Source of the DNA: an uncultured Ruminococcus sp.
GTDB lineage: Bacteria > Bacillota > Clostridia > Oscillospirales > Acutalibacteraceae
DNA: 64,000 nucleotides
Direction of reading: 5' to 3'
NCBI GenBank assembly: GCA_902763835.1
Contig: CACWTQ010000022.1
Coordinates: 10,133 to 74,132, forward strand
Shown: one piece after another, positions 1 through 64,000 of the stretch
Numbering within the stretch: position 1 is the stretch's first letter
Layout: each line of letters begins with the position of its first letter
Notes under the pieces: model-generated
The model's database searches: none
Told to the model about the DNA's origin: nothing
What the model saw: the letters and a program-made list of their open reading frames with translations, nothing else
Position numbers and translations under genes: made by a program

Positions 1-87
1 GGTGACATCACTGCAAGACAGGCAGGTTCTGTCGGCGGTCAGATGGTTAAGAGAATGATTGAGAGCTACGAGAATTCCGTAAAGTAA
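1..87 (+). CDS. alpha/beta-type small acid-soluble spore protein, C-terminal 28 codons (5' end outside window)
   Basis: Frame +1 reads GDITARQAGSVGGQMVKRMIESYENSVK-stop. This matches the conserved T(S/A)R.NGSVGGE..KR(L/M)V core of alpha/beta SASPs. A hairpin terminator follows. Confidence 0.75.
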   Translation, partial: GDITARQAGSVGGQMVKRMIESYENSVK

Positions 88-160
88 TTTGTTTTTTAAT
101 TAATATTTTTGGATAATAAGAAACGGTAAGCATTATTTTGTTCCTCCTATATTGTTAATT

Positions 161-205
161 AAGGGTCGGTTACTTCGTTTTGAAGTTTCCGACCCTTTTA
201 TTCTA
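161..205 (+). terminator. intrinsic terminator after the SASP gene
   Basis: Stem AAGGGTCGG...CCGACCCTT (161-197) followed by TTATT. Confidence 0.55.
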
Positions 206-304
206 TAATATAATTTTGAAACAAAGGAAAATATAGTTATCAAAAAATATTATAGCTGTTATAAATTATTGCGTTTTAGATCTTAAAAAGGGCTACAACG
301 TTAA

Positions 305-541
305 CATCACTGCAAGATAGGCAGGTTCTGTCGGCGGTCAGATGGTTAAGGAACTGTCAGAAAATAAGTTGAACATTTATACTTGTCTAATTTGCCCTGT
401 GTGTCGTTACAACACCTTGAAATACGTCAGTATTCCTGCGGTGTTGTCACAGAATAAATTATCCTGCGTCTAAATTGTTCAACTTATTTCCCAACAGTTC
501 CTAAGAGAATGATTGAGAGCCACGAGAATTCCGTAAAGTAA
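305..541 (+). pseudogene. decayed duplicate of the SASP 3' end, interrupted by MITE copy M1
   Basis: 305-349 plus 505-541 align almost base-for-base with 7-87. There is no N-terminal coding part (upstream in-frame TAG), CAG has become TAG at 318-320, and the downstream terminator hairpin is decayed. Confidence 0.8.
350..501 (+). mobile_element. MITE-like TIR element M1 (152 bp, full length)
   Basis: Ends are GGAACTGTCAGAAAATAAGTTGAACATTTA ... TAAATTGTTCAACTTATTTCCCAACAGTTCC. It is flanked by TAA/TAA (347-349, 502-504). The paralogous uninterrupted site at 41-56 has a single TAA (48-50). Confidence 0.9.
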
Positions 542-701
542 ATTGCTTTTAATTTAAATTTTTTAGATAATAAGAAATAATAAATATCATCTTATTTCTT
601 CTATATTGTTAATTCAGGATTGGTCACTTGATTTTAGTATATTAGCATATCTTATTGAAATAACAGGATATTTTTCAGTGAACTTTTTATGAAGTTTGCC
701 T

Positions 702-2138
702 TCATCTGTTCTGATTAATCGAATAAGTTCCTTTCATATAGCTGTCAAGGGCAACGTAATCCTTTAAATTCACCTGTGAATCTCCGTTAATATCCGCCGC
801 CGTCAGATAAACACCCTCTAACTCTGCTGCCTCAAGAATATGATTCGCCAAAACCGTCTTGTCAACCGAATTTATATTGCCCTCTCCGCTGAGTTCGCCG
901 TAAATTATAACACAAAATCGCTCTTTCGTTTCCGTATTCTCTATAATACTTCCCGTTCCAATTACACCGCTTTTCTTTATATTGCCCTTATTGTCATAGA
1001 ACGTGAAGCTTTCTCCCCGAATATTGTTTTTTATTTCTGCTATTGTGCTGCCCGGGGTAATTCCAGTTATAACATTATCATTATAATTTATATTGTAAAT
1101 ATCGGAGGATAATGTTTTATTTACATTTTGATTATTCTCACTTTGACTGCTGTTAAGCTCCGATTGTTTAAGCTTGACATCTTCCTCCGTAACAATCTTA
1201 ACCTCAACACTGTTTCCGTATTGATTGATACATATACATTTATTTCCCAATGATTTTATATAAGTTTCGGAGTTTATTTCTTCAACTGAAAATTCGCTAT
1301 CATTATTAACTGCCGTCAATGAATCCAACTTACTGACGAAAATATTATCTCCGATAACCGCCCCACCATGTATACCGTCAAAGCCGCTGTAAACTGCCGA
1401 AACATTTCCGTTACCGTAATTATAAATTTCGCCCCTGTCTGTTGAAAAAAATCCATTATTACCGGCATAAACTTTATTTGCAGATATATTAAAATCATAA
1501 ATTCTGTTATTGTCAATTATTTTCAACTTATTCTCATAAATTACATAAACTATAGCTCCATCGGGAGAGTTGGTTAAATTGATGATATTATATCCTACGG
1601 AGATTGTTTTTAAATATTTATAATTTGATGTATAAACCTCAACATTATTTTTAGATATCATATAATAATTCCCGTCAGAATCAACCGCAAATGTACCGTG
1701 AATTTCAGGTACTGCATTATTAATCACTCTTTGGCGGCTCATACCTGTTTTACAATTATAGCTGTCAATTATCGTATACAACAATACAACATCGCCTTTT
1801 GAGTTTAGTTCTTCTTCTTTACTAAAAAAATAAAAGGTATCATTTGCATACGCATACGTTTTATTATTCACATCAATATTGATTATATTTTCACAAGTAT
1901 TCAGGCTATTGTTAATCGTCACGATATTATAATTATTATTGACACTACATAAAATGTAAATATTATTATCATTACTATCGCTAAAAACGTCTAAAACTGT
2001 ACCACATTCATTCAAATACAGTACAGTTTTAGCTTCGCAAATTATTATTGAAAGAGCAATACAAAGAATACAAATCATTGACATCGAAATCAACGTGAAT
2101 AATCTTTTCAATTTACTTATATTTTTCGGCAGCCGCAA
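702..2138 (-). CDS. secreted/anchored dockerin-containing protein
   Basis: 478-aa ORF with an N-terminal hydrophobic segment. The C-terminus carries two F-hand dockerin segments (GEGNINSVDKTVLANHIL and DINGDSQVNLKDYVALDSYM). The start overlaps the rnhA stop by 26 nt; an alternative ATG lies at 2087. Confidence 0.7.
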   Translation of the reverse strand: MRLPKNISKLKRLFTLISMSMICILCIALSIIICEAKTVLYLNECGTVLDVFSDSNDNNIYILCSVNNNYNIVTINNSLNTCENIINIDVNNKTYAYANDTFYFFSKEEELNSKGDVVLLYTIIDSYNCKTGMSRQRVINNAVPEIHGTFAVDSDGNYYMISKNNVEVYTSNYKYLKTISVGYNIINLTNSPDGAIVYVIYENKLKIIDNNRIYDFNISANKVYAGNNGFFSTDRGEIYNYGNGNVSAVYSGFDGIHGGAVIGDNIFVSKLDSLTAVNNDSEFSVEEINSETYIKSLGNKCICINQYGNSVEVKIVTEEDVKLKQSELNSSQSENNQNVNKTLSSDIYNINYNDNVITGITPGSTIAEIKNNIRGESFTFYDNKGNIKKSGVIGTGSIIENTETKERFCVIIYGELSGEGNINSVDKTVLANHILEAAELEGVYLTAADINGDSQVNLKDYVALDSYMKGTYSINQNR

Positions 2139-2550
2139 CAGCTAATCTGTCACAGCGTTCGTTCTCGGGGTGACCTGCGTGTCCCTTAACCCAGACAATT
2201 GTCATTTTGTGCTTCTCACACAAATTAAGCAGCTCCTCCCACAAATCGGCATTCAGTGCAGGGTCGGTTTTATTTCTCATCCAATTATTGGCACGCCATT
2301 TTTTCGCCCAGCCCTTATTAATAGCATTACAAACATACTGAGAGTCACTGTAAAGTGTGACATCACAAGATTCTTTCAGGCATTTGAGAGCCTCCAGAAC
2401 AGCACTGATTTCCATTCTGTTATTGGTGGTGTTACTTTCACCTCCGCTAATCTCTTTTTCAGACTTTCCGTATCTTAGAATTGCACCCCAGCCACCCGGT
2501 CCGGGATTGCCTTTACAAGCCCCGTCTGTAAAAATTTCGACTTTTTTCAT
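2113..2550 (-). CDS. rnhA: ribonuclease HI
   Basis: Start set to ATG 2550, with GGAGGT 8 nt upstream. Motifs: KVEIFTDGACKGNPGPGGWG, NNRMEI, YSDSQY, VKGHAGHPENERCDRLA. Confidence 0.92.
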   Translation of the reverse strand: MKKVEIFTDGACKGNPGPGGWGAILRYGKSEKEISGGESNTTNNRMEISAVLEALKCLKESCDVTLYSDSQYVCNAINKGWAKKWRANNWMRNKTDPALNADLWEELLNLCEKHKMTIVWVKGHAGHPENERCDRLAVAAAEKYK

Positions 2551-2712
2551 GATATTACCTCCGTATAACTCTGTAAACATTATATCTTTTTTCCGAAAAA
2601 ATTTCAACTAATTTTATAAAAATGTTGAGTATTTTGCAATTATTTTACATATTATTCAAAATTAAAAAGCATATTCTATCGTTTGCCAACAGAATATGCT
2701 TTGAACTGTAAA

Positions 2713-3333
2713 TTATTTCAACAACCCTCTAAGTTTAATATAATCATATATTAAAACTACTGTTTCATCAATACCAATCTTTCCGCTGTTTATGGTAAGG
2801 TCGTGTGAATTAGCCTCGCCCCACTTCTTATCCATTGCATAAAAATTGTAAAAAGAAGCACGTTTTCTGTCGGTTTTAAGAATTTTTTCTCTTGCCTTTT
2901 CTCTGCTTAGACCGTCACGCTCAACAACTCTTTCAATCTTAATTTCCATATCAGCATGAATAAAAATCGAAATCAAGTTAGGGTTATCGCTCAAAACGCT
3001 GTCCGCACAGCGACCAATAATTATACACGGTTCTTCTTCCGCTATACTCTTAATCGTTTCGACCTGTGCCTGATACACCTTCTGATTGAGTGGAACTTCC
3101 GCAAACGACATCGGGTAAGCATCCATAGCAAGAGAAAAGAGCAAGCTCTTTGTAGGCATCTCATCATAATACTCAACAAGACTCTGCGACATACCGCTCT
3201 TTTTGGCTATCTCTGCCAAAAGACCCTTATCATAAAACTTAATGCCCAGTTTCTTAGCGAGTTTCCTGCCAATCTCGTGTCCACCGCTTCCGTACTGTCG
3301 GCTAATTGATATTACATAATTATTATTGCTCAT
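2713..3333 (-). CDS. cytidylate kinase-like family protein
   Basis: ATG at 3333 with AAGAGGTG upstream. The N-terminal P-loop-like SISRQYGSGGHEIGRKLAKKLG is typical of the cytidylate kinase-like (Cytidylate_kin2) family. Confidence 0.7.
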   Translation of the reverse strand: MSNNNYVISISRQYGSGGHEIGRKLAKKLGIKFYDKGLLAEIAKKSGMSQSLVEYYDEMPTKSLLFSLAMDAYPMSFAEVPLNQKVYQAQVETIKSIAEEEPCIIIGRCADSVLSDNPNLISIFIHADMEIKIERVVERDGLSREKAREKILKTDRKRASFYNFYAMDKKWGEANSHDLTINSGKIGIDETVVLIYDYIKLRGLLK

Positions 3334-3411
3334 AGTGAAAATCACCTCTTCTTAATGATATAAATTATTCTAACATTTTTCAGATGATTTTTCAATAGTT
3401 TTTGTAATATT

Positions 3412-5445
3412 TTATAAATTTTGTAGCAAGTGACCTACAAAGCTGTAATCGTTCATAAGCTTATTCTTCTCATTAGCAAACATTAACAGATATCCTAAAT
3501 ATATTGTAGTAAACATTGCTATTGAAGTGAAAACGTAAGATATAAGATAAGCTTTTTTTGATATACCTTTCAGAACGTTAAGGCAATCGAAAATAGCCAC
3601 GAACGATACCAATATTACAGGCATAAGAATATCTATAGTATATCTATAATGCGAACCTGCTTTACACATATCGATATAAGCCATTATAACCGGGGCTGCC
3701 GCAAATGTAATCATAAAGGCAGTTTTAAATTTATCTTTCTTTTTGAATATAATCGGAATAAGCAAAAATCCCCAAGTTATAGGATAATTGAAAATGCCCA
3801 TTGTTCTGCCGGTATAGCTGTATCGGTGGTATGTATCAAGAGTTTTGGCTTTAAGCTCAATATATGGGAACTTTGTGTTAATATTTGGCTGTTGAATAAA
3901 ATAATGATAAAATGTCGCAGGTATCATAGCAAGAGAGAATGTATTTGCTTTCGCAATGCTTACAGTTAACTGATAATTAAATCCAAACTCAAACGGATTT
4001 TCAAAGCGTTTATAATTATAAACCATTATCATAACCGCACCAATAGCTATAGGTGTACTGATAGAAACGACATAAGAGATTTTACGCTTCAATGTTTCTT
4101 CCTTGCTTGCAAGAACGCACACAGCAGGCACAAGTGCAGCCACACCATAGAAAAGGAGTGTGGGTCTTGAGGCAACAATCAGCACAACAGATACACCCGA
4201 TAAAACAAGAAAGGCAATTCTCTTTTTAAAGCTTGATTCATAGTAAGCTTTTAAAAGGAAATAAAGAAATGCAGCTGTCCACGTGATACCTGAAATCACC
4301 GCCATATAATAGAACTGAAATTCAAAAGCCGCAGCGAAAACAGCCGAACCGAACAATAACGTTATCTGCCCCAACACCGCAAGCACAAGCGGAACATCTT
4401 TACAAAAATGCTTTATCATTTCAATATACAACAGAGAAATAAATATTGCAGCATAAATACATAATAAGGTATTTGCAAACTCAATTGTCGGTACTTTTCC
4501 TGTAAAAATATTAACGGGGTAATATGCGGTAAATACCGGAGCAACACCAAAATACGAATAGAATTTTCCGTTATAGTAAGCTCTGTCCCAGAAGTTTCCT
4601 GTAGTACTTTTGGCATTGCGTTCACTTCTGTCATAAGGATTATCAAGAGCTTCAAGCTTGCTGATATCATAATCAAGGTCAAGATTCAGCTGACCCTTTT
4701 TAAAAGACTCAAAAAGCTGTCTGTACTGGTCTTCGCCGGAATAATTTTCGGACGGATATTCGTCAAGAAATTTTACGTCCTGATGATTGACAAGCATCAT
4801 AAATCCTAGGAAAACCATAAGACACATCACCGCAGTAAGTATTTTCATAAATAAATAATCATTGTCTTCAAGTGTAAATTTCCACACACCGTAAGCAATG
4901 ATAAATGCTGTTATGAGAATAAGTGAAAATCTTAAAAAGTGAAAGCTGAATTCGGGAGGCTTGTTCAGGCTGATTTCGGATATTATCAAATTATTTTCGA
5001 CATCGCCAACATTAATTTTTAAATCTTTTACTTTTCCAAAAGAACTAACATTAAAATAATTCTTTTCGTTAATGCCTGAATACATCAATACATACGAGGT
5101 ATTATAATCATATCCGTCTTCCTCATAAGCGAAGTTATCGTCAAGATAAGTGATATCCAAATGAACATATTCGTAATAATCTCCCGATAAAACCAAACAG
5201 ATATTTTTTAGTTCACAATTGAGGTTGCTTATCAGAATATTGCCGTCATTCAAAGTAATTTTATCACCGGTGTTAATATAAATTGCTCCGTCGCTGCTGA
5301 TATTCGGTGATTTAAAATCAACGTTGACCTCTTCCACACTGCTGAATATTATTCTTAAAGCAGAGTAGTTTGAAATAAGGCATTCCACAAAAATACAAGC
5401 TATAATTAATACAATAATTTTCACAATTCTTTTCTTTTTATCCAT
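3412..5445 (-). CDS. large polytopic membrane protein, possible GT-C-type glycosyltransferase
   Basis: 677-aa ORF with an N-terminal TM, a ~150-aa extracytoplasmic domain and then more than 10 hydrophobic segments. The function is not recognised. Confidence 0.5.
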   Translation of the reverse strand: MDKKKRIVKIIVLIIACIFVECLISNYSALRIIFSSVEEVNVDFKSPNISSDGAIYINTGDKITLNDGNILISNLNCELKNICLVLSGDYYEYVHLDITYLDDNFAYEEDGYDYNTSYVLMYSGINEKNYFNVSSFGKVKDLKINVGDVENNLIISEISLNKPPEFSFHFLRFSLILITAFIIAYGVWKFTLEDNDYLFMKILTAVMCLMVFLGFMMLVNHQDVKFLDEYPSENYSGEDQYRQLFESFKKGQLNLDLDYDISKLEALDNPYDRSERNAKSTTGNFWDRAYYNGKFYSYFGVAPVFTAYYPVNIFTGKVPTIEFANTLLCIYAAIFISLLYIEMIKHFCKDVPLVLAVLGQITLLFGSAVFAAAFEFQFYYMAVISGITWTAAFLYFLLKAYYESSFKKRIAFLVLSGVSVVLIVASRPTLLFYGVAALVPAVCVLASKEETLKRKISYVVSISTPIAIGAVMIMVYNYKRFENPFEFGFNYQLTVSIAKANTFSLAMIPATFYHYFIQQPNINTKFPYIELKAKTLDTYHRYSYTGRTMGIFNYPITWGFLLIPIIFKKKDKFKTAFMITFAAAPVIMAYIDMCKAGSHYRYTIDILMPVILVSFVAIFDCLNVLKGISKKAYLISYVFTSIAMFTTIYLGYLLMFANEKNKLMNDYSFVGHLLQNL

Positions 5446-5479
5446 ATATAACCACCTTTATATCATATTCAAAAGAAAA

Positions 5480-6436
5480 TTAATCCTCACTCTTGCTGCC
5501 GTCTTCGGGAAACATCTTATCCGATTCCGGCTTTCGCCTGCTTAACTGTCCCAAACGAAAGACAACAAATAAAATTCCCATAACGGAAAGTGTGATTCCT
5601 ATTCCCACAAACACGTACTTCGCCCTGCTATCTTTCAAATTCAGGTTTCCGATATCTTTTCCGCTGCCAAGCTGTGATATAGATGTTGTGTTGTTTTGGG
5701 AATCGGCAGTAATGTCATTATCGTAATAGTTATCGATTATTCCGGTATCCGATGTGGAATTCTTCTTATCATCTGAATAATCGGAAGAATAAACATAACT
5801 TCCGGTACGTGAATTATTTGCATTTGCAGACGAACTTACCGATACTTCACCGCCCGATTTGTACGACTTAGCTGAAGTGACAGATTTGGATTTGGACTCG
5901 GACAAGGCTGCACTGTCGCTTTCAGTTGAATGTGTTTCCTTTTCTGAGTTTTGGTCGCCTTTTTTAATTATCTCAATACCCACGTTATTTGATATTTTTA
6001 CCGATACATCATTTAAATTGTTATCAACCGCTTCGGAAACCTCAAACGCTATATTCTGCTTTGAAGATTTATTTCCGTTTTTTGACGTAAATTGCAGCTT
6101 AAACACATCACCATTTTTCAAGGTACTGTCAAACAATATTATAAAATCTATCTTACTGTTTTCGTTATTAAATTTTATTTCACCGGACTGAAGATTATCA
6201 ATATTCTTAAAGGATATATAATCCGAATTATAACTAGCTTTTATTTTGACTGCTTTAATATTCGTATTTGCTTCCGACGAAAATATAATATCAAATGAAT
6301 TTCCGATATTTACACTATAAGGAAATTTTGCTGTAAGCTCAAACTGCTCTGCCGACACTCCAACGGTATTAATCAGCATTATAAATATTATCAATGTTAA
6401 AGATAGAATAAGTTTTATTGGTCTTATTTTATTCAT
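5480..6436 (-). CDS. membrane-anchored surface protein with N-terminal cohesin-like domain
   Basis: Signal peptide (VGVSAEQ), a ~135-aa beta-rich domain, a Ser-rich linker, and a C-terminal TM plus basic stop-transfer (VFRLGQLSRRK). The cohesin assignment is tentative. Confidence 0.45.
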   Translation of the reverse strand: MNKIRPIKLILSLTLIIFIMLINTVGVSAEQFELTAKFPYSVNIGNSFDIIFSSEANTNIKAVKIKASYNSDYISFKNIDNLQSGEIKFNNENSKIDFIILFDSTLKNGDVFKLQFTSKNGNKSSKQNIAFEVSEAVDNNLNDVSVKISNNVGIEIIKKGDQNSEKETHSTESDSAALSESKSKSVTSAKSYKSGGEVSVSSSANANNSRTGSYVYSSDYSDDKKNSTSDTGIIDNYYDNDITADSQNNTTSISQLGSGKDIGNLNLKDSRAKYVFVGIGITLSVMGILFVVFRLGQLSRRKPESDKMFPEDGSKSED

Positions 6437-7287
6437 ATGTTACATTTATCTACAAAGGAATAATATTTTCCAATTTCAACAGCATAAGAATCACTGCCGT
6501 GTCCTATAAAATGAGTTTTTGCAATCGGTATATCTCCCGCAAACCGTTTTATAAGAGTAATTATAGCATCTTCGCCTGCCGTTTCTTCGAGCTTGGTAAA
6601 TGTTCCCAGAATAATTCCACTAATTTTTTCAAATGCACCGAGCATTTTTAATTGACTTAAAAAAGTTGTCATTTGCAGAACTCCGCCGCCCAGCGATTCA
6701 AGAAGAAGTATCTTACCGCTAAGTTCGGGAAAATATTCTGTTCCCGCAAGCTTAAGGAAACAGCGAATATTACCACCTACAATTATTCCGCTCATACTGC
6801 TGCCGTTTATAAACTTATACGGAAAATCAAACAAATCACGCTTTTCATTTAAAAAGGTTTCCTTGAAATCGTTTATCCGCTCTTCACATTCAACAAGCTT
6901 TCTCACTTGATATAAAATGGAAGTCTTTCCTGTTTTTGTATAAACAGCGTTAATAATAGTAGTAAGGTCACTGTAACCCCAGAACTTTTTATCGGAATTT
7001 TTTATAACATCAAAATCAACATACAATAATGTTTCGTTGGCAATATCTCCACCCGATATATCAAATATTGCAGATATTTCATTGTCACGATAAAAATTCA
7101 TAAGTGCATTTGCACGTTCCTCACCGCTGCCCTGAAACACGGAATTCTCCGCATAAATATATTCACTGAAAATAGGCTCTAAAAATAATTCTTTTAAAAT
7201 TTCGGTTAAATTTTCAACATATTCTTTTGAAGATGTTAATAACCCGTTTGAACAAGCAACAATTCCAACCTTTTTTAAATTGTTCAT
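6433..7287 (-). CDS. LD-carboxypeptidase (peptidase S66)
   Basis: ATG at 7287 (MNNLKKVGIVACSNG). The GYSDLTT serine motif and overall S66/MccF-LdcA layout are present. Confidence 0.75.
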   Translation of the reverse strand: MNNLKKVGIVACSNGLLTSSKEYVENLTEILKELFLEPIFSEYIYAENSVFQGSGEERANALMNFYRDNEISAIFDISGGDIANETLLYVDFDVIKNSDKKFWGYSDLTTIINAVYTKTGKTSILYQVRKLVECEERINDFKETFLNEKRDLFDFPYKFINGSSMSGIIVGGNIRCFLKLAGTEYFPELSGKILLLESLGGGVLQMTTFLSQLKMLGAFEKISGIILGTFTKLEETAGEDAIITLIKRFAGDIPIAKTHFIGHGSDSYAVEIGKYYSFVDKCNI

Positions 7288-7370
7288 AAAAAAATTCCTT
7301 TCTAAAGGAAACCCCGACACTTATCGCCAAAGTATCGGGATTATTATTGTTATAATATATTATAGAACGA

Positions 7371-8720
7371 TTAACCGCCGTAGACATGACCGCCTTCGCC
7401 GTCGTTGTAAATTATTCCGTCATCGTAGCTGTAGAAAGCATAACCGCCTGTATAATCATTCTCAAACCAATAGCCGTTTTCGCCGTTGTCATTGTTCGGA
7501 TTATCATACTCTTCGTTGTTATCTTCCGTTCTGTTGTTTTGTCCGGAGCGACGATTCTCATTTCCGTTATCCTGCTTTTCTTCGGAGGATTCGTCATTTT
7601 CGTCCTCTGATTCATCTGAGTTTTCATCATCGGACTCCTCTGTAAGTCCTCCCGTAACCTCATCGTGTTTATACACAATAGTCGCTTCGGGAAGTGCAGC
7701 AAGAAGCGATTCATATTCGTCCTTGGTTATTCCGGTATCGGCAACATCAAGGAACTTTAGTTTTTCGCAAAACTCCAGATTTTCAAGGTCGGAAATCTCA
7801 TTTCCCGAAACGTCAAGACTTTCAAGGAAAACCATTCTCTTCAAGAAGTACACTTCCGAAATCTTCGTGTTTGAAACATCAAGCGTAACCATATTTGTAA
7901 TATTTCTGATAGGTCTAACTGTTTCGATAGAAGTATTCGCAAGCTTAACATCGCTGAGATAAGTCATATTTTCCAGAACGGAAATATCCTTAAGCTTAGG
8001 CATTTTCAATTCAAGATTACGAATATTTTCGGAATCCGCAAGGTATGAAATATCGGAAGCCTTTTCGCTGTAAATATAGAGTTCCTTAAGCTTTTTCAAA
8101 CCCTCCAGAGGAGAAAGGTCGGAACAACTCTTTGCGTCAAGCCTAAGAATCTGCAAACCCGACATATACTTAACGGCATCGATTGATTGAAGATCTCCGC
8201 CCGTAACCATAAGTGAATTAAGATTTTTAAGCGAGCTTAACTTAATAATATCAGTGATTTTATTGTTTGAAATATCTAAGGATTGTAACTGAATAAGGTC
8301 GCTGATATAGCTTAAATTTTCAAAACCACAATCAGAGATTGTCAAATGGCTAATCTGAGTAAGGGAGTTAAGACCCGAAAAATCCTTAATTTCGCAGCCG
8401 CTGAGAGTAATAGTTTGAAGATAAGGACAGTCAATAAGCGGTTCAAACGAATCAATGGTAGTATCGGACAGCTCAACGGTAGTGACTGCCTTATTAAAGA
8501 AAACATTGCCGAAAATAAACTCTTCTTTTGCAAGCGGACTTTCTATTGCAGGAACATCGTTTGTATCAATCGGAGCTGTGCTTATCTCCGAATCTGTGGA
8601 CGAAACTTCCGAAACGGAAGAAATATTTTCTTCCTTTCCCTCTTTATCGCACGCCGTCAGCATAGGCAACGTTAAAGCCACGCACAAAGCAGAGCAAATA
8701 ATTTTAAGCGACTTGTTCAT
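7371..8720 (-). CDS. leucine-rich-repeat lipoprotein with acidic C-terminal tail
   Basis: Lipobox LPMLTAC, about 10 LRR units of ~22 aa (L..L..L.L..N.I.DI), and a D/E/N-rich tail. Confidence 0.75.
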   Translation of the reverse strand: MNKSLKIICSALCVALTLPMLTACDKEGKEENISSVSEVSSTDSEISTAPIDTNDVPAIESPLAKEEFIFGNVFFNKAVTTVELSDTTIDSFEPLIDCPYLQTITLSGCEIKDFSGLNSLTQISHLTISDCGFENLSYISDLIQLQSLDISNNKITDIIKLSSLKNLNSLMVTGGDLQSIDAVKYMSGLQILRLDAKSCSDLSPLEGLKKLKELYIYSEKASDISYLADSENIRNLELKMPKLKDISVLENMTYLSDVKLANTSIETVRPIRNITNMVTLDVSNTKISEVYFLKRMVFLESLDVSGNEISDLENLEFCEKLKFLDVADTGITKDEYESLLAALPEATIVYKHDEVTGGLTEESDDENSDESEDENDESSEEKQDNGNENRRSGQNNRTEDNNEEYDNPNNDNGENGYWFENDYTGGYAFYSYDDGIIYNDGEGGHVYGG

Positions 8721-8741
8721 ATATACACCTCAAAAAACCGA

Positions 8742-9935
8742 TTAATACCAATCTTCGTAATCGTTGGTATAATCGTTGCTGTCACCGTACTCGTAATAAT
8801 CGTAATCGTTGTTGTTATCCTCGTCATCGCTGTCACTATCGATAATATCGTCAACATTGTATTCGTCATCGGAGCTTACAAGACCCAGCCCATCTTCATC
8901 GCTGTCCTCGTTGGAGGAAGACTTCTCGTCCTCATCGGAGTCCTCTTCGTTATCCTCATCTTCGTCCTCCGTGTCGGTTTCTTCGTCCTCATAGTCACGG
9001 TTAAGCTCTTCGTCCGTAATAATGAAGCTGCTCTTAACATCACACTCTGGAAGAAGAATCATAAGCTTAACAACATCGTTTCTTGAAAGATTGGAGTCGG
9101 TAACATCAAGCTCCTGCAAGTTTATAAGGTCGATAAACACGTCCTTGTCATCAGGATTGATAGCCTTAATATCAAGCTTTTTAAGCTCGGTAAGACTTGT
9201 AAGGAAAGAAAGATCCGAAACCGTATTGCAGGCAATGTTCAATTCTTCAAGACTTGTAATCGAGGAAAGAATTTCGCCGTCGGTAATGGCATTGCTGCCG
9301 AGGTTCAAAACCTTAAGCTTATTAAAGCTTGCAAGTGGGGAAATATCCGTGATAAGATTCGACTCGAGATTAATGTTTTCAAGGTTGCGGCATTTTTCAA
9401 GTGCAGTTATATTATTAATAAGGTTATTGGTAAAATTAATTGTTTTGAGTTTTGTAAGTTTTTCAAGACCGCTCAAACTTTTAATATTGGCATTGATAAT
9501 CGAAAGATTTTCAATTGACGTAGCGTCGGCAAGCGACTTAAGGCTTGAAATGTCGCTTGTACCTATAATAACCGTTTTCAGCTTAGGCAAATCGCTCAAA
9601 AACTCAAGGTCGGTCAAGTTGGAAGAAAGAACGCCGAAGTACTCGAGATTTGTACAAGTCGAGATAAACTCCAAATCTTCGTCCGTAAACGTAACATCGC
9701 TCAATTGAAGCTCGGTATCATTCTGACTGAACTTCACATTACCAATCTGATAAGTTTTGCCCTTAGGAGTATCTCCCGTTTCGATTGCCGAGGTTTGTAC
9801 AGGCTGGTCGGGAGAATTAACTGTATTATTGTTGTTATTGTTATTCTTGTCCTTACAACCGACAAATGAAAAAAGCATACCGGCAACGATAGCAGCACAA
9901 ACTACTCTCTTTGCATATTTCATTACACTGTTCAT
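8742..9935 (-). CDS. leucine-rich-repeat lipoprotein with acidic C-terminal tail (paralog of 7371-8720)
   Basis: Lipobox FSFVGC, internalin-like LRRs, and a D/E-rich tail. Confidence 0.75.
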   Translation of the reverse strand: MNSVMKYAKRVVCAAIVAGMLFSFVGCKDKNNNNNNNTVNSPDQPVQTSAIETGDTPKGKTYQIGNVKFSQNDTELQLSDVTFTDEDLEFISTCTNLEYFGVLSSNLTDLEFLSDLPKLKTVIIGTSDISSLKSLADATSIENLSIINANIKSLSGLEKLTKLKTINFTNNLINNITALEKCRNLENINLESNLITDISPLASFNKLKVLNLGSNAITDGEILSSITSLEELNIACNTVSDLSFLTSLTELKKLDIKAINPDDKDVFIDLINLQELDVTDSNLSRNDVVKLMILLPECDVKSSFIITDEELNRDYEDEETDTEDEDEDNEEDSDEDEKSSSNEDSDEDGLGLVSSDDEYNVDDIIDSDSDDEDNNNDYDYYEYGDSNDYTNDYEDWY

Positions 9936-10133
9936 CCTTTCGATGATTTACTTTTTCGTATGTAGTTACAATACATCAATTATAATTAAGTCTATTATAA
10001 TATATTAATCGTATCAAATCAAGAAAAACAACAAACCTTTAACCTTTTACTACAAAAAATAACACTTAGTTCACATTTCGTTAAAAATGCTGTTATTAAT
10101 TCCCAATTACTAAATATATTTATAGTTATAGTT

Positions 10134-10832
10134 TCAGCGAGCAATAAATTTCTTTATAACTTCAATGGAGGTTTCGGCAGCCTTCTTCAGAAAAGCCGAA
10201 TAATCGAGGTGAGAGTTTTCATCGCCTCCGTCCGAAATTGCTCTTAAAATTGAGAACGGAACATTATTGATGTAACAAGTCTGAGCGATTGCACCGCCCT
10301 CCATTTCACAAGCTATAGCGGAGAACTTATCGATAATACTCTTCTTCTTTTCGTTGTCATTGATAAAGCAGTCACCCGTTGCGATTGTGCCTGTCTTGCA
10401 GTTCAAGCCAAGCTCCTTGACGCTTTCGGAAAGAATGCCTGTAATGTTATCATCTGTAGGAATATACACGATATTAAGCCCGGAAATAAGACCCGGTTCA
10501 TCGCCCAAAGCGGTTGTATCGATATCGTGCTGAACAACCTTATCGGCAATGGCAACATCGCCGATTGAGAGTTCGTCTGTAAGCGTACCTGCAACACCTG
10601 TATTAATGATAACATCGGGACTAAAACCGAGAATCATCGTCTGAGCACAAACCGCTGAAAAGACCTTGCCTATTCCGCAAACTGCCGTGACAACATTTTT
10701 ACCGTAAATCTTGCCTTTCACGAATTCAATTCCGCTTATGTTAATTGTAACACTGTCTTCCATAAGTGCCTTAATTCCGTCAATTTCGATCTGCATAGCA
10801 CCTATAATTCCAATTTCAACCTTATTCTGCAT
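10134..10832 (-). CDS. mtnN: 5'-methylthioadenosine/S-adenosylhomocysteine nucleosidase
   Basis: ATG at 10832 with GGAGGT upstream. Motifs: IGIIGAMQIE, GIGKV, ACEMEGGAIAQ. It overlaps the luxS stop by 11 nt. Confidence 0.9.
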   Translation of the reverse strand: MQNKVEIGIIGAMQIEIDGIKALMEDSVTINISGIEFVKGKIYGKNVVTAVCGIGKVFSAVCAQTMILGFSPDVIINTGVAGTLTDELSIGDVAIADKVVQHDIDTTALGDEPGLISGLNIVYIPTDDNITGILSESVKELGLNCKTGTIATGDCFINDNEKKKSIIDKFSAIACEMEGGAIAQTCYINNVPFSILRAISDGGDENSHLDYSAFLKKAAETSIEVIKKFIAR

Positions 10833-11289
10833 ACTTAAAATCAACCTCCGATTTACTGTTCAAAACATCAAGATAAGCTTTGCATTCTTTAACGCACGGC
10901 TCAAGAGCAAGATTTTTATAATTTCCGCACTCCTTACGCTCCGCACCGAAAACAGGACCCTTATGGTCAATGATTTGCTGCAAAACAGTTTTGACAACCT
11001 CAAGAACTTTCTGCGGTTCTGTATCCTTAACTATCAAATAGAAACCCGTCTGACAGCCCATAGGACCGAAATAAATAACTCTATCCCCTATTTTGGAGCT
11101 TCTGACATATGTCGCAAACATATGCTCAACCGTGTGCATAGTAATGTTATCCATATAATTACCGCAGTTGGGTTTGCGAGTTCGCATATCATAGGTTATC
11201 AAGTCACCGTCTGTTCTTGAAATATATATACCGGGTTCAATTTTGTCGTGGTCTGCTTTAAAGCTTTCTATTTTTCTAACCTTACTCAA
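10822..11289 (-). CDS. luxS: S-ribosylhomocysteine lyase
   Basis: HTVEHM metal motif, FGPMGCQTGFY, and a conserved Cys near the C-terminus. Start set to TTG 11289, 8 nt after AAGGAG. The longer ORF in the track reads through intergenic repeats. Confidence 0.88.
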   Translation of the reverse strand: MSKVRKIESFKADHDKIEPGIYISRTDGDLITYDMRTRKPNCGNYMDNITMHTVEHMFATYVRSSKIGDRVIYFGPMGCQTGFYLIVKDTEPQKVLEVVKTVLQQIIDHKGPVFGAERKECGNYKNLALEPCVKECKAYLDVLNSKSEVDFKYAE

Positions 11290-11307
11290 TTCATTCACTC
11301 CTTTTTT

Positions 11308-11464
11308 CGGACAACGGCGGACAACGTCCGCAGGAAATACATAAATTATTGGTCGGGTACATGAAGTAAGATTAACAAGAACTATCTTCACGTGTTTTCT
11401 GCGGACATTGTCCGCTCGGTCGGGTGCGTGAATTCTCGTCAAAAAAAGACTATCTTCACGTATT
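11308..11464. repeat. mosaic intergenic repeat locus (modules A,A / C,B / A,C,B; B and C inverted relative to other loci)
   Basis: CGGACAACG+GCGGACAACGTCCGC (11308-11331), TTGGTCGGGTA (11349-11359), AACTATCTTCACGTGT (11380-11395), GCGGACATTGTCCGC (11401-11415), TCGGTCGGGTG (11416-11426), GACTATCTTCACGTATT (11448-11464). Confidence 0.85.
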
Positions 11465-11497
11465 AAAAAAGCACTTGCAAAATTAATTGCAAGTGCT
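11465..11497 (-). terminator. intrinsic terminator after the tRNA pair
   Basis: The minus strand reads GCACTTGCAATTAATTTTGCAAGTGC followed by TTTTTT. Confidence 0.75.
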
Positions 11498-11500
11498 TTC

Positions 11501-11587
11501 TGGTGCCGGTGGCCGGACTCGAACCGGCACGGTATCGCTACCGGTGGATTTTGAGTCCACTACGTCTGCCAATTCCATCACACCGGC
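11501..11587 (-). tRNA. tRNA-Leu (anticodon CAA), type II with long variable arm, CCA encoded
   Basis: The reverse complement is GCCGGTG...GTGGA-CTCAAAA-TCCAC...GGTTCGAGTCC...CACCGGCACCA. Acceptor, anticodon and T arms all pair. Length 87 nt. Confidence 0.92.
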
Positions 11588-11591
11588 AAAA

Positions 11592-11684
11592 TGGCGGAGA
11601 GATGGGGATTCGAACCCCAGATACGGCGGAAACCGTATACATGATTTCCAATCATGCTCCTTCGGCCAGCTCGGACATCTCTCC
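11592..11684 (-). tRNA. tRNA-Ser (anticodon GGA), type II, CCA encoded
   Basis: The reverse complement is GGAGAGA...CATGA-TTGGAAA-TCATG...GGTTCGAATCC...TCTCTCCGCCA. Length 93 nt. Confidence 0.92.
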
Positions 11685-11730
11685 ATTGCTTAACGGTACT
11701 TTAATATTATAGTACGTTAAGCTGTATTTG

Positions 11731-12849
11731 TCAAGGCTTTTTTGAAAATTTTTTTAAAAAATTTTTTGCAAAGCTGTTTTCGTTATCCTGTGTTGTCGGT
11801 GGAGCACCGTTTATCGGTGTAGGGGCAGATGAAACAAACGACATAGGGGTACTTGACGCACTTGAAGCCGCACCTCTTCTGCTGTTCGGAGCTTTATCTT
11901 TCATAGCCTTATATGATTCAGCGGTATACGTTGCCACAGGTGAACCGATGGTGTTTGGAAGATTAATCGCAACTATGCTGTGCTTAATCATAAATCCCGA
12001 AATCTGACCGAGCATTTCCTTGCACTGACCGATATCCTTACCCTCAAGGTACAAAATCGCATCGCATGAACCGCCCACCATTCTTATAGGAACTTTACCG
12101 TACTTCTGATTAAGCTCGTTCTGGAATGCAGCGAAATCATCAGTAACGTTTTCGGTGAGTTCGCCGTAAAAGATAATTTCGATATCGTCCTTATCAGCCG
12201 AAAGCATTTTGCCCACAACATTGTAACCGTGATATATTGTTGTGAAAGTATTATGAGATACCTTATTAATTCCAAGCAGGAATATCTGTACAAGCTTATC
12301 GAGAACCTTATGCTCCTCAAACGGAATTTTCGGCTCTTCGTAAACAGGCTGTTTCGGCGGCTGCTTAGGCTGCTGCTGAACTTGCCTTTGCTGCTGCACC
12401 TGCTGAGGAACGGGCTGCATTTTCGGCTGTGGCTTTGCCTGCATTTTGGGCGGCTCGGGAATCGGTTCGGGTTCAGGCTCGGGTTCTTCCGGCTGCAATG
12501 CAATAGCACCGAAACCGTTCCTAATCATAAAGTTGCCCACCGCTGCAAGCCGTTCCTTAACTTTCGGAGCGTCAAGACTTCCGATATCAAGCAAAATGCT
12601 GATGAACTTATCGGAAAATCTGAACTTAGCGTGACCCAATTTTTCCTCGTATTCGGAAATAAATTTTTCCGACTGTTCGGGGCTGTCAATATATACATTT
12701 CCATAAAAGAAAAACTCAACCGTCGGAATAGACGGAGCTTTTACTTTTCCCCGAATTTCATAACCGTAAAACAATGCGGTAAAAGTCTTGTCATCAACTT
12801 CATTAACTCCCGATGCCACAAATACATCGGATAAACCTTTAATATCCAT
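11731..12849 (-). CDS. hypothetical protein with internally duplicated domain and PEPEP/Q-rich linker
   Basis: 372-aa ORF. The N-terminal domain (FTALFYGYEIRGKV...FFFYGNVYI) is repeated after the linker (FTTIYHGYNVVGKM...IIFYGELTE). Confidence 0.6.
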   Translation of the reverse strand: MDIKGLSDVFVASGVNEVDDKTFTALFYGYEIRGKVKAPSIPTVEFFFYGNVYIDSPEQSEKFISEYEEKLGHAKFRFSDKFISILLDIGSLDAPKVKERLAAVGNFMIRNGFGAIALQPEEPEPEPEPIPEPPKMQAKPQPKMQPVPQQVQQQRQVQQQPKQPPKQPVYEEPKIPFEEHKVLDKLVQIFLLGINKVSHNTFTTIYHGYNVVGKMLSADKDDIEIIFYGELTENVTDDFAAFQNELNQKYGKVPIRMVGGSCDAILYLEGKDIGQCKEMLGQISGFMIKHSIVAINLPNTIGSPVATYTAESYKAMKDKAPNSRRGAASSASSTPMSFVSSAPTPINGAPPTTQDNENSFAKNFLKKFSKKP

Positions 12850-13052
12850 TAAAATTCAACTCCTTGTGAATGTGCTGATGTTTATTGATGTTATTTTTTA
12901 TTTCCCCTAATTTATATTATATTATAATTCTTTATTGTAAAGGTTAAATTTTGTTTAATTTTCAAAAAAATTGCAGTTTCATAATTTATATGCAGACAAA
13001 AGCCGTTAATAATTACAAACTCAAACTTCTCATATTTCATCTTGCACAGTAA

Positions 13053-13177
13053 GGAACTGTTGGGAAATAAGTTGAACAATTTATACGCAGGATAATTTGT
13101 TCTGTGTTAGGCACAACACCGCAGGAATACTGACGTATTTCAAGGTGTAAATGTTCAAGTTATTTTCTGACAGTTCC
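13053..13177 (-). mobile_element. MITE-like TIR element M2 (125 bp, internal deletion)
   Basis: It starts with GGAACTGTTGGGAAATAAGTTGAACAATTTA and ends with ...TTATTTTCTGACAGTTCC. Flanked by TAA/TAA (13050-13052, 13178-13180). Confidence 0.88.
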
Positions 13178-13188
13178 TAAATCAAATT

Positions 13189-13255
13189 TCGGTCGGGTTC
13201 GTGATTTAAAACTAAAAATTACTGTCTTCACGTTTTTCCGGTGAGCATTGCCCGC
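13189..13255. repeat. mosaic repeat locus (C, B, degenerate A; inverted)
   Basis: TCGGTCGGGTT (13189-13199), ACTGTCTTCACGT (13221-13233), GTGAGCATTGCCCGC (13241-13255). It abuts the stop codon of the downstream-facing gene. Confidence 0.7.
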
Positions 13256-13917
13256 TATCTAAACAGTTCCCAATTTTCGGTATAAAGTTCTTTTCTGGTA
13301 ATATCCGTAAAAATTTCAAATCCGCAATTCTTTTCAAGAACGTCCGTAAGCAATGACGGATTGACATTTTTAACGCTGCCTGCCGGAAGAACTATGCTTA
13401 GTTCAACACCATTTTGAGTACATTTGAGAGTATATCTGACAATATTTTCTTTCAAGTTAACCTGTTTAACAGTTCCCTTTTTGGTAGTTTTTTCAACCAA
13501 AATCTTTTCACTGTTCAGAAGAGTATTTGCATAGTCAAAAATCTCGTCATTAGTATGTTCCTCGGAGGTAATGATAATTTCAAATTCGGCATAGCATATA
13601 GCCGCAGGCTCCATAACGGGTTCGGTTACTTCGTAAGCCGTAAGACCTTCGGGCGAATAACTATTGAACCGTGAAATTATTTCATCATACGGATAATTTT
13701 CCTCAATAAGCCGAATATCAACCGATTCATAAGTACCTCTGAACCCAAGTGACAACGGCAAAGCAAACGACACATACAATCTTGAATTAAACCCCTCAGT
13801 ATGCCACAGCGGAATTTCCGACATCTGCAATGCACGTGTGATAGTTCTGTTTATATCGAGATGTGAAATAAATCTGCAAGCACCGTCTTTTCTATACCAT
13901 ACTCTTACGTTTTTCAA
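13255..13917 (-). CDS. TIGR03936-type radical SAM-associated protein (DUF2344)
   Basis: Start set to TTG 13917 (GAAGAGGTG upstream), giving MKNVRVWYRKDGACRFISHLD, the usual N-terminus of this family. It overlaps the upstream partner gene by 26 nt. Confidence 0.75.
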   Translation of the reverse strand: MKNVRVWYRKDGACRFISHLDINRTITRALQMSEIPLWHTEGFNSRLYVSFALPLSLGFRGTYESVDIRLIEENYPYDEIISRFNSYSPEGLTAYEVTEPVMEPAAICYAEFEIIITSEEHTNDEIFDYANTLLNSEKILVEKTTKKGTVKQVNLKENIVRYTLKCTQNGVELSIVLPAGSVKNVNPSLLTDVLEKNCGFEIFTDITRKELYTENWELFR

Positions 13918-15748
13918 AGCATACACCTCTTCCGTATTTAGCCGCACCGCAGGCGGAACATTTCTCCCGACAGTTCGGTGTTGTGGTGTTTTTGTAAGCC
14001 TGTTCACACTCCTGAATCAAAAACTTTTTCGTAACACCGTAATCAATATGATCCCACGGCAGAACTTCATCAAATCCACGTCGGCGGCGAACGTAAAAAT
14101 CGGGGTCAAGTCCGCAGTCACGAATGACTTCAAGCCACTTTTCAAGATTAAAGCACGAATCCCAGCCGTCAAAGTGAATACCTCTGTTCACGGCTTCCTC
14201 AATGACTTTGCAAAGCTTTCTGTCACCTCTTGCAAAAACTCCCTCCAAATAACTGACGTGTGCCTCGTGATAATTATACACAATTTTCCTCGAAGTAATA
14301 TGCTTTTTAAGAGCCATTTGTTTATTATGAGTTTCCTCAATCGAATCCTGAGGTTCCCACTGAAACGGTGTGAACGGTTTTGGAATAAACGAAGATGTAC
14401 TTATAGTCACTTTCACCTGCTTGCCCTTTTGTCTGTTTTCATTTTTGTAATAGCAGTCAACAACCTGCTGTGCAAGCGTACCGATACCGAGAACGTCATC
14501 GTAAGTTTCGGTTGGCAGACCTATCATAAAGTAAAGCTTGACGGCAGTCCAGCCGCCTTTGAAAGCGACCGTACAGGTTTGTATAAGCTCCTCTTCGGTG
14601 ACATTTTTATTAATAACGTTACGCATTCGCTGTGTGCCTGCTTCCGGTGCAAACGTCAAGCCGCTTTTGCGGACAGTTTTCAGCTTGGAGAGAATTTCCT
14701 CGTCAAATCCGTCCACACGCATAGACGGCAGTGACAAACTGACATTTTCGTCAACCGACCATTTTGTAAGCTGTTCGAGAAGCTCACGGATTTTAGTATA
14801 GTCACTTGAAGAAAGCGAGGAGAGAGAAATTTCGTCATATCCTGTGTACTTACAGAGAGTATGGCACTGCTTATCGATAGTATCGGGAGATTTCTCACGC
14901 ACGGGGCGGTTGAGAAATCCCGCCTGACAGAAACGACAGCCACGAATACACCCACGGAAAATTTCCTGAACAACTCTGTCGTGAACTATCTCAATCATAG
15001 GAACAACAAACCTTTCGGGATAGAACACATTATCCATATCACGAATAATTCTTTTATGAATTATTTTCGGAGCGTTATTTTTCGGTGTAACAGATTTTAC
15101 AGTGCCGTCATCGAAATATTCCACATCATAAAGTGACGGAACATATACTCCCTCAATCTGTGAACAAAGCTGTAAAAACTCCTCTCTTGTCTTCCCCTCG
15201 TCACGGCACTTTCGGAAAAGTTCAATAACCTCAAGATCAACCTCCTCACCCTCACCGATGAAAAACATATCGAAGAAATCAGCTATTGGTTCGGGGTTAC
15301 AGGCACAAGGACCTCCGGCAACGACAATTTGAGTAAGACCTTTTCTGTCACAGCTTCTTAGGGGAATTTTCGCAAGTTTCAGCATTTGCAGAATATTTGT
15401 AAACGAAAGCTCATATTGCAGAGTAAAACCGATAAAATCAAAATCTGTTATCGGGTCGCCGCTTTCAAGACCCCACAAAGGAATATCTTTTTCAATCATT
15501 ATCTTTTCCATATCAAGCCACGGTGCAAATACTCTTTCACACCAGATATATGGAAAGGAATTAAACTGACTGTAAAGTATCTTAATACCAAGATGTGACA
15601 TACCTATTTCGTATGTGTCTGGAAAACAAAAGGCAAATCTGACATCAATTTCATCTTTATTTTTATAGACGCTGTTTATTTCGCCGCCGACATAACGCCC
15701 CGGCTTTTGTACCTTTAAAAGGTAGGGTTCTATTCGTTTGTTAATCAT
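13892..15748 (-). CDS. TIGR03960-type B12-binding-domain radical SAM protein
   Basis: 618-aa ORF with CIRGCRFCQAG (CxxxCxxC radical-SAM cluster motif). Its usual partner gene lies immediately downstream. Confidence 0.8.
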   Translation of the reverse strand: MINKRIEPYLLKVQKPGRYVGGEINSVYKNKDEIDVRFAFCFPDTYEIGMSHLGIKILYSQFNSFPYIWCERVFAPWLDMEKIMIEKDIPLWGLESGDPITDFDFIGFTLQYELSFTNILQMLKLAKIPLRSCDRKGLTQIVVAGGPCACNPEPIADFFDMFFIGEGEEVDLEVIELFRKCRDEGKTREEFLQLCSQIEGVYVPSLYDVEYFDDGTVKSVTPKNNAPKIIHKRIIRDMDNVFYPERFVVPMIEIVHDRVVQEIFRGCIRGCRFCQAGFLNRPVREKSPDTIDKQCHTLCKYTGYDEISLSSLSSSDYTKIRELLEQLTKWSVDENVSLSLPSMRVDGFDEEILSKLKTVRKSGLTFAPEAGTQRMRNVINKNVTEEELIQTCTVAFKGGWTAVKLYFMIGLPTETYDDVLGIGTLAQQVVDCYYKNENRQKGKQVKVTISTSSFIPKPFTPFQWEPQDSIEETHNKQMALKKHITSRKIVYNYHEAHVSYLEGVFARGDRKLCKVIEEAVNRGIHFDGWDSCFNLEKWLEVIRDCGLDPDFYVRRRRGFDEVLPWDHIDYGVTKKFLIQECEQAYKNTTTPNCREKCSACGAAKYGRGVCFEKRKSMV

Positions 15749-15940
15749 AATTTTGCTGACCTTTCGGAAATACTCTTACATAAAATATTATACATATATT
15801 TTTGAGATTTTGCAATATTTTATCGTAATTTTTAATATATAATTTTCATATACAACGAAATAGCAGCTATCCCGAAGGACGACTGCCATTCTCTTTTAAG
15901 AAAGTTTGTTAGTAATATTCTGAAAATAAAATATTATATA

Positions 15941-17221
15941 TTAATCAAGTTTATTAATAACAAGACCTGTAATTAACTTAGGATAAAAATAAGTTGATTT
16001 CTGAGGCATTTTTTCACCTGCCGAGGAAACATCGCAAATCTCACTGATTTTAGTCGGGTTCAAAATGAACGCACAATCAGCCGTGCCGTTATCGACAGAC
16101 TTCACTGCGTTATCAATTTGTTTCACATAGGTAAGATTAATCTGTTTAACCATATTCTCTGCGTCAATACCCATAAGCTTTTCGAGAATAAGCGTATGAA
16201 GAACAGACACATCAAGTCCCTGAGATGCCTTGCTTACATTCGGCAGAAGTACAGCCATTGTGTCGAGAGTTTTCAGAACAAGCAAAGTCCATTTTCCCTC
16301 GCCGCAGTACATACCGAAAGCCTTTTCATTATTATTGTAAAGCTCTGTCAGCACAGATTCAATGTTGTTAATGCTGTCATACTCCGTGATGTCGAAATAT
16401 TCCTCACAGGCACTAAGAACCTCCTGCTTGTCAAAATGAGCGAGGTCACGAACAATTCTGTGTGTCGGGAACACAACAAGCCCCGGGTGTTCCATATTTA
16501 CAAGCATCATCATCTGATAATCCACGGCATCACCCTCTTTGGCAAGACCGTTTTCACGGCAGTAATTTCTGTAATTAAGGGCGGTTTCGTACCTGTGGTG
16601 ACCGTCCGCAATGAAAAGCTTCCTGTCGGTGAAGTCACCGCAAATTGCATTCACGTCCTCTTCGTTAGTCACTATCCACATTCTGTGAATAACTCCGTCA
16701 CTATCCGTAAGTTCGATATCGGGGTTGCCACTTGAAAGCTTGTCAAGTTTTGAAATAGTTTTATTTTCCTCGTCGGAATAAAGAGCGTAAATCTGACTGA
16801 AATTACAGTTAGTTGCTTTCATCAGATTTAATCTGTCCTCTTTAGCCTTTGAGAGAGTAAATTCGTGAGGTAGAATCACACCCTTTTCAAACTCCTCGAT
16901 TTTCACACGAACAATACAACCCTTAACCTTGTACCGCTTGCCGTAGGCTGTAAATTCCTCTTCGTAGATATAGACCGCATTGCTTTCCTCTCTTGTGAGA
17001 ATACCTTTTTCAAGCCACTCATCGAGAATAGTTTTAGCGTTATTGTAAGGGTCGTCACCCTTTGGAAGTTCAAGACGAATGATATTATATTCGTTTTCCT
17101 TTATATATTCAAGCCGCTGTTCCTCGCTGATAATATCATACGGAGGACAAACAACGGTTGAAATGTCACCCGATTTTTCTGTATTAAATCTAAGACCCTT
17201 AAAGCCTTTAACTAAAGCCAC
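15941..17221 (-). CDS. DUF1015 family protein
   Basis: FKGLRFN, VVCPPYDIIS and IADGHHRYETAL motifs are characteristic of DUF1015. Confidence 0.7.
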   Translation of the reverse strand: MALVKGFKGLRFNTEKSGDISTVVCPPYDIISEEQRLEYIKENEYNIIRLELPKGDDPYNNAKTILDEWLEKGILTREESNAVYIYEEEFTAYGKRYKVKGCIVRVKIEEFEKGVILPHEFTLSKAKEDRLNLMKATNCNFSQIYALYSDEENKTISKLDKLSSGNPDIELTDSDGVIHRMWIVTNEEDVNAICGDFTDRKLFIADGHHRYETALNYRNYCRENGLAKEGDAVDYQMMMLVNMEHPGLVVFPTHRIVRDLAHFDKQEVLSACEEYFDITEYDSINNIESVLTELYNNNEKAFGMYCGEGKWTLLVLKTLDTMAVLLPNVSKASQGLDVSVLHTLILEKLMGIDAENMVKQINLTYVKQIDNAVKSVDNGTADCAFILNPTKISEICDVSSAGEKMPQKSTYFYPKLITGLVINKLD

Positions 17222-17360
17222 TGTTAATCACCTTTTCATTGCTAAAAATTCACTGATATTTATATATATTTTACCATAAAACTTGGAAAATTTCAAATTT
17301 ACTTTTAACAAAATCAACATTAAAAAATTGTTAATATCACACAAAAACAAATTCCCTCTG

Positions 17361-17384
17361 CTATTTAAAAAAATTTTTAAATAG
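17361..17384 (+). promoter_or_regulatory. palindromic operator box 1 (CTATTTAAAAA-AA-TTTTTAAATAG)
   Basis: 11-bp perfect arms, ending 3 nt upstream of the -35 hexamer. Confidence 0.6.
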
Positions 17385-17387
17385 CTA

Positions 17388-17416
17388 TTGACTTTTAATT
17401 CTCGGAGTAGTATAAT
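17388..17416 (+). promoter_or_regulatory. sigma-A-type promoter of the sdpR-like operon
   Basis: TTGACT, a 17-nt spacer, then TATAAT. Confidence 0.7.
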
Positions 17417-17440
17417 CTATTTAAAATAAATTTTAAATAG
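17417..17440 (+). promoter_or_regulatory. palindromic operator box 2 (CTATTTAAAA-TAAA-TTTTAAATAG)
   Basis: 10-bp perfect arms with the same half-site as box 1, starting directly after the -10 hexamer. Confidence 0.6.
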
Positions 17441-17458
17441 GTTCAAAGGGGTGACCGA

Positions 17459-17743
17459 ATGGGAATACAAGAAATTCTTTCGGTTTTATCGGATAAGGAA
17501 CGACGACGGATTTTAGACATTCTAAAAAAAGGTAAAATCTCTTCGGGCGACCTTGCAAAAGAAATGGGAATGACACCGCAGGCTCTTTCGTATCATTTGA
17601 AAAAGCTGAAAAAAGCCGACCTTATTTACGAAACAAAATACAAAAACTTCATCTATTATGAGTTGAATTTAACTATATTAGATGAAGTAATATTATGGAT
17701 TGACAGTTTGAGAAAGGACGATGAAAATGAAATTGAAGATTAA
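17459..17743 (+). CDS. ArsR/SdpR-family autorepressor-like transcription factor
   Basis: 94 aa. The wHTH region is LSDKERRRILDILKKGKISSGDLAKEMGMTPQALSYHLKKLKKADLI. A GGGGTG RBS is present. Confidence 0.8.
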   Translation: MGIQEILSVLSDKERRRILDILKKGKISSGDLAKEMGMTPQALSYHLKKLKKADLIYETKYKNFIYYELNLTILDEVILWIDSLRKDDENEIED

Positions 17744-19175
17744 GCACAAAAAACATCTTATCGTATACAGTATTCTGATATTCTTACAGTTCTTTGTGAA
17801 TGCCGTAGCAATGCGATTTCTGCCGAGCAGAATTCCGGCACATTACGGATTTAATGGTGAAGTTGACCGTTACGGCAGCAAGACGGAACTTTTTATTTTA
17901 CCTGTATGCTCGTTAATTTTCGGAGGAATTATGTTTTTCTCGTCAAAAAATTCTTCCAAAAACGAAACATCAACAAAAAATAACGAAAAAATTGTCCTTA
18001 TTACGGGCGAATGCTGTCTGGGACTATTTGCAGTTTTGAGCTTTTATCTGCTGTATCTTGCGTTTAACAATGTTACGAATGTTTACTCACCCAACATTGA
18101 AATAGGAAATATTCTTTGTTTCCTTATGGGAATTGTAATGATTGTTCTGGGAAATATTATGCCGAAAGCAAAAAGAAATTCCATAGTCGGTTTCAGATGT
18201 TCGCGGACGTTAAAAAATGACGAGGTCTGGAAAAAGAGTCAGCACTTTGCAGGAGTTTCTTCAGTAATCACAGGCATTGTTCTTGTTATAGCCGCTTTCT
18301 TTGTACATAACATTTCGGCGATATTCTTTATAGTTGGTCTTGATTTAATTCAAACAATAATTTGTTTGATATATGCTTATATGATTTCACATAATTCCGA
18401 TGAAAACTTTATTTTAAAAAACAAAAAGCTTATCAAAAACGCATTTATTTTTACCACCATACTTCTCCCCTTTGCACTTATAGGCACGTACTTCACTGTC
18501 AAGGAAACATTCAAAAGCTTATCGTATGATATAGTATCGGAGGTTATAAATCAGGTTGGCAGCGAACGTGCGGCTATTGCGTTGTCTATGGTTCAGCCTA
18601 TTTTACTTACAATAGTATGCTCGTTTTTCGGATTCGTAATTTCCTCAAAGATTAGACTTATGAAGCCTATTGGTTTCAAATTCAGACCTACCATTGTTAC
18701 AATTCTGTTAAGTTTGATTTTCGCTTTGGTTATGGTTGCCGACCCACTGATTTTCGGAAGAATAATACCTCAGGTTGCAGAATACTATGAAACACCGATT
18801 ACATTTGTAACTATCCTCTATTCAGTGCTTTATGGCGGAATAGTTGAGGAAATTCTGCTCAGATTGTTCTTTATGTCACTGTTGGCACTGATAATAAAAA
18901 AGATTTTTCTGAAAAAGAAAGAAAACTATCCGCAGACTGTTTTTATCATCTCGAATATTATTGCGGCATTGCTGTTTGCGGCAGGTCATCTTCCGGCAAC
19001 ATATCAATTGTTCGGTGAGATAACTCCGCTGATTCTGTCACGCTGTTTTCTGTTAAACGGTACAGGCGGATTGATTTTCGGATATCTCTACAGAAAGCAC
19101 GGCATTCAATACGCAATGACGGCACACGCACTATGTCATTTTATTTCAAAAATAATTTTAATAGTTATTCTTTAA
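17721..19175 (+). CDS. SdpI-like membrane protein fused to a CPBP (Abi) intramembrane protease domain
   Basis: The N-terminus has RIPAHYGFNGEVDRYGSK (DUF1648/SdpI signature) plus SdpI-type TMs. The C-terminus has GGIVEEILLRLFF and FAAGH, which are CPBP motifs. It overlaps the sdpR-like stop by 23 nt. Confidence 0.7.
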   Translation: MKMKLKIKHKKHLIVYSILIFLQFFVNAVAMRFLPSRIPAHYGFNGEVDRYGSKTELFILPVCSLIFGGIMFFSSKNSSKNETSTKNNEKIVLITGECCLGLFAVLSFYLLYLAFNNVTNVYSPNIEIGNILCFLMGIVMIVLGNIMPKAKRNSIVGFRCSRTLKNDEVWKKSQHFAGVSSVITGIVLVIAAFFVHNISAIFFIVGLDLIQTIICLIYAYMISHNSDENFILKNKKLIKNAFIFTTILLPFALIGTYFTVKETFKSLSYDIVSEVINQVGSERAAIALSMVQPILLTIVCSFFGFVISSKIRLMKPIGFKFRPTIVTILLSLIFALVMVADPLIFGRIIPQVAEYYETPITFVTILYSVLYGGIVEEILLRLFFMSLLALIIKKIFLKKKENYPQTVFIISNIIAALLFAAGHLPATYQLFGEITPLILSRCFLLNGTGGLIFGYLYRKHGIQYAMTAHALCHFISKIILIVIL

Positions 19176-19182
19176 ACGCACA

Positions 19183-19215
19183 AACAGACGGTCATTGTCA
19201 CCGTCTGTTTTTTTG
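19183..19215 (+). terminator. intrinsic terminator, likely bidirectional
   Basis: ACAGACGG-TCATTGTCA-CCGTCTGT followed by TTTTTTT, with AAA before the stem. Confidence 0.8.
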
Positions 19216-19229
19216 TTATACTATAAATT

Positions 19230-20126
19230 TTAAAACAACAAATTAATTGCCATATTAAGAAGTCCCATTATCAAACCAATAACCGCACCGAGATTTACAA
19301 TCGTATCAAGCTCTTTCTTCATAACTTGCAGCACAAGATTTTCAAGCTCGTCCATATCCATAGCGTTAATTTTATCTTCAATCATTTTCGAGATATCAAT
19401 TTTAGCGAAAAGCTCGTCCAAAGCTTTTTCAACAGACTTATTGTAAAGTTTTGTAATGCTGCTTTGAATCTTCTCATCGGTGATATCAACATTCTTAAGA
19501 AGTTCGCTCACCGATTTAACCTCGATATCGTCGATTTTCCTGTTGACCTCTCTGCCGACTAACGCTTTACCGTTTTTATCGATATATTTCTGAACTTCGT
19601 CGCCAATCATTCGGGTAATGGAGGCGATAAAATCATCATTAATGAACATCTTAAGCATAGGGTTCTGGATTTTTTCCTTGACAACCTTTTCGCATTCATC
19701 GGAAATCACTTTGCCTATATTGATATTATTCACGGAAACTAAAATTTGTTCGGTAACAGTATCGGAAATTTTTATTTTAATCGCAGCATAACCCTCATCG
19801 TCAAGCTTGCCGACCGTCATAACCTCGGACCTTATCTCCGCATTCAGAATCTCGGATATCTTCCCGATAACGGCTGCCTGAGTATTCTCGTTCAAGAGCT
19901 TCGATTTAATATCGTCCTTGGTTATGAGTGTATTTCCGACAACATTTCCTATAGCTTTCGCCAATCTTGGTTTACCTTTCGGGATAGCACCCGGGGTAAA
20001 CGGAATAGTACGTCCGAAAATCTTTACCTCGTTCCTAGGTCTGAAAAGCATTTTCACGGCAATATAATTAGTTCCGTAGCCTATCACAGTACCCATTACA
20101 GGAGTAATAATATATTTCAAAAACAT
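19230..20126 (-). CDS. DUF445 family membrane protein
   Basis: The N-terminal GYGTNYIAVKMLFRP and a C-terminal TM are typical of DUF445. Confidence 0.7.
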   Translation of the reverse strand: MFLKYIITPVMGTVIGYGTNYIAVKMLFRPRNEVKIFGRTIPFTPGAIPKGKPRLAKAIGNVVGNTLITKDDIKSKLLNENTQAAVIGKISEILNAEIRSEVMTVGKLDDEGYAAIKIKISDTVTEQILVSVNNINIGKVISDECEKVVKEKIQNPMLKMFINDDFIASITRMIGDEVQKYIDKNGKALVGREVNRKIDDIEVKSVSELLKNVDITDEKIQSSITKLYNKSVEKALDELFAKIDISKMIEDKINAMDMDELENLVLQVMKKELDTIVNLGAVIGLIMGLLNMAINLLF

Positions 20127-20150
20127 TTCTTCACCATTCCAAACTCTAAT

Positions 20151-21281
20151 TTAATAATCTGCATACAAAAGATATTCGGAATTACCGCTGATAAATCCGT
20201 ACATACCTTTGTTCGGAGAATATACGTACCAATATGTACCGCTTGCATCGATAACATACACATATTCGCCATAGTAAAGCTCCCCTATAATGGAATCGGG
20301 GTCGCTGCTTTCGTCCGACCTCAAAGCAAGGTAACCTATATCCACATCGACAGTATAAGTCGTATAGCCCGAAGTTGGCGGATCTCCCAAACCTGTATAA
20401 ACAGAGGGTTCTTTCTTGCTTTCGACTTTGCTTTCAGCCTTACTCTCAACCTTGCTTTCCGCCTTGCTCTCAACCTTGCTTTCCGCCTTGCTCTCAACCT
20501 TGCTTTCAACCTTGCTCTCAACCTTGCTTTCAGCCTTGCTCTCTGTTTTGCTTGAAGTAACCTTTGAGCTTGAAGTGGTCTTCTTCTCGATTTTCTGCTC
20601 TGAAAGAATTCCCGAATTAATATAACCCATTTCTTCGGATTTATTAACCGCTCTCCAAACACCGCTTGACATTTTTGCAAGAATTGTTACCATATCATTC
20701 TTTGAAAGAGTGGCAAGCACAGCAGAACCTGCTTGGTCTGTGTAAAAATTGGCATTATCGACAGCTACATAATATACCTGACCGTAAGTTATTTCATCAT
20801 AAAGGTCAACAAGATTAGCCGTCTTAATATACCCGAAATTCCCCAGTGTTTCGCTGTAAATAAAAGACATACTGCTTCCCTCGGCATCATTTTTATCGGC
20901 AACAATACTCTTTATAACCGAAACACTCTCTCCGTAATTCAGCACACCGATAACAGTTCCGCTGCCTTTGGCATCTTCAACAACCTGAACGGTGCTTGCT
21001 CCCGTAACAAACATTGTATTGTACGAAGACGTGTCAAACGACAGCTGACTTGCTTCGGGTTCTTCGGTATCTGTTTGTGTGTCTGTATCCGAAACGTCAA
21101 TATCGGTATCGGTGTCAGTATCTGTATTCTCTTCAGAAACGGTACTTTCGTAAAAAGTGGTTGAGCTGATGTCACTTTGTGAATTTTTCGACACAATTTC
21201 ATTGACATCAATTTTACAGCCGCCGAGAATTCCAATAACCGTAAGTGCGGATAAAATTAACAAATACGCTTTCTTCACCAT
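20151..21281 (-). CDS. lipoprotein with SH3b-like domains and (K/A)ESKVES low-complexity repeat
   Basis: Lipobox ILGGC. Three SH3-like segments end in GYIKTANL, GYINSGIL and GFISGNSEYL. There is a central repeat tract. Confidence 0.65.
   Translation of the reverse strand: MVKKAYLLILSALTVIGILGGCKIDVNEIVSKNSQSDISSTTFYESTVSEENTDTDTDTDIDVSDTDTQTDTEEPEASQLSFDTSSYNTMFVTGASTVQVVEDAKGSGTVIGVLNYGESVSVIKSIVADKNDAEGSSMSFIYSETLGNFGYIKTANLVDLYDEITYGQVYYVAVDNANFYTDQAGSAVLATLSKNDMVTILAKMSSGVWRAVNKSEEMGYINSGILSEQKIEKKTTSSSKVTSSKTESKAESKVESKVESKVESKAESKVESKAESKVESKAESKVESKKEPSVYTGLGDPPTSGYTTYTVDVDIGYLALRSDESSDPDSIIGELYYGEYVYVIDASGTYWYVYSPNKGMYGFISGNSEYLLYADY
20413..20550 (-). repeat. in-frame 12/24-bp tandem coding repeat
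   Basis: CTTGCT(T/C)TC(A/C/G)(A/G)CC units encode SKAESKVESKVESK... Confidence 0.8.
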
Positions 21282-21508
21282 TCTTCTACTCCTTTATAAC
21301 TCTTTTAAAAATGATACAACAAGTAAATACTGATTGTCAATAAACAAGTTGTAAATTTTGTTAAAATTTCAAGTTAATAGAAGAATTTCGGAGATTATTG
21401 TAAATAATACTTTTGGCTGTGCGAAACTTTATATGATATTCTGATATTACAACAAGCTATCATAGAATAATTTGTAAATCTAGTCACAATAAAATCTGTT
21501 GTATTATA

Positions 21509-22600
21509 TCACTGCTTAACAATATAATACTTTTTTTTCCAATTATCCGAATCCAAATATTTTGTTGCTAAATCATCGGCAATTTCAAGAATAACATCTA
21601 TAAGTTCAAGGTCTTTTTTCCATTTGTCGGAAATATTGTTATATCCAATCAACGCACCGACAATATTACCCGTAATTGCACCTGTTGAATCGCTGTCGCC
21701 GCTGTGATTTACAGACGAAATTATTGCCATATCAAAGTTATCACGATATTTTAAAACACAATATATCGCCACCGCAAGTGCATCTTCGGCAACCCAGCCG
21801 CCGCCAATCTCTTCGATATTCTCAACATCGGGTCGGTCGTTCTTCGAGAACTCAACAGCCTTATTAATAAGTTCCAGATAGTAACGCAAATACCCGTCAC
21901 CTCTGTATAATCTTTCAATAAGATAATTACTTTCTCTTATTATATCTTCAAGAGTATTTCCCATAGAACAGCCGCCGTAAACTACTCTGTGAACAATCTG
22001 AGCAAAAGCTGCCGACGGAATATATCCCAAAGAATGACCGTGAGTTATAGCCGCCGCTTCTGCCGCAACCCTCATAATTTCCTCTATGGGAGTATTTTTA
22101 TCATAAAAAAGACCAATCGGAGCAACTCTCATAATTCCGCCGCAGCCCTTGCTTGAATTGATAGGTTTCGCCACACTTCCCATAATTCCGCTTTCAAGAG
22201 CGTTCAGGCAGGTTATGCCCGGAGCTCTCTGTACACGAAGTTTTTTTATGTCATAAAGCCAAGAAACGGTATTCTTCTTTCTTCTGGAATTCTGAGTTGC
22301 AAGCCAATCGAGGTAGCACTTGTATATATCATTCTCGGGTGTATTGTTTTTGACCTCAATCTTATTTCTTGTATAGCAATTTAGCAAACCGTTTGCAGTG
22401 AACAAAGTCATCTGAGTGTCATCGGAAATGATAGCTTTCTTTTCAACTTTGGCAGGCAAATAGCTTGTAATTCCGTCTTCGCCGAAAAATTCGACAATAT
22501 CCCGATACTGCCTGAATTCAACCGGATAACCCAAAGCATCTCCTACTGCCCCTGCAACAAGTGAACCTCTTATTTTATCAAGAATAATCTCATCAGCCAT
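21509..22600 (-). CDS. ADP-ribosylglycohydrolase family protein
   Basis: GAVGDALGYPVEF, SDDTQMT and HSGDSDSTGAITGNIVGA motifs. Confidence 0.82.
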   Translation of the reverse strand: MADEIILDKIRGSLVAGAVGDALGYPVEFRQYRDIVEFFGEDGITSYLPAKVEKKAIISDDTQMTLFTANGLLNCYTRNKIEVKNNTPENDIYKCYLDWLATQNSRRKKNTVSWLYDIKKLRVQRAPGITCLNALESGIMGSVAKPINSSKGCGGIMRVAPIGLFYDKNTPIEEIMRVAAEAAAITHGHSLGYIPSAAFAQIVHRVVYGGCSMGNTLEDIIRESNYLIERLYRGDGYLRYYLELINKAVEFSKNDRPDVENIEEIGGGWVAEDALAVAIYCVLKYRDNFDMAIISSVNHSGDSDSTGAITGNIVGALIGYNNISDKWKKDLELIDVILEIADDLATKYLDSDNWKKKYYIVKQ

Positions 22601-22619
22601 TGTATATAATCTCCTTTAA

Positions 22620-23387
22620 TTATTTTTCAAATTTAAACCGTTCCTTAGGAATTTCAAAAATCTTTCCATACAGCAGGAAAAAATTCTCCGTTAACATATA
22701 ATTCTCGTGATAGTGTCCGAAAAACCAGTACTCAAATTTGCACTTAGTACTAACCTCGTCAAAGAATTTGGTTAATCTGTTTTCCTCTCTGTAACCCAAA
22801 CACTGTTCAATCAAAGAAACGGGACCGCAATGAGAAATTATGTAATCGACCTCCCAATTGCAGCTGTCGAGAGTTTTTCGTGCTTTTTCAATCTCTTCGT
22901 CCGTTGGAAGTTCCTCTTCCCACCAACTGACACCCTTAATGCGGTAATAAAACTTTCCTGCCCTGTCAAGCTTTCTCCGCTTCTTCTTAAACTCGGGGTC
23001 TTTGGGGTCGAGAATTCCGTCTTTAATATCGTGCGAGCTTGCACCGCCCATTGTGAAAATCTTCTTGCCCTCAATCTCAAAAAGATTTCCTCTCATCAGA
23101 TGAATAACGGACGGACGAATAAAATGCACCTCTCCGCCGTGCCACTTCTCAACGGGATAGGCATTCAGCAGGTCGTAATTCTCGTGATTGCCGTCCACAA
23201 AAAGGGTGGTGAAATTCTTATTTTCGAGCCAATCAAAATTAAGGCGTTCTCTTGCGGAGTCGTCCCAAATTCCGAAATCACCGCAGATAATAACGTAGTC
23301 GTTCTTGGTAAGCTCAACCTGTTCGGGAAAATTTACCAAAGAGAACTTCTCATACGAACCGTGAGTATCTCCTGTTACATAAATCAT
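22620..23387 (-). CDS. metallophosphoesterase (calcineurin-like)
   Basis: ATG at 23387 with AAGGAGG upstream. Motifs: MIYVTGDTHG, ICGDFG, DGNHENY, ISHCGP. Confidence 0.8.
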   Translation of the reverse strand: MIYVTGDTHGSYEKFSLVNFPEQVELTKNDYVIICGDFGIWDDSARERLNFDWLENKNFTTLFVDGNHENYDLLNAYPVEKWHGGEVHFIRPSVIHLMRGNLFEIEGKKIFTMGGASSHDIKDGILDPKDPEFKKKRRKLDRAGKFYYRIKGVSWWEEELPTDEEIEKARKTLDSCNWEVDYIISHCGPVSLIEQCLGYREENRLTKFFDEVSTKCKFEYWFFGHYHENYMLTENFFLLYGKIFEIPKERFKFEK

Positions 23388-23458
23388 AGTAAGCCTCCTT
23401 TGCAGTGTACCCATAACTACACATCATTTTATAATCCTAAATGTTCCTCTCTTTGTTA

Positions 23459-23630
23459 GGAACTGTTGGGAAATAAGTTGAACAATTTAGACGCAGGATA
23501 ATTTGTTCTGTGTTAGGCACAACACCGCAGGAATACTGACGTATTTCAAGTGACGTATTTCAAGGTGTTGTAACGACACACAGGGCAAATTAGACAAGTA
23601 TAAATGTTCAAGTTATTTTCTGACAGTTCC
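23459..23630 (-). mobile_element. MITE-like TIR element M3 (172 bp, with internal 14-bp duplication TGACGTATTTCAAG)
   Basis: Both TIRs are present and it is flanked by TTA/TTA (23456-23458, 23631-23633). Confidence 0.88.
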
Positions 23631-23729
23631 TTACGTAAAATTTTAAGAAAATTCCATTTTGGCGTATCTTTATTATACAACAAATTCACCCCGTAATTCA
23701 ATAGAAATTTATTAATTAATCACAATTTT

Positions 23730-23782
23730 TTAAAAAAATTAAAAACTCCTCGGCATATGCAAATCACTGCATAGCCAAGGAG
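23730..23782 (-). terminator. intrinsic terminator
   Basis: The minus strand reads CTCCTTGGCTATGCAGTGATTTGCATATGCCGAGGAG (imperfect stem) followed by TTTTTAATTTTTTT. Confidence 0.6.
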
Positions 23783-23804
23783 AAAATTTTCACATAATAT
23801 AAAA

Positions 23805-24716
23805 TTACGAGCCAAAGAAACCGTCATACTTATCCTCGGAATTATTTTGCTGACCAAAGAAACCGTCATCATTACTAAACTGCGGCTGCTGTGCATTCTG
23901 AAACTGCGGCTGCTGCTCCAGCTCACGGGCAACCTCAACAGGTGACTGTCCGCTGCCCTGCTGCTGAGTACCTGCGGAAGCATACGACCTGTCGGAATCG
24001 CCGAACATACTGTCGGTATCATTGGAATCACCGTTCTCCGACTTTACCTTTCCGGCAGCTTTCATAATTTCTCTCCTGTGTTCCATATAGTCAAAGTCAC
24101 GGTTTTTCTTAACAGCCTGAACGGAAAGCAGAATTGAAATTATACAGCCTGCATAAAATATAAGTGAAAGCAAAAATCTTGCGGTAAAGCTTGAAACAGG
24201 CTTTGTGCAGTCAACATAATATTCAATACAAGTAACCTCGCTGAGATTGTTCTCCTCACAAATCTTATTTGCAAGCTGCCTTTCATTTTCAGAAACTTTT
24301 TTTGCAACACCGGAAATCACAATGTTATTATCCGAGCCTGCACCGCTGCGGTATTTTTCGTTAAGTTCCTCATATGATTTACTGTTTCCCAACGTTTTTA
24401 AAAGCAAAACATTTTGAGATTTATCATTCTTAACATTTATACCGTCAACCGGAACAAGATAATAATACGCCGAGCTTTTGAGAGTAAAGCTGTCATCATC
24501 TCCGTTATCGCTTGCACAGCCTATAATATAGCCCAGCACACCCTCCACAGGACGGTTCTGCAAATACTCCGCTGCCCCCGCACTTCCGAACTCGACTGTT
24601 CCGCCGCCGAAAATTTTATTAAGAAACACGGAAGCTACCGGTGCGGAAATAACAATTGCTATTATTAAAAACACTGCCGCCGCACAAATCTTAGGGATTA
24701 CCTGCGATCTTCTCAT
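23805..24716 (-). CDS. two-TM membrane protein with Q/G/F-rich C-terminal tail
   Basis: 303 aa. Layout is TM1, a ~170-aa ectodomain (YYYLVP, YVDCTKPVSSF), TM2 and a disordered tail. It is a paralog of the next gene. Confidence 0.65.
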   Translation of the reverse strand: MRRSQVIPKICAAAVFLIIAIVISAPVASVFLNKIFGGGTVEFGSAGAAEYLQNRPVEGVLGYIIGCASDNGDDDSFTLKSSAYYYLVPVDGINVKNDKSQNVLLLKTLGNSKSYEELNEKYRSGAGSDNNIVISGVAKKVSENERQLANKICEENNLSEVTCIEYYVDCTKPVSSFTARFLLSLIFYAGCIISILLSVQAVKKNRDFDYMEHRREIMKAAGKVKSENGDSNDTDSMFGDSDRSYASAGTQQQGSGQSPVEVARELEQQPQFQNAQQPQFSNDDGFFGQQNNSEDKYDGFFGS

Positions 24717-24738
24717 TATATAGAAACCTCTTTCTTAA

Positions 24739-25689
24739 TTATTGATTTTGCTCGTTTATAGTATCATATTTTGTTTTATCAAGGCTGACCTTTTGCTCAT
24801 CGGCATAAAAAGTCGGAGCAGGGTTGTAATCCTGCACGTTCGGAACAGCCCCCGAACTTGGAATGAATGTTGAATCATTCGGGTTTGTATTAACCGCCTG
24901 AGGAATGATTTGCGGATTGTAATTATTCTGATTATACATATTCGGCATTTGATTATACTGATTTTGTACACCGAAGCCGTTGTTAGGCTGACCAAAATTC
25001 GGCTGACCGACATTCTGCTGCGGAAAATAGTTTCCTCCGACGGGGGCAGTCGATTTCTTATCTTTCGCAATTAAAACCAAAAGAATAATCAATATTGCAA
25101 GAGAAATCACCGACACCAACGCACCTGTGATAAACTCATCCTGAAAAGAATCGACAGAACGAGTACAGTCATAAGTATATGAAACAAGATTATAATTTGA
25201 TATATCCTCACCCTGCAAGCTCATCTTATTTTTCCACGAATCAAATTCATCTACAAGACCCAAATCATTCTCAATCAAAATGCCGTCTGTTTCCACACCG
25301 TTTTGAAGAATCAAATCGTTATCCCCTAAAATATACGCATCGCAAAGTGCCGAAATGTCGTTGTTAAACTGTGTGTCTGCGGGAGCTTGCAAAATCATAT
25401 ACAAATCTTGTTCCTCGTCAAATTCGATAAGGTAATAGAAAGCTTCGTCCTCGCCCGAATCGGGATTGTATTTCACCGCAATGCAATCGTAAACTGTATA
25501 AACAGTCCCCTGAACGGGAAGCTTATTTTCAAGCTGTTCTTCGGAAACAACGTTGTAATCCGCTATTCCGCCGTTCATCTCGTTAAAAAACACGCTCGCA
25601 CTGTCAACAACCAAATACAAACTTACCAACAAAGCTACTGCCGAAATACACGATAATGCAATTTTCAGTATTTTCATCAGTATTTTCAT
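24739..25689 (-). CDS. two-TM membrane protein with Q/N/P-rich C-terminal tail (paralog)
   Basis: 316 aa with the same architecture (FYYLIEF, TYDCTRSVDSF). Confidence 0.65.
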   Translation of the reverse strand: MKILMKILKIALSCISAVALLVSLYLVVDSASVFFNEMNGGIADYNVVSEEQLENKLPVQGTVYTVYDCIAVKYNPDSGEDEAFYYLIEFDEEQDLYMILQAPADTQFNNDISALCDAYILGDNDLILQNGVETDGILIENDLGLVDEFDSWKNKMSLQGEDISNYNLVSYTYDCTRSVDSFQDEFITGALVSVISLAILIILLVLIAKDKKSTAPVGGNYFPQQNVGQPNFGQPNNGFGVQNQYNQMPNMYNQNNYNPQIIPQAVNTNPNDSTFIPSSGAVPNVQDYNPAPTFYADEQKVSLDKTKYDTINEQNQ

Positions 25690-25963
25690 CGGGATAGCAT
25701 CACCTTTCTTAAATAAATTTTAATATATATTATTTTAAATTTATTATACAGAAATTATCAAATTACGCAAAAAATAAGAAGTCTTAAAGAACATTCTACA
25801 CTAGTTTAAGTATAACATAACGTAAAATTTTCGTCAACTGTACACTTCTCCAATTTTCTTTGAATTTTGCGAAAAAATTAAATCATAGTGTTTACGCAGC
25901 GAAAAATAATAAAATCCAATTATGAATTGTTTTTAAAATCTATCCTAATGTGTAAAAAAAAGG

Positions 25964-25992
25964 TTGACTTTTTGCTTAAAATTGGATATTAT
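25964..25992 (+). promoter_or_regulatory. sigma-A-type promoter
   Basis: TTGACT, a 17-nt spacer, then TATTAT. It lies upstream of the small ORF at 26037. Confidence 0.55.
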
Positions 25993-26036
25993 ATAAATAT
26001 GTACAAGTAATTTATTTCTTGGAGGTGTTTTGTTTT

Positions 26037-26192
26037 ATGAAAGATAATAAGAATGCACTTGGCATCATTATCGGGGTAGTAACATTCGCAGCCGCTGTTG
26101 CCGCTGCCGTTACGGCTTTCTTCCTCGTAAACGAAAAGAAGAAGAGAGATGAAGAGGAACTTGAACGTTACCTCGATTGTTCTATCCAGTAA
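26037..26192 (+). CDS. small (51 aa) single-TM protein, not in the supplied ORF track
   Basis: GGAGGTG lies 8 nt before the ATG. The product is MKDNKNALGIIIGVVTFAAAVAAAVTAFFLVNEKKKRDEEELERYLDCSIQ. A promoter lies upstream and a hairpin downstream. Confidence 0.6.
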   Translation: MKDNKNALGIIIGVVTFAAAVAAAVTAFFLVNEKKKRDEEELERYLDCSIQ

Positions 26193-26201
26193 TCCATAGG
26201 G

Positions 26202-26246
26202 AAATTTAAAGAACAGCTTATCTTCGGCACAATGTCGGGATAAGCT
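26202..26246 (+). terminator. intrinsic terminator
   Basis: AACAGCTTATC...GATAAGCTGTT followed by TGTTTG. Confidence 0.5.
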
Positions 26247-26302
26247 GTTTGTTTGCGGTAATAATTATACCTTTGTATATGTAGAAATGTATAGGTGATT
26301 AT

Positions 26303-26884
26303 ATGAATAATATTATAGAAAAGATATATGAATTTGACCATTCTGTTCTGCTTTATATTCAGGAGAATATGCGGACATACTATTTAACGCCTTTGATGAA
26401 AATATCATCATTATTTGTGAATATCGGTATTTTATGGATACTGTTAAGCATAACCCTTATATGTATAAAACGAACACGAATGATAGGCATTATGACATTG
26501 ACATCTCTTGCATTCTGTATTTGCATAAACAATATATTCGTAAAACATATTGTCGCACGAGCAAGACCTTTCGATACATACAGCGACCTTTTTCCACTTA
26601 TAAAAAAACCTACCGACTATTCATTCGCTTCGGGTCATACAACAGCATCGTTTGCGGCGGCAGGTATTCTTGTAAGATTTTTACAGCGACCTCTTGCAGT
26701 GCTTATTGTGTTTTTTTCGGTGCTTGTGGCATTTTCAAGACTTTACCTCGGTGTGCATTATCCAACGGACGTTTTGTGCGGAATGGCGATAGGTATTCTC
26801 GGAAGTACTTTTGTTTATATGATGTTTAAAAAGAAATATAATCTTGATGAAATTAGACTTTCAAAAAGAGCTGATAGGGATTGA
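26303..26884 (+). CDS. PAP2-family phosphatase (undecaprenyl-diphosphatase-like)
   Basis: KxxxxxxRP (ARARP), SFASGHT and SRLYLGVHYPTDV motifs. Confidence 0.85.
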   Translation: MNNIIEKIYEFDHSVLLYIQENMRTYYLTPLMKISSLFVNIGILWILLSITLICIKRTRMIGIMTLTSLAFCICINNIFVKHIVARARPFDTYSDLFPLIKKPTDYSFASGHTTASFAAAGILVRFLQRPLAVLIVFFSVLVAFSRLYLGVHYPTDVLCGMAIGILGSTFVYMMFKKKYNLDEIRLSKRADRD

Positions 26885-26941
26885 TTTTTTGAAATTTTTG
26901 ATATATAATATAAATATAGAAATGCAAAGGAGGCTATTATT

Positions 26942-27118
26942 ATGGCAACAAGTACAACAACGTATTCGTTAATTGACATAGCTCAACAAGAAGATAAAGA
27001 AAGAGCAAAAGCCGCACTTTGGTTTCTCAGGAAAATTGAAAAAGGCAGAAAATCAGGCGAAGAAGAGGGTTGGCTTTCGGAGGAGGAAATAAAAGAATAC
27101 TTCAAAAACATTGTATAA
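26942..27118 (+). CDS. small (58 aa) hypothetical protein, not in the supplied ORF track
   Basis: AAAGGAGG lies 8 nt before the ATG. The product is MATSTTTYSLIDIAQQEDKERAKAALWFLRKIEKGRKSGEEEGWLSEEEIKEYFKNIV. Confidence 0.55.
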   Translation: MATSTTTYSLIDIAQQEDKERAKAALWFLRKIEKGRKSGEEEGWLSEEEIKEYFKNIV

Positions 27119-27159
27119 TATATAATACAGTTTATTAACAACCAATACACAAGATACTT

Positions 27160-27558
27160 ATGAAAAATAAAAAGAATAATCTAATAATAAAGCCAATACA
27201 TAATCCATATCAATGTAAAGAGAATAATTCTATAGGAATAATCTATAGCAAATACATTAATGATAAAAACAGATTAATGATTAAAGATAACAGAACATTT
27301 TATAAAGTACTGCAAAGCTTTTTATTTCAAATCAAAACAACCGATATTCTAGCATTGGTTGATAAAAAAATGAATTTGCATATAAACGATATCTTAATAG
27401 ATGAAAACAATAATACTTATAAAGTAAAAGCATTTGAAATGATTAATTTTAACTGCACTGATTTTCCCGAATGGTACACTAAAATTACTCCTGTACTGTT
27501 ATCGGGAAATCCGAATACTATGGGTGAATTTTTAGCTTTATACAAAACCCAATACTAA
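27160..27558 (+). CDS. hypothetical protein in a visibly AT-richer gene
   Basis: 132-aa ORF with no recognisable motif. It is much more A/T-rich than its neighbours. Confidence 0.5.
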   Translation: MKNKKNNLIIKPIHNPYQCKENNSIGIIYSKYINDKNRLMIKDNRTFYKVLQSFLFQIKTTDILALVDKKMNLHINDILIDENNNTYKVKAFEMINFNCTDFPEWYTKITPVLLSGNPNTMGEFLALYKTQY

Positions 27559-27575
27559 CCTATTCACACAAAAAC

Positions 27576-27612
27576 AGCGGACAGACAAAACGTCTATCCG
27601 CTTTATTTATTA
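27576..27612 (+). terminator. intrinsic terminator, probably bidirectional
   Basis: AGCGGACAGAC-AAAA-CGTCTATCCGCT followed by TTATTTATT. Confidence 0.6.
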
Positions 27613-27613
27613 T

Positions 27614-28534
27614 TTATTCCTCTTCGTCATTGTCATTATCGACAATAATTTTATACGCATTATGCACAACTTCAACAGTAACCTCGGTATGTTCGCCGCC
27701 GTCTTCGCCGTCTGTTGTCCATTTAATAGGCTCGTTTGATTTAAACTTAACCTTTTTGGTAGTAAACTTAACTAAGCTCGGACAATCAAAATTCTGTGTA
27801 ACAAGTGACGTCAGAATATTTTGCAGCTCGGCAGGATTTGACGGATATTTTATCAACGCACATTCAAAAAATCCGTCATTCAAAAGCGGTGCATATTCGG
27901 AACGATTTTTAAGTCCGCCTATTGACGTAGTATTTGACACAAGTCCGAGAATAAAATCATCTTCAATTTCAATCTCTTCACTCTCAACTTTTAAATGATA
28001 GTACGAATATTTATTCAGGCTAAGTCTTTTCACCGCCTCGATAAGATACGCAACATGACCCAGTTGATTCTTCATCTTTTGCGGAGTTTCATACGAAACA
28101 TCGGTAAAAATTCCGAATGCCGAAATATACAAATAAGGTTTGCCGTTGAGTGTTCCGCAGTCGCAGTTAATGGGAGTTCCGTTCACAATCTCCCGTGCCG
28201 CTGCCGGTATCTCGAACGGTATGCCCAGACTATAGCCGAAATCATTGGTCGAGCCGCCGGGAATGTACCCCAATGTTACACGCTTCTCTAACGGCAGTGA
28301 AACAAGCCCTTGAACAGCTTCGCTTAAAGTGCCGTCACCTCCGCATACAACCACGGTGTCAAACTCTTCCGAGCGTTCCGTAATGACATCGTGTGCGTCA
28401 TATCTTTTCTGAGTTGGGTAAACTGTTACGTCATATCCCCCTTTTACAAAAATATCTATAACATTCCAGAGTTCGGCTTTTATCTGAGATTTTCCCGAAG
28501 ACGGATTGAACATAAGCAAAAGTTTTTTAGGCAT
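27614..28534 (-). CDS. diacylglycerol/lipid kinase (DagK/YegS family)
   Basis: FNPSSGK, VVCGGDGTLSEAV and GYIPGGSTNDFG motifs. Confidence 0.85.
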   Translation of the reverse strand: MPKKLLLMFNPSSGKSQIKAELWNVIDIFVKGGYDVTVYPTQKRYDAHDVITERSEEFDTVVVCGGDGTLSEAVQGLVSLPLEKRVTLGYIPGGSTNDFGYSLGIPFEIPAAAREIVNGTPINCDCGTLNGKPYLYISAFGIFTDVSYETPQKMKNQLGHVAYLIEAVKRLSLNKYSYYHLKVESEEIEIEDDFILGLVSNTTSIGGLKNRSEYAPLLNDGFFECALIKYPSNPAELQNILTSLVTQNFDCPSLVKFTTKKVKFKSNEPIKWTTDGEDGGEHTEVTVEVVHNAYKIIVDNDNDEEE

Positions 28535-28678
28535 AATGTCACCTCGTTAATATTTTTACTTTATCATTATATTGTATTTTTGAAAAAATATCAATCGTTG
28601 ATTTTTGAATAATTTGTAAATTGATATTCCCTCCGCCTTATCATAACAAATAAAGCCGAGGGATATTTTTATTTTTAA

Positions 28679-29260
28679 TCACAAATCAATTGAAACATAG
28701 GTTTTAAGAATTTGACGTGCAACCTCTATCTTAGATATCCTCATATCCATAGCCTGTTTTTCGATATACTTATGAGCTCTGTCCTCGCTTAAAGATAAAT
28801 ATTGCATAAGTAAAAACTTTGCTCTGTTAATTATTTTAGTTTCTTCAATAGTTGATTTCAGCCGTTCATTCTCCTTTGAAAGTCCTGCGTAACGCTTCTG
28901 AGCAGCCCTTACAACTCCGAGCGACTGCTTGAAAAGCATTTTGTTGATAGGCTTAGGAACAACCACCACACCGTAGTCAATAACGTTCTTACCCACAAAG
29001 CCTGCTTTATCCGACTGAACAAGCAATATAACCCCACAGACGGTTTCACGGCTTATTTCAACCGAGAGGTCTACTCCGTTGCTGTCTTCTATGGGTGCAT
29101 TTATAACCACAATGTCATAAACGGTATCATTAGCGTATTCCAAAGCAATTTTAGTATCGCTGACAACGTTTTCGACTTCATACGAATTTTCTTCCAGCAA
29201 GTCTTTCAAAACATTAACTGCCGTTGACAGCTTCGACACGAGCAATGCCTTATTTTTCAT
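28679..29260 (-). CDS. ANTAR-domain regulator with receiver-like N-terminal domain
   Basis: The C-terminal RAKFLLMQYLSLSEDRAHKYIEKQAMDMRISKIEVARQIL is an ANTAR domain. The receiver-like domain has N (VVINAP) where the phospho-Asp is expected. Confidence 0.8.
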   Translation of the reverse strand: MKNKALLVSKLSTAVNVLKDLLEENSYEVENVVSDTKIALEYANDTVYDIVVINAPIEDSNGVDLSVEISRETVCGVILLVQSDKAGFVGKNVIDYGVVVVPKPINKMLFKQSLGVVRAAQKRYAGLSKENERLKSTIEETKIINRAKFLLMQYLSLSEDRAHKYIEKQAMDMRISKIEVARQILKTYVSIDL

Positions 29261-29303
29261 AATTGAGCCACCACCTGTAAAAACAACCTTTATACATTAT
29301 ATA

Positions 29304-30425
29304 TCAATAGTTGCCCAAAAATGAGAACTCGGGAAGTTCTTCCGAAAGAGCACAAAGCATTCTGTAATTGTCCTCATTGTGAACATTGCCAATAAAATCA
29401 AGATAAAACAAATATTCAAACGGAACATTCGGGATAGGTCTTGACTCAATCTTTGTGAGGTCAAAACCGTGGGTTGCGAACCTGCAAAGCACGTTGTAAA
29501 GCGAACCGGGGTGATTCGACAGCGTGAAGCAAAGAGAGATTTTATCGGCTTTATCCGAAACGATAGCCTTTTTCGAGATAACTATAAAGCGTGTGCAGTT
29601 GTTGTCGTTATTCTGAATATTCTTATCGAGAACCTTAAGACCGTACTCATCGGCAGCCGCTTTGGTGCAGATAGCCGCCCAGTTTATACGTTTCTCCTCG
29701 GCAACTGTTTTTGCGGCGAGGGAAGTACTTCCGCATTTTTTTGTGGTGTAGCCGTTCTCGCTGATGAAAATGGAACACTGTGCCAAACCCTGTTCGTGTG
29801 AAAGAATATTTTCTATATTGGAAATATCGGTTTGCGGAATAGCACAAAGACAATGTTCAATCGGCAGGTCGATTTCACCGACAATATAGTATCTGTACTT
29901 CAGAATAAGGTCGTAAACTCTCGACACCGAACCTGCCGAGCTGTTCTCAACGGGAAGAACACCAAAGCTGCATTTATCGCTTGCAACGGCTTCAAACACC
30001 TTATCGAAATTCTTTTCAAGGCTGTAATTTGCATTCGGGAAAAATTCCATAGCCGCCAAGTGAGAATTTGACCCCGCACCGCCAAGACAGGCTACATTCC
30101 ATTTATCGGACTGCGTATCAAATTCACTGTCGGAATTAAGGATTACTTCTTTCAAATCATTGTTGCCGTTAATTATGGTGTGCTGCAAATCTCTTGAAAG
30201 TTCCATAATACTGCCGTAAAGCAATCTTGCGTACTTTCCGTACTCTCCGCCGAGCTTCTCCGCCCTGTCCAGAACGACCGCTTCTCTTTTAAGGTTAAGA
30301 ATAGGCGTACCCGATTCACGTTTGCTTTCGGCTACTTTCAGCGAACAATCCATTCTTTTTTTAAACAGTTCGATAATCTGCCTGTCCAAGCTGTCTATCT
30401 CTAATCTAATATCATTCAATTCCAT
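29304..30425 (-). CDS. pheA: bifunctional chorismate mutase / prephenate dehydratase
   Basis: N-terminal CM helix (LNDIRLEIDSLDRQIIELFKKRM), a PDT domain, and an ACT domain with TKIESRP. Confidence 0.88.
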   Translation of the reverse strand: MELNDIRLEIDSLDRQIIELFKKRMDCSLKVAESKRESGTPILNLKREAVVLDRAEKLGGEYGKYARLLYGSIMELSRDLQHTIINGNNDLKEVILNSDSEFDTQSDKWNVACLGGAGSNSHLAAMEFFPNANYSLEKNFDKVFEAVASDKCSFGVLPVENSSAGSVSRVYDLILKYRYYIVGEIDLPIEHCLCAIPQTDISNIENILSHEQGLAQCSIFISENGYTTKKCGSTSLAAKTVAEEKRINWAAICTKAAADEYGLKVLDKNIQNNDNNCTRFIVISKKAIVSDKADKISLCFTLSNHPGSLYNVLCRFATHGFDLTKIESRPIPNVPFEYLFYLDFIGNVHNEDNYRMLCALSEELPEFSFLGNY

Positions 30426-30446
30426 TGTTATTTAACCTCACATATT

Positions 30447-31520
30447 TTAAAGCATATTAATAACAGCTATCGCCGCCGCCGCTTCAATTACGGATACCGC
30501 ACGTGTTACAATACAAGGGTCGTGTCTGCCCTTTACGGAAAGAGTTGTATTCTCTTTACTCTGCAAATCTATAGTATTCTGTTTCATAGATATTGAAGCC
30601 GTAGGTTTAATTGCGGCTCTAAAAAGAATAGGCATACCGCTTGTAATACCGCCCAAAGCACCGCCGTGGTTATTCGTTCTTGTGCGGACGTTTCCGTTTT
30701 CGTCATAATAAAATTCATCGTTATTTTTTGAACCCGTGGAACGTGAACCCTCAAAGCCCGAACCGAACTCAATACCCTTAACGGCAGGCACACCGAAAAC
30801 AACGCTTGAAATCACATTTTCAACACCGCCGAACATAGGCTCGCCAACACCTGCGGGCATACCCTGAACTATACATTCTACAACTCCCCCGATACTGTCG
30901 CCCTTTGCTCTTACTGCGTCAACTTCGGCTCTAAGTTCGTTTTCCTTTTCGGGATTCACCAAAGCGAACTTTTCGCCATTAAGTCTGTCAATAAGCTCCT
31001 GTGAAACACCCGTAGGCTCAAACGGGTCGTCATATGTATTGCCGATTGAATAAATATGTGCGGCAATTTCAATACCTTTTCTTTTAAGTATTTGACGGAT
31101 AACAGCACCTGCAAACACAAGATTTGCGGTAAGTCTGCCCGAAAAATGACCGCCGCCACGAACATCGTTAAATCCGTCATACCTAAGATAAGCGGTATAA
31201 TCGGAATGTCCCGGACGAGGAGCATTCATAATGTTGCCGTAATCGCCGGAACGTGTATTTGTATTGTAAATGACAGCCGCAAGCGGAGCACCTGTAGTCA
31301 CTCCGTTGAGAACACCCGACAGAATTTCGGGTTTATCGGCTTCTTTTCGGGGAGTAGCGGTTTTATCGTTGCCCGGTGCTCTCCTTGCCATTTGTCTGTA
31401 AACCTCGTCCATATCTATTTTTTCGCCGCTCGGCAAGCCGTCGATAACTACACCTATTGCCGTTCCGTGGCTTTCACCGAAAACCGATATTTTTACTTTA
31501 TCTCCAAAATAAGAACCCAT
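30447..31520 (-). CDS. aroC: chorismate synthase
   Basis: FGESHG, RPGHSD and GRHDPC motifs. Confidence 0.93.
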   Translation of the reverse strand: MGSYFGDKVKISVFGESHGTAIGVVIDGLPSGEKIDMDEVYRQMARRAPGNDKTATPRKEADKPEILSGVLNGVTTGAPLAAVIYNTNTRSGDYGNIMNAPRPGHSDYTAYLRYDGFNDVRGGGHFSGRLTANLVFAGAVIRQILKRKGIEIAAHIYSIGNTYDDPFEPTGVSQELIDRLNGEKFALVNPEKENELRAEVDAVRAKGDSIGGVVECIVQGMPAGVGEPMFGGVENVISSVVFGVPAVKGIEFGSGFEGSRSTGSKNNDEFYYDENGNVRTRTNNHGGALGGITSGMPILFRAAIKPTASISMKQNTIDLQSKENTTLSVKGRHDPCIVTRAVSVIEAAAAIAVINML

Positions 31521-32776
31521 TATCTATCCACACCCTTTAAAGCTTTATAGTCGTCGAAGAAGTTTGTGTATGATTTAGTAATGCTTTCCTTGTCGGATAT
31601 GACAATTTCGCTCTCGCTTCTCAAAGCCGCAATTGCCATAGACATTACTATTCTGTGGTCGTTGTAACCCTCGGCAAAACCGCCCCGAATGCTCTCCGCA
31701 CCCTTAATCAGCAGACCGTCCTCCGTTTCCGCAGCATTTCCGCCGCAGCCGTTAAGACAATCGGATATTGCCGCAAGCCTGTCACTCTCTTTCAAACGAA
31801 CTCTTTCCGCATTGTAAATTCTGGTTGTACCCTCCGCAAACGACGCACAAACCGCAAGTATCGGAACAAGGTCGGGAATTTGAGAAGCGTCTATATCAAT
31901 TGCTCTCAGATTTCCTGCCTTACATCTTACGCTGTAGTCGCCTTGCTCAACATCAGCACCGAAACGCTTAAGCAGCTCGACAATCTCCTTATCGCCTTGA
32001 AAACTGTCTTTCTTCACACCCTCTGCGGTAACATCACCGCCAATCGCACCTCCGACCAAGAAAAATGCCGCCTGTGACCAGTCGCCCTCCGTTATGTAAT
32101 CACAGGGTTTGTATTTCTGATTACCCTTGATAATATAATCTTCGCCGTCAACATCTATTTCCACACCGAATTGTTTTTGCACAGAAATTGTCATATCTAT
32201 ATACCCTTTTGACTGCAAGGGTGAAGTCAAGTGAATAACGCTGTCACCGTCAAGCAGAGGCAAAGCAAATAGTAAACCTGTGATAAACTGTGAGCTTATA
32301 TCGCCCGGAACATCAAACTTTCCCGAGGCAAGCTGTCCTTTAATTTCAAACGGAAGTCCGCCCGAAGTTATGCACTCCACACCGTGTTTGGGGAGTAAAT
32401 CGGTATACACCCCGAGCGGTCTTTGAGGAAGTCTGCCCTTGCCGTTGAACGTTCCGTTTACACCGCCTGCCGCCGCAACGGGGATAAAAAATCTCACGGT
32501 AGACCCCGATTCACGACAGTCAAAAACTGCGGTTTTATTCTCAAAAATTTTAGTTGAATTTATTGTAAGCTTATCGCCGTCAACGGAAACCTCCGCACCG
32601 AGAGCCTTTATACAGTCGATAGTGGCTGATATATCCTCCGAAAAAGCCACAGGATAAACGGTACTGACCCCCTTAGCAAGTGCGGCACATATAATTGCTC
32701 TGTGAACGTCGCTTTTTGACGGCGGAATTTTAACCGTACCGCAAAGACTTGACGGCTTTACTATAACATTTGACAT
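31520..32776 (-). CDS. aroA: 3-phosphoshikimate 1-carboxyvinyltransferase
   Basis: PPSKSDVHRA, the RLKESDR motif and a 418-aa EPSP synthase layout. The stop overlaps the aroC start. Confidence 0.92.
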   Translation of the reverse strand: MSNVIVKPSSLCGTVKIPPSKSDVHRAIICAALAKGVSTVYPVAFSEDISATIDCIKALGAEVSVDGDKLTINSTKIFENKTAVFDCRESGSTVRFFIPVAAAGGVNGTFNGKGRLPQRPLGVYTDLLPKHGVECITSGGLPFEIKGQLASGKFDVPGDISSQFITGLLFALPLLDGDSVIHLTSPLQSKGYIDMTISVQKQFGVEIDVDGEDYIIKGNQKYKPCDYITEGDWSQAAFFLVGGAIGGDVTAEGVKKDSFQGDKEIVELLKRFGADVEQGDYSVRCKAGNLRAIDIDASQIPDLVPILAVCASFAEGTTRIYNAERVRLKESDRLAAISDCLNGCGGNAAETEDGLLIKGAESIRGGFAEGYNDHRIVMSMAIAALRSESEIVISDKESITKSYTNFFDDYKALKGVDR

Positions 32777-32787
32777 TTCTACTCCCC

Positions 32788-32903
32788 TTTTTTAACACGT
32801 GAAGATAGTTATTCTAATCTTTTTAACACGTGAAGATAGTTATTCTAATCTTTTTAACACGTGAAGATAGTTATCTTAATCCTTACTTTTTCTACCCGAC
32901 CGA
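32788..32903 (+). repeat. mosaic repeat locus: module B x3 in ~31-bp tandem units, then module C
   Basis: AACACGTGAAGATAGTT at 32794, 32825 and 32856; ACCCGACCGA at 32894-32903. It begins 6 nt from the aroA Shine-Dalgarno sequence. Confidence 0.9.
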
Positions 32904-33111
32904 AAGTTAATTTTATTCGGTAGTTTTTGACATACTTTATTTAGTAATTTAAAATTGTTCTATTATAGTTTATTTTGGTTTTAACATATTGAATAGAAAT
33001 ATATAATATAAATTTAAATATCTAAAGTCAGTTAAGCAACAATCAATTAAACTTTCAAACATCAGAAAATCATCTTAGAAAAATATCTTTCCTCAAAAAT
33101 ATAATTACACA

Positions 33112-33942
33112 TTATTCATTGAGTTTTTCTTTTATAAGCCGGCTTTTTTTCAAAAGCTCTTTCAGAACTTCCGAATTATTTTCATCTATCGCATTTTTAA
33201 TATTTGTAAGATTATCTATCAATATGGAAATTTCCTCCGATAAAGGTTCTTTGTTGCTGAGAAACAAATCCGTCCAAAGGTTCTCGTTGATGTTCGCAAC
33301 TCTCGACACATCACGGTAGCTCCCTGCCGAAAATCCCTTGTGATTCTCACAGCAAGGACTCATCACATACGCACAAGCCAAAACGTGCGGCACTTGCGAA
33401 GTAAACGCAATCATTCTGTCATGCTCCTCGGGAGTTGAAATTCTGACAATCCCGAAGCCTATCTCCTTTGCAAGCGTTGCCACCGTGTCAACCGACTTTT
33501 CGTCCGCACTGCACGGAACTACTATATAGCTTGCGTTTTGAAAAAGCTCCGCTTCAGCTGCGTCGTATGAAAATTTCTCTTTGCCTGCCATAGGGTGAGA
33601 GCCGACATACTGCAAGCCGTTTTTGTCGCAAATTTCCGTGAGCCGTCCGCAAATCTCCGTTTTAATGCCGCAGACGTCTGTTATTATACAGCCTTTTTTG
33701 AAATGCTCCGAGTTCTCCTCGACATACGAAACAATATGCTCGGGATATGTACACATATACACAATATCTGCTTTGGAAAGGCTTACAGCCGTTCCTATTT
33801 CGTGAATTGCACCGTCGGCAAAAGCACGTTTTGCCGTGGCTTCACTTCTGTTGATACCTATAACTCTGTGGTCGGTATACTTTGTGAACGCTTTTGCCAG
33901 CGAACCGCCGATTATACCAAGACCGACTATCACAATATTCAT
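33112..33942 (-). CDS. tyrA: prephenate dehydrogenase
   Basis: ATG at 33942 (MNIVIVGLGIIGGSLAKAF Rossmann motif) with AGAGGT upstream. The GSHPMAG motif is present. Confidence 0.88.
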   Translation of the reverse strand: MNIVIVGLGIIGGSLAKAFTKYTDHRVIGINRSEATAKRAFADGAIHEIGTAVSLSKADIVYMCTYPEHIVSYVEENSEHFKKGCIITDVCGIKTEICGRLTEICDKNGLQYVGSHPMAGKEKFSYDAAEAELFQNASYIVVPCSADEKSVDTVATLAKEIGFGIVRISTPEEHDRMIAFTSQVPHVLACAYVMSPCCENHKGFSAGSYRDVSRVANINENLWTDLFLSNKEPLSEEISILIDNLTNIKNAIDENNSEVLKELLKKSRLIKEKLNE

Positions 33943-33958
33943 ACCTTTACTAACCTCT

Positions 33959-34301
33959 TTTTTTAACACGTGAAGATAGTTATTTTAATCCTTACTTTTT
34001 CTGCCCGACCGATTTTTTAACACGTGAAGATAGTTATTTTAATCCTTACTTTTTCTACCCGACCGATTTTTTAACACGTGAAGATAGTTATTTTAATCCT
34101 TACTTTTTCTACCCGACCGATTTTTTAATACGTGAAGATAGTTATTCTAGCCTTACTTTTTTCTACCCGACCGATTTTTTAACACGTGAAGATAGTTATT
34201 TTAATCCTTACTTTTTCTACCCGACCGATTTTTTAACACGTGAAGATAGTTATTCTAATCCTTACTTTTTCTATTATACTTTATTTTTTAACCTGTACCG
34301 A
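33959..34301 (+). repeat. 54-bp tandem array of modules B+C (6 B copies, 5 C copies plus a degenerate sixth)
   Basis: AACACGTGAAGATAGTT (AATACGTG... at 34127) recurs at 33965, 34019, 34073, 34127, 34181 and 34235, an exact 54-bp period. Each is followed by ...CTACCCGACCGA. There are no unique spacers. Confidence 0.92.
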
Positions 34302-34342
34302 TTATAAATCAAATTCAAGAGATGTTGCACATTGTTTTCCCT

Positions 34343-34418
34343 CCTGCGGACGTTGTCCGCCGTTGTCCGCCGTTGTCCGCCGTTGTCCGCCGTTGTCCGC
34401 CGCCACAATTACGCATTA
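34343..34418. repeat. inverted module A, then 10-bp unit CGTTGTCCGC x5, then module E
   Basis: CCTGCGGACGTTGTCCGC; 34351-34400 is five exact copies of CGTTGTCCGC; CACAATTACGCATTA (34404-34418) overlaps the stop codon of the gene at 34416. Confidence 0.9.
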
Positions 34419-35852
34419 AACATTAGCCGTTTCGTAGAACATCATTGCGGTGTAAACAAAAATCGACAGTCCGCAGAACACCGTCATACCCTTTTTCAAA
34501 ACAGCCGCACTCTTTTTGTAATATTTACTCTTGATTTTATCCGCACTGTCAATATACATTCCCAGCATAGCAGAACCCGTAAATATAAGCGGTACACAAT
34601 ATCTCATATTTTCTGTACATACCTGCGGATAATTAATACAGAACATCATATAATTTCCGAATATAACAAGCGATACACCCGTAAGCAAAAGCTTATTTTC
34701 CAATTTTGCCTTTTTGTTTTTCAGCCACATCATAAAAAAAGCAATTGCGGAAAACAGCGATATAAATATTCCCGAAAAAAACAATGCCGTACAGAACGAC
34801 TGCAATGTTATACTTCTTGAAAAGAATGTACCCTCGTCAAACATAGCATTTTTCCAGAGTGCTATTATCGGATTAAACTCATTGTACGCTGCACCGCTCC
34901 ACTCCCACTGCGTAAACGGTGACGCAAACTGAAACGGCAGCCAATTAAGCAGTCTTTCAACAGGTGTTCTGTCTATGAATTGTCCGGAGTTCTCCGAAAG
35001 CTGCGGCACGTAATTCAGCGGAACGTCAAATTTAACGTAATTTCTTACCGACCAGAAAAGTCCTATCGGCACACAAATAATTCCAAACACAACAAACTGC
35101 GGAATAAGCTTTTTAAACTCCTTGATATTCTTTACAAAAATATACAGGAAAACAGCCGCAACACCCGGGGCAAGCAGACCTACCGAAAGCTTTGTAAACA
35201 TTCCAAGACCGATTGAAAATGCAATTATTATTATGTCAAGCCATTTTCTGTCTTTTGCCCATTTGATTGTATAATACATTGCTGTCATACTAAGCAGAGA
35301 TGACAATATATCGTTATTAAGACTTCCTGAAAGTATAATAAGCGTCGGGTGAAAGGTTACAATTGCCGTACATATTTGAACTGTTTTAGGTTTGAGGTCG
35401 AGAAGCCCCAACGCCTTATATGCAAAAACGGAATACAAAAAGGAATATGTCACCGTCAAGAATTGCAGCGACTGAACACCCGTTGTTTCAGCCGACATAC
35501 CCAGCTTGTTAATTATCGTAAGCCACAACGCACATATGATATGGTGCAGCGGAGGGTGATAGAACTGGAAAATATCTCTCGGGTCAAAATCGGGCAGAGT
35601 CCTGTTTTCGTACAGATAGCATATATATTCGCCGTGTCCGGCATTATGCTCAAAAAATTGGTGAACATCATGCTGACGTACATTTATCTCGGTATAAGAA
35701 ATATAAATAATTCTGAGTAACAAACCCGTTAAAAGTATCAGCCAACAAATCAAATCGCTGTCCAGACGCTTTGACTTCTTAAGATACAATCCCGTAAAAA
35801 GCGGTACTGTCAACATTAATGTCATAACAACGGGATATATATATATATTCAT
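34416..35852 (-). CDS. polytopic membrane protein, ArnT/PMT-like (GT39-type) glycosyltransferase candidate
   Basis: 478 aa with about 12 TM segments. The first extracytoplasmic loop with RQHDVHQFFEH...FYHPPLHH resembles the GT-C family. Confidence 0.55.
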   Translation of the reverse strand: MNIYIYPVVMTLMLTVPLFTGLYLKKSKRLDSDLICWLILLTGLLLRIIYISYTEINVRQHDVHQFFEHNAGHGEYICYLYENRTLPDFDPRDIFQFYHPPLHHIICALWLTIINKLGMSAETTGVQSLQFLTVTYSFLYSVFAYKALGLLDLKPKTVQICTAIVTFHPTLIILSGSLNNDILSSLLSMTAMYYTIKWAKDRKWLDIIIIAFSIGLGMFTKLSVGLLAPGVAAVFLYIFVKNIKEFKKLIPQFVVFGIICVPIGLFWSVRNYVKFDVPLNYVPQLSENSGQFIDRTPVERLLNWLPFQFASPFTQWEWSGAAYNEFNPIIALWKNAMFDEGTFFSRSITLQSFCTALFFSGIFISLFSAIAFFMMWLKNKKAKLENKLLLTGVSLVIFGNYMMFCINYPQVCTENMRYCVPLIFTGSAMLGMYIDSADKIKSKYYKKSAAVLKKGMTVFCGLSIFVYTAMMFYETANV

Positions 35853-35877
35853 TAATTACTCCACTCTCCAAACGTGA

Positions 35878-36390
35878 TTACTTAATCGAATTATAAATAT
35901 TCATAATTCGGCTGCAAACCTTTCTTGGGGATTCCTCTGCGTCAATAACATAATCTGCCGCTCTGTTGTAAAGCGGAGTTCTCTGCGAAAGCATCATTTT
36001 AACGGCTTTCTCCTTATCAGCTCTCTGCAAAAGCGGACGTGTGTCGTCGTTCTTCAAGCGTGTGAGAACCGTATTTGACGAAACATTCAACAAAAACACA
36101 ACACCGTTTTTCTTTATAGCTTTAACATTTTTGTCCTTAAGGAGTGTGCCGCCGCCTGTGGAAATAACGGCTGCGTGCAGATTTGAAAGCTCCTTGCAGA
36201 CCTCAAGTTCCAGATTGCGAAAATAGTCCTCGCCTTTCTCGGCAAAAATTTCCGAAATAGTCATACCCTCTTTTTGCTCGATATAAGAATCGGTGTCGAT
36301 AAACTTCATACCCATTCTTTCGGATAATTGTTTTCCTACGGTACTTTTTCCGCACCCCATAAATCCGCACAAAATAATATTTTTTCTCAT
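35878..36390 (-). CDS. aroK: shikimate kinase
   Basis: P-loop GFMGCGKSTVG, 170 aa. Confidence 0.9.
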   Translation of the reverse strand: MRKNIILCGFMGCGKSTVGKQLSERMGMKFIDTDSYIEQKEGMTISEIFAEKGEDYFRNLELEVCKELSNLHAAVISTGGGTLLKDKNVKAIKKNGVVFLLNVSSNTVLTRLKNDDTRPLLQRADKEKAVKMMLSQRTPLYNRAADYVIDAEESPRKVCSRIMNIYNSIK

Positions 36391-37244
36391 TATTTGTTCA
36401 GCTCCTTATAGCAGTCCTCGGCAAGCTTTTCTATATCTTTCGGGTCAAACTCCGAACCGTTCCAAATAGTCTGAGCGGCAGCCGCCTGATACACAAGCAT
36501 AGTCATTCCCGAAATAGCCTTTATACCCTTTTCCCCAGCCTTTTTCACAAGTAGAGTGTCGGTAGGGTTATACACTGCGTCAAACACAGCCTTTGCCTTT
36601 TCGATAACGCTGTCGGACACCGCACAAGCGTCAACTTTCGGGAACATACCTATAGGAGTAGCATTTACAAGCAGGTCGCTTTCACCGTTGAAATCGTCTG
36701 TTGCGTATACGGTTGCCGTACCCTCGCCGTATCTCTCATTGAGTGAATCCGCAAAAGTGCGTGCGTTCTCCAAAGCCGCATCACATTCAAGGATATTGAG
36801 TTTACAGCCGTGCGGAACACAAGTATTCGCAAATACTCTTCCTACACCGCCGCAGCCTACTATTGTAACAGTTTTGCCGAACTCAATGCCTGCATTTTCA
36901 AGAGCCTTTTGGAATCCGATACCGTCGGTTGTAAAGCCTTTTGAAGTATAAGTACCGTCATCGTTATGAGTGAATGCCACAGTGTTTACAGAACCGTACA
37001 AATCGGCGGTGGAATCCTTTTCGGTGAGGAGATGAATAACGGCTTGCTTATGAGGAATTGTCGCATTAAAGCCGTCAAGCTTGGAGAGAGTGTCAGCGAA
37101 TTTTTGGTCAAGCTCCTCGGGTGCGATGTCGAAAACTCCGTAATCTCCGTCAATACCCGACAGTGCAAGCAGTCTTGTATGAATGAACGGTGACAGCGTA
37201 TGACTGATAGGGTGACCTATTACACCGTAATGTTTTTTGCTCAT
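36390..37244 (-). CDS. aroE: shikimate dehydrogenase
   Basis: GVIGHPISHTLSP, NATIPHK and GCGGVGR motifs. The stop overlaps the aroK start. Confidence 0.9.
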   Translation of the reverse strand: MSKKHYGVIGHPISHTLSPFIHTRLLALSGIDGDYGVFDIAPEELDQKFADTLSKLDGFNATIPHKQAVIHLLTEKDSTADLYGSVNTVAFTHNDDGTYTSKGFTTDGIGFQKALENAGIEFGKTVTIVGCGGVGRVFANTCVPHGCKLNILECDAALENARTFADSLNERYGEGTATVYATDDFNGESDLLVNATPIGMFPKVDACAVSDSVIEKAKAVFDAVYNPTDTLLVKKAGEKGIKAISGMTMLVYQAAAAQTIWNGSEFDPKDIEKLAEDCYKELNK

Positions 37245-37284
37245 ATTAAAACACTTCTTTCATTATAAAATTACACATAATATA

Positions 37285-37313
37285 ATTATACCGCAAAATC
37301 CTCTTTATTTCAA
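37285..37313 (-). promoter_or_regulatory. sigma-A-type promoter of aroE-aroK
   Basis: The minus strand reads TTGAAA, a 17-nt spacer, then TATAAT, about 40 nt before the aroE ATG. The inverted repeat ACCGCAA/TTGCGGT brackets the -35. Confidence 0.6.
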
Positions 37314-37403
37314 GACGGATATTGCGGTTTGTAAATTTTGTTTTATTATTTTTGATTTTTATAGATAATTTCTTTTAGTATTTTATTCACTTCATCAATA
37401 GAG

Positions 37404-37552
37404 GCGGACAACGTCCGCAGGAAACAAGCAAAAATAGTCTTTATATTTTCAACTTCACGCACTCGCCCACTGTAATTACACATTACAAATTACGAGCAAA
37501 AAACAAATTCTCGTTTGATTGATTAATTTCCGCCTATCACAATTACGCATTA
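37404..37552. repeat. mosaic repeat locus: module A, degenerate B/C, E-like, E
   Basis: GCGGACAACGTCCGC (37404-37418), CCCACTGTAATTACACATTACAAA (about 37461-37485), CTATCACAATTACGCATTA (37534-37552, 3 nt from a stop codon). Confidence 0.7.
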
Positions 37553-37555
37553 TTA

Positions 37556-38158
37556 TTACCGTGTTCCTACAGGGGCACTATATGCCGAAAAATTCACCAT
37601 AGGATTAGTCGGGTCATATTTTATCTCGATAGTCTTGCCGACCTGAATATCCTCGCTTTCCTCGTAAACAAAGCACTCCCCCGAATACAAATTATTGCTG
37701 TTGGTGCTGAACTCATAGCGAACCTTGTAGCGAGATTTCTCTACAGACTTCCACGGCTGTTCCCAAGACTTGCTTGCATTCTCCCAAATTAACATTTTAT
37801 TCTTCTCCGCATTTGCTTTGTTAAAAGAAAGGCTTCTTCCGTGTCTTTCATAAACTTGCAGATACTCGGTTTTTTCGGGCTTAGGAGTATAAGGCTGAAC
37901 ATAGTACGGAACTTTTTCAATGCCAATAATTTTAGCTTCTGCTGTTTTATATTCCCTGAAACGTTCCGCCGACCTTTTCGGTTTCTTCGTTGTAATATGC
38001 AGATACACAAGATATACTACAAAAATAAGGAATACTGCACCTACAATAATTAAAATAATAGATGTAACCATATTTGTTTTCCTTGAAATTTCCTGAATAG
38101 CGTCACGGTCAACATTATCGAACCCACTGCCTAACAAAGACAACATATTCAAATTCAT
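37556..38158 (-). CDS. DUF3592-like single-TM protein
   Basis: An N-terminal TM and a C-terminal beta domain ending VGKTIEIKYDPTNP. Confidence 0.55.
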   Translation of the reverse strand: MNLNMLSLLGSGFDNVDRDAIQEISRKTNMVTSIILIIVGAVFLIFVVYLVYLHITTKKPKRSAERFREYKTAEAKIIGIEKVPYYVQPYTPKPEKTEYLQVYERHGRSLSFNKANAEKNKMLIWENASKSWEQPWKSVEKSRYKVRYEFSTNSNNLYSGECFVYEESEDIQVGKTIEIKYDPTNPMVNFSAYSAPVGTR

Positions 38159-38315
38159 AGTATTTTCCCCATTCCAAACTTTATTCTTTAATTTTGATTA
38201 TACACAAAAAAGTGTGCGGTGTCAATAAGCGTGGAAATTTTCGCTTCAATCAAATGGACAAACACAAAAATTTAAAAAAAATTATAATAATTTCAAAAAA
38301 AATTCAAAAAACATA

Positions 38316-38344
38316 TTGACAAATAAGCTATTACCTAATAATAT
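38316..38344 (+). promoter_or_regulatory. sigma-A-type promoter upstream of acpP
   Basis: TTGACA, a 17-nt spacer, then TAATAT, followed by a ~135-nt leader. Confidence 0.55.
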
Positions 38345-38481
38345 GTGTATAGCGTATTATTCATATCGATTTACGCTTCGTGCATTTTCTGCAATATTTC
38401 GGAAATCATTTGTATTTATTATACGCAATTGCATAAAATTCACAGTATCAAATTAAAAAATATTTTTAGGAGGGAATACAT

Positions 38482-38709
38482 ATGGTATTCGAGCAAATTA
38501 AAGCTATTCTGGCAGAGAAGTTTGACGAGGAGGAAGATTCTATCACGGTTGACACTAACCTTGCCGAGGATTTGGGTGCGGATTCACTTGATTTAACAGA
38601 TATCCTTATGGCAATCGAGGACGAGTTCGAGGTTGAAATTCCCGATGAGGATATCGAGAATATCAAGACTGTCGGAGATATCGTTGACTATATCGAAAAC
38701 AGAAAGTAA
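38482..38709 (+). CDS. acpP: acyl carrier protein
   Basis: 75 aa with the LGADSLDLTD phosphopantetheine-attachment motif and an AGGAGG RBS. Confidence 0.9.
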   Translation: MVFEQIKAILAEKFDEEEDSITVDTNLAEDLGADSLDLTDILMAIEDEFEVEIPDEDIENIKTVGDIVDYIENRK

Positions 38710-38741
38710 TTTTCACCAACAATTTGAATATCAAAAAACAT

Positions 38742-38775
38742 TCGCCCTCTTTAAAAGTGGGCGATTTTATTTTTG
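38742..38775 (+). terminator. intrinsic terminator after acpP
   Basis: TCGCCC-TCTTTAAAAGT-GGGCGA followed by TTTTATTTTTG. Confidence 0.7.
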
Positions 38776-38866
38776 AATTTTTTGTGAACTTTTCTAAAAA
38801 GTTGCATATATGCACGCATATTTTTACGGATTTCAAGGGAGTTATAGAAGAACATTTTTTTATTCG

Positions 38867-38881
38867 GCGGACAACGTTCGC
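38867..38881. repeat. module A copy with one G:T (wobble) stem position
   Basis: GCGGACAACGTTCGC followed by AGGAAA, as in other copies. Confidence 0.7.
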
Positions 38882-39010
38882 AGGAAAAAGGCGGAAAGTG
38901 CAGTATTTTCTATAGTTTAATTTGATAATATCAATGATTTTAATGAAAAATTATATTGAAACAGTAATATTTAAAAAGCATAATGCAGATTTTTGGGGAG
39001 GTTAAAAATT

Positions 39011-39721
39011 TTGGAGATTGACGAGAAAAACAGAGTTAAAGAAAATCAAAGCAAGGGATTTATCGTTTTGTACAGAAGCTTGCTTGATTGGGAATACTCT
39101 GATGACGATGCGGTTTTTTCCTGTTTCGTAAAAATTCTTATGGCTGTGAATTATCAGGATAAGAAGTGGCACGGACAGACAATTGAAAGAGGAAGTCTGA
39201 TTTGCAGTATTGACACTTTATCGAGTTTAATTCACATAAAAAGGACTACGCTTAAAAGATGTTTGAAAATTTTAAGTGAGTGCGGAGCAATTTCCATAGA
39301 AGTTGTACCGAATAAATATCATAAAATCACTGTATCTAATTATTCCAAATATCAAGATATAGTTAGCCGAAAAACGACCGACAAGCCGACTAAAAGAGCA
39401 ACCAATAAGCCGACCGATAAAGCAACCGATAAGCCGACCACAACTAAACAATATAACAATATAACAAGTGGTGGTGTGTGTGCCCTACAGGCACACACAC
39501 ACACCACCACAGAAGAAGAAAAATCGGCTCTTCCGTCCGTCACGCCCTTGGGGGGCGAGCCGTCCGAGCCGCTTACACGTCGGGAATGGAGAACTTACTG
39601 CGAGCTTAAAGGCTATAACGAGTATCGTGCCGCCGAAGAGTGGATAAAGGTCAGAGGAGTTTTTTCGGAGGGTCAAAAGGCGAAAGTAAGAGAGTTCCTA
39701 AAGGAAAACGGAGAAGAATAA
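39011..39721 (+). CDS. winged-helix protein resembling phage/plasmid replication-organiser N-terminal domains, with TDKPT-type repeats
   Basis: Probable TTG start at 39011, 9 nt after GGGGAGG; the first in-frame ATG lies about 44 codons into the ORF (KILMAVN). GFIVLYRSLLDW...IERGSLICSIDTLSSLIHIKRTTLKRCLKILSECGAI, then KPTKRATNKPTDKATDKPT repeats. Confidence 0.5.
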   Translation: MEIDEKNRVKENQSKGFIVLYRSLLDWEYSDDDAVFSCFVKILMAVNYQDKKWHGQTIERGSLICSIDTLSSLIHIKRTTLKRCLKILSECGAISIEVVPNKYHKITVSNYSKYQDIVSRKTTDKPTKRATNKPTDKATDKPTTTKQYNNITSGGVCALQAHTHTTTEEEKSALPSVTPLGGEPSEPLTRREWRTYCELKGYNEYRAAEEWIKVRGVFSEGQKAKVREFLKENGEE

Positions 39722-39724
39722 TAA

Positions 39725-39878
39725 GGAACTGTCAGAAAATAACTTGAACATTTATACTTGTCTAATTTGCCCTGTGTGTCGTTACAACACCTTGAAATAC
39801 GTCAGTATTCCTGCGTGTGCCTAACACAGAACAAATTATCCTGCGTCTAAATTGTTCAACTTATTTCCCAACAGTTCC
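39725..39878 (+). mobile_element. MITE-like TIR element M4 (154 bp, full length)
   Basis: Both TIRs are present with TAA/TAA flanks (39722-39724, 39879-39881). It starts 3 nt after the stop of the preceding gene. Confidence 0.9.
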
Positions 39879-39885
39879 TAATTTT

Positions 39886-39925
39886 GCGTACAATGTCTGC
39901 TTTTTTGCCGACCGTTGCCGACCAA
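39886..39925. repeat. degenerate mosaic modules (A-like GCGTACAATGTCTGC, then GCCGACCG and GCCGACCAA)
   Basis: It resembles GCGGACAATGTCCGC plus module C, with substitutions. Confidence 0.45.
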
Positions 39926-39949
39926 TTAAGAAATTTTTATAGAAAAAGG

Positions 39950-39978
39950 TTGAAATCTCTTTGTATAAAGGGTATAAT
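39950..39978 (+). promoter_or_regulatory. sigma-A-type promoter upstream of proS, located between two MITE copies
   Basis: TTGAAA, a 17-nt spacer, then TATAAT. Confidence 0.55.
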
Positions 39979-39998
39979 TATAAGTTGTATAGTAATAA

Positions 39999-40147
39999 GG
40001 AACTGTCATAAAATAACTTGAACATTTATACTTGTCGAATTTGCCCTGTGTGTTGTGCCTAAGAGCCTGTTTAAAATCTTAGCGATACACGTCTTTTTGG
40101 CAAATTTTCCTGAGTCTAAATTGTTCAACTTATTTCCCAACAGTTCC
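39999..40147 (+). mobile_element. MITE-like TIR element M5 (149 bp, variant core)
   Basis: Both TIRs are present with TAA/TAA flanks (39996-39998, 40148-40150). About 45 nt of the core are replaced by unrelated sequence. It ends 6 nt before the proS GGAGG. Confidence 0.88.
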
Positions 40148-40166
40148 TAAATATGGAGGTACAAAA

Positions 40167-41606
40167 ATGGCACAGAACAAAAAAATGGTAGAAGCCATAA
40201 CTTCACGAGATGAGGATTTCGCAAAGTGGTACACGGATATTGTAAAGAAAGCCGAACTTTGCGACTATTCGGGAGTTAAGGGCTGTATGATTTTCAGACC
40301 CTACGGCTATGCTATCTGGGAGAACATTCAGGCTGACCTCGACCGCCGCTTTAAGGAAACAGGTCACGAGAACGTTTATATGCCTATGCTCATTCCCGAA
40401 AGCCTTTTACAGAAAGAGAAAGACCACGTTGAGGGTTTTGCTCCCGAGGTTGCGTGGGTTACTCAGGGCGGTTCGGAAAAGCTTTCCGAACGTCTTTGCG
40501 TTCGTCCGACTTCCGAGGTGCTTTTCTGCGAGCATTACAAAAATGTAATCAATTCTTACAGAGATTTGCCAAAGCTGTATAATCAGTGGTGCAGCGTAAT
40601 GCGTTGGGAAAAGACCACACGTCCGTTCCTCAGAACATCGGAGTTCCTGTGGCAGGAGGGTCACACAATGCACGAAACAGCCGAGGAGGCTCAGGAGGAG
40701 ACCCTCACAATGCTTAAGGTGTATGAGGACTTCTACAGAGAAACTCTCGCTATTCCTGCGGTTGTCGGCAAGAAAACCCGTAAGGAAACATTTGCGGGTG
40801 CGGAAGCTACCTACACAATCGAGCCTATGATGCACAACGGTGTTGCTTTGCAGGGCGGTACTTCCCACTACTTCGGCGACGGATTCGCTAAGGCTTTTGA
40901 CATCAAGTTTACGGGCAGAGATAACACCTTGCAGTATCCTTTCCAGACCTCTTGGGGTGTGTCTACAAGAATGATAGGTGCTATAATTATGGTTCACGGC
41001 GACGACGACGGTCTTGTACTGCCCCCGAAGATTTCTCCGATTCAGGCTGCGATTATCCCGATTGCACAGCACAAGGAGGGTGTTCTTGAAAAGGCGGACG
41101 AGCTTAAGAAACGTCTTGCCAAGGAGTTCAGAGTTAAGCTTGACGATTCCGACAACAGTCCCGGCTGGAAATTCAGTCAGTACGAGATGAAGGGCGTACC
41201 TGTACGAGTTGAGATAGGACCCAAAGACATCGAGAAGAACCAGTGTGTAATCGTAAGACGTGACAACCGTGAGAAGCTGTTCGTTTCCCTTGACAATCTT
41301 GAAGAAGCTGTGAGAGAGGCTTTAAAGGCTGTTCACGACAGTATGTATCAAAAGGCTCTCGACAATATGAACGAGAAAACTCACGTTGCCGTAACGTTTG
41401 ACGAGTTTGTTGACACTGCAAAGAACAAGCCCGGATTCATCAAGGCTATGTGGTGCGGTGACGTTGAATGTGAGGACAAGATTAAAGACATTACGGGCGG
41501 TGTTAAGTCAAGATGTATTCCGTTTGAAGAAGAAAAACTTTCCGATGTCTGTGTATGCTGCGGAAAGCCTGCAAAGCACCAAGTATTCTGGGGAAAACAG
41601 TATTAA
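40167..41606 (+). CDS. proS: proline--tRNA ligase (archaeal/eukaryote-like short form)
   Basis: 479 aa. Class II motifs ([15 protein letters not shown], the GGTSHYFG region) and a C-terminal Zn-binding CxxC...CxxC. Confidence 0.92.
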
Positions 41607-41685
41607 AAAATAGAGAATAAAGAAGAAACAAGAAAGATTAAAGTATTTTGTCGGAAAGTTCCGACCCTCAATAAGAGGTGATTAA

Positions 41686-42654
41686 ATGCCAATTAATATT
41701 CCCGAAGATTTGCCTGCCGCAAAGGTTTTGGAAAGTGAGAATGTTTTTGTTATGAGTGACGAACGTGCTATGTCACAGGATATTCGTCCGCTTAAGATAA
41801 TTATTCTCAATCTTATGCCGACAAAAATAGTTACGGAAACTCAGCTTTTACGGCTTCTGGGAAACAGTCCGCTTCAAGTTAAAATCGAACTTCTTCAAAT
41901 GGCTTCACATACCTCGAAAAACACTCCTCTTGACCATTTGACCGCATTTTACAAGGTATTTGACGAGGTTAAGGATAACTACTATGACGGTATGATTATC
42001 ACGGGAGCACCGGTGGAACTTCTGAATTTCAACGAGGTTGACTACTGGAACGAGCTTTGCAAAATTATGGAGTGGAGCAAGCACAATGTTTACTCAACTC
42101 TTCACATTTGCTGGGGAGCTCAGGCAGGTCTTTATTATCATTACGGTATTCCAAAATATATTTTTGATGAAAAGTTGTCGGGTATTTTTTCTCACAGAGT
42201 TCTGAAAACAAAGCACCCTTTGATGAGAGGAATCGATGATATATTTTATCTTCCCCATTCAAGAAACACAGGTGTTCGGACTATTGATGTTCAGCGGCAC
42301 AGAGAACTTGAAATACTGTCGCTTTCTGACGAAGCCGGTGTATCGATTATCGGAAGCAGGAGCGGCAGGCAGTTCTTCATTCTGGGTCACCCCGAGTATG
42401 ACAGAGATACTCTTGCCAAAGAATTTTTCCGTGACCTTGAGAAAGGTATCGACCCGAAAATCCCGAGTAATTATTTTCCCGAAAACAATACCGACGCAAC
42501 TCCGGTAATGTGTTGGAAAAGTTATGCCAATTTATTATTTACCAACTGGCTGAATTATTATGTTTATCAGAATACTCCGTATAATTTGGCTGACATTTCA
42601 AACATACCGTACTATATGCCCGATATTCCCGACGACTACGAGTACAACATATAA
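41686..42654 (+). CDS. metA: homoserine O-acyltransferase (MetA family)
   Basis: [11 protein letters not shown]...[14 protein letters not shown] and the HICWGAQA catalytic Cys region. Confidence 0.9.
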
Positions 42655-42660
42655 AATTAT

Positions 42661-42698
42661 ATCTCCAAAAGGTGCTATCATCTTTTGGAGATTTTTTC
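42661..42698 (+). terminator. intrinsic terminator, bidirectional
   Basis: ATCTCCAAAAG...CTTTTGGAGAT followed by TTTTTC. Confidence 0.75.
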
Positions 42699-43404
42699 AA
42701 TTATTCTCTTGTGATACAAAATTCCAGAATATATCCTTAATTTCTTTACGGCTTTTTTTACGTATCAAAATTCGCTCACCGCTTTTCATAACGAAATCGT
42801 CATCTACTGCCGCAACGCAGTTCATATTTACAATAAAGCTTCTGTGGCAGCGGAGAAAACGCTTGTCGGAAAGTTCGTTTTCTATAACGTTCAAGTGCTT
42901 ATAAATCGTGTAGTTATCACCGTTTGATGTATGAATGGTGCATTTTGAATTATCGCTTTCAACATAAATAATTTCGCTTAAGGGTACTCTTATAATACTC
43001 TTTCTGTGCTTAATCGGGTATGTGTTTATTCTGACCTTTCCTGAAAGTCTTTCCATTACTTTGCGAAAAATCAAAACCTCGCACGGTTTAGGAAGATATC
43101 CTGCCGCACCGACCTCGTAGCCGTCAACGGCAAAATCAACCGAAGAGCTGACGAGAATCAATTCACGCCGATAATTAACCGCCCTTAACAGATACGCAAA
43201 TTCAATGCCGACAGAACTGTTATGTTCAACACTAAGAAAAATGAGATCAAAGCTCAAACCGCCTTTGATTTCGCAAAGCAAATCTTCACCGCCATTAAAT
43301 CCGAAAATATTTACGGGTAATTCTCTTTCAAAAAAATATTTCTTCAGCATATCAATAAGAAATTCCGCCTCCTCGGAATTTTCATCGCAAACTGCAACGT
43401 TCAT
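42697..43404 (-). CDS. LytTR-family response-regulator-like DNA-binding protein
   Basis: Receiver-like N-terminus (VAVCDEN...FDLIFLSVEH...YLPKP) with Ser at the phospho-Asp position. The C-terminal LytTR domain has FLRCHRSFIVN. Confidence 0.8.
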   Translation of the reverse strand: MNVAVCDENSEEAEFLIDMLKKYFFERELPVNIFGFNGGEDLLCEIKGGLSFDLIFLSVEHNSSVGIEFAYLLRAVNYRRELILVSSSVDFAVDGYEVGAAGYLPKPCEVLIFRKVMERLSGKVRINTYPIKHRKSIIRVPLSEIIYVESDNSKCTIHTSNGDNYTIYKHLNVIENELSDKRFLRCHRSFIVNMNCVAAVDDDFVMKSGERILIRKKSRKEIKDIFWNFVSQENN

Positions 43405-43715
43405 AAATATTCATCTCTTTCCTTAATAAAATAATTACAAAATTTCAATTTTATCTAAAAACTTTCCGTTTTCAAAAAATACGTTTTTTTCACACTTCAT
43501 ACAATATATCGATATTATAATTGATAAGCTAAATTTGATAGTATTTCTCACGAATCCGTTTTTTTTAATTATAACAAAGTTTTAGTAAAATTGCAACATA
43601 TTTTTAATGCTTATTCATATTTTGTTATAGGAAATAAGGATAATCGTATCATAATATCTATGCGGATAAAAAAACATATAGCATAATTACAAGCATTACT
43701 ATGTTACATTTTACT

Positions 43716-43757
43716 AATAAAAAAGCAGACACCCGAAAGTGTCTGCTTTGATTTTTT
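43716..43757 (-). terminator. intrinsic terminator after thrH, bidirectional
   Basis: GCAGACAC-CCGAAA-GTGTCTGC flanked by an A-run and a T-run. Confidence 0.8.
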
Positions 43758-43769
43758 ATGTATTGTTAA

Positions 43770-44372
43770 TTAAGCAATAGCAGCCTTGACAGCATTCAGA
43801 AGCTCGTCATAAGTTTCAAATGCGGGCAGGTCGGGATTATCAGCCTTGATTTTATCGGTACTCTTAAATAGGAATCCTGCCTTGCTTGCTCTTATCATAC
43901 CGAGGTCGTTGTAGCTGTCACCGCTTGCGATAGTTTCGTAACCGATAGACTGCAATGCTTTAACGGTTGTAAACTTCGAGTTTTCAACTCTCATCTTAAA
44001 TCCCGTAACCTCGCCGCTGTCGGAAACGACAAGGGAGTTACAGAAGATAGTCGGATAACCGAGTTTTTTCATAAGCGGAGCGGCGAACTGAGTAAACGTA
44101 TCGCTGATAATGATAACCTGACACAAGGAACGAAGTTCGTCAAGGAACTCCTTAGCACCGGGCATAGGGTCAATAGTTGCGATAACGTCCTGAATCTCCT
44201 TAAGACCTAAATTATGCTCTTTGAGAATAGCAAGTCTGTACTCCATAAGCTTATTATAGTCCGGCTCGTCACGGGTAGTTTTCTTAAGTTCGGGGATACC
44301 CGAAGCTTCAGCGAACGCAATCCAGATTTCGGGTACAAGTACGCCTTCCAAATCCAAACAAGTAATATACAT
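43770..44372 (-). CDS. thrH: phosphoserine phosphatase / homoserine phosphotransferase ThrH-like HAD protein
   Basis: ATG at 44372. MYITCLDLEGVLVPEIWIAFAE...TTRDEPDYNKLM closely parallels the N-terminus of Pseudomonas ThrH as I recall it. Confidence 0.8.
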   Translation of the reverse strand: MYITCLDLEGVLVPEIWIAFAEASGIPELKKTTRDEPDYNKLMEYRLAILKEHNLGLKEIQDVIATIDPMPGAKEFLDELRSLCQVIIISDTFTQFAAPLMKKLGYPTIFCNSLVVSDSGEVTGFKMRVENSKFTTVKALQSIGYETIASGDSYNDLGMIRASKAGFLFKSTDKIKADNPDLPAFETYDELLNAVKAAIA

Positions 44373-44438
44373 AAAATTCTTCCTTTCGTACATATATGTT
44401 ATATTATAACACTGTTTTCAAAATTAGTCAAACCCTAA

Positions 44439-44542
44439 GGAACTGTCAGAAAATAACTTGAACATTTATACTTGTCTAATTTGCCCTGTGTGTCGTTACA
44501 ACACCTTGAAATACGTCAGTATTCCTGCGGTCCAACAGTTCC
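44439..44542 (+). mobile_element. MITE-like TIR element M6 (104 bp, right arm largely deleted)
   Basis: The left TIR and core are intact, but the right end is only TCCAACAGTTCC. TAA/TAA flanks (44436-44438, 44543-45). Its last base is part of the ispF TAG stop. Confidence 0.85.
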
Positions 44543-45009
44543 TAATCTATCAGGCAGACTGCCTGTGCCGATATTCCCTCTTCCCTGCCTGTAAAGCCTA
44601 ATTTCTCTTCGGTAGTCGCTTTTACATTCACACAGTCGATATCAATGCCGCAAACGTTGGCAATGTTCTCCCTCATTTGCTGAATATACGGTTTCATCTT
44701 GGGCTTTTGTGCAATAATTGTTGCATCTATATTTGATATTTTGTAACCTTTTTCACCAATTGCCGTGCGTACCTCTTTCAAAAGTACAAGACTGTCCGCA
44801 CCCTCGTATTTTGGGTCGTTATCGGGAAAAAGTCCGCCTATGTCGCCCAGTGCCGCCGCTCCCAGCAGAGAATCCATTATTGCGTGTAAAAGTACGTCTG
44901 CGTCGGAATGACCAAGCAAACCTAACGTATGAGGTATCTCAACACCGCCTATAATCAGCTTTCTGCCCTCAACAAGCTTATGTACATCGTAACCGTGACC
45001 TATTCTCAT
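44542..45009 (-). CDS. ispF: 2-C-methyl-D-erythritol 2,4-cyclodiphosphate synthase
   Basis: [23 protein letters not shown] and the [12 protein letters not shown]-type motif. Confidence 0.93.
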
Positions 45010-45013
45010 ATTC

Positions 45014-45703
45014 TCACCTCATTTTCAAAAATGCTTCCGCTACCGCTATATCCTCAGCGGTAGTTATTTTTATATTAGTGTAATCTCCCTTGGTGATATG
45101 TACCTTACCGCCTACGGATTCTATAAGCTGACAATCGTCCGTGAAATCGTTATTGTCGGCAATTGCTTTTTGATACGCTTTATTGTAGGTGTTTTTGTCA
45201 AATACCTGTGGGGTCTGAATGATGAACAGCTTATCCCTCGGGGGTGTGCTTTCAACAGTATTATTCTCGACCAATTTCACCGTATCTTTTACAGGCACTG
45301 CAAGCGTAGCCGCACCGAACGTTACAGCGTCTTCTATAACCTTTTGAATATCTGTGGGTTTTACAAGAGGTCTTGCACCGTCGTGAATAGCTATGACATC
45401 ACAGCGTTTATTGACCATTGAAACACCGTTGCCCACGGATTTTTGTCTTGTACTTCCGCCTGTTGTGAACTTAATCGGAACAGTTACAGTATCATCGAAA
45501 AGCGTTTTGAATGTATCAATATCACTTTCGGGACAGACAATGACAATTTCATCGACAATCCCCGAACATTCAAAAGCGTAGACTGTATGCTGCAAAACGG
45601 TCTTATCGCCTATTTTCAAAAGCTGTTTACTCACAGCGGATTTCATTCTCGTTGAAGAACCTGCCGCAACGACCACAGCGGAAACAAATTTTTCGTTTAG
45701 CAT
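45014..45703 (-). CDS. ispD: 2-C-methyl-D-erythritol 4-phosphate cytidylyltransferase
   Basis: [19 protein letters not shown] and QTPQVF motifs. Confidence 0.92.
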
Positions 45704-45721
45704 ATTTTCACCTCCGGCAGA

Positions 45722-46195
45722 TTATAAATGTACAGTAAGGAAATTAGCAAGCAAATCAACCGCTGCAACACAGAGATACACTACTACAATAAAACCGACA
45801 ATTGACAAAATTTTAACAATTCTGCGTTTAGTCGGCGACATCTCTTTCCACTCAGGTTCGTCGGGGAGGTCAAGCTTTTCGTAATACTCGGGGATTTCCA
45901 TAGCCGAAACACTACTGAGAGCGTCAATACCCTTTTTAAAAAAGCTGATTGGAACATAATAGACATAGCTGCCGTCCGCAACGCCCATAACAGGCGAAAT
46001 TTTTGAAACAACCTGCTCCGAATACGGGATTTTTGCTTTGACAAGAGTTTGCTCGACTATACCTTTATTTACCTCGTTTACGATGATTAATTTTACAGGC
46101 TGGTTTAAATCTATTTTACTTGAAAACTTTTTTCCGCAGTCGCATTTTTTGTTTTCAGAAAATTCTATTTTTTTACATTTTGAACAATATTGCAT
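45722..46195 (-). CDS. hypothetical protein with N-terminal CxxC..CxC zinc ribbon and C-terminal TM
   Basis: 157-aa ORF: MQYCSKCKK...CDCGKKF, and a C-terminal hydrophobic helix. Confidence 0.55.
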   Translation of the reverse strand: MQYCSKCKKIEFSENKKCDCGKKFSSKIDLNQPVKLIIVNEVNKGIVEQTLVKAKIPYSEQVVSKISPVMGVADGSYVYYVPISFFKKGIDALSSVSAMEIPEYYEKLDLPDEPEWKEMSPTKRRIVKILSIVGFIVVVYLCVAAVDLLANFLTVHL

Positions 46196-46256
46196 TATAT
46201 TAGCTCCTTAAAAAACTTCTGTATTAATAATACTACAAAAAGTATATATTTGTCAA

Positions 46257-46337
46257 CCGGGCAACGCCCGGCGGGCAACGCCCGCTGGAAATACGTGAAG
46301 ACAGTTACTAAAAACATTAACTTATGAACCCGACCGA
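46257..46337 (+). repeat. mosaic repeat locus: two variant A hairpins, B, C
   Basis: CCGGGCAACGCCCGG (46257-46271) overlaps GCGGGCAACGCCCGC (46271-46285). Then ATACGTGAAGACAGTT (46291-46306) and ACCCGACCGA (46328-46337). Confidence 0.85.
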
Positions 46338-46371
46338 AAATTAATTTTAACGCAGGTGATAAAGTCAAACC

Positions 46372-46400
46372 TTTACAAATTCGTCAAATAATGGTATTAT
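46372..46400 (+). promoter_or_regulatory. candidate promoter of murT-gatD
   Basis: TTTACA, a 17-nt spacer, then TATTAT. Confidence 0.4.
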
Positions 46401-46445
46401 TATAAATAAGAAAAAGAAAAGAATACAAAACTCGGAGGTTGTAAA

Positions 46446-47777
46446 ATGCGTAAAATTTTAGCAATCTGGGCGGCAAAGTTAGCCGCTGCCGGTGCAAGAC
46501 TTCTCGGCAAGAACGGCAGCTCTATGCCCGGCTCAATCGCTTTGAAAATTTGTCCCGATATCCTCACAAGGCTTTCAAACGATATCGAAAAGGATATTAT
46601 AGCCGTTTGGGGTACTAACGGCAAAACTACAACTAACAATATGATTTACACCGTTCTCGAAAATCAAGGCTATAAGATAGTATGTAACAAAGTGGGTTCA
46701 AATATGCTTTCGGGTGTTGTTTCCGCTTTCATTTCGTACAGTACTCTCAGCGGCAGGGTTAAGGCTGATTATGCCTGTCTTGAAATGGACGAAGCTTATG
46801 CCCGTATTATTTTAAAGTACCTCACCCCCACAAAAATTGTTATCACAAATCTTTTCCGTGACCAAATGGATCGTTACGGCGAAATCGACACAACCATTTC
46901 ATATATACAAATGGCTCTCGACAAGGCTAAGGACGCTACGCTTATTCTCAACGGCGACGACCCTCTTACCGCTTCTCTCGGCACGAATTACAAGAATACC
47001 CGATATTACGGTATCACCGAAAATCTCGGTTTGAACCTTAACGAAACCCGTGAGGGACGTTACTGCCGTGCCTGCGGAAACGAGCTTAAGTACGACTTTT
47101 ACCAGTATGGTCAACTGGGTAAGTATCACTGCGACAAGTGCGGATTTTCCCGACCTATGCCCCAATATGACGGTAAAAATATTACTGTTGACGATTATGT
47201 TAGTTTTGATGTATGCTCAACTCACGTTGATTTACCGTGCAAGGGTATTTACAATATTTACAACGCTCTTGCGGCTTTTGCGTTCTGCGACAGCTGCGGC
47301 ATTGAAAAATCCGACATCGCTAAGGGTTTGCAGAAGTACAAGGGTCAAATCGGCAGAATGGAAGAGTTCACGATTAAGAACAAGCTTGTTGTTTTCAACC
47401 TTGCGAAAAATCCTGCGAGCTTCAATCAGAGTATCGGAAACATTATCAACGAAAAGCGTACAAAAGACGTTATAATCGGCATTAACGACAACGACCCCGA
47501 CGGCAACGACGTTTCGTGGCTCTGGGACGTTGACTTCGAGAAGCTCAAAAACGATTCGATTACAAGCTACACAACCACGGGTATTCGCTCAAAGGATATG
47601 GCTGTCCGCTTGAAATACTGCGACATCGACGAAAAGAAAATGACTGTCGGCGGCGATATGAAGCAGGATATTCTGAACGCTGTAAACGGCAAGGGCGAAA
47701 GAGTTTACATTGTGGTAAATTACACGCTGCTGTTTTCGACTAAAAAGATTTTGAGTGAACTGGAGGAAGAAAAATGA
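46446..47777 (+). CDS. murT: lipid II isoglutaminyl synthase subunit MurT (Mur ligase family)
   Basis: GTNGKTTT P-loop, a Cys4 ribbon (CRACGNEL...CDKCGF) and a C-terminal DUF1727-like region. It is coupled to gatD by an ATGA overlap. Confidence 0.88.
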   Translation: MRKILAIWAAKLAAAGARLLGKNGSSMPGSIALKICPDILTRLSNDIEKDIIAVWGTNGKTTTNNMIYTVLENQGYKIVCNKVGSNMLSGVVSAFISYSTLSGRVKADYACLEMDEAYARIILKYLTPTKIVITNLFRDQMDRYGEIDTTISYIQMALDKAKDATLILNGDDPLTASLGTNYKNTRYYGITENLGLNLNETREGRYCRACGNELKYDFYQYGQLGKYHCDKCGFSRPMPQYDGKNITVDDYVSFDVCSTHVDLPCKGIYNIYNALAAFAFCDSCGIEKSDIAKGLQKYKGQIGRMEEFTIKNKLVVFNLAKNPASFNQSIGNIINEKRTKDVIIGINDNDPDGNDVSWLWDVDFEKLKNDSITSYTTTGIRSKDMAVRLKYCDIDEKKMTVGGDMKQDILNAVNGKGERVYIVVNYTLLFSTKKILSELEEEK

Positions 47778-48496
47778 AACTGAGAATTGCTCACCTTTAC
47801 CCCGATTTGCTCAATCTTTACGGCGATATCGGCAACATTACCACAATCAGAAAACGCTGCGAATGGAGAGATATTCAAACTCAGGTTGATTCCATTTACG
47901 GAAACGAAAAAATAACATTCACAGATTACGACCTTGTTTTCCTTGGCGGCGGCTCGGACAGAGAACAGCTCCTTGTTCGTGACAAGCTTATTTCAATGAA
48001 AAAAGAGATTTCGGCATACGTTGAAAACGGCGGTGTACTTGTGGCGGTCTGCGGCGGATATCAGCTTCTCGGCAGCTACTACAAGCTTGAAAAGGAAACT
48101 ATTCAGGGTTTGGAGATTCTGGATATTCAAACGGAGGTCGGAGATACACGTCTGATTAGCAACGTTGTTCTCGAAAACGAACAGTTCGGAACTATTGTCG
48201 GCTTTGAAAATCACGGCGGAAGAACAAACATAAACAATCACACTCCCCTCGGAAAGGTACTTTACGGCAACGGCAACAACGGCAAGGACGGTTACGAGGG
48301 TGTTGTGTACAAGAATGTTATTGCGACGTATCTTCACGGTTCGCTGCTGCCGAAAAATCCCGTTCTCAGCGACCATATTATAAAAATGATGTTGGAGCAG
48401 AGAGGACTTCCCTCGGAACTTAAACCACTTGATGACAGCATTGAGAACGAAGCACACAAATATATTGTGGATAGATTTGTTAATAGCAAAAAATAG
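47774..48496 (+). CDS. gatD: lipid II isoglutaminyl synthase glutaminase subunit GatD (CobQ-type amidotransferase)
   Basis: IAHLYPDLLNLYGDIGN, the CGGYQLLG nucleophile Cys and the YLHG region. Confidence 0.88.
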   Translation: MKLRIAHLYPDLLNLYGDIGNITTIRKRCEWRDIQTQVDSIYGNEKITFTDYDLVFLGGGSDREQLLVRDKLISMKKEISAYVENGGVLVAVCGGYQLLGSYYKLEKETIQGLEILDIQTEVGDTRLISNVVLENEQFGTIVGFENHGGRTNINNHTPLGKVLYGNGNNGKDGYEGVVYKNVIATYLHGSLLPKNPVLSDHIIKMMLEQRGLPSELKPLDDSIENEAHKYIVDRFVNSKK

Positions 48497-48501
48497 TAAA
48501 A

Positions 48502-48541
48502 TCCGCACAAACTCTTTACTTGAGTATGTGCGGAATTTTTG
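48502..48541 (+). terminator. intrinsic terminator, bidirectional
   Basis: TCCGCACA...TGTGCGGA followed by ATTTTTG. Confidence 0.7.
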
Positions 48542-48544
48542 TAT

Positions 48545-49411
48545 TCACCCTAACAAAATATGCGTGAACTCTTTCGGCAGCAGAGATTCAACCCTCATAA
48601 ACTTATTAGTAATCGGGTGAATGAAACTTACCTCACCGCAATGCAAAGCCTGTCTGTTAATAAACGTACGTGAACCACCGTACATATCGTCGCCTGCAAG
48701 CGGATATCCAAGATATGACATATGTACCCTGATTTGGTGAGTTCTGCCTGTTTCCAAATCAAACTCTACAAGCGTGTGATTATTTCCCCACTCAATCGGC
48801 TTATAATGCGTAACCGCACGAACTCCGCCCTCACCGACCTCACGCTGAATTGAATGTCCCTCTTTTAAGCAAATAGGTGCGTCAACAGTTCCGCTGTTTT
48901 CGATAATACCCTCACAGACGGCAATATATTTTTTCTTCACGGTTTTCGGCAGACGTGCCGCCGCATACGCATTTTTTGCGGCAAGGAGTGTTCCCGAGGT
49001 GTCACGGTCAAGGCGGTTAATTGCACGGAAAGTCCAAACCTCGCTGTGAATTTTCGCATAGTAAGCCGCCGCATTTGCAAGCGTATCGTCAATATGACCG
49101 TGTACGGGGTGAACTGCCATAAACGGTGCTTTATCAAAAATTATAATATGCTCGTCCTCGTACAAAATGTCAATCGGGAGATTCACAGGGGTAATATCGT
49201 TTTTCTCTTCGGGGAGAGTTATCACAATTTCATCGCCGACATTCAAGGTATCTACTGCACGGATATGTTCTCCGTTTCTTGTTATTCCGTTATCAATAAG
49301 CTTTAGTTGTCGAAGTAATGTTGACGATACTTCACATTTTCTTCTCAAAAATTCTTTGACAAGTTTTTTATCGTAATCTTCGTTTACTTTGAAATTTATT
49401 TTAGTACCCAT
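48545..49411 (-). CDS. RluA-family pseudouridine synthase
   Basis: An S4-like N-terminus and the catalytic NRLDRDTSG motif. Confidence 0.88.
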   Translation of the reverse strand: MGTKINFKVNEDYDKKLVKEFLRRKCEVSSTLLRQLKLIDNGITRNGEHIRAVDTLNVGDEIVITLPEEKNDITPVNLPIDILYEDEHIIIFDKAPFMAVHPVHGHIDDTLANAAAYYAKIHSEVWTFRAINRLDRDTSGTLLAAKNAYAAARLPKTVKKKYIAVCEGIIENSGTVDAPICLKEGHSIQREVGEGGVRAVTHYKPIEWGNNHTLVEFDLETGRTHQIRVHMSYLGYPLAGDDMYGGSRTFINRQALHCGEVSFIHPITNKFMRVESLLPKEFTHILLG

Positions 49412-49478
49412 ATTTTACCTCTTTTGACATAGCAGATTGGTTATAATAATTACATACTATTTGAAAGGTTGTCCTGCT

Positions 49479-50759
49479 ATGTCAAAGTTCTTTAAAAGAA
49501 TTTTTCCTGTATTTTTATCCTTTGCTTTATTTATCACAACAATTCTGTTATGCTGTTTAAAAAATGCCGATAATGACAGCAACATTAACAAACCTCCCGA
49601 CATCATCACGGAAACAAATGACGAAATCCTTTTCACTCCCCCAAAAATTTCAAATAAAACTCACGTTTTTCACAAAGATGAAATGCGTGGTGTGTGGGTG
49701 CCGTACTTCAATTTATCAAACGGCAGCACTCCAATGAGTGAGGACGAATTCAAATCTCACTTTGACAATATTATCAAAACTGCCAAAAACAACGGTATCA
49801 ACACGCTTTTTGTTCACGTTCGTTCTCATTGTGACGCAGTTTATCCGTCCGAAATATTTCCGTTTTCGGATATATTCACGGGCAATTCGGAGGTTGCTCC
49901 CGATTACGACCCTCTTGAATATATGATTTCCGCTTCGCACAAGGCAGGCTTGGAGTTTCACGCTTGGCTTAATCCTTTCAGGGTTATTTCCGATACGGAA
50001 AAAAAATCTCTTGGCGAAAACAGTCCGTGTTACAAATGGCTGCACGATGACAATCCCGACAACGACCGCAATCTTATTGAGTATAACGGCGGTTTGTATT
50101 TAAATCCGTCGCAGCCCGAAGCTAGGTCGCTTATCATTAACGGTGTGAGGGAACTTGTCAATAACTATGACGTGGACGGAGTTCACCTTGACGACTACTT
50201 TTATATGTTCACGGAGCTTGAATATGACGCAGAGGACTATGCGAATTATGTCGAAAACATTGACAACGGTTTTGAACCTCTTCCGCTTATGCAATGGAGA
50301 TGTACAAATATTAACGTTCTTGTTTCGGGTATATACGCTGTAATTAAGAATATTGACGAAAATATTCTCTTCGGTATATCTCCGCAGGGCAATATGGAAA
50401 ACGACCTCGAAATGGGGGCGGACGTTTACTCGTGGTGCAGCCGTTACGGTTATGTCGATTACATAGCACCGCAGATTTACTACAATTCTGATAACCCCTC
50501 TCTTCCCTTTGAGGAAACCGTTGACAATTGGAAAAATATTATCACAAACGACAAAATAAAATTATATGTGGGATTGGCACTATATAAAGCAGGAAGTGAT
50601 GATGACGAGGGAACTTGGCAGACAAGCGACGATATTATACAAACTCAAATCGAATACACTCGCTCCGCAGATACGGACGGATTTATTCTGTATTCGTGGG
50701 AGTTTTTGGAAAACGAACAAACTCAAAATGAAATGGATAATGTCAGGGATATAATGTAA
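49479..50759 (+). CDS. GHL10-type (YddW/UPF0748-like) glycoside-hydrolase-like lipoprotein/secreted protein
   Basis: ATG at 49479 with a signal-like N-terminus. MRGVWV...NTLFVHVR...FHAWLNPF...VDGVHLDDYFY resembles family 10-like glycosylhydrolases. Confidence 0.65.
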   Translation: MSKFFKRIFPVFLSFALFITTILLCCLKNADNDSNINKPPDIITETNDEILFTPPKISNKTHVFHKDEMRGVWVPYFNLSNGSTPMSEDEFKSHFDNIIKTAKNNGINTLFVHVRSHCDAVYPSEIFPFSDIFTGNSEVAPDYDPLEYMISASHKAGLEFHAWLNPFRVISDTEKKSLGENSPCYKWLHDDNPDNDRNLIEYNGGLYLNPSQPEARSLIINGVRELVNNYDVDGVHLDDYFYMFTELEYDAEDYANYVENIDNGFEPLPLMQWRCTNINVLVSGIYAVIKNIDENILFGISPQGNMENDLEMGADVYSWCSRYGYVDYIAPQIYYNSDNPSLPFEETVDNWKNIITNDKIKLYVGLALYKAGSDDDEGTWQTSDDIIQTQIEYTRSADTDGFILYSWEFLENEQTQNEMDNVRDIM

Positions 50760-51096
50760 TATCTTCATCAAAATTCACTCTTCTGTAATTGTCAATATTG
50801 ATTTTGTCCGCCATAACTTCAATGCTGTTATGCAAAATCAAAGCTTCTTTTTGTGCCTTTGTAAGCTGTTTAATTCTGTATTCAAGCCGACAGGCAAGCG
50901 TTCTGTTATCACTTTCCCACACCGCTTCAAGCTTCTTGGCGGTGTGGTTTTTTGTGTATTTTGCACATTTTTCGTTTTTGGAAAAATGCTCCGTCATTCG
51001 GCGTTTTACATCTGTTGTAATGCCTGTGTAAATACTGTTGTCCGTACATCTTAACATATATGTATAATATTTTTGATTATTGTTATTCATAGTCAT
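50743..51096 (-). CDS. GIY-YIG nuclease family protein (UPF0213-like)
   Basis: YYTYMLRCTDNSIYTGITTDVKRRMTEH. Confidence 0.8.
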   Translation of the reverse strand: MTMNNNNQKYYTYMLRCTDNSIYTGITTDVKRRMTEHFSKNEKCAKYTKNHTAKKLEAVWESDNRTLACRLEYRIKQLTKAQKEALILHNSIEVMADKINIDNYRRVNFDEDITLYP

Positions 51097-51556
51097 CTTC
51101 TAAAAACATAATATGATTCTGTAAAATTTTACCGCAATTTTTGCAGGGCATTTTATTGAAAATTTTCGGCATTTTCCAACAGTCAATGTAAGTAAGCATA
51201 ACGGAGTCACCGCTCTCAAAAAACGGCATTAAAACACGTCCATTATTGTGTCGGCACTCTCTGCACAGCCAATTTTCTTTGTAAAAAACGTGATGAAATT
51301 CGCCGTCAATGAGCATACACAAAACAGCAATATTCCAAGTTTTATAATTGGTTTTTAAACGTAATATTCCGAAACGCAGATTGTATTTATCGCAAACCGT
51401 TGGTATATACAATAGATTCCCTATGATATTATCCGAAAAATATTCACTGACAATTTCGCTTTTTAAAAAGCTTTCTTCAAGACCCTTTTTCACAATTATT
51501 GTTTCTGTACCGTCAATATTTATTGTGCTTTCAAAGTATTTTGAAATTTCGGTCAT
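51083..51556 (-). CDS. hypothetical protein with two CxxC pairs
   Basis: 157 aa with CRECRH ... CKNCGK. It overlaps the GIY-YIG start by 14 nt. Confidence 0.55.
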   Translation of the reverse strand: MTEISKYFESTINIDGTETIIVKKGLEESFLKSEIVSEYFSDNIIGNLLYIPTVCDKYNLRFGILRLKTNYKTWNIAVLCMLIDGEFHHVFYKENWLCRECRHNNGRVLMPFFESGDSVMLTYIDCWKMPKIFNKMPCKNCGKILQNHIMFLEDDYE

Positions 51557-51571
51557 TATATTTCACTCCAA

Positions 51572-52075
51572 TTATGTTTTGGTAATTTTTATTTCATTTT
51601 CGTAATATTCAAAAAGTTTATCACGAACATTTTCAAATTCGGAGATATTTATCTCGTTTTCATCGTCAAAAATAATATCCTCATTAAAATATTTACCTGC
51701 AAGAATACGAACGTTGTTTTTATATGCAACGACGAAAAAGTAATATCCAGAATCTTCTATTTCCTGTAAAGGCACTTGGTAACTGTAATCATTCTCGATA
51801 TCGTAATCTTCGGGGAACGTAATTTCACAAAGCTTTTTAAACAAATCCGCCGTACTCATACGGTACAAATCGGCATTGACTTTCGGCTGAAAATTCGGCA
51901 TAGTCGAATTGAAAAGAAAATCCAAATCGGTGTTTAGGGTCGTTGTTCTGAGCGTATCGGGATACATTTTGCCATTTAAATATACATACATAATACCGTT
52001 GATGAACGAATCACTTTCCCATTCGGGTACACGTTCAATCAGAAATGCGAATTTATCGGGGTTTCCGAACAGCAT
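51572..52075 (-). CDS. hypothetical protein, possibly an immunity-protein (Imm42-like) family member
   Basis: The N-terminus MLFGNPDKFAFLIE...INGIMYVYLNGKMYP resembles my recollection of Imm42-type proteins. This is unverified. Confidence 0.4.
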   Translation of the reverse strand: MLFGNPDKFAFLIERVPEWESDSFINGIMYVYLNGKMYPDTLRTTTLNTDLDFLFNSTMPNFQPKVNADLYRMSTADLFKKLCEITFPEDYDIENDYSYQVPLQEIEDSGYYFFVVAYKNNVRILAGKYFNEDIIFDDENEINISEFENVRDKLFEYYENEIKITKT

Positions 52076-52102
52076 ATTTCCACCGCCTTTAAAGTGTTTT
52101 CA

Positions 52103-52705
52103 TTATGAAATATCGTTAATGATATTACCCTTTTCGACATTGGGTTTAATCAGATTTTCAAATGCGTATTCCCAGAGAATTTCCGAACCCTGTACGGTCG
52201 TTTTATTCCTGCCTAGAATTTTACTCAGAACAACCGAATGTTCTCTCCACGCTTTGCCGTTTGTGTGGTCGTTCAACATCATCGGCTGGAGATTATCCAT
52301 AGCGTGAGCAAAATTCGCTTCGGGGGTATCGTTACGCTCGAACTCTTCCCAGAGGTCACGAAGCTGTTGACCCTTGTCTTTCGGGAGAATGCCGAAAATT
52401 CTGTCGGCAGCTTTTAACTCACGTTCACGCTGGGTTTGCTTGCCGATTTCGTCGTAAGCGTAGGTATCGCCTGCGTCGATTTCGACAATATCGTGAATGA
52501 GAATCATTGTAACGGTTTTGAGAACGTCGATTTTTTTGTTTGAATATTCACTCAGCAGAATAGCCATTAAAGCGGCATGCCAAGCGTGTTCGGCATCGTT
52601 TTCCTTTCGTACTGCACCAGTGAGGTAGGTTTGTCTGCCAATAAATTTTTCATTGTCAATTTCACGGCAGAAGTCGAAGAGTTTGTTTAAATTTTCGTCA
52701 TTCAT
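52103..52705 (-). CDS. HD-domain phosphohydrolase (YfbR-like 5'-deoxynucleotidase family)
   Basis: ENDAEHAWH...LIHDIVEIDAGD is the H..HD..D metal motif. Confidence 0.75.
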   Translation of the reverse strand: MNDENLNKLFDFCREIDNEKFIGRQTYLTGAVRKENDAEHAWHAALMAILLSEYSNKKIDVLKTVTMILIHDIVEIDAGDTYAYDEIGKQTQRERELKAADRIFGILPKDKGQQLRDLWEEFERNDTPEANFAHAMDNLQPMMLNDHTNGKAWREHSVVLSKILGRNKTTVQGSEILWEYAFENLIKPNVEKGNIINDIS

Positions 52706-52810
52706 ATTTGTAACCTCCGTGTAAAATGTATTATTATTATATCACAAATCGTTTGAAATTTGCAATACACAATTAAAATAGAGAATAACGAATAAATTAT
52801 AATTATATAA

Positions 52811-52894
52811 CTTTGCACAGGCGGAATTTTCGGTGTTGGATGGTTCATAGACACTATTGCTCTTTTGCTCAAACCCGACCCGTATTATGTATAA
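52811..52894 (+). pseudogene. possible remnant of a TM2-domain protein C-terminus
   Basis: An open frame without a start reads LCTGGIFGVGWFIDTIALLLKPDPYYV-stop, recalling the GG.FG.GW.ID TM2 motif. Confidence 0.3.
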
Positions 52895-53042
52895 TTTATT
52901 ACACATTTAATTACATATTTAACATTCTCCTCTCTTTAAATTTATACTTATTTGTAACATAAATTTTACGAAATTTTTCTTTACAATTTCTTAAAAACGT
53001 GTTAAAATAAAAAGGTAAATTTTAGAAAAGAGGAGAATTTTT

Positions 53043-53792
53043 ATGTTAAAAAAATGTTTAGCTGAATTTCTCGGAACTGCTGTGCTTGTAACGTTCGGCT
53101 GCGGTGTTGCTGCGACTAACGGTCTTGGAGCAGGCTATGTCGGAATTGCACTTGCATTCGGTTTTGTAATCGTTGCAATGGCATATTCGATTGGAAATGT
53201 TTCCGGCTGTCATGTGAACCCGGCTGTTTCGCTTGCTATGCTCATCAACAAGAAGCTTACCCCTGCGGAGTTCTGCGGTTATGTTATTAGCCAGTTCTTG
53301 GGTGCAACCTTTGGAGGATTTATCCTCTACGCTATGCTTTCCGGCACAAATTTCCTTGCCGAAAACGGTTTGGGCACAAACGGCTACGGCAGCCTTTCCA
53401 CAACAGGTATTGGTGCGGGAGCTGCGTTTATTACAGAAGTCGTTTTGACATTTGTATTTGTGTTTGCAATCTGCGGTGTTACAAGTAAGCCTAACTTTGG
53501 CAATGTTGCCGGACTTGTTATCGGTTTGTCGCTTACACTCGTTCATCTTCTCGGTTTGCCGCTTACAGGTACATCTGTAAACCCTGCAAGAAGCTTTGGT
53601 GCTGCTCTTGTTTCGGCTGTTTTGGGCTGTGCAAACGGTTCGGCTGCATTGGGTCAGGTTTGGCTCTTTATAGTTGCTCCCCTTATCGGCGGTGCGTTGG
53701 CAGCTCTTGCTTACAGTGCTTTAGATTCTCAGGAAACTGCTCCAACCAAGCCTGTAAACAACACTTCGTCAAAATCAAAGAAAAAGAAATAA
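53043..53792 (+). CDS. aqpZ: aquaporin Z / MIP-family channel
   Basis: Two NPA boxes (HVNPAVS, SVNPARS) and six TM segments. Confidence 0.9.
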   Translation: MLKKCLAEFLGTAVLVTFGCGVAATNGLGAGYVGIALAFGFVIVAMAYSIGNVSGCHVNPAVSLAMLINKKLTPAEFCGYVISQFLGATFGGFILYAMLSGTNFLAENGLGTNGYGSLSTTGIGAGAAFITEVVLTFVFVFAICGVTSKPNFGNVAGLVIGLSLTLVHLLGLPLTGTSVNPARSFGAALVSAVLGCANGSAALGQVWLFIVAPLIGGALAALAYSALDSQETAPTKPVNNTSSKSKKKK

Positions 53793-53804
53793 TTTTTTTT
53801 ATTT

Positions 53805-53897
53805 GACACGTGAAGATAGTTATATATTAACATAACTTTGCGTACCCGACCGAAAGTTGTTTTTATTGAGGAGTTTTAGGTTTCTCCTTTTATAGTT
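53805..53897 (+). repeat. mosaic repeat locus: B, C, D
   Basis: GACACGTGAAGATAGTT (53805-53821), ACCCGACCGA (53844-53853), and TTGAGGAGTTTTAGGTTTCTCCTTTTATAGTT (53866-53897) with a GGAG/CTCC stem. Confidence 0.85.
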
Positions 53898-53928
53898 GGG
53901 ATTTTATAAAATTTAAAAATGACAATAT

Positions 53929-53963
53929 ACCGCTCCTGCTTTTTTGGAGCGGTTATTTTTTTG
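53929..53963 (+). terminator. intrinsic terminator downstream of aqpZ
   Basis: ACCGCTCC-TGCTTTTTT-GGAGCGGT followed by TATTTTTTTG. Confidence 0.75.
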
Positions 53964-54018
53964 TTTATATTTTGTATAATATTTGTTAAAAATTTTTTCT
54001 TAAAAACCGTCTTCCCAC

Positions 54019-54108
54019 TATCACAATTAGGAACTGTTGGGAAATAAGTTGAACAATTTAGACAAGTATAGATGTTCAAGTTATTTTCTGACAGTTCCTT
54101 ACGCATTA
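54019..54108. repeat. module E copy split by MITE M7
   Basis: Left flank CTATCACAATTA plus right flank (TTA)CGCATTACAAA reconstructs CTATCACAATTACGCATTA, identical to 37534-37552. Confidence 0.8.
54030..54098 (-). mobile_element. MITE-like TIR element M7 (69 bp, TIR-only deletion derivative)
   Basis: GGAACTGTTGGGAAATAAGTTGAACAATTTAGACAAGTATAGATGTTCAAGTTATTTTCTGACAGTTCC with TTA/TTA flanks (54027-29, 54099-101). Confidence 0.88.
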
Positions 54109-54162
54109 CAAAACTTCCAGCCGCACCAATAACTCAACCTTGGAAAATAAATTTTCGATTTT

Positions 54163-54177
54163 CACAATTACGCATTA
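54163..54177. repeat. module E copy
   Basis: CACAATTACGCATTA. Confidence 0.7.
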
Positions 54178-54253
54178 ATTTGTTCTGTTGACAATTTCGT
54201 TCCGATGTACTATAATTATTGCTATAGAGATTACATTGATAAGGGTGATTAAT

Positions 54254-54952
54254 ATGAATTATGTTATGTCGGACATTCACGGCGAATATGATAAATTTTT
54301 AGAAATGCTCCAAAAAATCAATTTACAGGACGAAGATACTCTTTATATCCTCGGTAACGTTGTTGACTTCGGTGCAGAGCCTATAGAGGTTCTCAACGAA
54401 ATGGCAGACCGCCCCAATATTTATCCGATTATAGGCAATCACGAGAGAATGGCTGTTGACGTGCTGTCATTGCTTATGGACGATATCTCCGAGGGCAAAC
54501 TTGACAAGCTAAGTCCCGACACAGTTAAAGGTATTGCCGAGTGGAGAGAAAACGGCGGTCAGTCAACTCTTGAAGAGTTCATTAAGCTTGTTGAAGATGA
54601 ACGTCAGGATATTCTCGACTACCTTTGCGACTTTACGAATTTCGAGATTGTGGACACCGACAATAAAACCTTTATTCTCGTTCACTGTGGTCTGGGTGAT
54701 TTCGATAAAAAGGGTAAAAAACTTAAAAGTTATTCAGTAAAAGATTTAACTTCTACCGCTGTTGATTACGAAAAGAAATATTTTGACGACGATTCTATTT
54801 TTGTAGTTTCGGGTCATGTGCCGACTTATGAACTGTGCGGTGAAGATAAAATTTACTTCTCTCACAATAATATTTGTATCAACTGCGGAGTTGCGGACGG
54901 TAAAAAGCTCGGGTGTCTTTGCCTTGACACTATGGAAGAATATTATGTGTAA
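54254..54952 (+). CDS. metallophosphoesterase (PP1/PrpE-like Ser/Thr phosphatase family)
   Basis: ATG at 54254. Motifs: MNYVMSDIHGEYDKF, ILGNVVDFG, GNHE, and VSGH. Confidence 0.8.
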   Translation: MNYVMSDIHGEYDKFLEMLQKINLQDEDTLYILGNVVDFGAEPIEVLNEMADRPNIYPIIGNHERMAVDVLSLLMDDISEGKLDKLSPDTVKGIAEWRENGGQSTLEEFIKLVEDERQDILDYLCDFTNFEIVDTDNKTFILVHCGLGDFDKKGKKLKSYSVKDLTSTAVDYEKKYFDDDSIFVVSGHVPTYELCGEDKIYFSHNNICINCGVADGKKLGCLCLDTMEEYYV

Positions 54953-54970
54953 AAATTAATTTTTATATTA

Positions 54971-55111
54971 GGAACTGTTGGGAAATAAGTTGAACAATTT
55001 AGACGCAGGATAATTTGTTCTGTGTTAGGCACAACACCGCAGGAATACTGACGTATTTCAAGGGGGCAAATTAGACAAGTATAAATGTTCAAGTTATTTT
55101 CTGACAGTTCC
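54971..55111 (-). mobile_element. MITE-like TIR element M8 (141 bp)
   Basis: Both TIRs are present with TTA/TTA flanks (54968-70, 55112-14). It lies between the phosphatase and Fic genes. Confidence 0.88.
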
Positions 55112-55186
55112 TTAAGTAGTACCTTTGGGCAAAATGAAGTATGCACTGAGTGCAAATGTTGCTCTGTTGTGCGACAGGTGATTGCG

Positions 55187-55957
55187 ATGAAAGAACCCCC
55201 TTTTAAAATAACAAACGAAATTATAGATTTACTTGCCGAAGCGGCGGAACTTACCGGAAGAATCACAGTTACTTCTCGGCTTGATAAAAATCCCGTACTA
55301 CGAAGAAAAAACCGTATTCGTACGATTTACAGCTCGCTGGCTATCGAACAAAACGTTTTATCGGTCGAGCAGGTTACGGCGGTACTTGACGGAAAGCGTG
55401 TTATCGCACCGCCAAAGGATATTGAAGAAGTAAAAAATGCCTACGAGATTTACGAGCTTTTAGACACGCTGAACCCATACTCTTCATCGGATTTGCTAAA
55501 GGCTCACGGTGTGATGATGCGAGAACTTACTGCGGAATCGGGCGAATACCGTTCGGGGGCGGTCGGTGTTGTTGACAGCAGTACCGGAAAAATTATTCAT
55601 TTCGGCACGCTCCCTCAATATGTGCCGGGTGCTGTTGAAAATTTACTGAGTTGGGCAGAGGAAAGCACAGTGCATATGCTTATAAAAAGCTGTGTGTTTC
55701 ACTATGAATTTGAGGTGATACACCCGTTTGCGGACGGTAACGGTCGAATTGGCAGGCTTTGGCACACGCTTATGCTGTCGAAATGGAATCCTGTTTTTGC
55801 GTGGCTTCCCGTGGAATCTATGATACACAACCGTCAAGACGAATATTACAAGGTTATTCGATACTGCAACAATGTTTGTGATTCGACAGAGTTTATCGCT
55901 TTTATGCTTGATGTTATAAACGATGTTCTGAATGAAGCGGCAGACGGAATGTCATAA
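55187..55957 (+). CDS. Fic family protein
   Basis: ATG at 55187. Canonical [12 protein letters not shown] active-site motif and an N-terminal SSLAIEQN segment. Confidence 0.85.
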
Positions 55958-55993
55958 TAACAATCATTATGTTTTCTGTTATAACAATTAAAT

Positions 55994-56040
55994 TCCCATA
56001 TACTCAGGTTTTAACAATCTGAATATATGGGAATATTTTT
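55994..56040 (+). terminator. intrinsic terminator, bidirectional
   Basis: TCCCATATACTCAG...CTGAATATATGGGA followed by ATATTTTT. Confidence 0.7.
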
Positions 56041-56062
56041 ATGTATTTGTTAAAACAAATTG

Positions 56063-57238
56063 TCAATCTGAATTTTTCAATTCCTTAAGAAATGCTCTAA
56101 TTCTGTCAAGTGCCTCTTTAATATGCTGCACGGAGTAAGAGTAAGAAACTCTCACAAAGCCCTCTCCGCTTTCTCCGAACGCACTGCCCGGAACTACCGC
56201 AACATGCTTCGACATAAGCAGCTTTGAGGCGAACTCCTCCGAACTAAGTCCCGTTGACTTTATGCACGGGAACACGTAAAACGCACCTTTAGGCTCAAAG
56301 CAAGTTAATCCCATTTCGTTGAAAGAGTCCACAATAAGCCGTCTTCTCATATCGTATTGTTCACGCATTTCTTCAATGTCAAAATCGCCGTTTTGGAGTG
56401 CTTCTATAGCCGCATACTGTGCCGTTGTCGGAGCACTCATAATTGCGTATTGGTGCAGCTTTGTCATCTGGGAGATAATCTGCTTGGGACCCAGAGCGTA
56501 ACCCAATCTCCAGCCTGTCATTGCATATGCCTTTGAAAATCCGCTGACAATAACAGTTCTCTCTTTCATACCCTTGACCGATGCAAAAGAGGTAGGCTTC
56601 ATTCCGTAGGAAAGTTCGGCATAAATCTCGTCCGACAATACAATTAAGTTGTGCTTTTCGATTACAGGGGCAATTGCTTCGTAATCCTCTTTACTCATTG
56701 ACGCACCTGTCGGATTGTTCGGGTACGGCAAAATCAGGAGCTTAGTTTTATCGGTAACCTTTTCCTCGATTTCCTCTGGGGTAAGACGGAAATCATTTTC
56801 CGCTTTGGTTTCGATTATTACAGGTGCAGCACCTGCCATAACCGTAAGCGGCTCATAACATACAAAAGACGGCTGAGGTATAAGCACCTCGTCACCCTCT
56901 TCAACAAGACAGCGTAATGCACCGTCAATTGCTTCCGAACCGCCGACTGTAACAAGTGTATCCGTATCGGGGTTATACGTTACACCAAAACGACGTTCAA
57001 AGTAGCTGCAAATCTCAACTCTCAGCTGGGAAAGACCTCTGTTAGGGGTGTACCACGTTTTACCCATTTCAAGCGATTTAATGCCCTGTTCCCTAATGTG
57101 CCAAGGAGTATGGAAATCAGGCTCACCGATACTCAGCGAGATTACGTTATCCATTTCATTTGCAATATCAAAAAACTTTCTTATACCCGAAGGCTTAGTA
57201 TTCTTAATTCTATTATTTAAAAAACAATCATAATCCAT
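56063..57238 (-). CDS. class I/II PLP-dependent aminotransferase (AlaT/AspC-like)
   Basis: ATG at 57238 shares one base with the TAA of the upstream Lrp gene (TAATG). SGIRKFFD and the SGFSKAYAMTGWR lysine motif are present. Confidence 0.85.
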   Translation of the reverse strand: MDYDCFLNNRIKNTKPSGIRKFFDIANEMDNVISLSIGEPDFHTPWHIREQGIKSLEMGKTWYTPNRGLSQLRVEICSYFERRFGVTYNPDTDTLVTVGGSEAIDGALRCLVEEGDEVLIPQPSFVCYEPLTVMAGAAPVIIETKAENDFRLTPEEIEEKVTDKTKLLILPYPNNPTGASMSKEDYEAIAPVIEKHNLIVLSDEIYAELSYGMKPTSFASVKGMKERTVIVSGFSKAYAMTGWRLGYALGPKQIISQMTKLHQYAIMSAPTTAQYAAIEALQNGDFDIEEMREQYDMRRRLIVDSFNEMGLTCFEPKGAFYVFPCIKSTGLSSEEFASKLLMSKHVAVVPGSAFGESGEGFVRVSYSYSVQHIKEALDRIRAFLKELKNSD

Positions 57239-57723
57239 TATAAAATACATTCCCTTTCGTCCTTATCGGAGCTTAAATTCTGCATATCAACCATATTCGA
57301 CTTATACTTTGTGAGAATAAAGTGCGTGCTGGCGGAAAGCACCGAATCAAGCGGCGACAATCTTTTTGCAACAAACATTGCTATCTCCTGAATGGAATGA
57401 CCCTTAACAAAAACTGCAAGGTCGTAATTTCCTGCCATAAGGTAAACACCCTCAACCTCGTCAAAAGCCATAACACGCTCGGCGATATCGTCGAAGCCTT
57501 TGTCACGCTTTGGGGCAACCTTAAGCTCGATAAGGGCACGAACCTCCGAACCGGGAACTTTCTCCCAGTTAATGAGAGCCTTGTAACCGCAGATAACGCC
57601 GGAGTTCTCAAACTCCGTAATCTGCTTTCTTACCTCTTCCGGGGTAATATTGAGCATTGACGCAAGTTCATTATCGGTGAACTTGCAGTTGTCTTGTAAC
57701 AATTCAAGTAAACGGTTTTTCAT
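57238..57723 (-). CDS. Lrp/AsnC-family transcriptional regulator
   Basis: An N-terminal HTH (LELLQDNCKFTDNELASMLNITPEEVRKQI) and a C-terminal RAM domain. Confidence 0.85.
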   Translation of the reverse strand: MKNRLLELLQDNCKFTDNELASMLNITPEEVRKQITEFENSGVICGYKALINWEKVPGSEVRALIELKVAPKRDKGFDDIAERVMAFDEVEGVYLMAGNYDLAVFVKGHSIQEIAMFVAKRLSPLDSVLSASTHFILTKYKSNMVDMQNLSSDKDERECIL

Positions 57724-57756
57724 AATATTCTCTCCTTTTATATTACATATGACTAC

Positions 57757-59229
57757 CTATTTTGCAGATTCTTTCGGATTACTTTTCTTTTTAAACAAAC
57801 TCAGTGATGAAAAAGCATAAAGTTTAAAATTTTCTCCCTCATACCTTTCCATAAAAACTGTTGCGTAACCCAAAATAAGCCAGAAAAAAGTTGTCATAAT
57901 TGTGATATCGTAAATCAAAGTTTTCTCAAAAAAAGCGTACACGCAATAAGCGGCAATAAACGATGCAAGGCACGGGAAAATGTCGCTTCTGATAGTCGGC
58001 TTTACGGTGAAAATGGTTTTTACCATTCTCCAGCCTAGGCATATCGTAAATCCCATAAAGAAGAAGAAACCAATAAAACCGGAACAGACTATAATTGTAA
58101 GATAGCCGTTGTGGAGGTCGCTGTACTTCATCTTATTGTTGTTGTAGCGGTTGCCGTAAATAGTGATGTTTCCCTTGCCCACTCCCAAAATCGGGTGGTT
58201 CTTGATAACGTTCACACCCTGTTTGAACAGCTTTATTCTGCCGCTGTCTATATTTTTATTTTGATGTTCAAACGTAGTAATTTGGTTCAAAGCGTCGTCG
58301 CTGTCTTCAAAGGTATTGGCTGTGTCTTCGGGCGAACTCATTGTATAAGTTGTTCCGGTCTGAGTAACATATCTCAAACTGAAGCTGAGTGCTGTCACTG
58401 CCACAAAAATAAGGATAAGAGCAAGTGCTTTCTTGAACAGCAATTTGAAATTAATCTCCTTACCGCCAAAAAGACGATAACATATATACCCAATTGTATA
58501 ACAGACAATAATAAGAATTGCCGCATTTGAATCCGTAAGGAAAATAACAAACAAATTAACCGCTGCCGAAATCATAATAACTGCACGGCGAGATTTTGTG
58601 AGTGGTTTTCCTGTAACATTTTTGCAAAAGTCGCCCTGCCACAGTATATGACAGCCGAACGCAGAACAGAAAGAGGTAAAAGCCATAAGATTAGGGTTAA
58701 AGTAAACACCTGTAAATCTATTCTCGTATACAACAAGATAACCGAAAATATAAGTAATACTTTTACCTATTGTGTAAAGTGTGATAAGACTTATAATATT
58801 AAGCACAAGTGACAGCCAAAGCAAAATATTACAGAGTATATATATTTCCTTATAGATTTTTTTTCTGCCGTCCTCGGTATGAGCTTCCGTATGAAGACCG
58901 TAGAACATAAAAAATATCAACGGTAAAAATATCACGTAGCCGACACTTTCCCAGATTCCCGAGCTATACCCTCTCACGAAAACAGTGACAATATTTGTTG
59001 CTATAAACAGCAGCAGCCACCCATAGTAATTGACTTTTTTTATATTATTTTTGTATACATATCTTTTAACAAAAAGGGTTAAACCCCAAATAAATATGAA
59101 CACTGCACAGACAATTGCAGGTACACTGATGTAACCGATTTGACACAATATCAAATCAATAACAAACGCAATTCTAAATACCGAAGTATTGTTACGAAGA
59201 GCATCTAACCGTGTGTTATAATGCTCCAC
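57757..59229 (-). CDS. O-antigen ligase/polymerase-like (Wzy_C) polytopic membrane protein
   Basis: 490 aa with about 12 TMs and a large loop carrying HNGYL, typical of the O-antigen ligase family. Confidence 0.6.
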   Translation of the reverse strand: MEHYNTRLDALRNNTSVFRIAFVIDLILCQIGYISVPAIVCAVFIFIWGLTLFVKRYVYKNNIKKVNYYGWLLLFIATNIVTVFVRGYSSGIWESVGYVIFLPLIFFMFYGLHTEAHTEDGRKKIYKEIYILCNILLWLSLVLNIISLITLYTIGKSITYIFGYLVVYENRFTGVYFNPNLMAFTSFCSAFGCHILWQGDFCKNVTGKPLTKSRRAVIMISAAVNLFVIFLTDSNAAILIIVCYTIGYICYRLFGGKEINFKLLFKKALALILIFVAVTALSFSLRYVTQTGTTYTMSSPEDTANTFEDSDDALNQITTFEHQNKNIDSGRIKLFKQGVNVIKNHPILGVGKGNITIYGNRYNNNKMKYSDLHNGYLTIIVCSGFIGFFFFMGFTICLGWRMVKTIFTVKPTIRSDIFPCLASFIAAYCVYAFFEKTLIYDITIMTTFFWLILGYATVFMERYEGENFKLYAFSSLSLFKKKSNPKESAK

Positions 59230-59294
59230 TCTATCACCGCCTTTCGTTCATAATACCGTCAATTTAATGACAATATTATATTCAAAGCATATGG

Positions 59295-59981
59295 TTACGT
59301 GCCGATTTTAATCACCGTTAAAATCATAACGTAAAAATCATAAAAGAAGTTAAACTTTTCTATATAATTAAGATTGAATTTCATTTTTTGCGGAAGGATA
59401 TCTTCGATATACGCCTTTTCCACATCATCGGCTTTTTCGAGAATTTCCTCTTCATTGCGGAACTGTATGCTTGTCATAGATGTTATACCTGCCGGCATAA
59501 GCAAGGTTGCATACATTTCGGTGGTATATTTTTCAACATATCTTTCGACTTCGGGTCGAGTGCCGACGAACGACATATCCCCCGAGAGGACGTTGAAAAG
59601 CTGAGGCATTTCGTCAAGTCTGAACTTGCGAAGAACGTGACCGACCTTAGTAATACGGCTGTCCGTGCCGGCGGTGACCTGAGAATTTTTGCTGTTATCG
59701 TTCACAAACATAGTACGGAACTTAAAAATTTTAAATATCTTGCCTCCCGAAGTAACACGTCTTTGTCTGAAAAAAACAGGACCTTTCGAGTCGGCTTTTA
59801 CCAAAACCGCAACCACCGCCATAGGAATTGCCAGAATGATTAAAAGACTCACGGCGAAAATTATATCAAAAAATCTTTTAAAGAATAAATCAATTTTTTT
59901 CTTGGAAAGGATTTCATAATATTTTTTCACGTCATCATTTTGCATTTCGGGTGGAAGAGATGAAAATTTAGGCAATAGCAT
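59295..59981 (-). CDS. undecaprenyl-phosphate sugar phosphotransferase (bacterial sugar transferase family)
   Basis: ATG at 59981, 12 nt after AAAGG. Motifs: DEMPQLFNVLSGDMSFVGTRP. Confidence 0.85.
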   Translation of the reverse strand: MLLPKFSSLPPEMQNDDVKKYYEILSKKKIDLFFKRFFDIIFAVSLLIILAIPMAVVAVLVKADSKGPVFFRQRRVTSGGKIFKIFKFRTMFVNDNSKNSQVTAGTDSRITKVGHVLRKFRLDEMPQLFNVLSGDMSFVGTRPEVERYVEKYTTEMYATLLMPAGITSMTSIQFRNEEEILEKADDVEKAYIEDILPQKMKFNLNYIEKFNFFYDFYVMILTVIKIGT

Positions 59982-60000
59982 TTTTATCACAAACCTTTTG

Positions 60001-60248
60001 CGGACAACGTCCGTTTTTTTAATACGTGAAGACAGTCCTTTTTTAATACGTGAAGACAGTCCGTTTTTTTAATACGTGAAGACAGTCCGTTTAAAATCTG
60101 GCTTTACGAACCCGACCGATAGTTGATTTTTGGCGAGAGTTTTAGGTTACTCTTTACATAGTTTATTTTTTGGCGAGAGTTTCAGGTTACTCTTTACATA
60201 GTTTATTTTTGGGCGAGAGTTTCAGGTTACTCTTTACATAGTTTATTA
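60001..60248 (+). repeat. mosaic repeat locus: A, B x3 (24-26-bp units), C, D x3 (40-bp units)
   Basis: GCGGACAACGTCCG (60001-14); AATACGTGAAGACAGTCC at 60022, 60046 and 60072; ACCCGACCGA (60111-20); TGGCGAGAGTTT(T/C)AGGTTACTCTTTACATAGTTTATTTTT at 60131, 60171 and 60211. Confidence 0.9.
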
Positions 60249-60330
60249 TACACGTTTTCGGAAATTTTTTCAACTGTTTTTTAATATGCTGAAATATTTT
60301 ATTTATACTTTGTCTTTTATAGGTTTAGGG

Positions 60331-60358
60331 CAAAAAAGAGTGCGGAATATCCGCACTC
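60331..60358 (-). terminator. intrinsic terminator
   Basis: The minus strand reads GAGTGCGG-ATATT-CCGCACTC followed by TTTTTTG. Confidence 0.65.
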
Positions 60359-60439
60359 CCTTTCATATATACTCACGTCTAATAACATTTACCACTGTTC
60401 TCTCTTCTTCTTTAACTCTTCACTCTTCTCTGAAAATAA

Positions 60440-60510
60440 GGAACTGTTGGGAAATAAATTGAACAAATTATCCTGCGTCTAAATTGTTCAATTTATTTCC
60501 CAACAGTTCC
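60440..60510. mobile_element. MITE-like TIR element M9 (71 bp, right-type TIR at both ends)
   Basis: GGAACTGTTGGGAAATAAATTGAACAAATTATCCTGCGTCTAAATTGTTCAATTTATTTCCCAACAGTTCC with TAA/TAA flanks (60437-39, 60511-13). Confidence 0.85.
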
Positions 60511-60663
60511 TAATTTAAATTCAGCTGTAAATTTTATTTTATTGTACCATATATTTTAGAAATTTTCAATACATTTTATGTAAATAAAAAACGCTGCCGA
60601 CCGCATTGGGAAGACAACGTTTTTCTTATACTTTTAATATAGGTTATTATTGTCGAAAATTAA

Positions 60664-61575
60664 TCAAAACATATTCATAAGACCATTAAAGTTAAAGCTG
60701 TCGTAATAATCCTCAAAATCATATCCGTAATTTGAAATGGAAAGTATCTGCCATTTTGAACCGTCCTTGCAGAGGAACAATGTCATATTGCTTTCGTACT
60801 TATCCGAACCGCTCTTGCCGTTTACAGTAATATCCGCAAGCATAAGACCGTTTACTTTTAATTTCTGTCCGCTTAATCTCGAAATAATTTCGTTAAACTT
60901 TTTTAGCTCGTCCTTATCGGCTTTTTCCTCGGCTGTAATCTCATATTCGACATTATATTTCGAGCCTAGTTCATACTCGAAATTTTCAAAGAATTTTTTT
61001 GATTCATTTTCAAATGATTCCTCAAGAATCTGCTCGGTAAACTCATTGAAATCTCCGCCTACCTGCTTCTTAAGTTCACCGTCCTTTGCAATATTGGCTG
61101 TTTCAAAGAAATAAACTACCGCATTCTTCAAGCTCTTGGAAACCTCGGCAGACATAGCCTCGCCGTCACAGTCGATGAATGCTGTCATATATCTGTCGAT
61201 TGTATTGTCGGGGTTTGAGCCAATAACCGAAACAACACCGATAATGATTGCAGCTACCAAAATCAAAGCAACCACGGGAATTGCAATCACAATAATATTG
61301 TTTTTATTTTGCAGCAAGCCTTTCAGACCGCCGACGTTCGGAGCGGCAGACGTACCGCCGGGAGGATTAAATCCGCCGTTGGTGGGAGTGGGGTTCGGAT
61401 TAAAAACCGGAGTAACAGGCTGAAAGCCGCTGTTGCCGACAGGGGGAGCGGGATTCGGTATATTTTCGCCAAAACCGGCAGGCTGCTGAGGCTGTGGCTG
61501 ATTCTGAGCTGCTCCGCAGTTTCCGCAAAATATGGAATTATCTGAAAGTTGTGCACCGCAATTTTTACAAATCAT
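60664..61575 (-). CDS. zinc-ribbon / P-rich / single-TM protein with C-terminal ectodomain
   Basis: ATG at 61575 with AGGAGG upstream. MICKNCGAQLSDNSIFCGNCGA, then a TM. It is a paralog of the next gene (shared FETAN and KW.I.S motifs). Confidence 0.65.
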   Translation of the reverse strand: MICKNCGAQLSDNSIFCGNCGAAQNQPQPQQPAGFGENIPNPAPPVGNSGFQPVTPVFNPNPTPTNGGFNPPGGTSAAPNVGGLKGLLQNKNNIIVIAIPVVALILVAAIIIGVVSVIGSNPDNTIDRYMTAFIDCDGEAMSAEVSKSLKNAVVYFFETANIAKDGELKKQVGGDFNEFTEQILEESFENESKKFFENFEYELGSKYNVEYEITAEEKADKDELKKFNEIISRLSGQKLKVNGLMLADITVNGKSGSDKYESNMTLFLCKDGSKWQILSISNYGYDFEDYYDSFNFNGLMNMF

Positions 61576-61600
61576 ATTAATACCTCCTGAGTTACTTTCA

Positions 61601-62365
61601 TTATTTTTCATCAAAGCTGTAGATTTTCCACTTATTCTCATCTTCGAGAGTAAGTATCAATTCAATATTTGCTGATGATTTTTTACCGTCAAGGGAAGCT
61701 GTAATTTTATAATCTACAATTCTAGCATCTTTGATTATTTCGCTTTTTCTGTCGTAGTCCAAATCGTTCATAAAATCATTATATTCGTCATCAGACATTA
61801 TATGATTGTCAACGATTTTAAATTTCATATCGTAATTAGTGCCGCCGAGCTCTTCATCAAAATAGCTGAAAACTCCCTCAAGCTTATCTTTTGCTTCTTT
61901 ATCCAACTCTGCATAATTATTATCGGGGTTCGCCGTTTCAAAAACAACCATACTATAGTTATTTACTATTTTCGCATAATCATAATCGTCAAAATGACGT
62001 TTGAAATAATTCAAAACAGCACGATATCCCGTATACTCATAAATCACCGTACAGCCAAGAAAAAGAACCGCTGCAAGCAACAGAGATATCACTATTTTCA
62101 CAATTTTTCCCACTGAGTTGTTATTCTTATCCGCACCCTGAATATACTGATAATTCACCTGCGGATTGGCAGCGGCATTATTATAGCCGTAACCTTTATC
62201 GTCTGTGTTGCCGCTGTAATCGTTGAAAAAATTAATTTCCTCGTAATTACCGCTGCCGTTATTCGGTGAATTAGTTGCAGTTGTAAAAAATGCACCGCAG
62301 TTACTGCATCTGACTGCGTTATCATCATCATTGCGTGTTCCGCACGCACCACAAAACTTAGCCAT
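61601..62365 (-). CDS. zinc-ribbon / single-TM protein with C-terminal ectodomain (paralog)
   Basis: MAKFCGACGTRNDDDNAVRCSNCGA, then a TM and an ectodomain. Confidence 0.65.
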   Translation of the reverse strand: MAKFCGACGTRNDDDNAVRCSNCGAFFTTATNSPNNGSGNYEEINFFNDYSGNTDDKGYGYNNAAANPQVNYQYIQGADKNNNSVGKIVKIVISLLLAAVLFLGCTVIYEYTGYRAVLNYFKRHFDDYDYAKIVNNYSMVVFETANPDNNYAELDKEAKDKLEGVFSYFDEELGGTNYDMKFKIVDNHIMSDDEYNDFMNDLDYDRKSEIIKDARIVDYKITASLDGKKSSANIELILTLEDENKWKIYSFDEK

Positions 62366-62464
62366 AATTTTAACTTCTAATCCTATTTTCTTTGATATGA
62401 ATTTCGGGAGTACTCCCTGCCAAAGCTTTGGCAGGGAATTTTAACCCCGATTTCTTTCGGGTAA

Positions 62465-62533
62465 GGAACTGTTGGGAAATAAGTTGAACAATTTAGACAA
62501 GTATAAATGTTCAAGTTATTTTATGACAGTTCC
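62465..62533 (-). mobile_element. MITE-like TIR element M10 (69 bp, same deletion derivative as M7)
   Basis: It has the same breakpoint as M7 (..AATTTAGACAAGTATAAATG..) and TAA/TAA flanks (62462-64, 62534-36). Its last base completes the TAG stop of the protease gene. Confidence 0.88.
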
Positions 62534-64000
62534 TAAGGCTTCTCTTTAGGAAGTTCTTCATCGGGAATTTCCCCTACCGTTTCTCCGCCCGAGTTATCGT
62601 CATTCGGAATTTCAGGCTGTTTGATTTCCTCAAAATAGAAACCTGCTCGCTTATTCTCCGAATTATACGGCGGATTTTTGTCATTTGTCATTACAACTAT
62701 TTCACGGTCATAGAAATCCGCTTTGTTATCCTCGTCCTGAACTCTGATGGTATATCTTCCGTCCTTAAGCTCCAGAGTGTCGGAATATTCAAACTTGCCG
62801 TCTTCTCCCTCTACACCCTTTGTAAGCTCAATCTCCTCGGAATAATCCTTTAATGTAAAGAACTTAAATTTCTTACCGTTAATTTTAACCTTGTACTTCT
62901 TTCCGTTTTCATCTGCACGAACTGTAATTTTAACGTTGTCGGAGTAAAAGACCGACTGAATGTTTGCTCTGTCGAAGCAGTTTGAAACGTTGTTCTTCTG
63001 CTCTTCTGTAAGCTCGCCGCTGTCAAGCATTTTCTGAGCCTGCAATTCCATACAATCACGGAAAGCCGAGAATGTACTGTCAGCAGGAAGAATGAACAGT
63101 GTTCTGTACCAAAGGTTTGCAAGCTCTTCCATTGAAAGGTTTGCGTTTTCGTTGTCGCCGTTCGTCATAAGATATGCCATATGAGAAATAACTGTGCTGT
63201 TCTTATGAACTCCGCCGAAGTCATTATTCAATCCCAAATTAGACTCTTTCCAATTCTCGTCGCTTACTTTTTCTTCAAAGAAGTTTCCTTCATATGTCAT
63301 CGGATATTCCGCCGCATACGGAAGAATAAGATTTCTTTCGCCTGCCTGCCAGTCACAGGTTTTATTCAGGTTGCTTGTGCTGAGAGGTAATCCCTGATAT
63401 GTTTCATAACAATAGTCCTCGACAAGCTCTCCGAAAATATCCGAATACGCTTCCATAATAGCTCCGCTTTCATTCTGATAATTCAAAGCACTTATGGACT
63501 GCTCCACGGAATGAGTATACTCGTGAGCAACATCGTCCCATTCCATAGGGTTCTCGTGACCGAATGTAATCATACTGAATCCGTCGTTATCACCTGCACT
63601 GAAGGCCTTATCAACACTGTTATTGCTGTCGTTGCAAACAGCGAACATATTTCCGTCTTCGCCGTCGTAGCCTTTTCTTCCGAGAACATCATTGAAGAAA
63701 TCGTAGGTCTGAGCTGTTTTCACCATAAGGCGGACTGCAAGCTCATCTTCGATTGTCTTTGTTTTGCTGCCTACAAGAGTAAGCGGCTTATCCGAATTCA
63801 GATTACAAACGGCATATCCCTCAAACGTAATATCATCAAAGCCAAGCTCGATATCGTCCTTAGCATAAACGCCCTTTGCCTTATCGTACTCATAATATTC
63901 TCCGTTTTCGTCATAGATAACGAACACCTCGTCATTGGGAGCGTTGTCGGCGTGGTCGGGATTAAAGCGGCGGTTGAAGTAAGAGTTTTTATCGGAATCG
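62533..64000 (-). CDS. thermolysin-like (M4-type) zinc metallopeptidase, N-terminus outside window
   Basis: VAHEYTHSV (HExxH) plus GAIMEAYSDIFGE (the third zinc ligand Glu region). The frame stays open upstream of the GTG at 63927 to the window edge. Confidence 0.75.
   Translation of the reverse strand, partial: DSDKNSYFNRRFNPDHADNAPNDEVFVIYDENGEYYEYDKAKGVYAKDDIELGFDDITFEGYAVCNLNSDKPLTLVGSKTKTIEDELAVRLMVKTAQTYDFFNDVLGRKGYDGEDGNMFAVCNDSNNSVDKAFSAGDNDGFSMITFGHENPMEWDDVAHEYTHSVEQSISALNYQNESGAIMEAYSDIFGELVEDYCYETYQGLPLSTSNLNKTCDWQAGERNLILPYAAEYPMTYEGNFFEEKVSDENWKESNLGLNNDFGGVHKNSTVISHMAYLMTNGDNENANLSMEELANLWYRTLFILPADSTFSAFRDCMELQAQKMLDSGELTEEQKNNVSNCFDRANIQSVFYSDNVKITVRADENGKKYKVKINGKKFKFFTLKDYSEEIELTKGVEGEDGKFEYSDTLELKDGRYTIRVQDEDNKADFYDREIVVMTNDKNPPYNSENKRAGFYFEEIKQPEIPNDDNSGGETVGEIPDEELPKEKP

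Follow-up and report, generated by a model that had tools for sequence, protein, structure and literature searches.

A non-autonomous DNA transposon, a MITE of 152 bp, inserted into a TAA of a tandem alpha/beta-type SASP gene copy that was already dead, in an uncultured Ruminococcus species, a reading to which we give a probability of about 0.85. The SASP pair lies at the beginning of the window, by which we mean the whole 64,000-nt stretch of DNA analysed. The intact gene (copy A) has the unoccupied target site and reads GGT-TAA-GAG, whereas its decayed neighbour (copy B) reads GGT-TAA-[350-501]-TAA-GAG. Across the insertion point, the two copies match at 45/46 nt on the left and at 36/37 nt on the right. 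When the element and one TAA are removed from copy B, the restored site is 98.2% identical over 57 nt to copy A (C22:10153-10209; C22 is the contig of the window). Thus, the preliminary description, which proposed from the letters alone that the element had inserted with a 3-bp TAA duplication and that the intact copy has a single TAA, is borne out on both counts, and the copies are homologous on both sides of the insertion point.

The intact SASP gene and its decayed tandem copy

The full gene of copy A (G000:C22:10019-10219, where G000 is the genome of the window) encodes 66 aa and begins 114 nt upstream of window position 1. Its protein matches the PF00269 profile with 104.7 bits (E 2.5e-30), with residues 7-64 aligned to profile positions 1-58 of 59. 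In a profile search, copy A is the sole intact alpha/beta SASP match in the G000 assembly, which is 99.7% complete. A second, partial match at window ~279-356 covers profile positions 26-51 only and contains an in-frame TAG. The organism has a single alpha/beta SASP gene, and in annotation the second match is to be read as a pseudogene. The TAA of the empty site in copy A is out of frame and is no stop codon.

Copy B (window ~275-654) is a decayed tandem SASP copy interrupted by the element (Table 1). Its start codon is missing, as are ~25 codons at the 5' end of the coding sequence. Pairwise alignment of window 1-260 with 298-700 gives two blocks. In the first, 5-51 corresponds to 304-350 at 98% (46/47); in the second, 48-181 corresponds to 502-635 at 82%, and the 152 extra bases at 350-501 are in copy B. 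The CAG at 19-21 of copy A is TAG at 318-320 of copy B, and the part of copy B to the right of the insertion has a TAC>CAC change (Tyr>His) and ends in a stop codon at 539-541. The terminator of copy A folds with -24.2 kcal/mol (z -7.0), whereas its counterpart in copy B folds with -5.8 kcal/mol (z +0.4). The nonsense change and the decay of the hairpin are therefore as the preliminary description had them.

The extent of the duplicate has to be redrawn. It had been described as a repeat of the 3' end of the gene, starting at 305 and devoid of the N-terminal coding part. The repeat itself, its dead state and the absence of that coding part hold; the start at 305 does not, since window 275-303 is also homologous to the SASP codons that precede the window (23/29 matches). 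Upstream of this segment, window 198-274 aligns with the start region of the gene with a score of 44, compared with 30.7 +/- 4.3 for shuffled sequences (4/500 shuffles reach 44), and the same level is equalled by 20/1500 random genomic segments (p about 0.01). This homology is only suggestive of the start of the gene having been within the duplicated unit. Copy B is probably a whole-gene duplicate with an internal deletion, rather than a mere 3' end.

The inserted element has the features that define a MITE: terminal inverted repeats, a target duplication of fixed length, small size, no coding capacity and many copies. The terminal inverted repeats are imperfect and 26-30 nt long (350-375 and 476-501); taken as 30-nt arms (349-378 / 473-502), they are 87% complementary. 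The whole element folds as a single long hairpin (-47.1 kcal/mol, z -7.4), and its only ORFs, of 24 and 43 aa, are chance frames. In the window, 17 occurrences of the element terminus were counted, where 0 are expected.

Table 1. Coordinates of the SASP pair, the inserted element and the IS ends. Positions are those of the window unless a contig of G000 is named.
Feature	Position	Strand	Basis or remark
Intact alpha/beta-type SASP gene (copy A), 3' end	1-87	+	PF00269 profile match
Empty target site, one TAA within GGT-TAA-GAG	48-50	+	alignment of copies
Intrinsic terminator of copy A	161-203	+	stem 161-176/182-197, then T-run; repeat detection and folding
Possible vestige of copy B RBS and start region, start codon lost	198-274	+	weak homology
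Dead SASP copy (copy B), left of insertion	275-349	+	TAG nonsense at 318-320; G>V, D>N at 296-301
Left TAA of target-site duplication	347-349	+	alignment, census
MITE, 152 bp	350-501	+	158-bp family consensus minus 6 bp, 2 mismatches
Right TAA of target-site duplication	502-504	+	alignment, census
Dead SASP copy (copy B), right of insertion	505-541	+	36/37 identical to window 51-87
Decayed 3' UTR and terminator of copy B	542-654	+	82 matches, 29 mismatches; no stable hairpin
IS left ends at contig ends	C60:10421-10581, C74:9327-9424, C123:5478-5572, C125:10837-10931, C171:6194-6289		
IS right ends at contig ends	C100:1-95, C9:33725-33855, C214:2334-2418		

Divergence of the copies and order of events

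The two copies differ at 2/83 positions around the insertion, at 6/29 positions of the coding sequence just upstream and at 29/111 positions in the 3' UTR. Identity is thus 98% in the 83 bp around the insertion, compared with 74-79% in the flanks (Fisher p 3e-6, central tract against flanks). For scale, 32/129 four-fold degenerate sites (25%) in the neighbouring dockerin gene are different between G000 and the sister species G007. The simplest reading is that the duplication is about as old as the species split, or older. Wherever copy A and G007 differ within the central tract, copy B has the copy A state. This pattern suggests an ~83-bp gene-conversion patch between the live gene and the pseudogene before the insertion. 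The very clean match of the empty site probably owes its quality to this patch, which is later than the duplication.

In G007, the locus is 94% identical from the upstream gene through the promoter and the SASP gene to the terminator, and downstream of the terminator there is a 125-bp unrelated spacer followed by a convergent dockerin gene. The G007 locus has no second SASP copy, and there is no element in its single gene. A SASP protein identical to that of copy A is encoded on ten metagenome contigs. The tandem duplication, which was to be sought in related strains, is present in all conspecific contigs that reach copy B; copy B, its TAG and the MITE are at the same site in every conspecific metagenome contig reaching far enough, and several such contigs terminate within the element. 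An element-free second copy, for which the same strains were to be checked, was found in none of these conspecific contigs. A metagenome scan with a copy-B-specific pattern gave no match, and a second metagenome scan gave only distant SASP genes of 76-81% identity. Because no element-free strain was found, the pre-insertion state of copy B is read only from its paralogue.

The conspecific contigs carry a 158-bp form of the element, and 6 bp (GCCTAA) are deleted in G000; the deletion is thus specific to G000. Three of the metagenome contigs differ at the left junction, with a 25-bp deletion (L123), a 12-bp duplication (L124) and a 75-bp deletion (L131), which are strain variants or assembly errors.

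The pattern of divergence bears on whether the insertion killed the gene. It is improbable that copy B was still functional as a second SASP gene when the MITE arrived and that the insertion inactivated it. The 98% identity to the live gene across the 83 bp that surround the insertion, with no synonymous change, could reflect recent purifying selection, but selection would not give 21% and 2.4% divergence within one 112-nt coding stretch. Moreover, the start codon and ~25 codons of the 5' part are missing, and the terminator is lost. The 29 nt just upstream are 21% diverged and have G>V and D>N replacements in the conserved GDITARQ motif. Finally, a second SASP match within 2.5 kb was seen at 0/85 SASP loci from other species, which counts against this reading. 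We therefore retain the reading in which copy B was dead when the element arrived.

The same figures date the two events relative to each other. The flanks of the copies are 21-26% diverged, whereas the element differs from the family consensus at 2/152 positions (1.3%), so the insertion is much younger than the duplication. The order given in the preliminary description, duplication before insertion, is supported by these relative ages. The reverse order, in which the element inserted into a single gene, the gene was then duplicated and copy A lost the element precisely, is very unlikely. Precise loss between short direct repeats is mechanistically possible, and no direct support for it was found. 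Against it stand the age difference, with the consensus being common to 21 identical copies, the lack of a footprint in copy A and the element-free single gene of G007; a MITE in the sole SASP gene would also have disrupted that gene.

On the reading that we prefer, the whole gene unit would first have been duplicated in tandem, long ago, after which copy B would have decayed, losing its 5' coding part and terminator. A patch of ~83 bp would then have been copied from the live gene into copy B by gene conversion. The MITE insertion, the TAG and the Tyr>His change would have followed, in no set order among themselves, and the 6-bp deletion within the MITE would have occurred last, in the G000 strain.

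Target duplication and copy number of the MITE family

To define the family, termini were located throughout G000 (2.74 Mb) allowing up to 4 mismatches in 26 nt. The search returned 661 termini (about 330 copies); 229 copies are complete, with both ends, and no longer than 400 bp. The complete copies range from 69 to 238 bp, with modes at 69 bp and 158 bp. The 69-bp mini-form consists of the two ends alone and is the commonest size (96 copies). Copies of the family in the window are at 350-501, 13053-13177, 23459-23630, 39725-39878, 39999-40147, 44439-, 54030-54098, 54971-55111 and 62465-62533.

In the triplet census, 223 copies could be oriented by their two distinguishable ends. Identical triplets flank 196/223 of them (TAA..TAA in 127, TTA..TTA in 66), whereas the inverted arrangement (TAA..TTA or TTA..TAA), which is expected if the triplet belonged to the element, is seen in 16/223. 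The triplet is thus a target duplication rather than a part of the element, since direct repeats prevail in the other copies. A duplication of 2 bp (TA) or 4 bp (TTAA) is ruled out by the census, and 5 bp does not fit either. TAA and TTA together make up 4.7% of the triplets of the genome, which indicates a strong preference for T-W-A targets.

Empty sites were also sought for the rest of the family. The element and one triplet were removed from 201 copies with a perfect duplication, and the restored sites were searched genome-wide for ungapped matches of 95% identity or more that extend over 18 nt or more to either side of the triplet. Matches elsewhere in the genome were obtained for 12/201 restored sites, one of which is the SASP site. 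The other 11 are ungapped only if one triplet is kept and are mostly within other repeats. As to location, the family is mostly intergenic: 26/201 restored sites are in an open frame of at least 100 codons and 6/201 in one of at least 200 codons, and many are within copies of a second repeat family or within other MITEs.

These counts leave little room for the view that the TAA triplets are an extension of the inverted repeat, or that the element integrated site-specifically beside a TAA without duplicating it. Two full-length ISAzo13 elements in metagenome contigs (L165 and L166) are flanked by TAA at their left end and by TTA at their right end, as an inverted-repeat extension would be, and another one of the 3-4 elements inspected is ambiguous. 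The inverted flanks of these two contrast with the direct repeat at the full-length element of G230 (described below) and at 88% of MITE copies, and a 3-bp direct duplication is thus not seen at every full-length IS examined. Among MITE copies, however, direct outnumber inverted arrangements 196 to 16, the paralogous empty site has exactly one TAA, and the 11 other restored sites likewise need one triplet to align; this explanation is accordingly most unlikely, and the preliminary concern that the extra TAA might be part of the element in other copies is answered. We hold to insertion with duplication of 3 bp.

The family is young, as 21 of its 59 full-length copies are identical to the family consensus. 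A total of 110 termini are within 150 bp of contig ends, so the assembly breaks at the MITE repeat, and the repeat explains the fragmentation of G000 into 232 contigs. That the tandem copy is itself an artefact of such a fragmented, repeat-rich draft is scarcely credible, given that independent metagenome assemblies (L122, L123, L124, L129 and L131) have the same arrangement and that the copies differ at many positions, as a collapsed or duplicated read path would not.

The number of termini per genome is about 660 in G000, 25 in the sister species G007, 17 in G013 and 0-4 in the other 19 species of the genus, the comparison genomes being possibly MAGs, which lose repeats. The terminus is absent from the viral contigs searched.

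The central 26 nt of the MITE (window 416-441, CTTGAAATACGTCAGTATTCCTGCGG) are found in other species of the genus at 100% identity and many times per genome. There, the 26-nt core sits in the middle of another inverted-repeat element with ends GGAGSCACTGATTAAA and TAA or TTA flanks, that is, the same core with different ends (G019:C1:23080-23380, G009:C5:4300-4600, G014:C6:16300-16600 and G002:C1:68320-68620). Outside the genus, in another family of the order, a related MITE of 159 bp with ends GGAACTGTCAAGAAATAAGTTGACC is at positions 1504-1662 of L153 (G431:C101).

A candidate ISAzo13-family mobiliser and its relatives

Comparison of the ends identifies an ISAzo13-family insertion sequence as the most likely mobiliser of the MITE, an assignment that is well supported but not closed and that is based on the 3-bp T-W-A duplication together with the shared ends. 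A pattern search of 400 genomes of the order retrieved one full-length element with matching ends, in G230:C212; the G230 genome belongs to another family of the same order as the genome of the window. This IS is 1285 bp long, reads TAA-GGAACTGTTCAAAAATAACTTGACG...TCAAATTATTTTTGAACAGTTCC-TAA and contains a single ORF of 406 aa. The ORF matches PF07592 (DDE_Tnp_ISAZ013) with E 9.5e-119, and NCBI names the protein an ISAzo13 family transposase. When the left end of the G230 IS (TAA-GGAACTGTTCAAAAATAACTTGA...) is compared with the MITE A end (GGAACTGTCAGAAAATAACTTGA), the only differences are the 3 variable bases after GGAACTGT and 2 further in. The ends of the MITE and of the ISAzo13 IS both begin GGAACTGT...AAATAA.

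Ends of a similar IS are present in G000 (Table 1). At least 5 copies of its left end (GGAACTGTTTCAAAATAAATTAAACA...) were found, all flanked by TAA or TTA. The left end has the layout GGAACTGTTTCAAAATAAATTAAACAATTTAC...TATAAT...GGGAGGG-N6-ATG, with promoter, RBS and the beginning of an ORF; the copy on C60 extends through the first 21 codons of this ORF (MIGNDDVKEFAKSVLESLLP). The three right ends encode ...ELLNIEYLGPNEKWNYIIKPSV and a stop codon just before ...GAAACAGTTCC-TAA, and the right-end peptide (...GPNEKWNYIIKPSV, then stop) fits the C-terminal PFxxWNYxIxP motif of 120 retrieved ISAzo13 homologues. Three contig ends of the sister species G007 have an identical (100%) left end, likewise preceded by TAA or TTA. 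The IS ends in G000 have an 8-nt tip and T-W-A flanks in common with the MITE, and the IS interior is unassembled. These IS ends probably belong to the ISAzo13 family. Neither a transposase gene of this family nor any transposase flanked by these ends is present in the assembled G000 contigs. Because the assembly has no contigs under 2049 bp, a collapsed IS of ~1.3 kb would have been dropped, which is an explanation rather than a demonstration.

Other candidates were rejected. Among IS5-type transposases (PF01609, PF13359, PF13586 and PF05598 in G000; PF13359, the DDE_Tnp_4 profile, also genus-wide), no match is flanked by the MITE ends with GGAACTGT. On C96 there is a truncated DDE_Tnp_4-like fragment, but its ends are unrelated. 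Where two termini are 600-2600 bp apart, the DNA between them contains ordinary genes in every case and no transposase. Weak matches to the IS left end in G009, G013 and G007:C2 are AT-rich promoter regions rather than IS copies, and the IS right end of G000 was not found among 150 genomes of the family. On the minus strand of G000:C100:95-751, an ORF for a 218-aa DDE_Tnp_1-type transposase stops exactly at its junction with the ISAzo13-like right end, at which there is a TAA; apparently, one mobile element has cut another short.

A transposase, most likely provided in trans by an ISAzo13-family IS, would make 3-nt staggered cuts at T-W-A. Gap repair would then leave a TAA on either side of the element, and the intact neighbour would keep its unoccupied site.

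The likeness to the ISAzo13 family (ISfinder; PF07592) consists in the ends of the MITE, which begin like those of the complete element from the same order, and in the 3-bp duplication, which is reported both for ISAzo13 and for the related eukaryotic Zator (PMC10045372). The difference is that G000 shows IS ends only, with no assembled transposase gene. PIF/Harbinger is also reported to make a 3-bp target duplication (PMC2213677). Eukaryotic Tourist MITEs, which go with PIF/Harbinger, and Zator resemble the present family in the TAA/TTA target duplication of 3 bp, but their hosts are of the eukaryotic domain, and the PIF/Harbinger transposase also belongs to a different, IS5-like lineage.

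Like MITEs derived from bacterial IS, the present element is small, non-coding, hairpin-folding and multi-copy; about 330 copies in 2.7 Mb is, however, high for a bacterial MITE. Correia in Neisseria and RUP in Streptococcus pneumoniae are short inverted-repeat MITEs, mostly intergenic, present in many copies and mobilised in trans; their target duplication is TA, and they are associated with other IS families. The present family is likewise short, mostly intergenic and of many copies with inverted repeats, but its sequence is unrelated to theirs. In plant genomes, paralogous empty sites serve to prove transposon insertion, which is a standard argument. Here too, a duplicate without the element reveals the target as it was before the insertion, and with it how many bases were duplicated; the difference is that the host is a bacterium and that a neighbouring tandem gene copy serves as the paralogue.

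A literature search returned no description of an ISAzo13-derived MITE or of MITEs of this Ruminococcus group. The MITE family may be undescribed; the phenomenon itself is already known and is a textbook case with no new mechanism. From the SASP pair, insertion is proved without recourse to a second genome, and the length of the duplication in this family is set at 3 bp (T-W-A). ISAzo13 itself has been little studied. Tentatively, and with the odds somewhat against the whole of it, we suggest that an undescribed ISAzo13-derived MITE family underwent a very recent burst in one rumen Ruminococcus species (about 330 copies, compared with about 12 in the sister species), and that gene conversion may still be moving sequence between the dead SASP copy and the sole live SASP gene. 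If such conversion continues, an essential spore gene could receive the stop codon of the pseudogene, and even the MITE.

Follow-up and report, generated by a model that had tools for sequence, protein, structure and literature searches.

A dense family of short MITEs in a rumen Ruminococcus, with ends and a TAA/TTA target duplication matching those of ISAzo13 insertion sequences

The window studied here, a stretch of 64,000 nucleotides from an uncultured Ruminococcus sp., contains ten copies of a short repeat, and we can confirm that these are real non-coding MITEs which insert at TAA or TTA and duplicate those three bases. Their ends match those of autonomous insertion sequences (ISs) of the ISAzo13 family, which carry the same TAA/TTA duplication, so that an ISAzo13 parent, rather than the IS5 parent suggested in an earlier note on this DNA, is well supported by the sequence comparisons. 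We think that the best explanation (at a probability of roughly 85%) is a MITE family mobilised by an ISAzo13 transposase, inserting at TAA/TTA, recently amplified and now decaying by internal deletion. Apart from the assignment of its parent, the family is an ordinary MITE.

The window holds exactly ten copies, 69-172 bp long, at the coordinates already proposed in the earlier note; they sum to 1,206 bp (1.9% of the window), a density in this window of about one copy per 6 kb, from which great abundance genome-wide would be an extrapolation. A search for the 18-mer end with at most 3 mismatches recovered 19 termini where chance would give 0.07, the absent twentieth being the truncated right end of the copy at 44439-44542, and an nhmmer profile built from the copies found no further one in the window. 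The copies (M1 to M10), their target duplications (TSDs) and two associated sites are as follows.

5..123, + strand: the M1 site in an empty paralogue, which matches 304-349 plus 505-577 at ~92% identity
350..501, + strand: M1, 152 bp, A-end first; TSD TAA at 347-349 and 502-504
13053..13177, - strand: M2, 125 bp, A-side internal deletion; TSD TAA
23459..23630, - strand: M3, 172 bp, the longest; CTTGAAATACGTCA forms a short tandem duplication in its interior; TSD TTA
39725..39878, + strand: M4, 154 bp, immediately 3' of the TAA stop of ORF 38993-39721; TSD TAA
39950..39978, + strand: promoter-like site TTGAAA-17-TATAAT (11/12), between M4 and M5
39999..40147, + strand: M5, 149 bp, subfamily with a different interior; TSD TAA
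44439..44542, + strand: M6, 104 bp, B side truncated; TSD TAA
54030..54098, - strand: M7, 69-bp minimal copy (~34 nt of A-end plus 35 nt of B-end); TSD TTA
54971..55111, - strand: M8, 141 bp; TSD TTA
60440..60510, unstranded: M9, 71-bp near-perfect palindrome of two B-type ends; TSD TAA
62465..62533, - strand: M10, 69-bp minimal copy; TSD TAA

The inverted ends of all ten copies start GGAACTGT... and form imperfect terminal inverted repeats (TIRs) of ~31 bp, with the consensus GGAACTGTyrGrAAATAAsTTGAACA (~26-31 bp); the homology between the two arms of the element extends over about 65 nt, and that among the copies ends exactly at the GG...CC termini. A direct trinucleotide flanks every copy, TAA in seven and TTA in three. 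Taken as 3 bp long, the direct repeat is present in 10/10 copies; lengths of 2, 4 or 5 bp, or a one-base shift of the boundary, give 0/10, so that the earlier claim that only a 3-bp duplication fits is borne out; TAA and TTA make up 5.1% of the trinucleotides of the window, and 20 such flanks would arise by chance with p ~1e-26. As is usual for MITEs, the elements are small, non-coding, multicopy and variable in size, with nested deletions visible in the alignment. M5 and M9 stand outside the main subfamily, whose eight members are 93-100% identical (97-100% for the five longest).

Two empty sites bear directly on the duplication. M1 sits in a degenerate gene fragment, a 3' end, which has been duplicated, and the paralogue of this fragment, which reads CAGATGGT-TAA-GAGAATG uninterrupted, has a single TAA at 48-50 (junction GATGGT-TAA-GAGAATG, as against the filled M1 site). 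At the M10 site, a relative 92% identical to the window (L084) reads CGGAT-TAA-GGCTTCTC, again with a single TAA, where the window reads CGGG-TAA-[M10]-TAA-GGCTTCTC. The M8 site of L084 carries an extra indel of ~24 nt, and hence is not a clean empty site. The earlier note had pointed to empty sites as the place where its reading might fail, should the flanking TAA/TTA turn out not to be duplicated; the single TAA at both sites upholds the duplication, and supports the proposal of a trans-mobilised, non-autonomous MITE with TIRs and a true 3-bp TWA duplication.

Which transposase moves such an element is best judged from autonomous elements with the same ends. A protein-blind TIR scan of 185,579 genomes returned one among the 80 loci listed, L043, which lies in an unrelated MAG and is the kind of long copy, with the same termini around a DDE transposase, that the earlier note had proposed to look for. 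It belongs to the ISAzo13 family: its reconstructed transposase (404 aa) matches PF07592 with E=1e-142, its left end, TAA followed by GGAACTGTCAGAAAATAACT, is identical to the MITE A-end at 20/20 positions, and its right end reads GGAGTCGTCAGAAAATAACT... and then TAA. Direct TAA or TTA repeats surround L043 and likewise L103, L105, L107, L108, L148 and L197, and four complete plasmids (of Mesorhizobium, Skermanella, Anabaena and Methylomonas) carry ISAzo13 copies of ~1.32 kb with direct TAA or TTA flanks. Plasmid copies of ISAzo13 (ISScl2, ISRop2 and ISNpu10 in the plasmid records) were seen in Actinobacteria, Proteobacteria and Cyanobacteria, and none was found on Firmicutes plasmids.

A metagenome scan added about 70 loci with the ISAzo13-type right end GGArYYGTYAGrAAATAA, nearly always followed by TAA/TTA; about 30 of them are complete ISs of 1.28-1.35 kb with both ends found, and 31 have an ORF of at least 370 aa. 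The search pattern contained an ISAzo13 protein motif, so that these loci show that ISAzo13 has such ends and say nothing on other families. The IS consensus (51 distinct ends) also matches the MITE at positions which the pattern left unconstrained (20 T, 25-26 CA, 28-29 TT). The closest IS end is GGAACTGTCAGGAAATAACTTGAACATT, and the end of L130/L131 is identical to the MITE end at 27 of 28 positions. High-GC organisms are the source of the IS whose end is most similar, so that the TIR match reflects conservation across the family and not a direct parent-offspring relation. Low-GC autonomous copies with GGAACTGT ends and TTA/TTA flanks do exist, namely L148, with a PF07592 transposase, and L197/L198.

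ISAzo13-family ISs are thus autonomous elements with termini matching those of the MITEs and with the same duplication; the TIR consensus, the target and the length of the duplication all agree with membership in this family, with the caveat that 13 of ~29 full-length metagenomic ISs, on short contigs, have unequal flanks (TAA on one side, TTA on the other), which we tentatively attribute to chimeric assembly or to recombination across multicopy repeats. Two contigs, L096 and L097, show such a TAA/TTA discrepancy at one MITE. Nine further loci (L111, L123, L126, L127, L139, L149, L152, L162 and L184) were rejected as ISs: they are protein-coding sequence from a gut bacterium, in which an 18-mer resembling the B-end is flanked by CTT.

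The earlier note had favoured mobilisation by an IS5-superfamily transposase, from the groups with 3-bp TNA/TWA duplications that are related to PIF/Harbinger. It is established that some IS5 groups, and PIF/Harbinger too, typically have GG/GA ends and a 3-bp TWA duplication, and canonical Harbinger elements have 3-bp TSDs (PMC12730594). However, this duplication is common to ISAzo13 and IS5 and does not discriminate between them; no element combining GGAACTGTCAGAAAATAAC-type termini with an IS5-type transposase was found among the loci searched, a regular expression for the IS5-type catalytic E-motif had no match in the TIR-bearing and related loci (916 kb), and the autonomous elements recovered with these ends (L043, the metagenome loci, L148 and L197) are all ISAzo13. 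We therefore regard an IS5 or PIF/Harbinger parent as very improbable: the autonomous elements with these ends, in the loci searched, carry PF07592. Nezha/ISNpu3 was also considered and rejected, its direct repeat CATTATCTAC being 10 bp long (PMC6042816) as against 3 bp here.

The copies are strictly intergenic, often inside operons, and lie in either orientation relative to transcription. With TAA or TTA as the target and GG at the start of the element, TA plus G remakes a TAG stop, so that insertions at or beside stop codons are tolerated, and this accounts for copies at gene ends and inside operons. The TAG stop of ispF (44542-45009, - strand) consists of the last base of M6 and the TA of its TSD, and that of an M4-peptidase gene of the terminal base of M10 and the TA of its TSD. 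An ATG within the A-end of M8 reads outward into a Fic-domain ORF starting at 55085. M5 ends 19 nt upstream of the proS ATG, right before the GGAGG ribosome-binding site, and the promoter-like site at 39950..39978 would place it in the proS 5' UTR. Copies at gene ends and in operons are probably co-transcribed as long RNA hairpins. Folding agrees with the earlier proposal that the nested inverted repeats form one long hairpin: M3 folds at -50.3 kcal/mol (z -6.6), and M5 and M9 give z values of -7.7 and -10.8.

One may ask whether such a hairpin is instead a host-encoded structured repeat (REP/BIME-like, or a regulatory RNA) spread by recombination or gene conversion. The great stability of the hairpins, the strictly intergenic and often intra-operonic placement, and the copy with a promoter-like site on one side and the ribosome-binding site of proS on the other would all fit; the curated Rfam models match none of the copies (at gathering score they find only two tRNAs in the window), which would leave room for a novel RNA. 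Yet such a repeat would hardly produce a precise 3-bp duplication at 10/10 copies, two empty sites with a single TAA, termini identical to those of transposase-bearing ISs and insertion in either orientation relative to transcription; moreover the truncated M6 persists although it folds no better than chance (z about 0). We consider this reading very unlikely, slightly more so than an IS5 parent. As for segmental duplication of larger blocks in place of independent insertions, a danger to which the earlier note had drawn attention, M1 does lie inside a duplicated segment of ~120 bp, but the other duplicate lacks the element, so that M1 inserted after the duplication, the other nine copies have mutually unrelated flanks and homology stops at the GG...CC ends, which leaves this idea with practically no credit.

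Returning to the proposed mobilisation by an ISAzo13 transposase, the burst can be placed in time. The eight main copies are 93-100% identical and the 92% relative L084 contains no copy of the MITE, and for these reasons we conclude that the family expanded recently in a MAG lineage of rumen Acutalibacteraceae ("Ruminococcus"). Relatives at 72-78% identity (L091, L094, L199, L201 and L204) have no copies either; they are too diverged for base-precise empty sites. The same family occurs in three other MAGs (L015, L018, L025 and L077), found among the matches listed in a degenerate 18-mer scan of contigs, most of the listed matches being due to chance or to sister MITEs; a contig look-up with the protein adjoining M3 found nothing on record. 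In same-species contigs (99.2-99.9% identity) every covered site, seven in all, is filled, and the sole difference is one internal-deletion polymorphism. At the M6 site a same-species contig has a full copy of 158 bp. The suggestion that the family is "probably recently active" thus stands as regards recent amplification, whereas no insertion polymorphism was seen at the seven covered sites.

The earlier statement that the window holds no transposase is correct for what was searched: no transposase domain in the 38 largest or flanking ORFs, no ISAzo13 match by tblastn and no IS5-type motif. Nor was an ISAzo13 transposase gene found in same-species contigs or in the loci of the other MITE-bearing MAGs (RUG12488, RUG14662 and RGIG604); over ~970 kb of loci compared by tblastn the sole match is L043, and neither the window nor these loci yielded an autonomous partner in the host lineage. 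Pairs of TIRs separated by 300-4000 bp in the loci examined proved to be only MITEs flanking ordinary genes (HTH proteins), with no ISs, and the ORFs downstream of single TIR matches included no transposase except that of L043. The MITE gave only chance-level blastn matches to plasmids, and two scans of viral contigs gave 0 matches. A homologue search with the L148 transposase retrieved 120 relatives, nearly all on contigs of 1.3-2 kb without taxonomy and with uninformative cluster names, and no rumen autonomous copy was found among them.

We propose that a DDE transposase of the ISAzo13 type (Pfam DDE_Tnp_ISAZ013), acting in trans, would bind the ~26-31-bp TIRs, and that integration at TAA/TTA would proceed by a 3-nt staggered cut, whose repair would yield the trinucleotide duplication seen in the window. 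A master copy of ~158 bp underwent the recent amplification in the rumen Acutalibacteraceae lineage, as the identity of the copies and their absence from L084 show, and later internal deletions produced the derivatives of 69-141 bp, one such deletion being visibly polymorphic between strains.

To have ISAzo13 rather than IS5 as the parent offers a testable transposase-substrate pair, an L148-like transposase and the 69-bp minimal element, and the data are further direct evidence for integration of ISAzo13 elements at TAA/TTA with duplication of 3 bp, as in their eukaryotic Zator relatives. For rumen metagenomics, the repeats explain contig breaks and chimeric joins, several contigs ending or disagreeing within them; a family with a copy about every 6 kb could be a leading source of MAG fragmentation, of errors in calling gene starts and stops, and of strain-level variation. 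We found no earlier link of the ISAzo13 family to MITEs in the literature. It is tempting, if rather doubtful as a whole, to see here the first recognised MITE superfamily tied to ISAzo13/Zator transposases, spread through Clostridia of the gut and rumen (Acutalibacteraceae, Lachnospiraceae, termite-gut Bacillota) in the form of several families, each born independently but with an end of ~20 nt in common; their hosts, seemingly without resident autonomous copies, might have received the transposase transiently by horizontal delivery (a mobilisable element such as L197/L198 being one possible carrier), and copies in 5' UTRs or at operon junctions (proS, ispF) might have a role in mRNA stability or translation.

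Classical bacterial MITEs are small, non-coding, multicopy and intergenic, have TIRs and a short target duplication, form hairpins and are co-transcribed (PMC3184786, PMC10969869). The Correia/CREE elements of Neisseria, RUP of S. pneumoniae, ERIC and the cyanobacterial MITEs resemble the present family in these general traits, but they derive from other parents and have other target duplications, TA in the case of Correia and RUP. Among eukaryotic elements, the Tourist/mPing MITEs of plants (PIF/Harbinger) share the 3-bp TWA duplication, the direct repeat of mPing being TAA; the likeness to mPing is confined to this, with no sequence similarity. PIF/Harbinger, moreover, is related to IS5 and not to ISAzo13. 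The eukaryotic Zator elements make 3-bp TSDs. ISAzo13 is their prokaryotic counterpart (PMC5718144).

ISAzo13 ISs share with the MITEs the TIR consensus GGArYYGTYAGrAAATAA..CA.TT (up to 20/20 and 27/28 identity) and the 3-bp TAA/TTA duplication. They differ in being ~1.3 kb long with a transposase gene of 390-410 codons, whereas the MITEs are 69-172 bp without a gene, and in having TIRs of ~25 nt, as against an arm homology of ~65 nt. Sister MITEs in other Clostridia, a family of ~100-105 bp in Acetatifactor and other Lachnospiraceae and mini-elements of 46-58 bp (in L056, L047 and L014), have in common with ours the terminal ~20 nt, GGAACTGTCrGAAAATAAC, and the TAA/TTA flanks; with their unrelated interiors, other sizes and another host family, they appear to be independent births from related ISAzo13-type ends.

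The ten copies proposed in the earlier note are all found where it had placed them, and we consider it almost certain that they are MITEs. Each is bounded by terminal inverted repeats (TIRs), and the two unlike termini are called here the A-end and the B-end. The copies, in window order, are:

350-501, M1
13053-13177, M2
23459-23630, M3, the longest copy, longer because CTTGAAATACGTCA, a short segment at the element centre, is tandemly duplicated
39725-39878, M4, directly 3' of a TAA stop codon
39999-40147, M5
44439-44542, M6, truncated
54030-54098, M7
54971-55111, M8
60440-60510, M9, a B/B palindrome
62465-62533, M10

The end 18-mer GGAACTGTCAGAAAATAA occurs 19 times in the window with at most three mismatches (0.07 expected), the twentieth terminus being absent because the copy at 44439-44542 is truncated on one side, and a profile made from all ten found no further copies in the window. 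Sizes range from 69 to 172 bp and sum to 1,206 bp, or 1.9% of the window. A direct trinucleotide surrounds every copy (TAA in seven, TTA in three). The claim that only a 3-bp duplication fits holds as well, since direct repeats are seen in 10/10 copies at 3 bp and in 0/10 at 2, 4 or 5 bp or with the boundary shifted by one base. As TAA and TTA together make up only 5.1% of window trinucleotides, chance is excluded for these flanks.

We think that the parent family of these MITEs is ISAzo13 (probability about 0.85). A TIR scan blind to protein, with one genome per species, gave at least 80 loci which, among the matches listed, were mostly chance matches and sister MITEs. Also among the matches listed was a locus of a Vicinamibacterales MAG (L043) reading TAA|GGAACTGTCAGAAAATAACTCTTCC, with a transposase gene 60 nt further on and an opposite end GGAAGAGTTATTTTCTGACGACTCC|TAA. 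Three tyrosine-recombinase genes are inserted within this gene; its rejoined parts encode 404 aa matching Pfam PF07592 (DDE_Tnp_ISAZ013) with E=1e-142. The end of this insertion sequence (IS) is identical to the MITE A-end at 20/20 positions, and the TAA duplication is common to both. The interruption itself (L043, about 900-4370), where three consecutive recombinase genes break the transposase gene between ISVDT and KKKELVG, looks like a recombinase-in-trio element. The earlier note had inferred an IS5/Harbinger parent from the TWA duplication. This attribution is unsupported: a 3-bp TWA duplication does not discriminate between IS5 and ISAzo13, and an IS5-type element carrying these ends was not found (916 kb of TIR-bearing and related loci scanned for the IS5-type catalytic motif). 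Duplications of 3 bp are also made by Zator elements. ISAzo13 has been paired with the eukaryotic Zator (PMC5718144).

The ISAzo13 ends recur well beyond this locus. On complete plasmids searched by tblastn, the ISAzo13 copies from four genera (Mesorhizobium, Skermanella, Anabaena, Methylomonas) measure about 1.32 kb, start with GGA/GAG and have a direct TAA or TTA on both sides. In metagenomes, a pattern combining codons for a C-terminal WNY with TTATTTYCYRACRRYTCC 25-55 nt later matched 88 stretches. Among the 80 that were analysed, 71 have a right end of ISAzo13 type, with TAA or TTA behind it in nearly every case, and about 30 hold complete ISs of 1.28-1.35 kb with both ends identified. 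In 31 stretches an ORF reaches 370 aa or more and encodes the motifs of the family, ISVDTKKKE and PPGTSKWNKIEHR. At positions left free by the pattern (20 T, 25-26 CA, 28-29 TT) the IS consensus equals the MITE, and the nearest IS end in the analysed stretches, GGAACTGTCAGGAAATAACTTGAACATT, departs from the A-end at 1 of 28 positions. Nine stretches (L111, L123, L126, L127, L139, L149, L152, L162 and L184) were rejected as false positives: they are a conserved coding region of a human-gut bacterium with a B-end-like 18-mer, GGAACTGTTGGGAAATAA, by chance, flanked by CTT and without a second end. Autonomous copies of low GC also exist: that of L148 has 1,292 bp, TTA/TTA flanks and a PF07592 protein, and that of L197/L198 has 1,297 bp, ends GGAACTGTTAAAAAATAAC and again TTA/TTA flanks. 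The low-GC surroundings of the latter (L197 1-12864), with a NikA-like protein, a relaxase, many HTH genes, and IS91-type and DDE_Tnp_1-type transposase genes adjoining the ISAzo13 copy, look like a mobilisable element.

In 13 of about 29 full-length metagenomic ISs (among L109-L188), including copies with perfect TIRs, the two flanks differ, one being TAA and the other TTA; the repeats that flank the window copies and those on closed plasmids are equal in every case. Unequal flanks may have arisen in assembly or be a true property of the family. We consider assembly chimeras or recombination between copies the likely source, because the contigs concerned are mostly hardly longer than the IS and because two assemblies from the window's species conflict at one MITE. 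This is a diverged copy upstream of an M4-peptidase gene (L096 1330-1531, L097 1940-2097), and the disagreement lies on its left side: L096 has TTA/TTA, with a scaffold gap inside the element, and L097 TAA/TTA, a difference that points to misassembly caused by the repeat or to recombination.

Homology between the two arms extends over about 65 nt, and the unit is predicted, as the earlier note supposed, to fold as one long hairpin (M3, -50.3 kcal/mol, z -6.6; M5, z -7.7; M9, z -10.8), truncated M6 having z about 0. A selected RNA function is argued against by the mixed orientation of the copies relative to transcription; the elements have no Rfam match. The sole Rfam matches in the window are two adjacent tRNA genes (11504-11684, minus strand).

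That the copies are insertions is supported by two empty sites. A contig of a relative with 92% nucleotide identity (L084), syntenic with window 52-64 kb, is wholly free of MITE copies and reads ...CGGAT-TAA-GGCTTCTCTTTAGG where the window has ...CGGG-TAA-[M10]-TAA-GGCTTCTCTTTAGG. Likewise, window 5-123, a paralogue (about 92%) of the M1 flanks (304-349 plus 505-577), reads uninterrupted CAGATGGT-TAA-GAGAATG. Segmental duplication is excluded as the source of the copies, since flanks other than those of M1 are mutually unrelated. The repeat at M1 is a direct one and comprises the final ~80 nt of a gene cut off by the window start, together with ~40 nt downstream; in its second copy, the one that carries M1, a CAG of the first is replaced by TAG, and this copy is thus a degenerate duplicated gene-end fragment. 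MITE sites also coincide with differences in gene content from L084. At the M7 locus (window 53973-54187, L084 12900-15233) this relative has three additional genes, for a DUF4186 protein, an aldo-keto reductase and a cNMP-binding protein, and at the M9 locus (window 60370-60528, L084 5884-7064) it has a dockerin-protein gene instead of the MITE.

Judged from its neighbour genes (type-I proS, murT, aroA, dockerin and LRR proteins) and from contigs with identical proteins, the window belongs to a rumen "Ruminococcus"/Acutalibacteraceae MAG lineage. Every covered site from M4 to M10 is filled in same-species contigs (99.2-99.9% identity), the sole difference being a full 158-bp copy in place of the 104-bp M6. 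No MITE copies occur in syntenic regions of the 92% relative or of several relatives at 72-78% identity. Without M5 and M9, copies are 93-100% identical (the five longest, 97-100%), and the same family is present at >90% identity in three other MAG species (L015/L018, L025, L077). This pattern indicates a recent burst, fixed in the sampled strains and followed by decay via internal deletions. Of the suggestion that the family was "probably recently active", the recent burst stands, on copy identity and absence from the 92% relative; ongoing activity is not demonstrated, all covered sites being filled in same-species contigs. The absence of a transposase from the window holds for the proteins scanned (no such domain in any of 38). 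No PF07592 gene was present in the window, the same-species contigs or the loci of other MITE-bearing MAGs, L043 was the sole tblastn match over roughly 970 kb of loci, and ISAzo13 was absent from Firmicutes plasmids. The partner behind the host's burst may lie in another part of the genome, may have been lost, or may have come on a mobile element.

All copies are intergenic, often between co-directional genes. Stop codons are overlapped by M6 (that of ispF) and M10 (that of an M4 peptidase), the terminal G of the element and the TA of the duplication re-forming a TAG stop; the ancestral stop at the M10 site is TAA. Between M4 and M5 lies a strong promoter-like site (39950-39978, TTGAAA-17-TATAAT, 11/12). 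In the stretch from this site to proS (window 39950-40166), M5 stops 19 nt short of the proS ATG, with a GGAGG ribosome-binding site just downstream of it, and would be a 149-nt hairpin within the proS 5' UTR. An ATG within the M8 A-end (55085-55111) reads outward via the TTA duplication into a Fic-domain ORF (55085-55957), which explains why public calls of this gene vary between contigs (290 or 256 aa); in MITE-free L084 the call is only 146 aa.

Sister families in Lachnospiraceae share the same end of about 20 nt, with unrelated interiors. Acetatifactor and other Lachnospiraceae (L002-L079; for example L029 2346-2448) have a separate MITE family of about 100-105 bp, on many contigs per genome, with ends GGAACTGTCGGAAAATAACTG... 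/ ...CAGTTATTTGTAGACAATTCC and TTA flanks; in other Bacillota, elements of 46-58 bp (L056, L047, L014) are hardly more than two TIRs. Together, these families and mini-elements argue that ISAzo13-type ends seeded MITEs repeatedly in gut Clostridia. Of 13 papers naming ISAzo13 in the literature searched, none uses the term MITE in its title or abstract. The window elements are textbook MITEs in each respect tested. They are unrelated to Nezha, a relationship ruled out by its direct repeat of 10 bp, against 3 bp here (PMC6042816), and they share the TAA duplication with mPing, whose transposase superfamily differs.

Follow-up and report, generated by a model that had tools for sequence, protein, structure and literature searches.

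REP and BIME sequences are built on a basic unit of 20-40 nt, a GC-rich, imperfect palindrome flanked by a conserved tetranucleotide, and the enterobacterial REP/BIME sequences and REPINs are moved by RAYT. The BOX elements of Streptococcus pneumoniae and S. suis have the arrangement boxA-boxB(n)-boxC, and boxB arrays differ in length between strains (PMC3049150). In the window analysed here, the whole stretch of 64,000 nucleotides, a sequence-only reading had proposed a comparable five-module family with the grammar A-B(n)-C-D(n) and a further module E, and our analysis partly supported that reading. The flagged motifs are pieces of one previously undescribed, non-coding inverted-repeat element of ~200 nt with two unlike termini: the T-end always consists of a T-run and AAY, and the opposite, A-type end of nGGAnAY and the 15-nt GC palindrome called hairpin A. 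The loci, together with the tandem arrays and the copies of motif E, are as follows (SD, Shine-Dalgarno sequence).

11308-11345, forward strand: A-type terminus with the half-hairpin CGGACAACG, hairpin A (11317-11331), AGGAAAT and only a decayed prefix of B; read on the reverse strand, AAAAAAGGAG and the start of the left-hand gene follow.
11349-11415, reverse strand: A-type arm with hairpin A (11401-11415, AAT-loop variant), AGAAAAC, B (11381-11393) and C (11349-11358, one mismatch).
11416-11470, reverse strand: T-type arm with B (11449-11461) and C (11416-11425), beginning at the T-run of the terminator hairpin after two tRNA genes.
13189-13257, reverse strand: A-type arm with B (13221-13233), C (13189-13198) and a degenerate hairpin A (13240-13255) whose sequence overlaps the upstream gene's stop codon.
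32788-32960, forward strand: T-type end fused to the aroA SD; two terminal partial units of 31 bp come first, one full arm next (B 32859-32871, C 32894-32903), and last a D-equivalent segment containing TTGACA-17-TAAAAT at 32927-32955.
32789-32881: tandem array, 31 bp x 3.
33959-34273, forward strand: array of 5.8 units of 54 bp with the order T-run, AAC, B, N22, C, joined to the SD of the gene for prephenate dehydrogenase.
34343-34402, reverse strand: hairpin A (34346-34360) and further 10-bp half-hairpin units (CGGACAACGG).
34351-34402: tandem array, 10 bp x 5.2 (TRF).
34404-34418, forward strand: motif E, outside the element.
37404-37470, forward strand: hairpin A, AGGAAAC and a decayed arm with B and C eroded and AACTTCACGC retained.
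37538-37552: motif E.
38867-38888, forward strand: solo hairpin A (G.T variant GTTCGC) with AGGAAAA and no arm after it.
39886-39925, forward strand: degenerate A-like palindrome, T-run and two C-like GCCGACC blocks, weakly assigned to the family.
46257-46337, forward strand: A-type arm with a compensated hairpin (GCGGGC/GCCCGC), one extra half-unit, B (46293-46305) and C (46328-46337).
53798-53897, forward strand: T-type arm directly 3' of the stop codon of the MIP-channel gene, then one D unit (GGAG/CTCC stem).
54019-54107: motif E, interrupted by a TA-flanked MITE.
54163-54177: motif E.
60000-60248, forward strand, upstream of a Bac_transf gene: hairpin A (G.T at its base) and a T-run, then two terminal partial units of ~25 bp, one full arm (B 60074-60086, C 60110-60119) and D x 3.2 (40 bp).
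60009-60092: tandem array, ~25 bp x 3.3.
60119-60247: tandem array, 40 bp x 3.2.

The described motifs were present at every locus that had been listed, and A, B, C and D occurred far above chance in the window. The core of B, ACGTGAAGAYAGT, had 17 matches with at most one mismatch against 0.11 expected, and the C motif, ACCCGACCGA, had 15 against 1.7 expected, 12 of them within the loci listed earlier; the C matches at 31314, 36559 and 39408 were coding or chance. Hairpin A gave eight matches over both strands against 0.06 expected, representing seven sites, as 11401-11415 was counted on both strands. A profile search with the B-C arm recovered the same 17 arms in the window and a decayed 18th at 37434-37462.

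The five-module grammar was not upheld. B and C, which it treated as separate modules, are two conserved blocks of one ~46-nt arm, with C lying 22-23 nt after B throughout, and two such arms, inverted, flank D and a centre to form a ~196-nt MITE-like element. Its 196-nt consensus runs from the T-run through AAY, an arm (B, 22-23 variable nt, C), D, the centre and the inverted arm to the A-end, which comprises the complement of nGGAnAY, hairpin A and optional 10-nt half-hairpin repeats. All 14 full copies carried one T-type and one A-type terminus, with inverted B ends 157-218 bp apart (157-171 bp in 12 of them). The ~40-bp unit proposed as module D does exist, as a local form of a generic segment at consensus positions ~58-98, and of the six B+C repeats claimed at 33959 the sixth contains B and lacks an intact C. 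Motif E, by contrast, does not belong to the family: its 24 copies in the sequence examined have their own 5' context, AAnTTCCGnCnnT, just one of them contacts an A array, and E is unrelated to the A-D element. The structural traits of MITEs were found, namely small size, AT-richness, absence of coding capacity, terminal inverted repeats and a fold with extensive base pairing. Because the length of the B-C spacer varies by 1 nt among copies, they preserve no reading frame. A full copy folds into one long hairpin (-69.8 kcal/mol, z -9.1). Half-units were not significantly structured compared with shuffles on either strand (mean z about -1).

The proposed dispersed, modular and intergenic character of the family was borne out, as were its variable module copy number, both orientations and decayed copies; 193 of 197 B cores are intergenic. 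Beyond the window, at least 180 copies were found at at least 65 loci from two rumen Ruminococcus MAGs, and the profile scan gave at least 132 and at least 51 arms in the listed loci of these two MAGs, compared with 17 in the window. The window is 96-97% identical to the MAG RUG14662, which places the element in a rumen Ruminococcus lineage.

The element is like BOX in being a modular composite intergenic repeat with a strain-variable number of a tandem module, a stem-loop predicted if it is transcribed and no clear mobilising enzyme, and like BOX of S. suis in having alternative terminal modules around common inner modules (PMC3049150). Judged by its description, BOX shows no evident sequence relation to the element, and the host here is a Ruminococcus, not a Streptococcus. 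Unlike in BOX, B and C make up a single arm, of which there are two inverted copies, the tandemly repeated unit usually includes a terminus (leader and B prefix, or leader, B and C) or is D, and is not an internal module as in BOX, and the termini differ (T-run versus GC hairpin), one of them being fused to a downstream SD; an internal B repeated between terminal A and C was not found. With REP/BIME sequences the element shares a short GC-rich covarying hairpin, a hairpin-linker mosaic, variable tandem clusters, an extragenic location at gene ends and the absence of target duplications, but hairpin A is merely a terminal appendage of a ~200-nt AT-rich element with 46-nt arms, the GTAG-type tetranucleotide is absent, and the loci examined contained no RAYT gene. 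The likeness to BOX and BIME suggested earlier holds for behaviour, with array length changing between strains as in boxB. Correia elements (CREE) of Neisseria and other MITEs are likewise non-coding and AT-rich, measure ~150-200 bp and have terminal inverted repeats that give a long hairpin; they lie near genes, are co-transcribed and are candidate RNase III substrates (PMC3049150, PMC10969869). Correia elements have symmetric ends and a TA duplication, whereas this element has asymmetric ends and no detectable duplication, commonly occurs as one-ended partial units or arrays, and abuts the SD as a rule. The BrickBuilt MITE of Porphyromonas gingivalis also carries a variable-copy tandem array, which in the part of the source available is an internal minisatellite, unlike the arrays of terminal units or D seen here (PMC4596501). 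The TAACTGA repeats of Beggiatoaceae, as far as the available part of their description goes, are direct repeats, abundant between genes, for which a post-transcriptional regulatory role has been proposed, but they are heptamers without an inverted-repeat element and belong to another phylum (PMC4679880). In the literature we found no description matching the element, and the proposed absence of a match to a described family holds for the families searchable here (Rfam and literature).

Comparisons between strains showed that array length is polymorphic. Upstream of aroA, whose 418-aa protein is identical, the array consists of one unit, one full unit plus two of 31 bp, or four of 54 bp. In the spacer upstream of 45722-46195, an 83-nt unit is present in L070-L073 and missing from the window, the number of hairpin half-units is one or two depending on the strain, and a ~170-nt duplication has a CCGCCG junction. 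The units of 60009-60092 are bordered by AAACGGAC direct repeats. Presence or absence at orthologous sites was seen in three comparisons, none with a perfectly clean empty site. In RUG14662 (L047) an element lies between aroA and aroC, whereas these genes overlap in the window. This case, the one between close relatives, falls short of a clean insertion, as aroA is recoded over its last 14 codons. In L022 the gap between stop codon and SD is filled by an element, and the orthologues in L024 are ~10 nt apart.

No target-site duplication was detected, with the termini being inexact and a duplication of 1-3 nt inside the T-run able to escape; the flanks of the 14 full copies shared no direct repeat, and the high 12-mer scores between gene-side flank and upstream DNA came almost all from array-internal repeats. 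The associated RAYT or transposase that the sequence-only reading had suggested looking for was not recognised: in 530 kb of loci, judged without a Pfam scan, no candidate transposase, RAYT or reverse transcriptase stood out among 487 ORFs screened for multiple copies, among ORFs flanked by A hairpins or among ORFs between inverted ends. No plasmid or phage copies of the element were found. On balance, we favour the reading that all the loci derive, as copies or as fragments, from one composite inverted-repeat element that is probably selfish, trans-mobilised and locally remodelled. Most likely it is selfish DNA mobilised in trans now or recently, by a route that would leave no target duplication and would depend on the conserved arms and the terminal hairpin. 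As copies lie at gene boundaries with their ends against SD or stop codons, the element would be transcribed within 5' leaders and intercistronic spacers. Resident copies would be reshaped locally, through tandem duplications and deletions at short direct repeats and at the borders of modules, which would make the arrays hypervariable between strains.

The placement of the element bears on an alternative reading. The leader side pointed to a gene start in 117 cases and to a stop in 49, distances peaked 15-30 nt from the ATG, and the A-end often lies directly after a stop codon or before an SD. In 48 genes the T-end has the form ...TCTTCACGT-RTT-A(4-9)-GGAGG-N(5-12)-ATG, and an A-run of at least 4 immediately precedes the SD in 21 of the 27 element-bearing genes, compared with 21 of the 198 genes that lack the element. 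Such SD abutment, seen in about half of the solitary T-ends, is far tighter than in known MITEs and needs targeting or selection. The loci could hold a host-maintained expression module, with B'-RTT-A-run on the SD a functional 5'-leader element serving as translation enhancer, RNase processing or stability site, or insulator between cistrons; its origin may be mobile DNA, with selection now retaining this segment while distal parts erode. The invariant SD junction and the A-run that goes along with the element fit this explanation, as do truncations that hit the distal side and retain the SD-proximal end, and stop-to-SD gaps filled by elements inside apparent operons. The long hairpin of the terminal inverted repeats is a candidate RNase III-type substrate, and the sequence of B and C, nearly invariant around a freely varying spacer (a conservation inflated by the collection of loci through exact B-C matches), could equally well reflect a host-level function. 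We nevertheless consider it unlikely, as the genes beside the copies are unrelated core genes with no common function, about half of the solitary T-ends lie away from an SD, after terminators or elsewhere, half-units lack significant structure on either strand, no convincing sigma-70 promoter toward the downstream gene was found in element copies, and orthologues in close relatives manage without the element. The tight fusion of the T-end to the downstream SD had been overlooked in the sequence-only reading.

Hairpin A bears on another explanation, that the element is REP/BIME- or PATE-like and moves in single-stranded form. The enzyme would be encoded elsewhere and be either an HUH (Y1) protein like those of RAYT or IS200/IS605 or a rolling-circle one resembling that of IS91, with hairpin A and nGGAnAY as recognition and guide site. 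The hairpin is the terminus of a larger AT-rich element, has nGGAnAY as its conserved 3' flank, lies at a fixed 7 nt from B, and covaries in its stem: 95.8% of cells were paired, compensatory changes occurred in three of six pairs, and neither the covariation score nor the percentage paired was reached in any of 500 shuffles. One-sided changes were all G.T wobbles on one strand; in B*, a wobble bias is confounded by T-richness. At least one other repeat is headed by the identical hairpin and linker, units restart at a fixed terminus, and the lack of target duplications points the same way. T-ends are oriented 93 to 22 relative to GC skew, a bias confounded with gene orientation. We regard this explanation as quite unlikely, given that the 530 kb contain no Y1 or RAYT-like ORF next to A hairpins or enclosed by them, that long terminal inverted repeats are present here and absent from IS200/IS605 and REP, and that the conserved GTAG-type tetranucleotide is missing.

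The partial units recall retro-type one-ended copying, in which reverse transcription of an RNA that ends in ...CACGUGUUAAAAAA would start at a nick beside an SD or T-run, predicting copies that share an A-rich 3' end, are truncated on the 5' side and restart head to tail. The gene-proximal end is indeed always an A-run of variable length (4-9 nt), shared by nested partial units of 13, ~18, 25, 31 and 54 bp, and T-ends also follow the T-runs of terminators. However, longer copies end at discrete module borders (model positions ~58, ~95 or full length) and not randomly, and restarts occur at the A-type end too, so both strands would have to be templates. At least some array junctions have short direct repeats typical of slippage, flanking duplications are absent, and no reverse-transcriptase candidate was recognised among the ORFs of the loci. 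Apart from the A-run end, the features of non-LTR-like retroposons (random 5' truncation, variable flanking duplications, a reverse transcriptase) were not seen in the loci, and this route is highly improbable.

In the window, the Rfam gathering score was reached by two tRNAs only, and at E-values up to 1 two element regions gave only sub-threshold plant miRNA-precursor matches, attributable to the long hairpin of the element. Small RNA genes or riboswitch-like cis-regulatory motifs, which the covariation in hairpin A and TTGACA-17-TAAAAT inside one window copy might suggest, deserve almost no weight given the lack of an Rfam match, hairpin A' without a consistent terminator tail, half-units no more structured than shuffles, repeat-like copy number, truncations and arrays, and unrelated neighbouring genes.

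The best reading remains a new mosaic repeat family, BOX/BIME/MITE-like and putatively mobile or recently mobile. That the element is more than a passive MITE is quite doubtful. It could be a new type of mobile DNA, copied inward from its terminus by nick- or RNA-primed synthesis aimed at the 5' edge of the A-run/SD region of core genes, or a leader module, now domesticated, that controls translation or mRNA processing in more than 100 unrelated core genes, in which case the strain-variable arrays would act as expression tuners. Fixed-terminus partial units and SD abutment are not explained by a cut-and-paste MITE model, which makes the mobilising machinery worth finding. If the 17 arms in the 64 kb of the window are representative, genomes of this lineage would carry a few hundred arms each, located in core-gene leaders, for instance those of aminoacyl-tRNA synthetase genes, recA, and pur and aro genes. 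The element would then make a major contribution, so far unannotated, to strain-level variation and to contig breaks in assemblies of rumen MAGs, and would be usable as a strain-typing marker and offer a natural test of whether intergenic repeats on the ribosome-binding site alter expression.

Matches to the B core ACGTGAAGAYAGT (at most one mismatch) numbered 17 in the window against 0.11 expected, matches to C (ACCCGACCGA) 15 against 1.7, and matches to the hairpin GCGGACAACGTCCGC 8 on both strands, representing 7 sites, against 0.06. These three motifs of the sequence-only reading far exceeded chance expectation in the window, which has a low GC content of ~0.39 and most of its genes on the minus strand, and the descriptions in that reading were borne out at every locus it had listed when the sequence was read. 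An arm profile found the same 17 arms plus one decayed arm behind a solo hairpin at 37404. B and C had been taken as separate modules; they are one unit, as C lies 22-23 nt after B in every window case. TRF reported the following arrays.

Tandem arrays reported by TRF in the window
32789-32881, tandem array
33959-34273, tandem array
34351-34402, tandem array
60009-60092, tandem array
60119-60247, tandem array

The B-C arms were found to pair in inverted orientation, giving 14 full copies with B ends 157-218 bp apart (157-171 bp in 12 of them); in every one of these the two termini differed, one being T-type (a T-run followed by AAY) and the other A-type (hairpin A followed by nGGAnAY). The 196-nt consensus is TGTTTTTTTAAC ACGTGAAGATAGT-(22)-ACCCGACCGA TAGTTAATTTAATGCGGTAGTTTTTGACCAACTTTATTTAG TGCAATAACAATCATACCAAATACTT TCGGTCGGGT-(23)-ACTATCTTCACGT ATTTCCT GCGGACGTTGTCCGC CGT, and one full copy was predicted to fold into a single long hairpin (-69.8 kcal/mol, z -9.1). 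Module D of the earlier reading corresponds to consensus positions ~58-98, and its stems are compensated (AGAGT/ACTCT and GGAG/CTCC in window copies vs AGTT/AACT in the consensus). Copies that begin at the T-end either were full-length or ended just past C (~58) or D (~95); these discrete classes show that the element is really modular, as had been proposed, and random 5' truncation of longer copies was rejected on the same ground. Partial units restarted from the terminus, covering 13, ~18, 25, 31 or 54 bp from the T-end, and those of the A-end, which consist of the hairpin plus a prefix, did so as well. RNA structure of half-units did not differ from that of shuffles on either strand and showed no strand asymmetry, and a wobble bias in B* (97 vs 16) was discounted, since T makes up 49% of the strand. 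In a subfamily of T-type arms (e.g. at L017, L022, L029 and L033, among the numbered loci collected from relatives), the variable spacer contains TTATCCATA or TTATCCGTA, one mismatch off a DnaA box, which is probably a coincidence.

Hairpin A was located exactly 7 nt from B. In an alignment of 40 distinct copies, 95.8% of cells were paired and compensatory changes were observed in three of the six pairs, with the variants GCGGAC/GTCCGC, GCGGGC/GCCCGC, GTCGGC/GCCGAC and GCAGAC/GTCTGC; neither this degree of pairing nor the covariation score was reached in any of 500 shuffles. One-sided changes were all G.U wobbles on the AAC-loop strand. Half-hairpin units of 10 nt (CGGACAACGG) accumulated on the outer side of hairpin A. 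A second repeat headed by hairpin A and a linker, A-AGGAGAG-GGTCGAAGGTG..., joins the same centre as the element. Hairpin A with AGGAGAG heads the unit GGTCGAAGGTGCGACATCTC, present at L055 (6480-6700 and 900-1010) and also at L025, L030, L035 and L051. This unit, an alternative arm of the element family, shows the same restart-type repetition and is joined to the same central segment.

A genome scan with the pattern B-N(20-25)-C, using one genome per species, returned at least 65 loci, and the matches listed were all in RUG14662 and RUG11832, both uncultured Ruminococcus sp. from the rumen, a host range to be read as a lower bound. In the collected sequence, 165 of 197 B cores had C at the fixed distance; as loci were picked by exact B-C match, the conservation of B and C is inflated. 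Profile search of these loci gave 132 and 51 arms in the two MAGs, and arrays are under-represented because MAG contigs often end within element repeats. Over 25369-32415, identity between the window and RUG14662 contig CADCHW010000008 was 96-97%, which places the two in the same or in sister species. Searches of PLSDB plasmids, INPHARED phages and IMG/VR viral contigs found no element copy. Rfam, which the sequence-only reading had proposed as a check, gave only two tRNAs in the window, and the element matched no known RNA family; literature searches on the motif strings and on Ruminococcus repeats found nothing relevant to the element.

Based on simple ORF calls, 193 of the 197 B cores were intergenic. 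Their leader side pointed to the start of a gene in 117 cases and to a stop in 49, and the distances peaked sharply at 15-30 nt from the ATG; 48 genes shared, in gene orientation, the arrangement TCTTCACGT-RTT-A(4-9)-GGAGG-N(5-12)-ATG. An A-run of at least 4 directly 5' of the Shine-Dalgarno (SD) sequence was present in 21/27 genes with the element vs 21/198 without it. Among ~100 solitary T-ends, about half adjoined a reverse-complement SD, ~10 were preceded by a terminator, a GC hairpin or hairpin A in its RUG11832 form, and the remainder had no common flank. Some A-ends adjoined an A-run and SD, others directly followed stop codons. T-ends showed a replication-strand bias that is inseparable from gene orientation.

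The main rival to the mobile-element interpretation is that the SD-proximal segment may have a function for the host. A shared regulon is unlikely, since the adjoining core genes are functionally unrelated (among them GluRS, AlaRS, ThrRS, RecA, PurC, PurF, DivIVA, PrmA, Mrp-type ATPase, AroA, AroC, prephenate dehydrogenase and ammonium transporter). A promoter was also rejected: a consensus scan of a full copy found no sigma-70 site, the single good match in a window copy was directed away from the adjacent gene, and CGTGTTAAAAA as an 'extended -10' does not hold for the AAT variants and would have transcription begin within the SD.

Comparisons between strains showed that copies vary in number and length. 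In contigs whose aroA encodes an identical 418-aa protein, the array upstream of this gene consisted of one unit in L068, of one full unit with two terminal units of 31 bp in the window and of four units of 54 bp in L067; variants of the units were also found in the array 1.1 kb distant. Upstream of 45722-46195, strains differed by an 83-nt unit starting with the T-leader, by one vs two hairpin half-units and by a ~170-nt tandem duplication with its junction in CCGCCG microhomology. At 60009-60092, direct repeats of AAACGGAC flank the 25-bp units, a slippage signature. The MIP-channel locus (53798-53897) and the 60000 locus showed no polymorphism and were identical across all strains found. 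In one presence/absence case, an element separates the aroA stop from the aroC SD in RUG14662, and in the window the two genes overlap (TAATG); this is not a clean insertion, because recoding affects the final 14 codons of aroA. These codons have ~60% DNA identity (window 31520-31600 vs L047 7100-7190) in genomes otherwise 96-97% identical, and the aroC leader of L047 retains a near-copy of the window aroA 3' end (GGGTGTGAATAGATAATG). In the other, at L022, a full element occupies the gap between a stop codon and the next SD, and the RUG11832 orthologues are ~10 nt apart.

Other repeats were also observed. Motif E (CACAATTACGCATTA), which had been counted as a module of the family, is a separate recurrent motif, nearly always preceded by AAnTTCCGnCnnT and often located right after a stop codon or ahead of a promoter; some copies have extra ACGCATT heptads (L015 7517, L051 2088).

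Copies of motif E
34404-34418, window
37538-37552, window
54163-54177, window
54019-54107, window
L010-L065, 21 more copies

A different MITE-like family, GGAACTGTTGGGAAATAAGTTGAAC...GTTCAAGTTATTTTCTGACAGTTCC, occurs at window 13150-13185, 39720-39880, 40000-40150, 54028-54100 and 60440-60520; one copy sits inside motif E with TA on either side, which suggests an IS630/mariner-type origin. A third repeat of ~250 nt (..CAAAATCTAAAAGATTTAGCATTTTAAAGTTTGGTCAAGC..; L047 880-1150, also L010, L055, L058 and L062) is present in RUG14662 and missing at the orthologous window site 26263. A ~520-nt insert that separates two conserved genes in RUG14662 (L047 5343-5866), and that contains a terminator and a small ORF on the minus strand, is likewise missing from the window (30445). 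By eye, the product of gene 38993-39721 resembles a replication-organiser or winged-helix protein; within the coding sequence, a 24-bp tandem repeat (AAGCCGACCGATAA...) at 39383-39440 is a chance mimic of module C. Another 24-bp repeat (x5.4) at 20415-20543 lies within overlapping ORF calls.

ORF calls over the 20415-20543 repeat
19746-20555, plus strand
20151-21281, minus strand
20336-20680, minus strand

A non-autonomous mobile element fits the TIRs, small size, AT-richness and non-coding nature, the dispersal over three or more genomes to more than 180 sites that are unrelated, and the cases of presence/absence. The analogy with BOX/BIME mosaics (PMC3049150) drawn by the earlier reading held for modular truncations and strain-variable arrays; B and C as separate modules and E as a module were not borne out. 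A retro-type origin is less likely, since truncation is modular, restarts occur at both ends and some array junctions carry slippage repeats. No target duplications were found around element copies; in 530 kb of sequence no transposase-like, HUH-like or multi-copy ORF was recognised, and a linked enzyme was not found, as no ORF lay between inverted ends and no HUH-like ORF beside hairpin A. As a mobile element, the family departs from a standard MITE by its unlike termini, by partial units that all restart at a terminus and by the fusion of the T-end to the SD. Together with the absence of duplication and the structure-conserved terminal hairpin, these features point to a hairpin-dependent route without target duplication, by which the element would be mobilised; candidate mobilisers are a HUH/RAYT-like enzyme, a rolling-circle enzyme or a site-specific recombinase.

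Follow-up and report, generated by a model that had tools for sequence, protein, structure and literature searches.

What are short tandem repeats doing between the genes of an aromatic amino acid operon? In the window considered here (64,000 nucleotides from an uncultured Ruminococcus, analysed as one stretch), the string aroE-aroK-PMT_2 membrane protein-tyrA-aroA-aroC-pheA(CM+PDT)-ANTAR response regulator lies entirely on the minus strand (Pfam), and the two spacers flanking tyrA (473 bp on the side of the PMT2-like gene and 335 bp on the side of aroA) are filled with arrays; gene order and array-filled gaps are both as an earlier, sequence-only reading had described them. A regulatory array specific to the aro genes is the tempting interpretation; it is wrong, and is now removed. 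The aro-cluster units are modules of a genome-wide mosaic family of intergenic repeats that is not aro-specific, and the arrays are quite likely local tandem amplifications of modules from this small-element, lineage-specific family. The family itself is non-coding, and probably non-autonomous and selfish or neutral.

The arrays flanking tyrA

The features of the two junctions are as follows.

31520..32776, minus strand: aroA (EPSP synthase) coding sequence (Pfam PF00275, E 4e-96; ORF list)
32788..32849, plus strand: two 31-bp partial B units, T-run + AACACGTGAAGATAGTTATTCTAAT (TRF; sequence)
32850..32940, plus strand: third B unit, extending into a full one-arm element B, C, D (C core CCCGACCG at 32895-32902; D, CGGTAGTTTTTGACATACTT, at 32923-32937)
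32941..32975, plus strand: distal module TAGTAATTTAAAATTGTTCTATTATAG, common to other copies
33112..33942, minus strand: tyrA (prephenate dehydrogenase) coding sequence (Pfam PDH_N + PDH_C)
33958..34273, plus strand: direct tandem of six 54-bp B-C units, of which the final one stops short of C (TRF, 54 bp x 5.8)
34274..34345, plus strand: remnant of further dispersed modules, 27 bp shorter than in the RUG14662 allele
34346..34402, plus strand: module A array, a 15-bp hairpin GCGGACGTTGTCCGC (34346-34360) whose 3' half CGTTGTCCGC is repeated x 5.2
34416..35852, minus strand: PMT_2 (GT39/ArnT-like) membrane protein gene (Pfam PF13231)

Tandem Repeats Finder (TRF) delimits a 31-bp period at 32789-32881 (3.0 copies, 96% matches), a 54-bp period at 33959-34273 (5.8 copies, 95% matches) and a 10-bp period at 34351-34402 (5.2 copies, 100% matches). 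The three ~31-bp B units near aroA, the five exact copies of CGTTGTCCGC at 34351-34400 and the exact 54-bp spacing (AACACG at 33965, 34019, 34073, 34127, 34181 and 34235) had all been noted before and are confirmed. The further statement that module C accompanies every 54-bp unit holds for five of the six; the sixth (34228-34273) ends before C. Units 1-5 align without gaps at 81-100% pairwise identity (mean 93%), and unit 4 is a marker variant (AATACG..CTAGCC). On the sense strand, the aro arrays are A-rich (44% A), with stop codons in all three frames of every unit. The repeat terminus lies 11 nt from the aroA start codon: read on the aroA strand, the 31-bp B units end in ...CACGTGTTAAAAA, which is followed directly by the aroA Shine-Dalgarno sequence GGGGAG. 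At the other end of the region, 13 nt separate the module A array, which has no T-run after it, from the PMT_2 stop codon.

A dispersed repeat family

The B motif TTTAAYACGTGAAGAYAG occurs 14 times at five loci in the 64-kb window vs 0.03 expected from shuffled sequence, and looser searches with the cores place the family at ~9 loci. A scan for exact 20-mers finds at least 63 stretches, and 62 of 63 among the matches listed come from two rumen Ruminococcus MAGs, in which the family occupies dozens of loci. (This genome-wide spread was overlooked by the sequence-only reading.) Loci in the window outside the tyrA and aroA spacers include the following.

11296..11475, minus strand: B-C, A, B-C, A and a 10-bp repeat, between a tRNA-Leu terminator and luxS
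13185..13245, minus strand: solo B-C unit
46258..46340, plus strand: A-like hairpin GCGGGCAACGCCCGC and a B-C unit, upstream of a murT-like gene
53795..53900, plus strand: B-C-D unit immediately after the stop codon of a MIP channel gene
60000..60247, plus strand: A half-hairpin, three 24-26-bp B units, C core and a D-like 40-bp x 3.2 array, upstream of a sugar transferase gene (59295-59981, minus strand)

Module A, GCGGAC-NNN-GTCCGC, is found at 11317, 11401, 34346, 37404 and (as a variant) 46271 as well as at many related loci, combined at these places with B, C and D. The genes that adjoin family copies are functionally unrelated to one another, and copies of the family can face either way with respect to the gene downstream, being antisense before aroA and tyrA and sense before luxS. 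In 35-45 of ~86 outer ends the T-run end abuts a Shine-Dalgarno sequence, for which a selected function could alternatively account.

Rfam recognizes only two tRNAs in the whole window (at gathering threshold) and nothing at E<=1 on 32600-34600. Neither the A nor the B motif string appears in the searchable literature, which also yielded no publication about intergenic repeats of Ruminococcus; what is documented here is a previously undescribed and abundant mosaic repeat family of uncultured rumen Ruminococcus. A phage or plasmid origin is rejected, the exact motif being absent from viral contigs and blastn giving no matches in plasmid and phage collections.

Architecture of the element

Alignments of more than 100 copies display the order of the modules (A, the hairpin GCGGACGTTGTCCGC; B, a T-run followed by AACACGTGAAGATAG; C, CCCGACCG; and D) and an inverted arm. 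The complete element is an imperfect palindrome of ~220-240 bp with the order [T-run-AACACGTGAAGATAG - loop - CTTCACGT-ACCCGACCGA] - centre - [inverted arm] - GCGGACGTTGTCCGC, and full elements fold far better than shuffled sequence (z -6.0, -3.5 and -4.5). The locus upstream of luxS forms such a long hairpin (z -4.5). The aro arrays consist of one-arm units in direct tandem, and the opposite arm is missing. Of 121 distinct units, about half no longer retain an intact stem partner for B.

Tandem restarts are seen in ~30 sampled locus-strands with periods of ~13, 15-26, 31, 51-54, 58, 74 and 85-91 bp. Many of the array junctions fall within internal T-runs. The T-run at the B end is always on the same strand, and runs into the U-tract of a terminator or the A-run ahead of a Shine-Dalgarno sequence. 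Duplications of two classes, 13 bp and 52-54 bp, recur at independent loci with microhomology of at most 1 nt, which simple slippage does not predict.

Strain variation and the ancestral junctions

An identical TyrA is encoded on 21 contigs from other assemblies. Rumen metagenome contigs sharing this TyrA carry 6, 5, 2, 4 and 2 of the 54-bp units and 5, 2, 4, 3 and 3 of the 10-bp units, and upstream of aroA their arrays read 3 x 31, 2 x 31, 4 x 54 or 3 x 54 bp, counts that rest on short-read assemblies, which can collapse identical units. Marker units are preserved among contigs that differ in unit number, and upstream of luxS there are two or three A units, depending on the strain. Recent amplification and copy-number polymorphism, which had been suspected from the near-identity of the units, are supported by these differences between contigs with identical TyrA. 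Judged from the assembled alleles, the aro arrays behave as variable-number tandem repeats (VNTR) and may serve as markers for strain tracking in rumen metagenomes. Such repeats also break short-read assemblies: contigs carrying tyrA often end at the arrays, and one of them joins tyrA to unrelated genes.

In relatives with 89, 78, 73 and 60% TyrA identity, the PMT2-tyrA junction measures 20-24 bp (where PMT2 is present) and the tyrA-aroA junction 52-99 bp, and the A and B modules are absent from the aro junctions. By this sequence comparison, the tight, repeat-free operon is the ancestral state.

The conservation of the cores invites another interpretation. Over more than 100 copies in two species the B and C cores hardly change while the sequence between and around them drifts, and RUG11832 retains them, with genes that share only 67-79% identity with those of the window. 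The B core AACACGTGAAGATAG (whose sequence includes the palindrome CACGTG), the C core, or both, might bind a DNA- or RNA-binding protein of the host, for example a nucleoid-associated or global factor, with the tandem arrays as multi-site platforms of selected function; the consistent placement of copies at gene boundaries would suit this proposal. We consider it improbable. Recognition sites for a mobilising enzyme predict the identical pattern of conservation, the neighbouring genes have no common function, orientation to the downstream gene varies, the aro locus does without the modules in relatives at 60-89% TyrA identity, and the number of units varies freely among strains with identical TyrA.

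Transcription, promoters and RNA structure

The observation that the units lack promoter-like hexamers on the sense strand stands up. The promoter scan returns 6 promoter-like sites vs 5.2 in shuffled sequence. Nor was any terminator-like site found in the arrays on the sense strand. With neither promoter-like hexamers nor a terminator-like site in the units, transcription could plausibly read through them. In one contig from a metatranscriptome, the aroA coding sequence is continuous with B-C-D as far as position 32995, which joins aroA to the element upstream of it; this contig-level evidence, which is unstranded and possibly includes DNA, lends weak support to transcription through the arrays. 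Of the proposal that the arrays are co-transcribed, the plausibility of read-through is what stands, and the support for it is slight.

That the elements instead carry promoters of their own is doubtful, though less so than the binding of a host factor. On this account TATAAT boxes in the distal module start tyrA and aroA transcripts independently, and the arrays are A-rich 5' leaders that adjust translation or mRNA stability through their length. A gene-sense TATAAT lies just upstream of both arrays (at 32962-32967 in the distal module near aroA, a consensus match whose function is only predicted, and at 34273-34278 and 34301-34306, at or in the remnant beside the 54-bp array) and recurs in the same module elsewhere; many copies read TGGTATAAT or TGGTATGAT in the gene-sense orientation, resembling an extended -10 element. 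About 40% of array-outer T-run ends abut a Shine-Dalgarno sequence and start codon, which would also fit, and Correia elements and other repeats do create promoters (PMC3049150, PMC3184786). Against this, an acceptable -35 element was not found, promoter-like sites occur at the rate of shuffled sequence, and the -10-like hexamer is degenerate between copies (TATGAC, TGTGAT). The only strong match, TTGACA-17-TAAAAT at 32927-32955 on the plus strand (a consensus match, of which the distal module supplies the -10-like half), faces away from aroA and is antisense to tyrA, and the RNA contig reaches 30 nt past the candidate -10 box.

The suggestion that the arrays form structured spacers fails. The 54-bp array is less stably folded than its shuffled counterparts, whichever strand is taken (z +1.7 and +2.0), and RNAalifold finds no consensus RNA structure in 30 dispersed copies (~0 kcal/mol); with structure lacking both in single arrays and across copies, this reading is out. 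So is a cis-regulatory RNA, a riboswitch included, given the lack of an Rfam match, the array z-scores, the absence of a terminator-like site and the unrelated neighbours. An ANTAR target (which is a two-hairpin structure), a T-box and an attenuator are rejected because hairpin or terminator features are missing and the family is genome-wide. Small ORFs of the MIRU kind are excluded on the sense strand by stops in all three frames. On the antisense strand, one frame stays open through the 54-bp units but lacks a start codon, and array periods that are not multiples of 3 occur at other loci.

Spread and amplification

The course of events that we favor is amplification of modules from the dispersed family. 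Elements entered two junctions of the aro operon that are tight in relatives, and one-arm pieces then multiplied head to tail, presumably through slipped replication or illegitimate recombination that in many cases started on T-runs; unequal exchange afterwards could have generated arrays that differ in unit number between strains. In their aro orientation, the units may be tolerated as inert spacers because they are A-rich, unstructured and without a terminator-like site. Transcription would include the arrays either as part of the operon message or as 5' leaders that stop just at the tyrA and aroA ribosome-binding sites, and any effects on expression would be by-products of spacing or leader length and not aro-specific regulation. 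The natural series of 2-6 units before an essential biosynthetic gene is usable for analysing the effects of inserted leaders on operon expression.

The recurring T-run-anchored partial copies bear on how such repeats grow, and they allow a different origin of the partial units to be considered: polar copying from the T-run/A-run terminus in place of slippage. The candidates are single-strand insertion 3' of a T-run by an HUH/Y1 enzyme (IS200/IS605- or RAYT-like), and target-primed, 3'-anchored copying that yields 5'-truncated copies ending in an A-run. B-type junctions restart at the T-run terminus irrespective of how long the partial unit before them is (~12 to 123 bp); breakpoints after AACACG and after CCCGAC(CG) are those that recur at independent loci with microhomology of at most 1 nt; the T-run keeps its strand at the B end, where it merges with U-tracts or with the A-run before a Shine-Dalgarno sequence; an inverted target duplication is not visible; and hairpins lie near both ends (B stem, A hairpin). 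Yet an array is for the most part made of equally long units, as if a single initial duplication had been amplified, many junctions lie in internal T-runs, A-type and D-type arrays that do not start at a T-run also exist, and neither a Y1 transposase nor a reverse transcriptase was seen, either in the window or across the 640 kb of related loci. Polar copying is very unlikely as the source of partial units, and we hold it equally far-fetched that the family at large spreads and builds arrays by polar, terminus-anchored copying onto T-runs, through HUH/Y1-type single-strand transposition that has no transposase gene alongside or through target-primed synthesis of 5'-truncated copies ending in an A-run, with ribosome-binding sites and terminator U-tracts as preferred landing sites. 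Were it true, polar T-run copying would be a source of new 5' leaders for rumen Ruminococcus.

A search of all ORFs in the window finds no transposase or other mobilising enzyme, and no Y1_Tnp domain. Between motifs in inverted orientation, 0.5-3.5 kb from each other, lie ordinary genes (CpXC, FkbM methyltransferase, dockerin protein) and no transposase, and tblastn with an IS200 TnpA (an approximate query, making this a weak test) has no match in 640 kb of related loci; on these two grounds an autonomous parent element is rejected for the ~0.6 Mb sampled. No target-site duplication was seen on inspection of the flanks of other copies. The sole filled/empty comparison, of the aroA|aroC junction in the window and in L038, displays a possible diverged duplication of ~16 bp that overlaps coding sequence and is ambiguous.

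Comparison with known repeat systems

By analogy, the family looks like a new member of the BOX/BIME/MIRU kind, and its copies look like genomic filler and not a control element of the aromatic pathway. The BOX elements of Streptococcus pneumoniae (boxA-boxB(n)-boxC) are likewise small modular intergenic repeats dispersed in a Firmicute genome, with complementary terminal modules that make the whole element a long hairpin (compare z -3.5 to -6.0 here; the analogy is one of design only), with a variable number of tandem internal modules that is used as a VNTR in pneumococci, with possible co-transcription with neighbouring operons and with no known transposase (PMC3049150). The module sequences are unrelated (BOX being compared by its description in PMC3049150, and Rfam 15 giving no match at E<=1). 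In the present family it is a terminal arm that is amplified, in units of 13 to ~90 bp that restart at the T-run; the aro arrays, missing the other arm, are without structure; and many copies abut ribosome-binding sites, whereas BOX is over-represented between convergent genes (PMC3049150).

The MIRUs of Mycobacterium tuberculosis come close in other respects: direct tandem units of 40-100 bp at intra-operon junctions, with no counterpart at the homologous junction in relatives and with unit numbers that differ between strains (here, 54-bp x 2-6 and 31-bp x 2-3), and contained in polycistronic mRNA (PMC3184786), for which the corresponding read-through is weakly supported here. In contrast, MIRU small ORFs overlap the flanking genes, and here all three sense frames are stopped; the filled MIRU site is flanked by 4-bp direct repeats, none of which are seen here.

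REP palindromes are short, G+C-rich and imperfect, 21-65 bp in length, scattered through extragenic DNA and clustered with other motifs. The resulting BIMEs of enterobacteria are, like the present elements, mosaics of short motifs including a G+C-rich palindrome (here the 15-bp module A), extragenic and also found inside operons, and they form clusters and tandem iterations that number hundreds of copies (PMC3184786). However, neither of the conserved cores, B or C, is a palindromic REP, no GTAG-headed REP was found, nor was a RAYT gene in a search of the window and 640 kb of related sequence, and the host belongs to a low-G+C clostridial lineage.

MITEs (Correia elements of Neisseria, RUP) differ in that no clean target-site duplication, matching IS or transposase, or precise empty site was found for the present family, of which the modular make-up and the one-arm tandem arrays are atypical of MITEs. 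Common to both are small size, A+T-richness, inverted terminal arms, a strongly folding full form, insertion beside or within transcription units, and a possible capacity to create promoters (PMC3049150).

Repeat arrays at the aromatic amino-acid locus

The genes of the locus (assigned from the ORF list and Pfam) form a string on one strand, with tandem arrays (Tandem Repeats Finder) in the spacers on both sides of tyrA:

36390-37244, minus: aroE
35878-36390, minus: aroK
34416-35852, minus: PMT_2/GT39-like membrane protein gene (PMT2)
34351-34402: tandem array, 10 bp x 5.2
33959-34273: tandem array, 54 bp x 5.8
33112-33942, minus: tyrA
32789-32881: tandem array, 31 bp x 3.0
31520-32776, minus: aroA
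30447-31520, minus: aroC
29304-30425, minus: pheA with chorismate mutase
28679-29260, minus: ANTAR response regulator

Tandem Repeats Finder and motif counts confirm the repeat coordinates of an earlier, sequence-only reading of this DNA. The 18-mer TTTAAYACGTGAAGAYAG occurs 14 times in the window (0.03 expected) and CGTTGTCCGC nine times (0.04 expected). That every 54-bp unit is accompanied by module C, as also claimed, holds for five units and fails for the sixth.

The aro arrays consist exclusively of one-arm units in direct tandem, each reading TCGGTCGGGTAGAAAAAGTAAGGATTAAAATAACTATCTTCACGTGTTAAAAAA on the gene strand, where A makes up 44% of the unit and stop codons fall in all three frames; in each array the last unit finishes with the A-run lying before the ribosome-binding site of tyrA or aroA. 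The aro arrays showed no terminator-like site. The suggestion that they are structured spacers has to be abandoned: on either strand, the array is less stably folded than its shuffles (z +1.7 and +2.0). The array of module A forms its hairpin with no U-tract following, and folds no better than shuffles. The aro region has promoter-like matches at no higher a rate than shuffles. TATAAT boxes at 32962, 34273 and 34301 closely precede each array on the gene strand and lack a convincing -35 element, and the top match, TTGACA-17-TAAAAT (32927-32955), is oriented opposite to the gene strand.

Transcript data come from k-mer contigs of bovine metatranscriptomes, which are unstranded, may include DNA and do not allow transcript ends to be located. 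One contig of 1284 nt (run X1) leads from the aroA coding sequence across one 31-bp unit and then modules C and D as far as 32995, and a second holds tyrA and 31 nt of the first unit; these contigs, unstranded and possibly containing DNA as they are, are compatible with the elements being part of mRNAs. Separately, the k-mer depth of module A (34328-34391) in runs X1, X2 and X7 far exceeds that of neighbouring genes (704 versus 12 in X1), and many module A contigs in these runs continue into other unique flanks. This depth reflects either copy number across loci and species alone, or abundant RNA as well.

A dispersed family of mosaic elements

Framing these repeats as a feature of the aro locus is misleading, since motifs of the same family recur at other loci of the window and in two rumen Ruminococcus MAGs, RUG14662 and RUG11832. 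The other window loci are:

11296-11475: between a tRNA-Leu terminator and luxS
~13185-13245: family locus
37404: family locus
46258-46340: family locus
53795-53900: family locus
60000-60247: family locus with two further arrays (units of 24-26 bp and of 40 bp)

The arrays of the last locus (B units of 24-26 bp x 3.3 and a D-like module of 40 bp x 3.2, at 60009-60092 and 60119-60247) lie upstream of a sugar transferase gene (59295-59981, minus), in a 682-bp spacer that is identical throughout in another assembly. Scanning one genome per species for exact 20-mers returned at least 63 stretches; among those listed, 62 come from RUG14662 and RUG11832, whose syntenic DNA is respectively 93-97% and 67-79% identical to the window. 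No family motif was found in the viral contigs, plasmid collection or phage collection searched, Rfam gave no match, and the motif strings were not found in the literature searched. The window also encodes a protein with a dockerin, as would fit a cellulosomal Ruminococcus.

The architecture of the element was drawn from more than 100 copies. It starts with a T-run and the B core, AA(C/T)ACGTGAAGA(T/C)AGT, after which comes a variable stretch of ~20 nt; CTTCACGT, the complement of B, is decayed in about half of 121 distinct units. The C core, ACCCGACCGA, is followed by module D (containing ..CGGTAGTTTTTGACCAACTTTATT..) and the centre, after which an inverted B-C arm is often present. Module A forms the hairpin GCGGACGTTGTCCGC; its 3' half can recur with a 10-bp period. 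Complete elements fold into long imperfect hairpins (z -6.0, -3.5 and -4.5 against shuffles).

Even RUG11832, the more distant species, keeps the B and C cores nearly unchanged, and the sequence between them varies from one species to the other. This pattern is consistent with cores that a mobilising or binding protein recognises; it is ill-suited to a conserved RNA fold, because RNAalifold on 30 dispersed copies yields 0 and -1.2 kcal/mol for the two strands. The T-run end sits immediately beside a functional boundary: of ~86 array-outer ends, 35-45 adjoin the Shine-Dalgarno sequence and start codon of an opposite-strand gene, 12 adjoin a terminator-like hairpin (the T-tract being common to both), and others adjoin stop codons. 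Orientation relative to the downstream gene varies (antisense before aroA and tyrA, sense before luxS), and the genes beside family copies are functionally unrelated, which argues against a pathway-specific or single RNA-level function.

Strain polymorphism and history

Among contigs read from other rumen metagenome assemblies, 21 code for a TyrA identical to that of the window, and many of these stop at the arrays. The PMT2-tyrA spacer is 473 bp long in the window, against 389, 247, 534 and 449 bp in other contigs that span it, with (window first) 6, 5, 2, 4 and 2 units of 54 bp and 5, 2, 4, 3 and 3 units of 10 bp; the tyrA-aroA spacer holds 3x31 bp in the window as against 2x31, 4x54 or 3x54 in other contigs. 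Copy-number polymorphism, which the sequence-only reading had predicted, is borne out. Marker units keep their order (one contig, L064, equals the window minus unit 2), so that these differences are not assembly collapse alone, even if short-read assemblies are not fully reliable here. Upstream of luxS, 10-bp units number two or three among strains. One scaffold (L069; ERZ920241 scaffold_25065) continues from an identical tyrA into rsmD-like and coaD-like genes in place of aroA, which points to chimeric joining across the repeats during assembly or else to a genuine rearrangement.

RUG14662 has two ~89-bp units upstream of aroA, one unit and a 13-bp partial upstream of tyrA, and an additional B-C unit within the A hairpin of its aro locus. 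At its aroA/aroC junction (6962-7110 of its aro contig, L038) stands a complete extra one-arm element, where the window has a TAATG stop/start overlap (31520-31540); the AroA C-termini differ (..NLIGGVVI* in RUG14662, ..KALKGVDR* in the window). To judge from its resemblance to the aroA coding end, GGGTGTGAATAGATAA, which follows this element, may represent a diverged target duplication of ~16 bp.

Relatives at 89, 78, 73 and 60% TyrA identity have tight junctions (PMT2-tyrA 20-24 bp where PMT2 is present, tyrA-aroA 52-99 bp where the genes are adjacent), and no A or B module was found at their aro loci. The operon was accordingly compact to begin with, and the repeats invaded it recently and specifically in this lineage.

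Formation of the arrays and relation to known repeats

Tandem restarts fall into classes of ~13, 15-26, 31, 51-54, 58, 74 and 85-91 bp (about 30 locus-strands of the sampled loci), with the T-run as restart point in each; arrays are also built from A-type and D-type modules. Slipped-strand mispairing followed by unequal exchange would match the many tandem junctions within internal T-runs, and amplification of one initial duplication would match the equal unit length inside an array. The recurrent 13-bp and 52-54-bp classes, with microhomology of at most 1 nt, are not what simple slippage predicts. That a polar, terminus-anchored copying mechanism builds the arrays is unlikely, and no enzyme supports it: the window and 0.64 Mb of related loci yielded no transposase, Y1/HUH enzyme or reverse transcriptase.

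We file the family, on its design, among the small interspersed mosaic repeats with VNTR behaviour, closest to BOX, BIME, MIRU and MITEs (PMC3049150, PMC3184786). It resembles BOX in that its ends are complementary and its tandem modules vary in number, BIME as a mosaic with a G+C-rich palindrome, MIRU in strain-variable tandem units at intra-operon junctions, and MITEs in inverted arms and folded form. It has no sequence in common with any of these (BOX being set apart by description). Several features that define them are missing or doubtful: no cognate transposase or RAYT gene was found in the window or the related loci sampled, the units hold no sense-strand ORFs, and target duplication is at most suggested, at the aroA/aroC junction.

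Other repeats and neighbouring features

A second, unrelated MITE-like family has an 18-nt end, GGAACTGT[TC][GA]G[GA]AAATAA, in inverted pairs 50-150 bp apart, at ~10 loci in the 64 kb:

350-501, 13053-13177, 23459-23630, 39725-39878, 54030-54098, 54971-55111, 60440-60510: pairs
40130, 44439, 62465: solo ends

Contig ends of run X13 at 32814 and 32914 lead into sequence of this second family, which suggests that in one strain the element upstream of aroA contains a copy. A third repeat family is represented in RUG14662 (L038:881-1160) by a 279-bp insertion, bounded by inverted ends (ATATACTC..AAGATTTAGCA), at the point that corresponds to window 26261; it is absent from the window and seen too in contigs L008, L014, L044, L048 and L052. 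Also absent from the window is a stretch of ~520 bp that lies between aroC and pheA in RUG14662 (L038:5343-5866) and contains a small ORF of unknown function.

The longest luxS ORF (10822-11442) extends 51 codons upstream across the repeat element, with the LuxS domain beginning at residue 57; other assemblies call the start at TTG 11289, with GGAG 8 nt upstream. A 12/24-bp repeat (x 10.5 / x 5.4) at 20415-20543 lies within the ORF of an SH3_3 domain protein (20151-21281) and is thus a coding tandem repeat. A small cluster at 50743-52075 (a GIY-YIG nuclease domain protein, an unannotated ORF and an Imm42 immunity protein) resembles a polymorphic-toxin immunity island.
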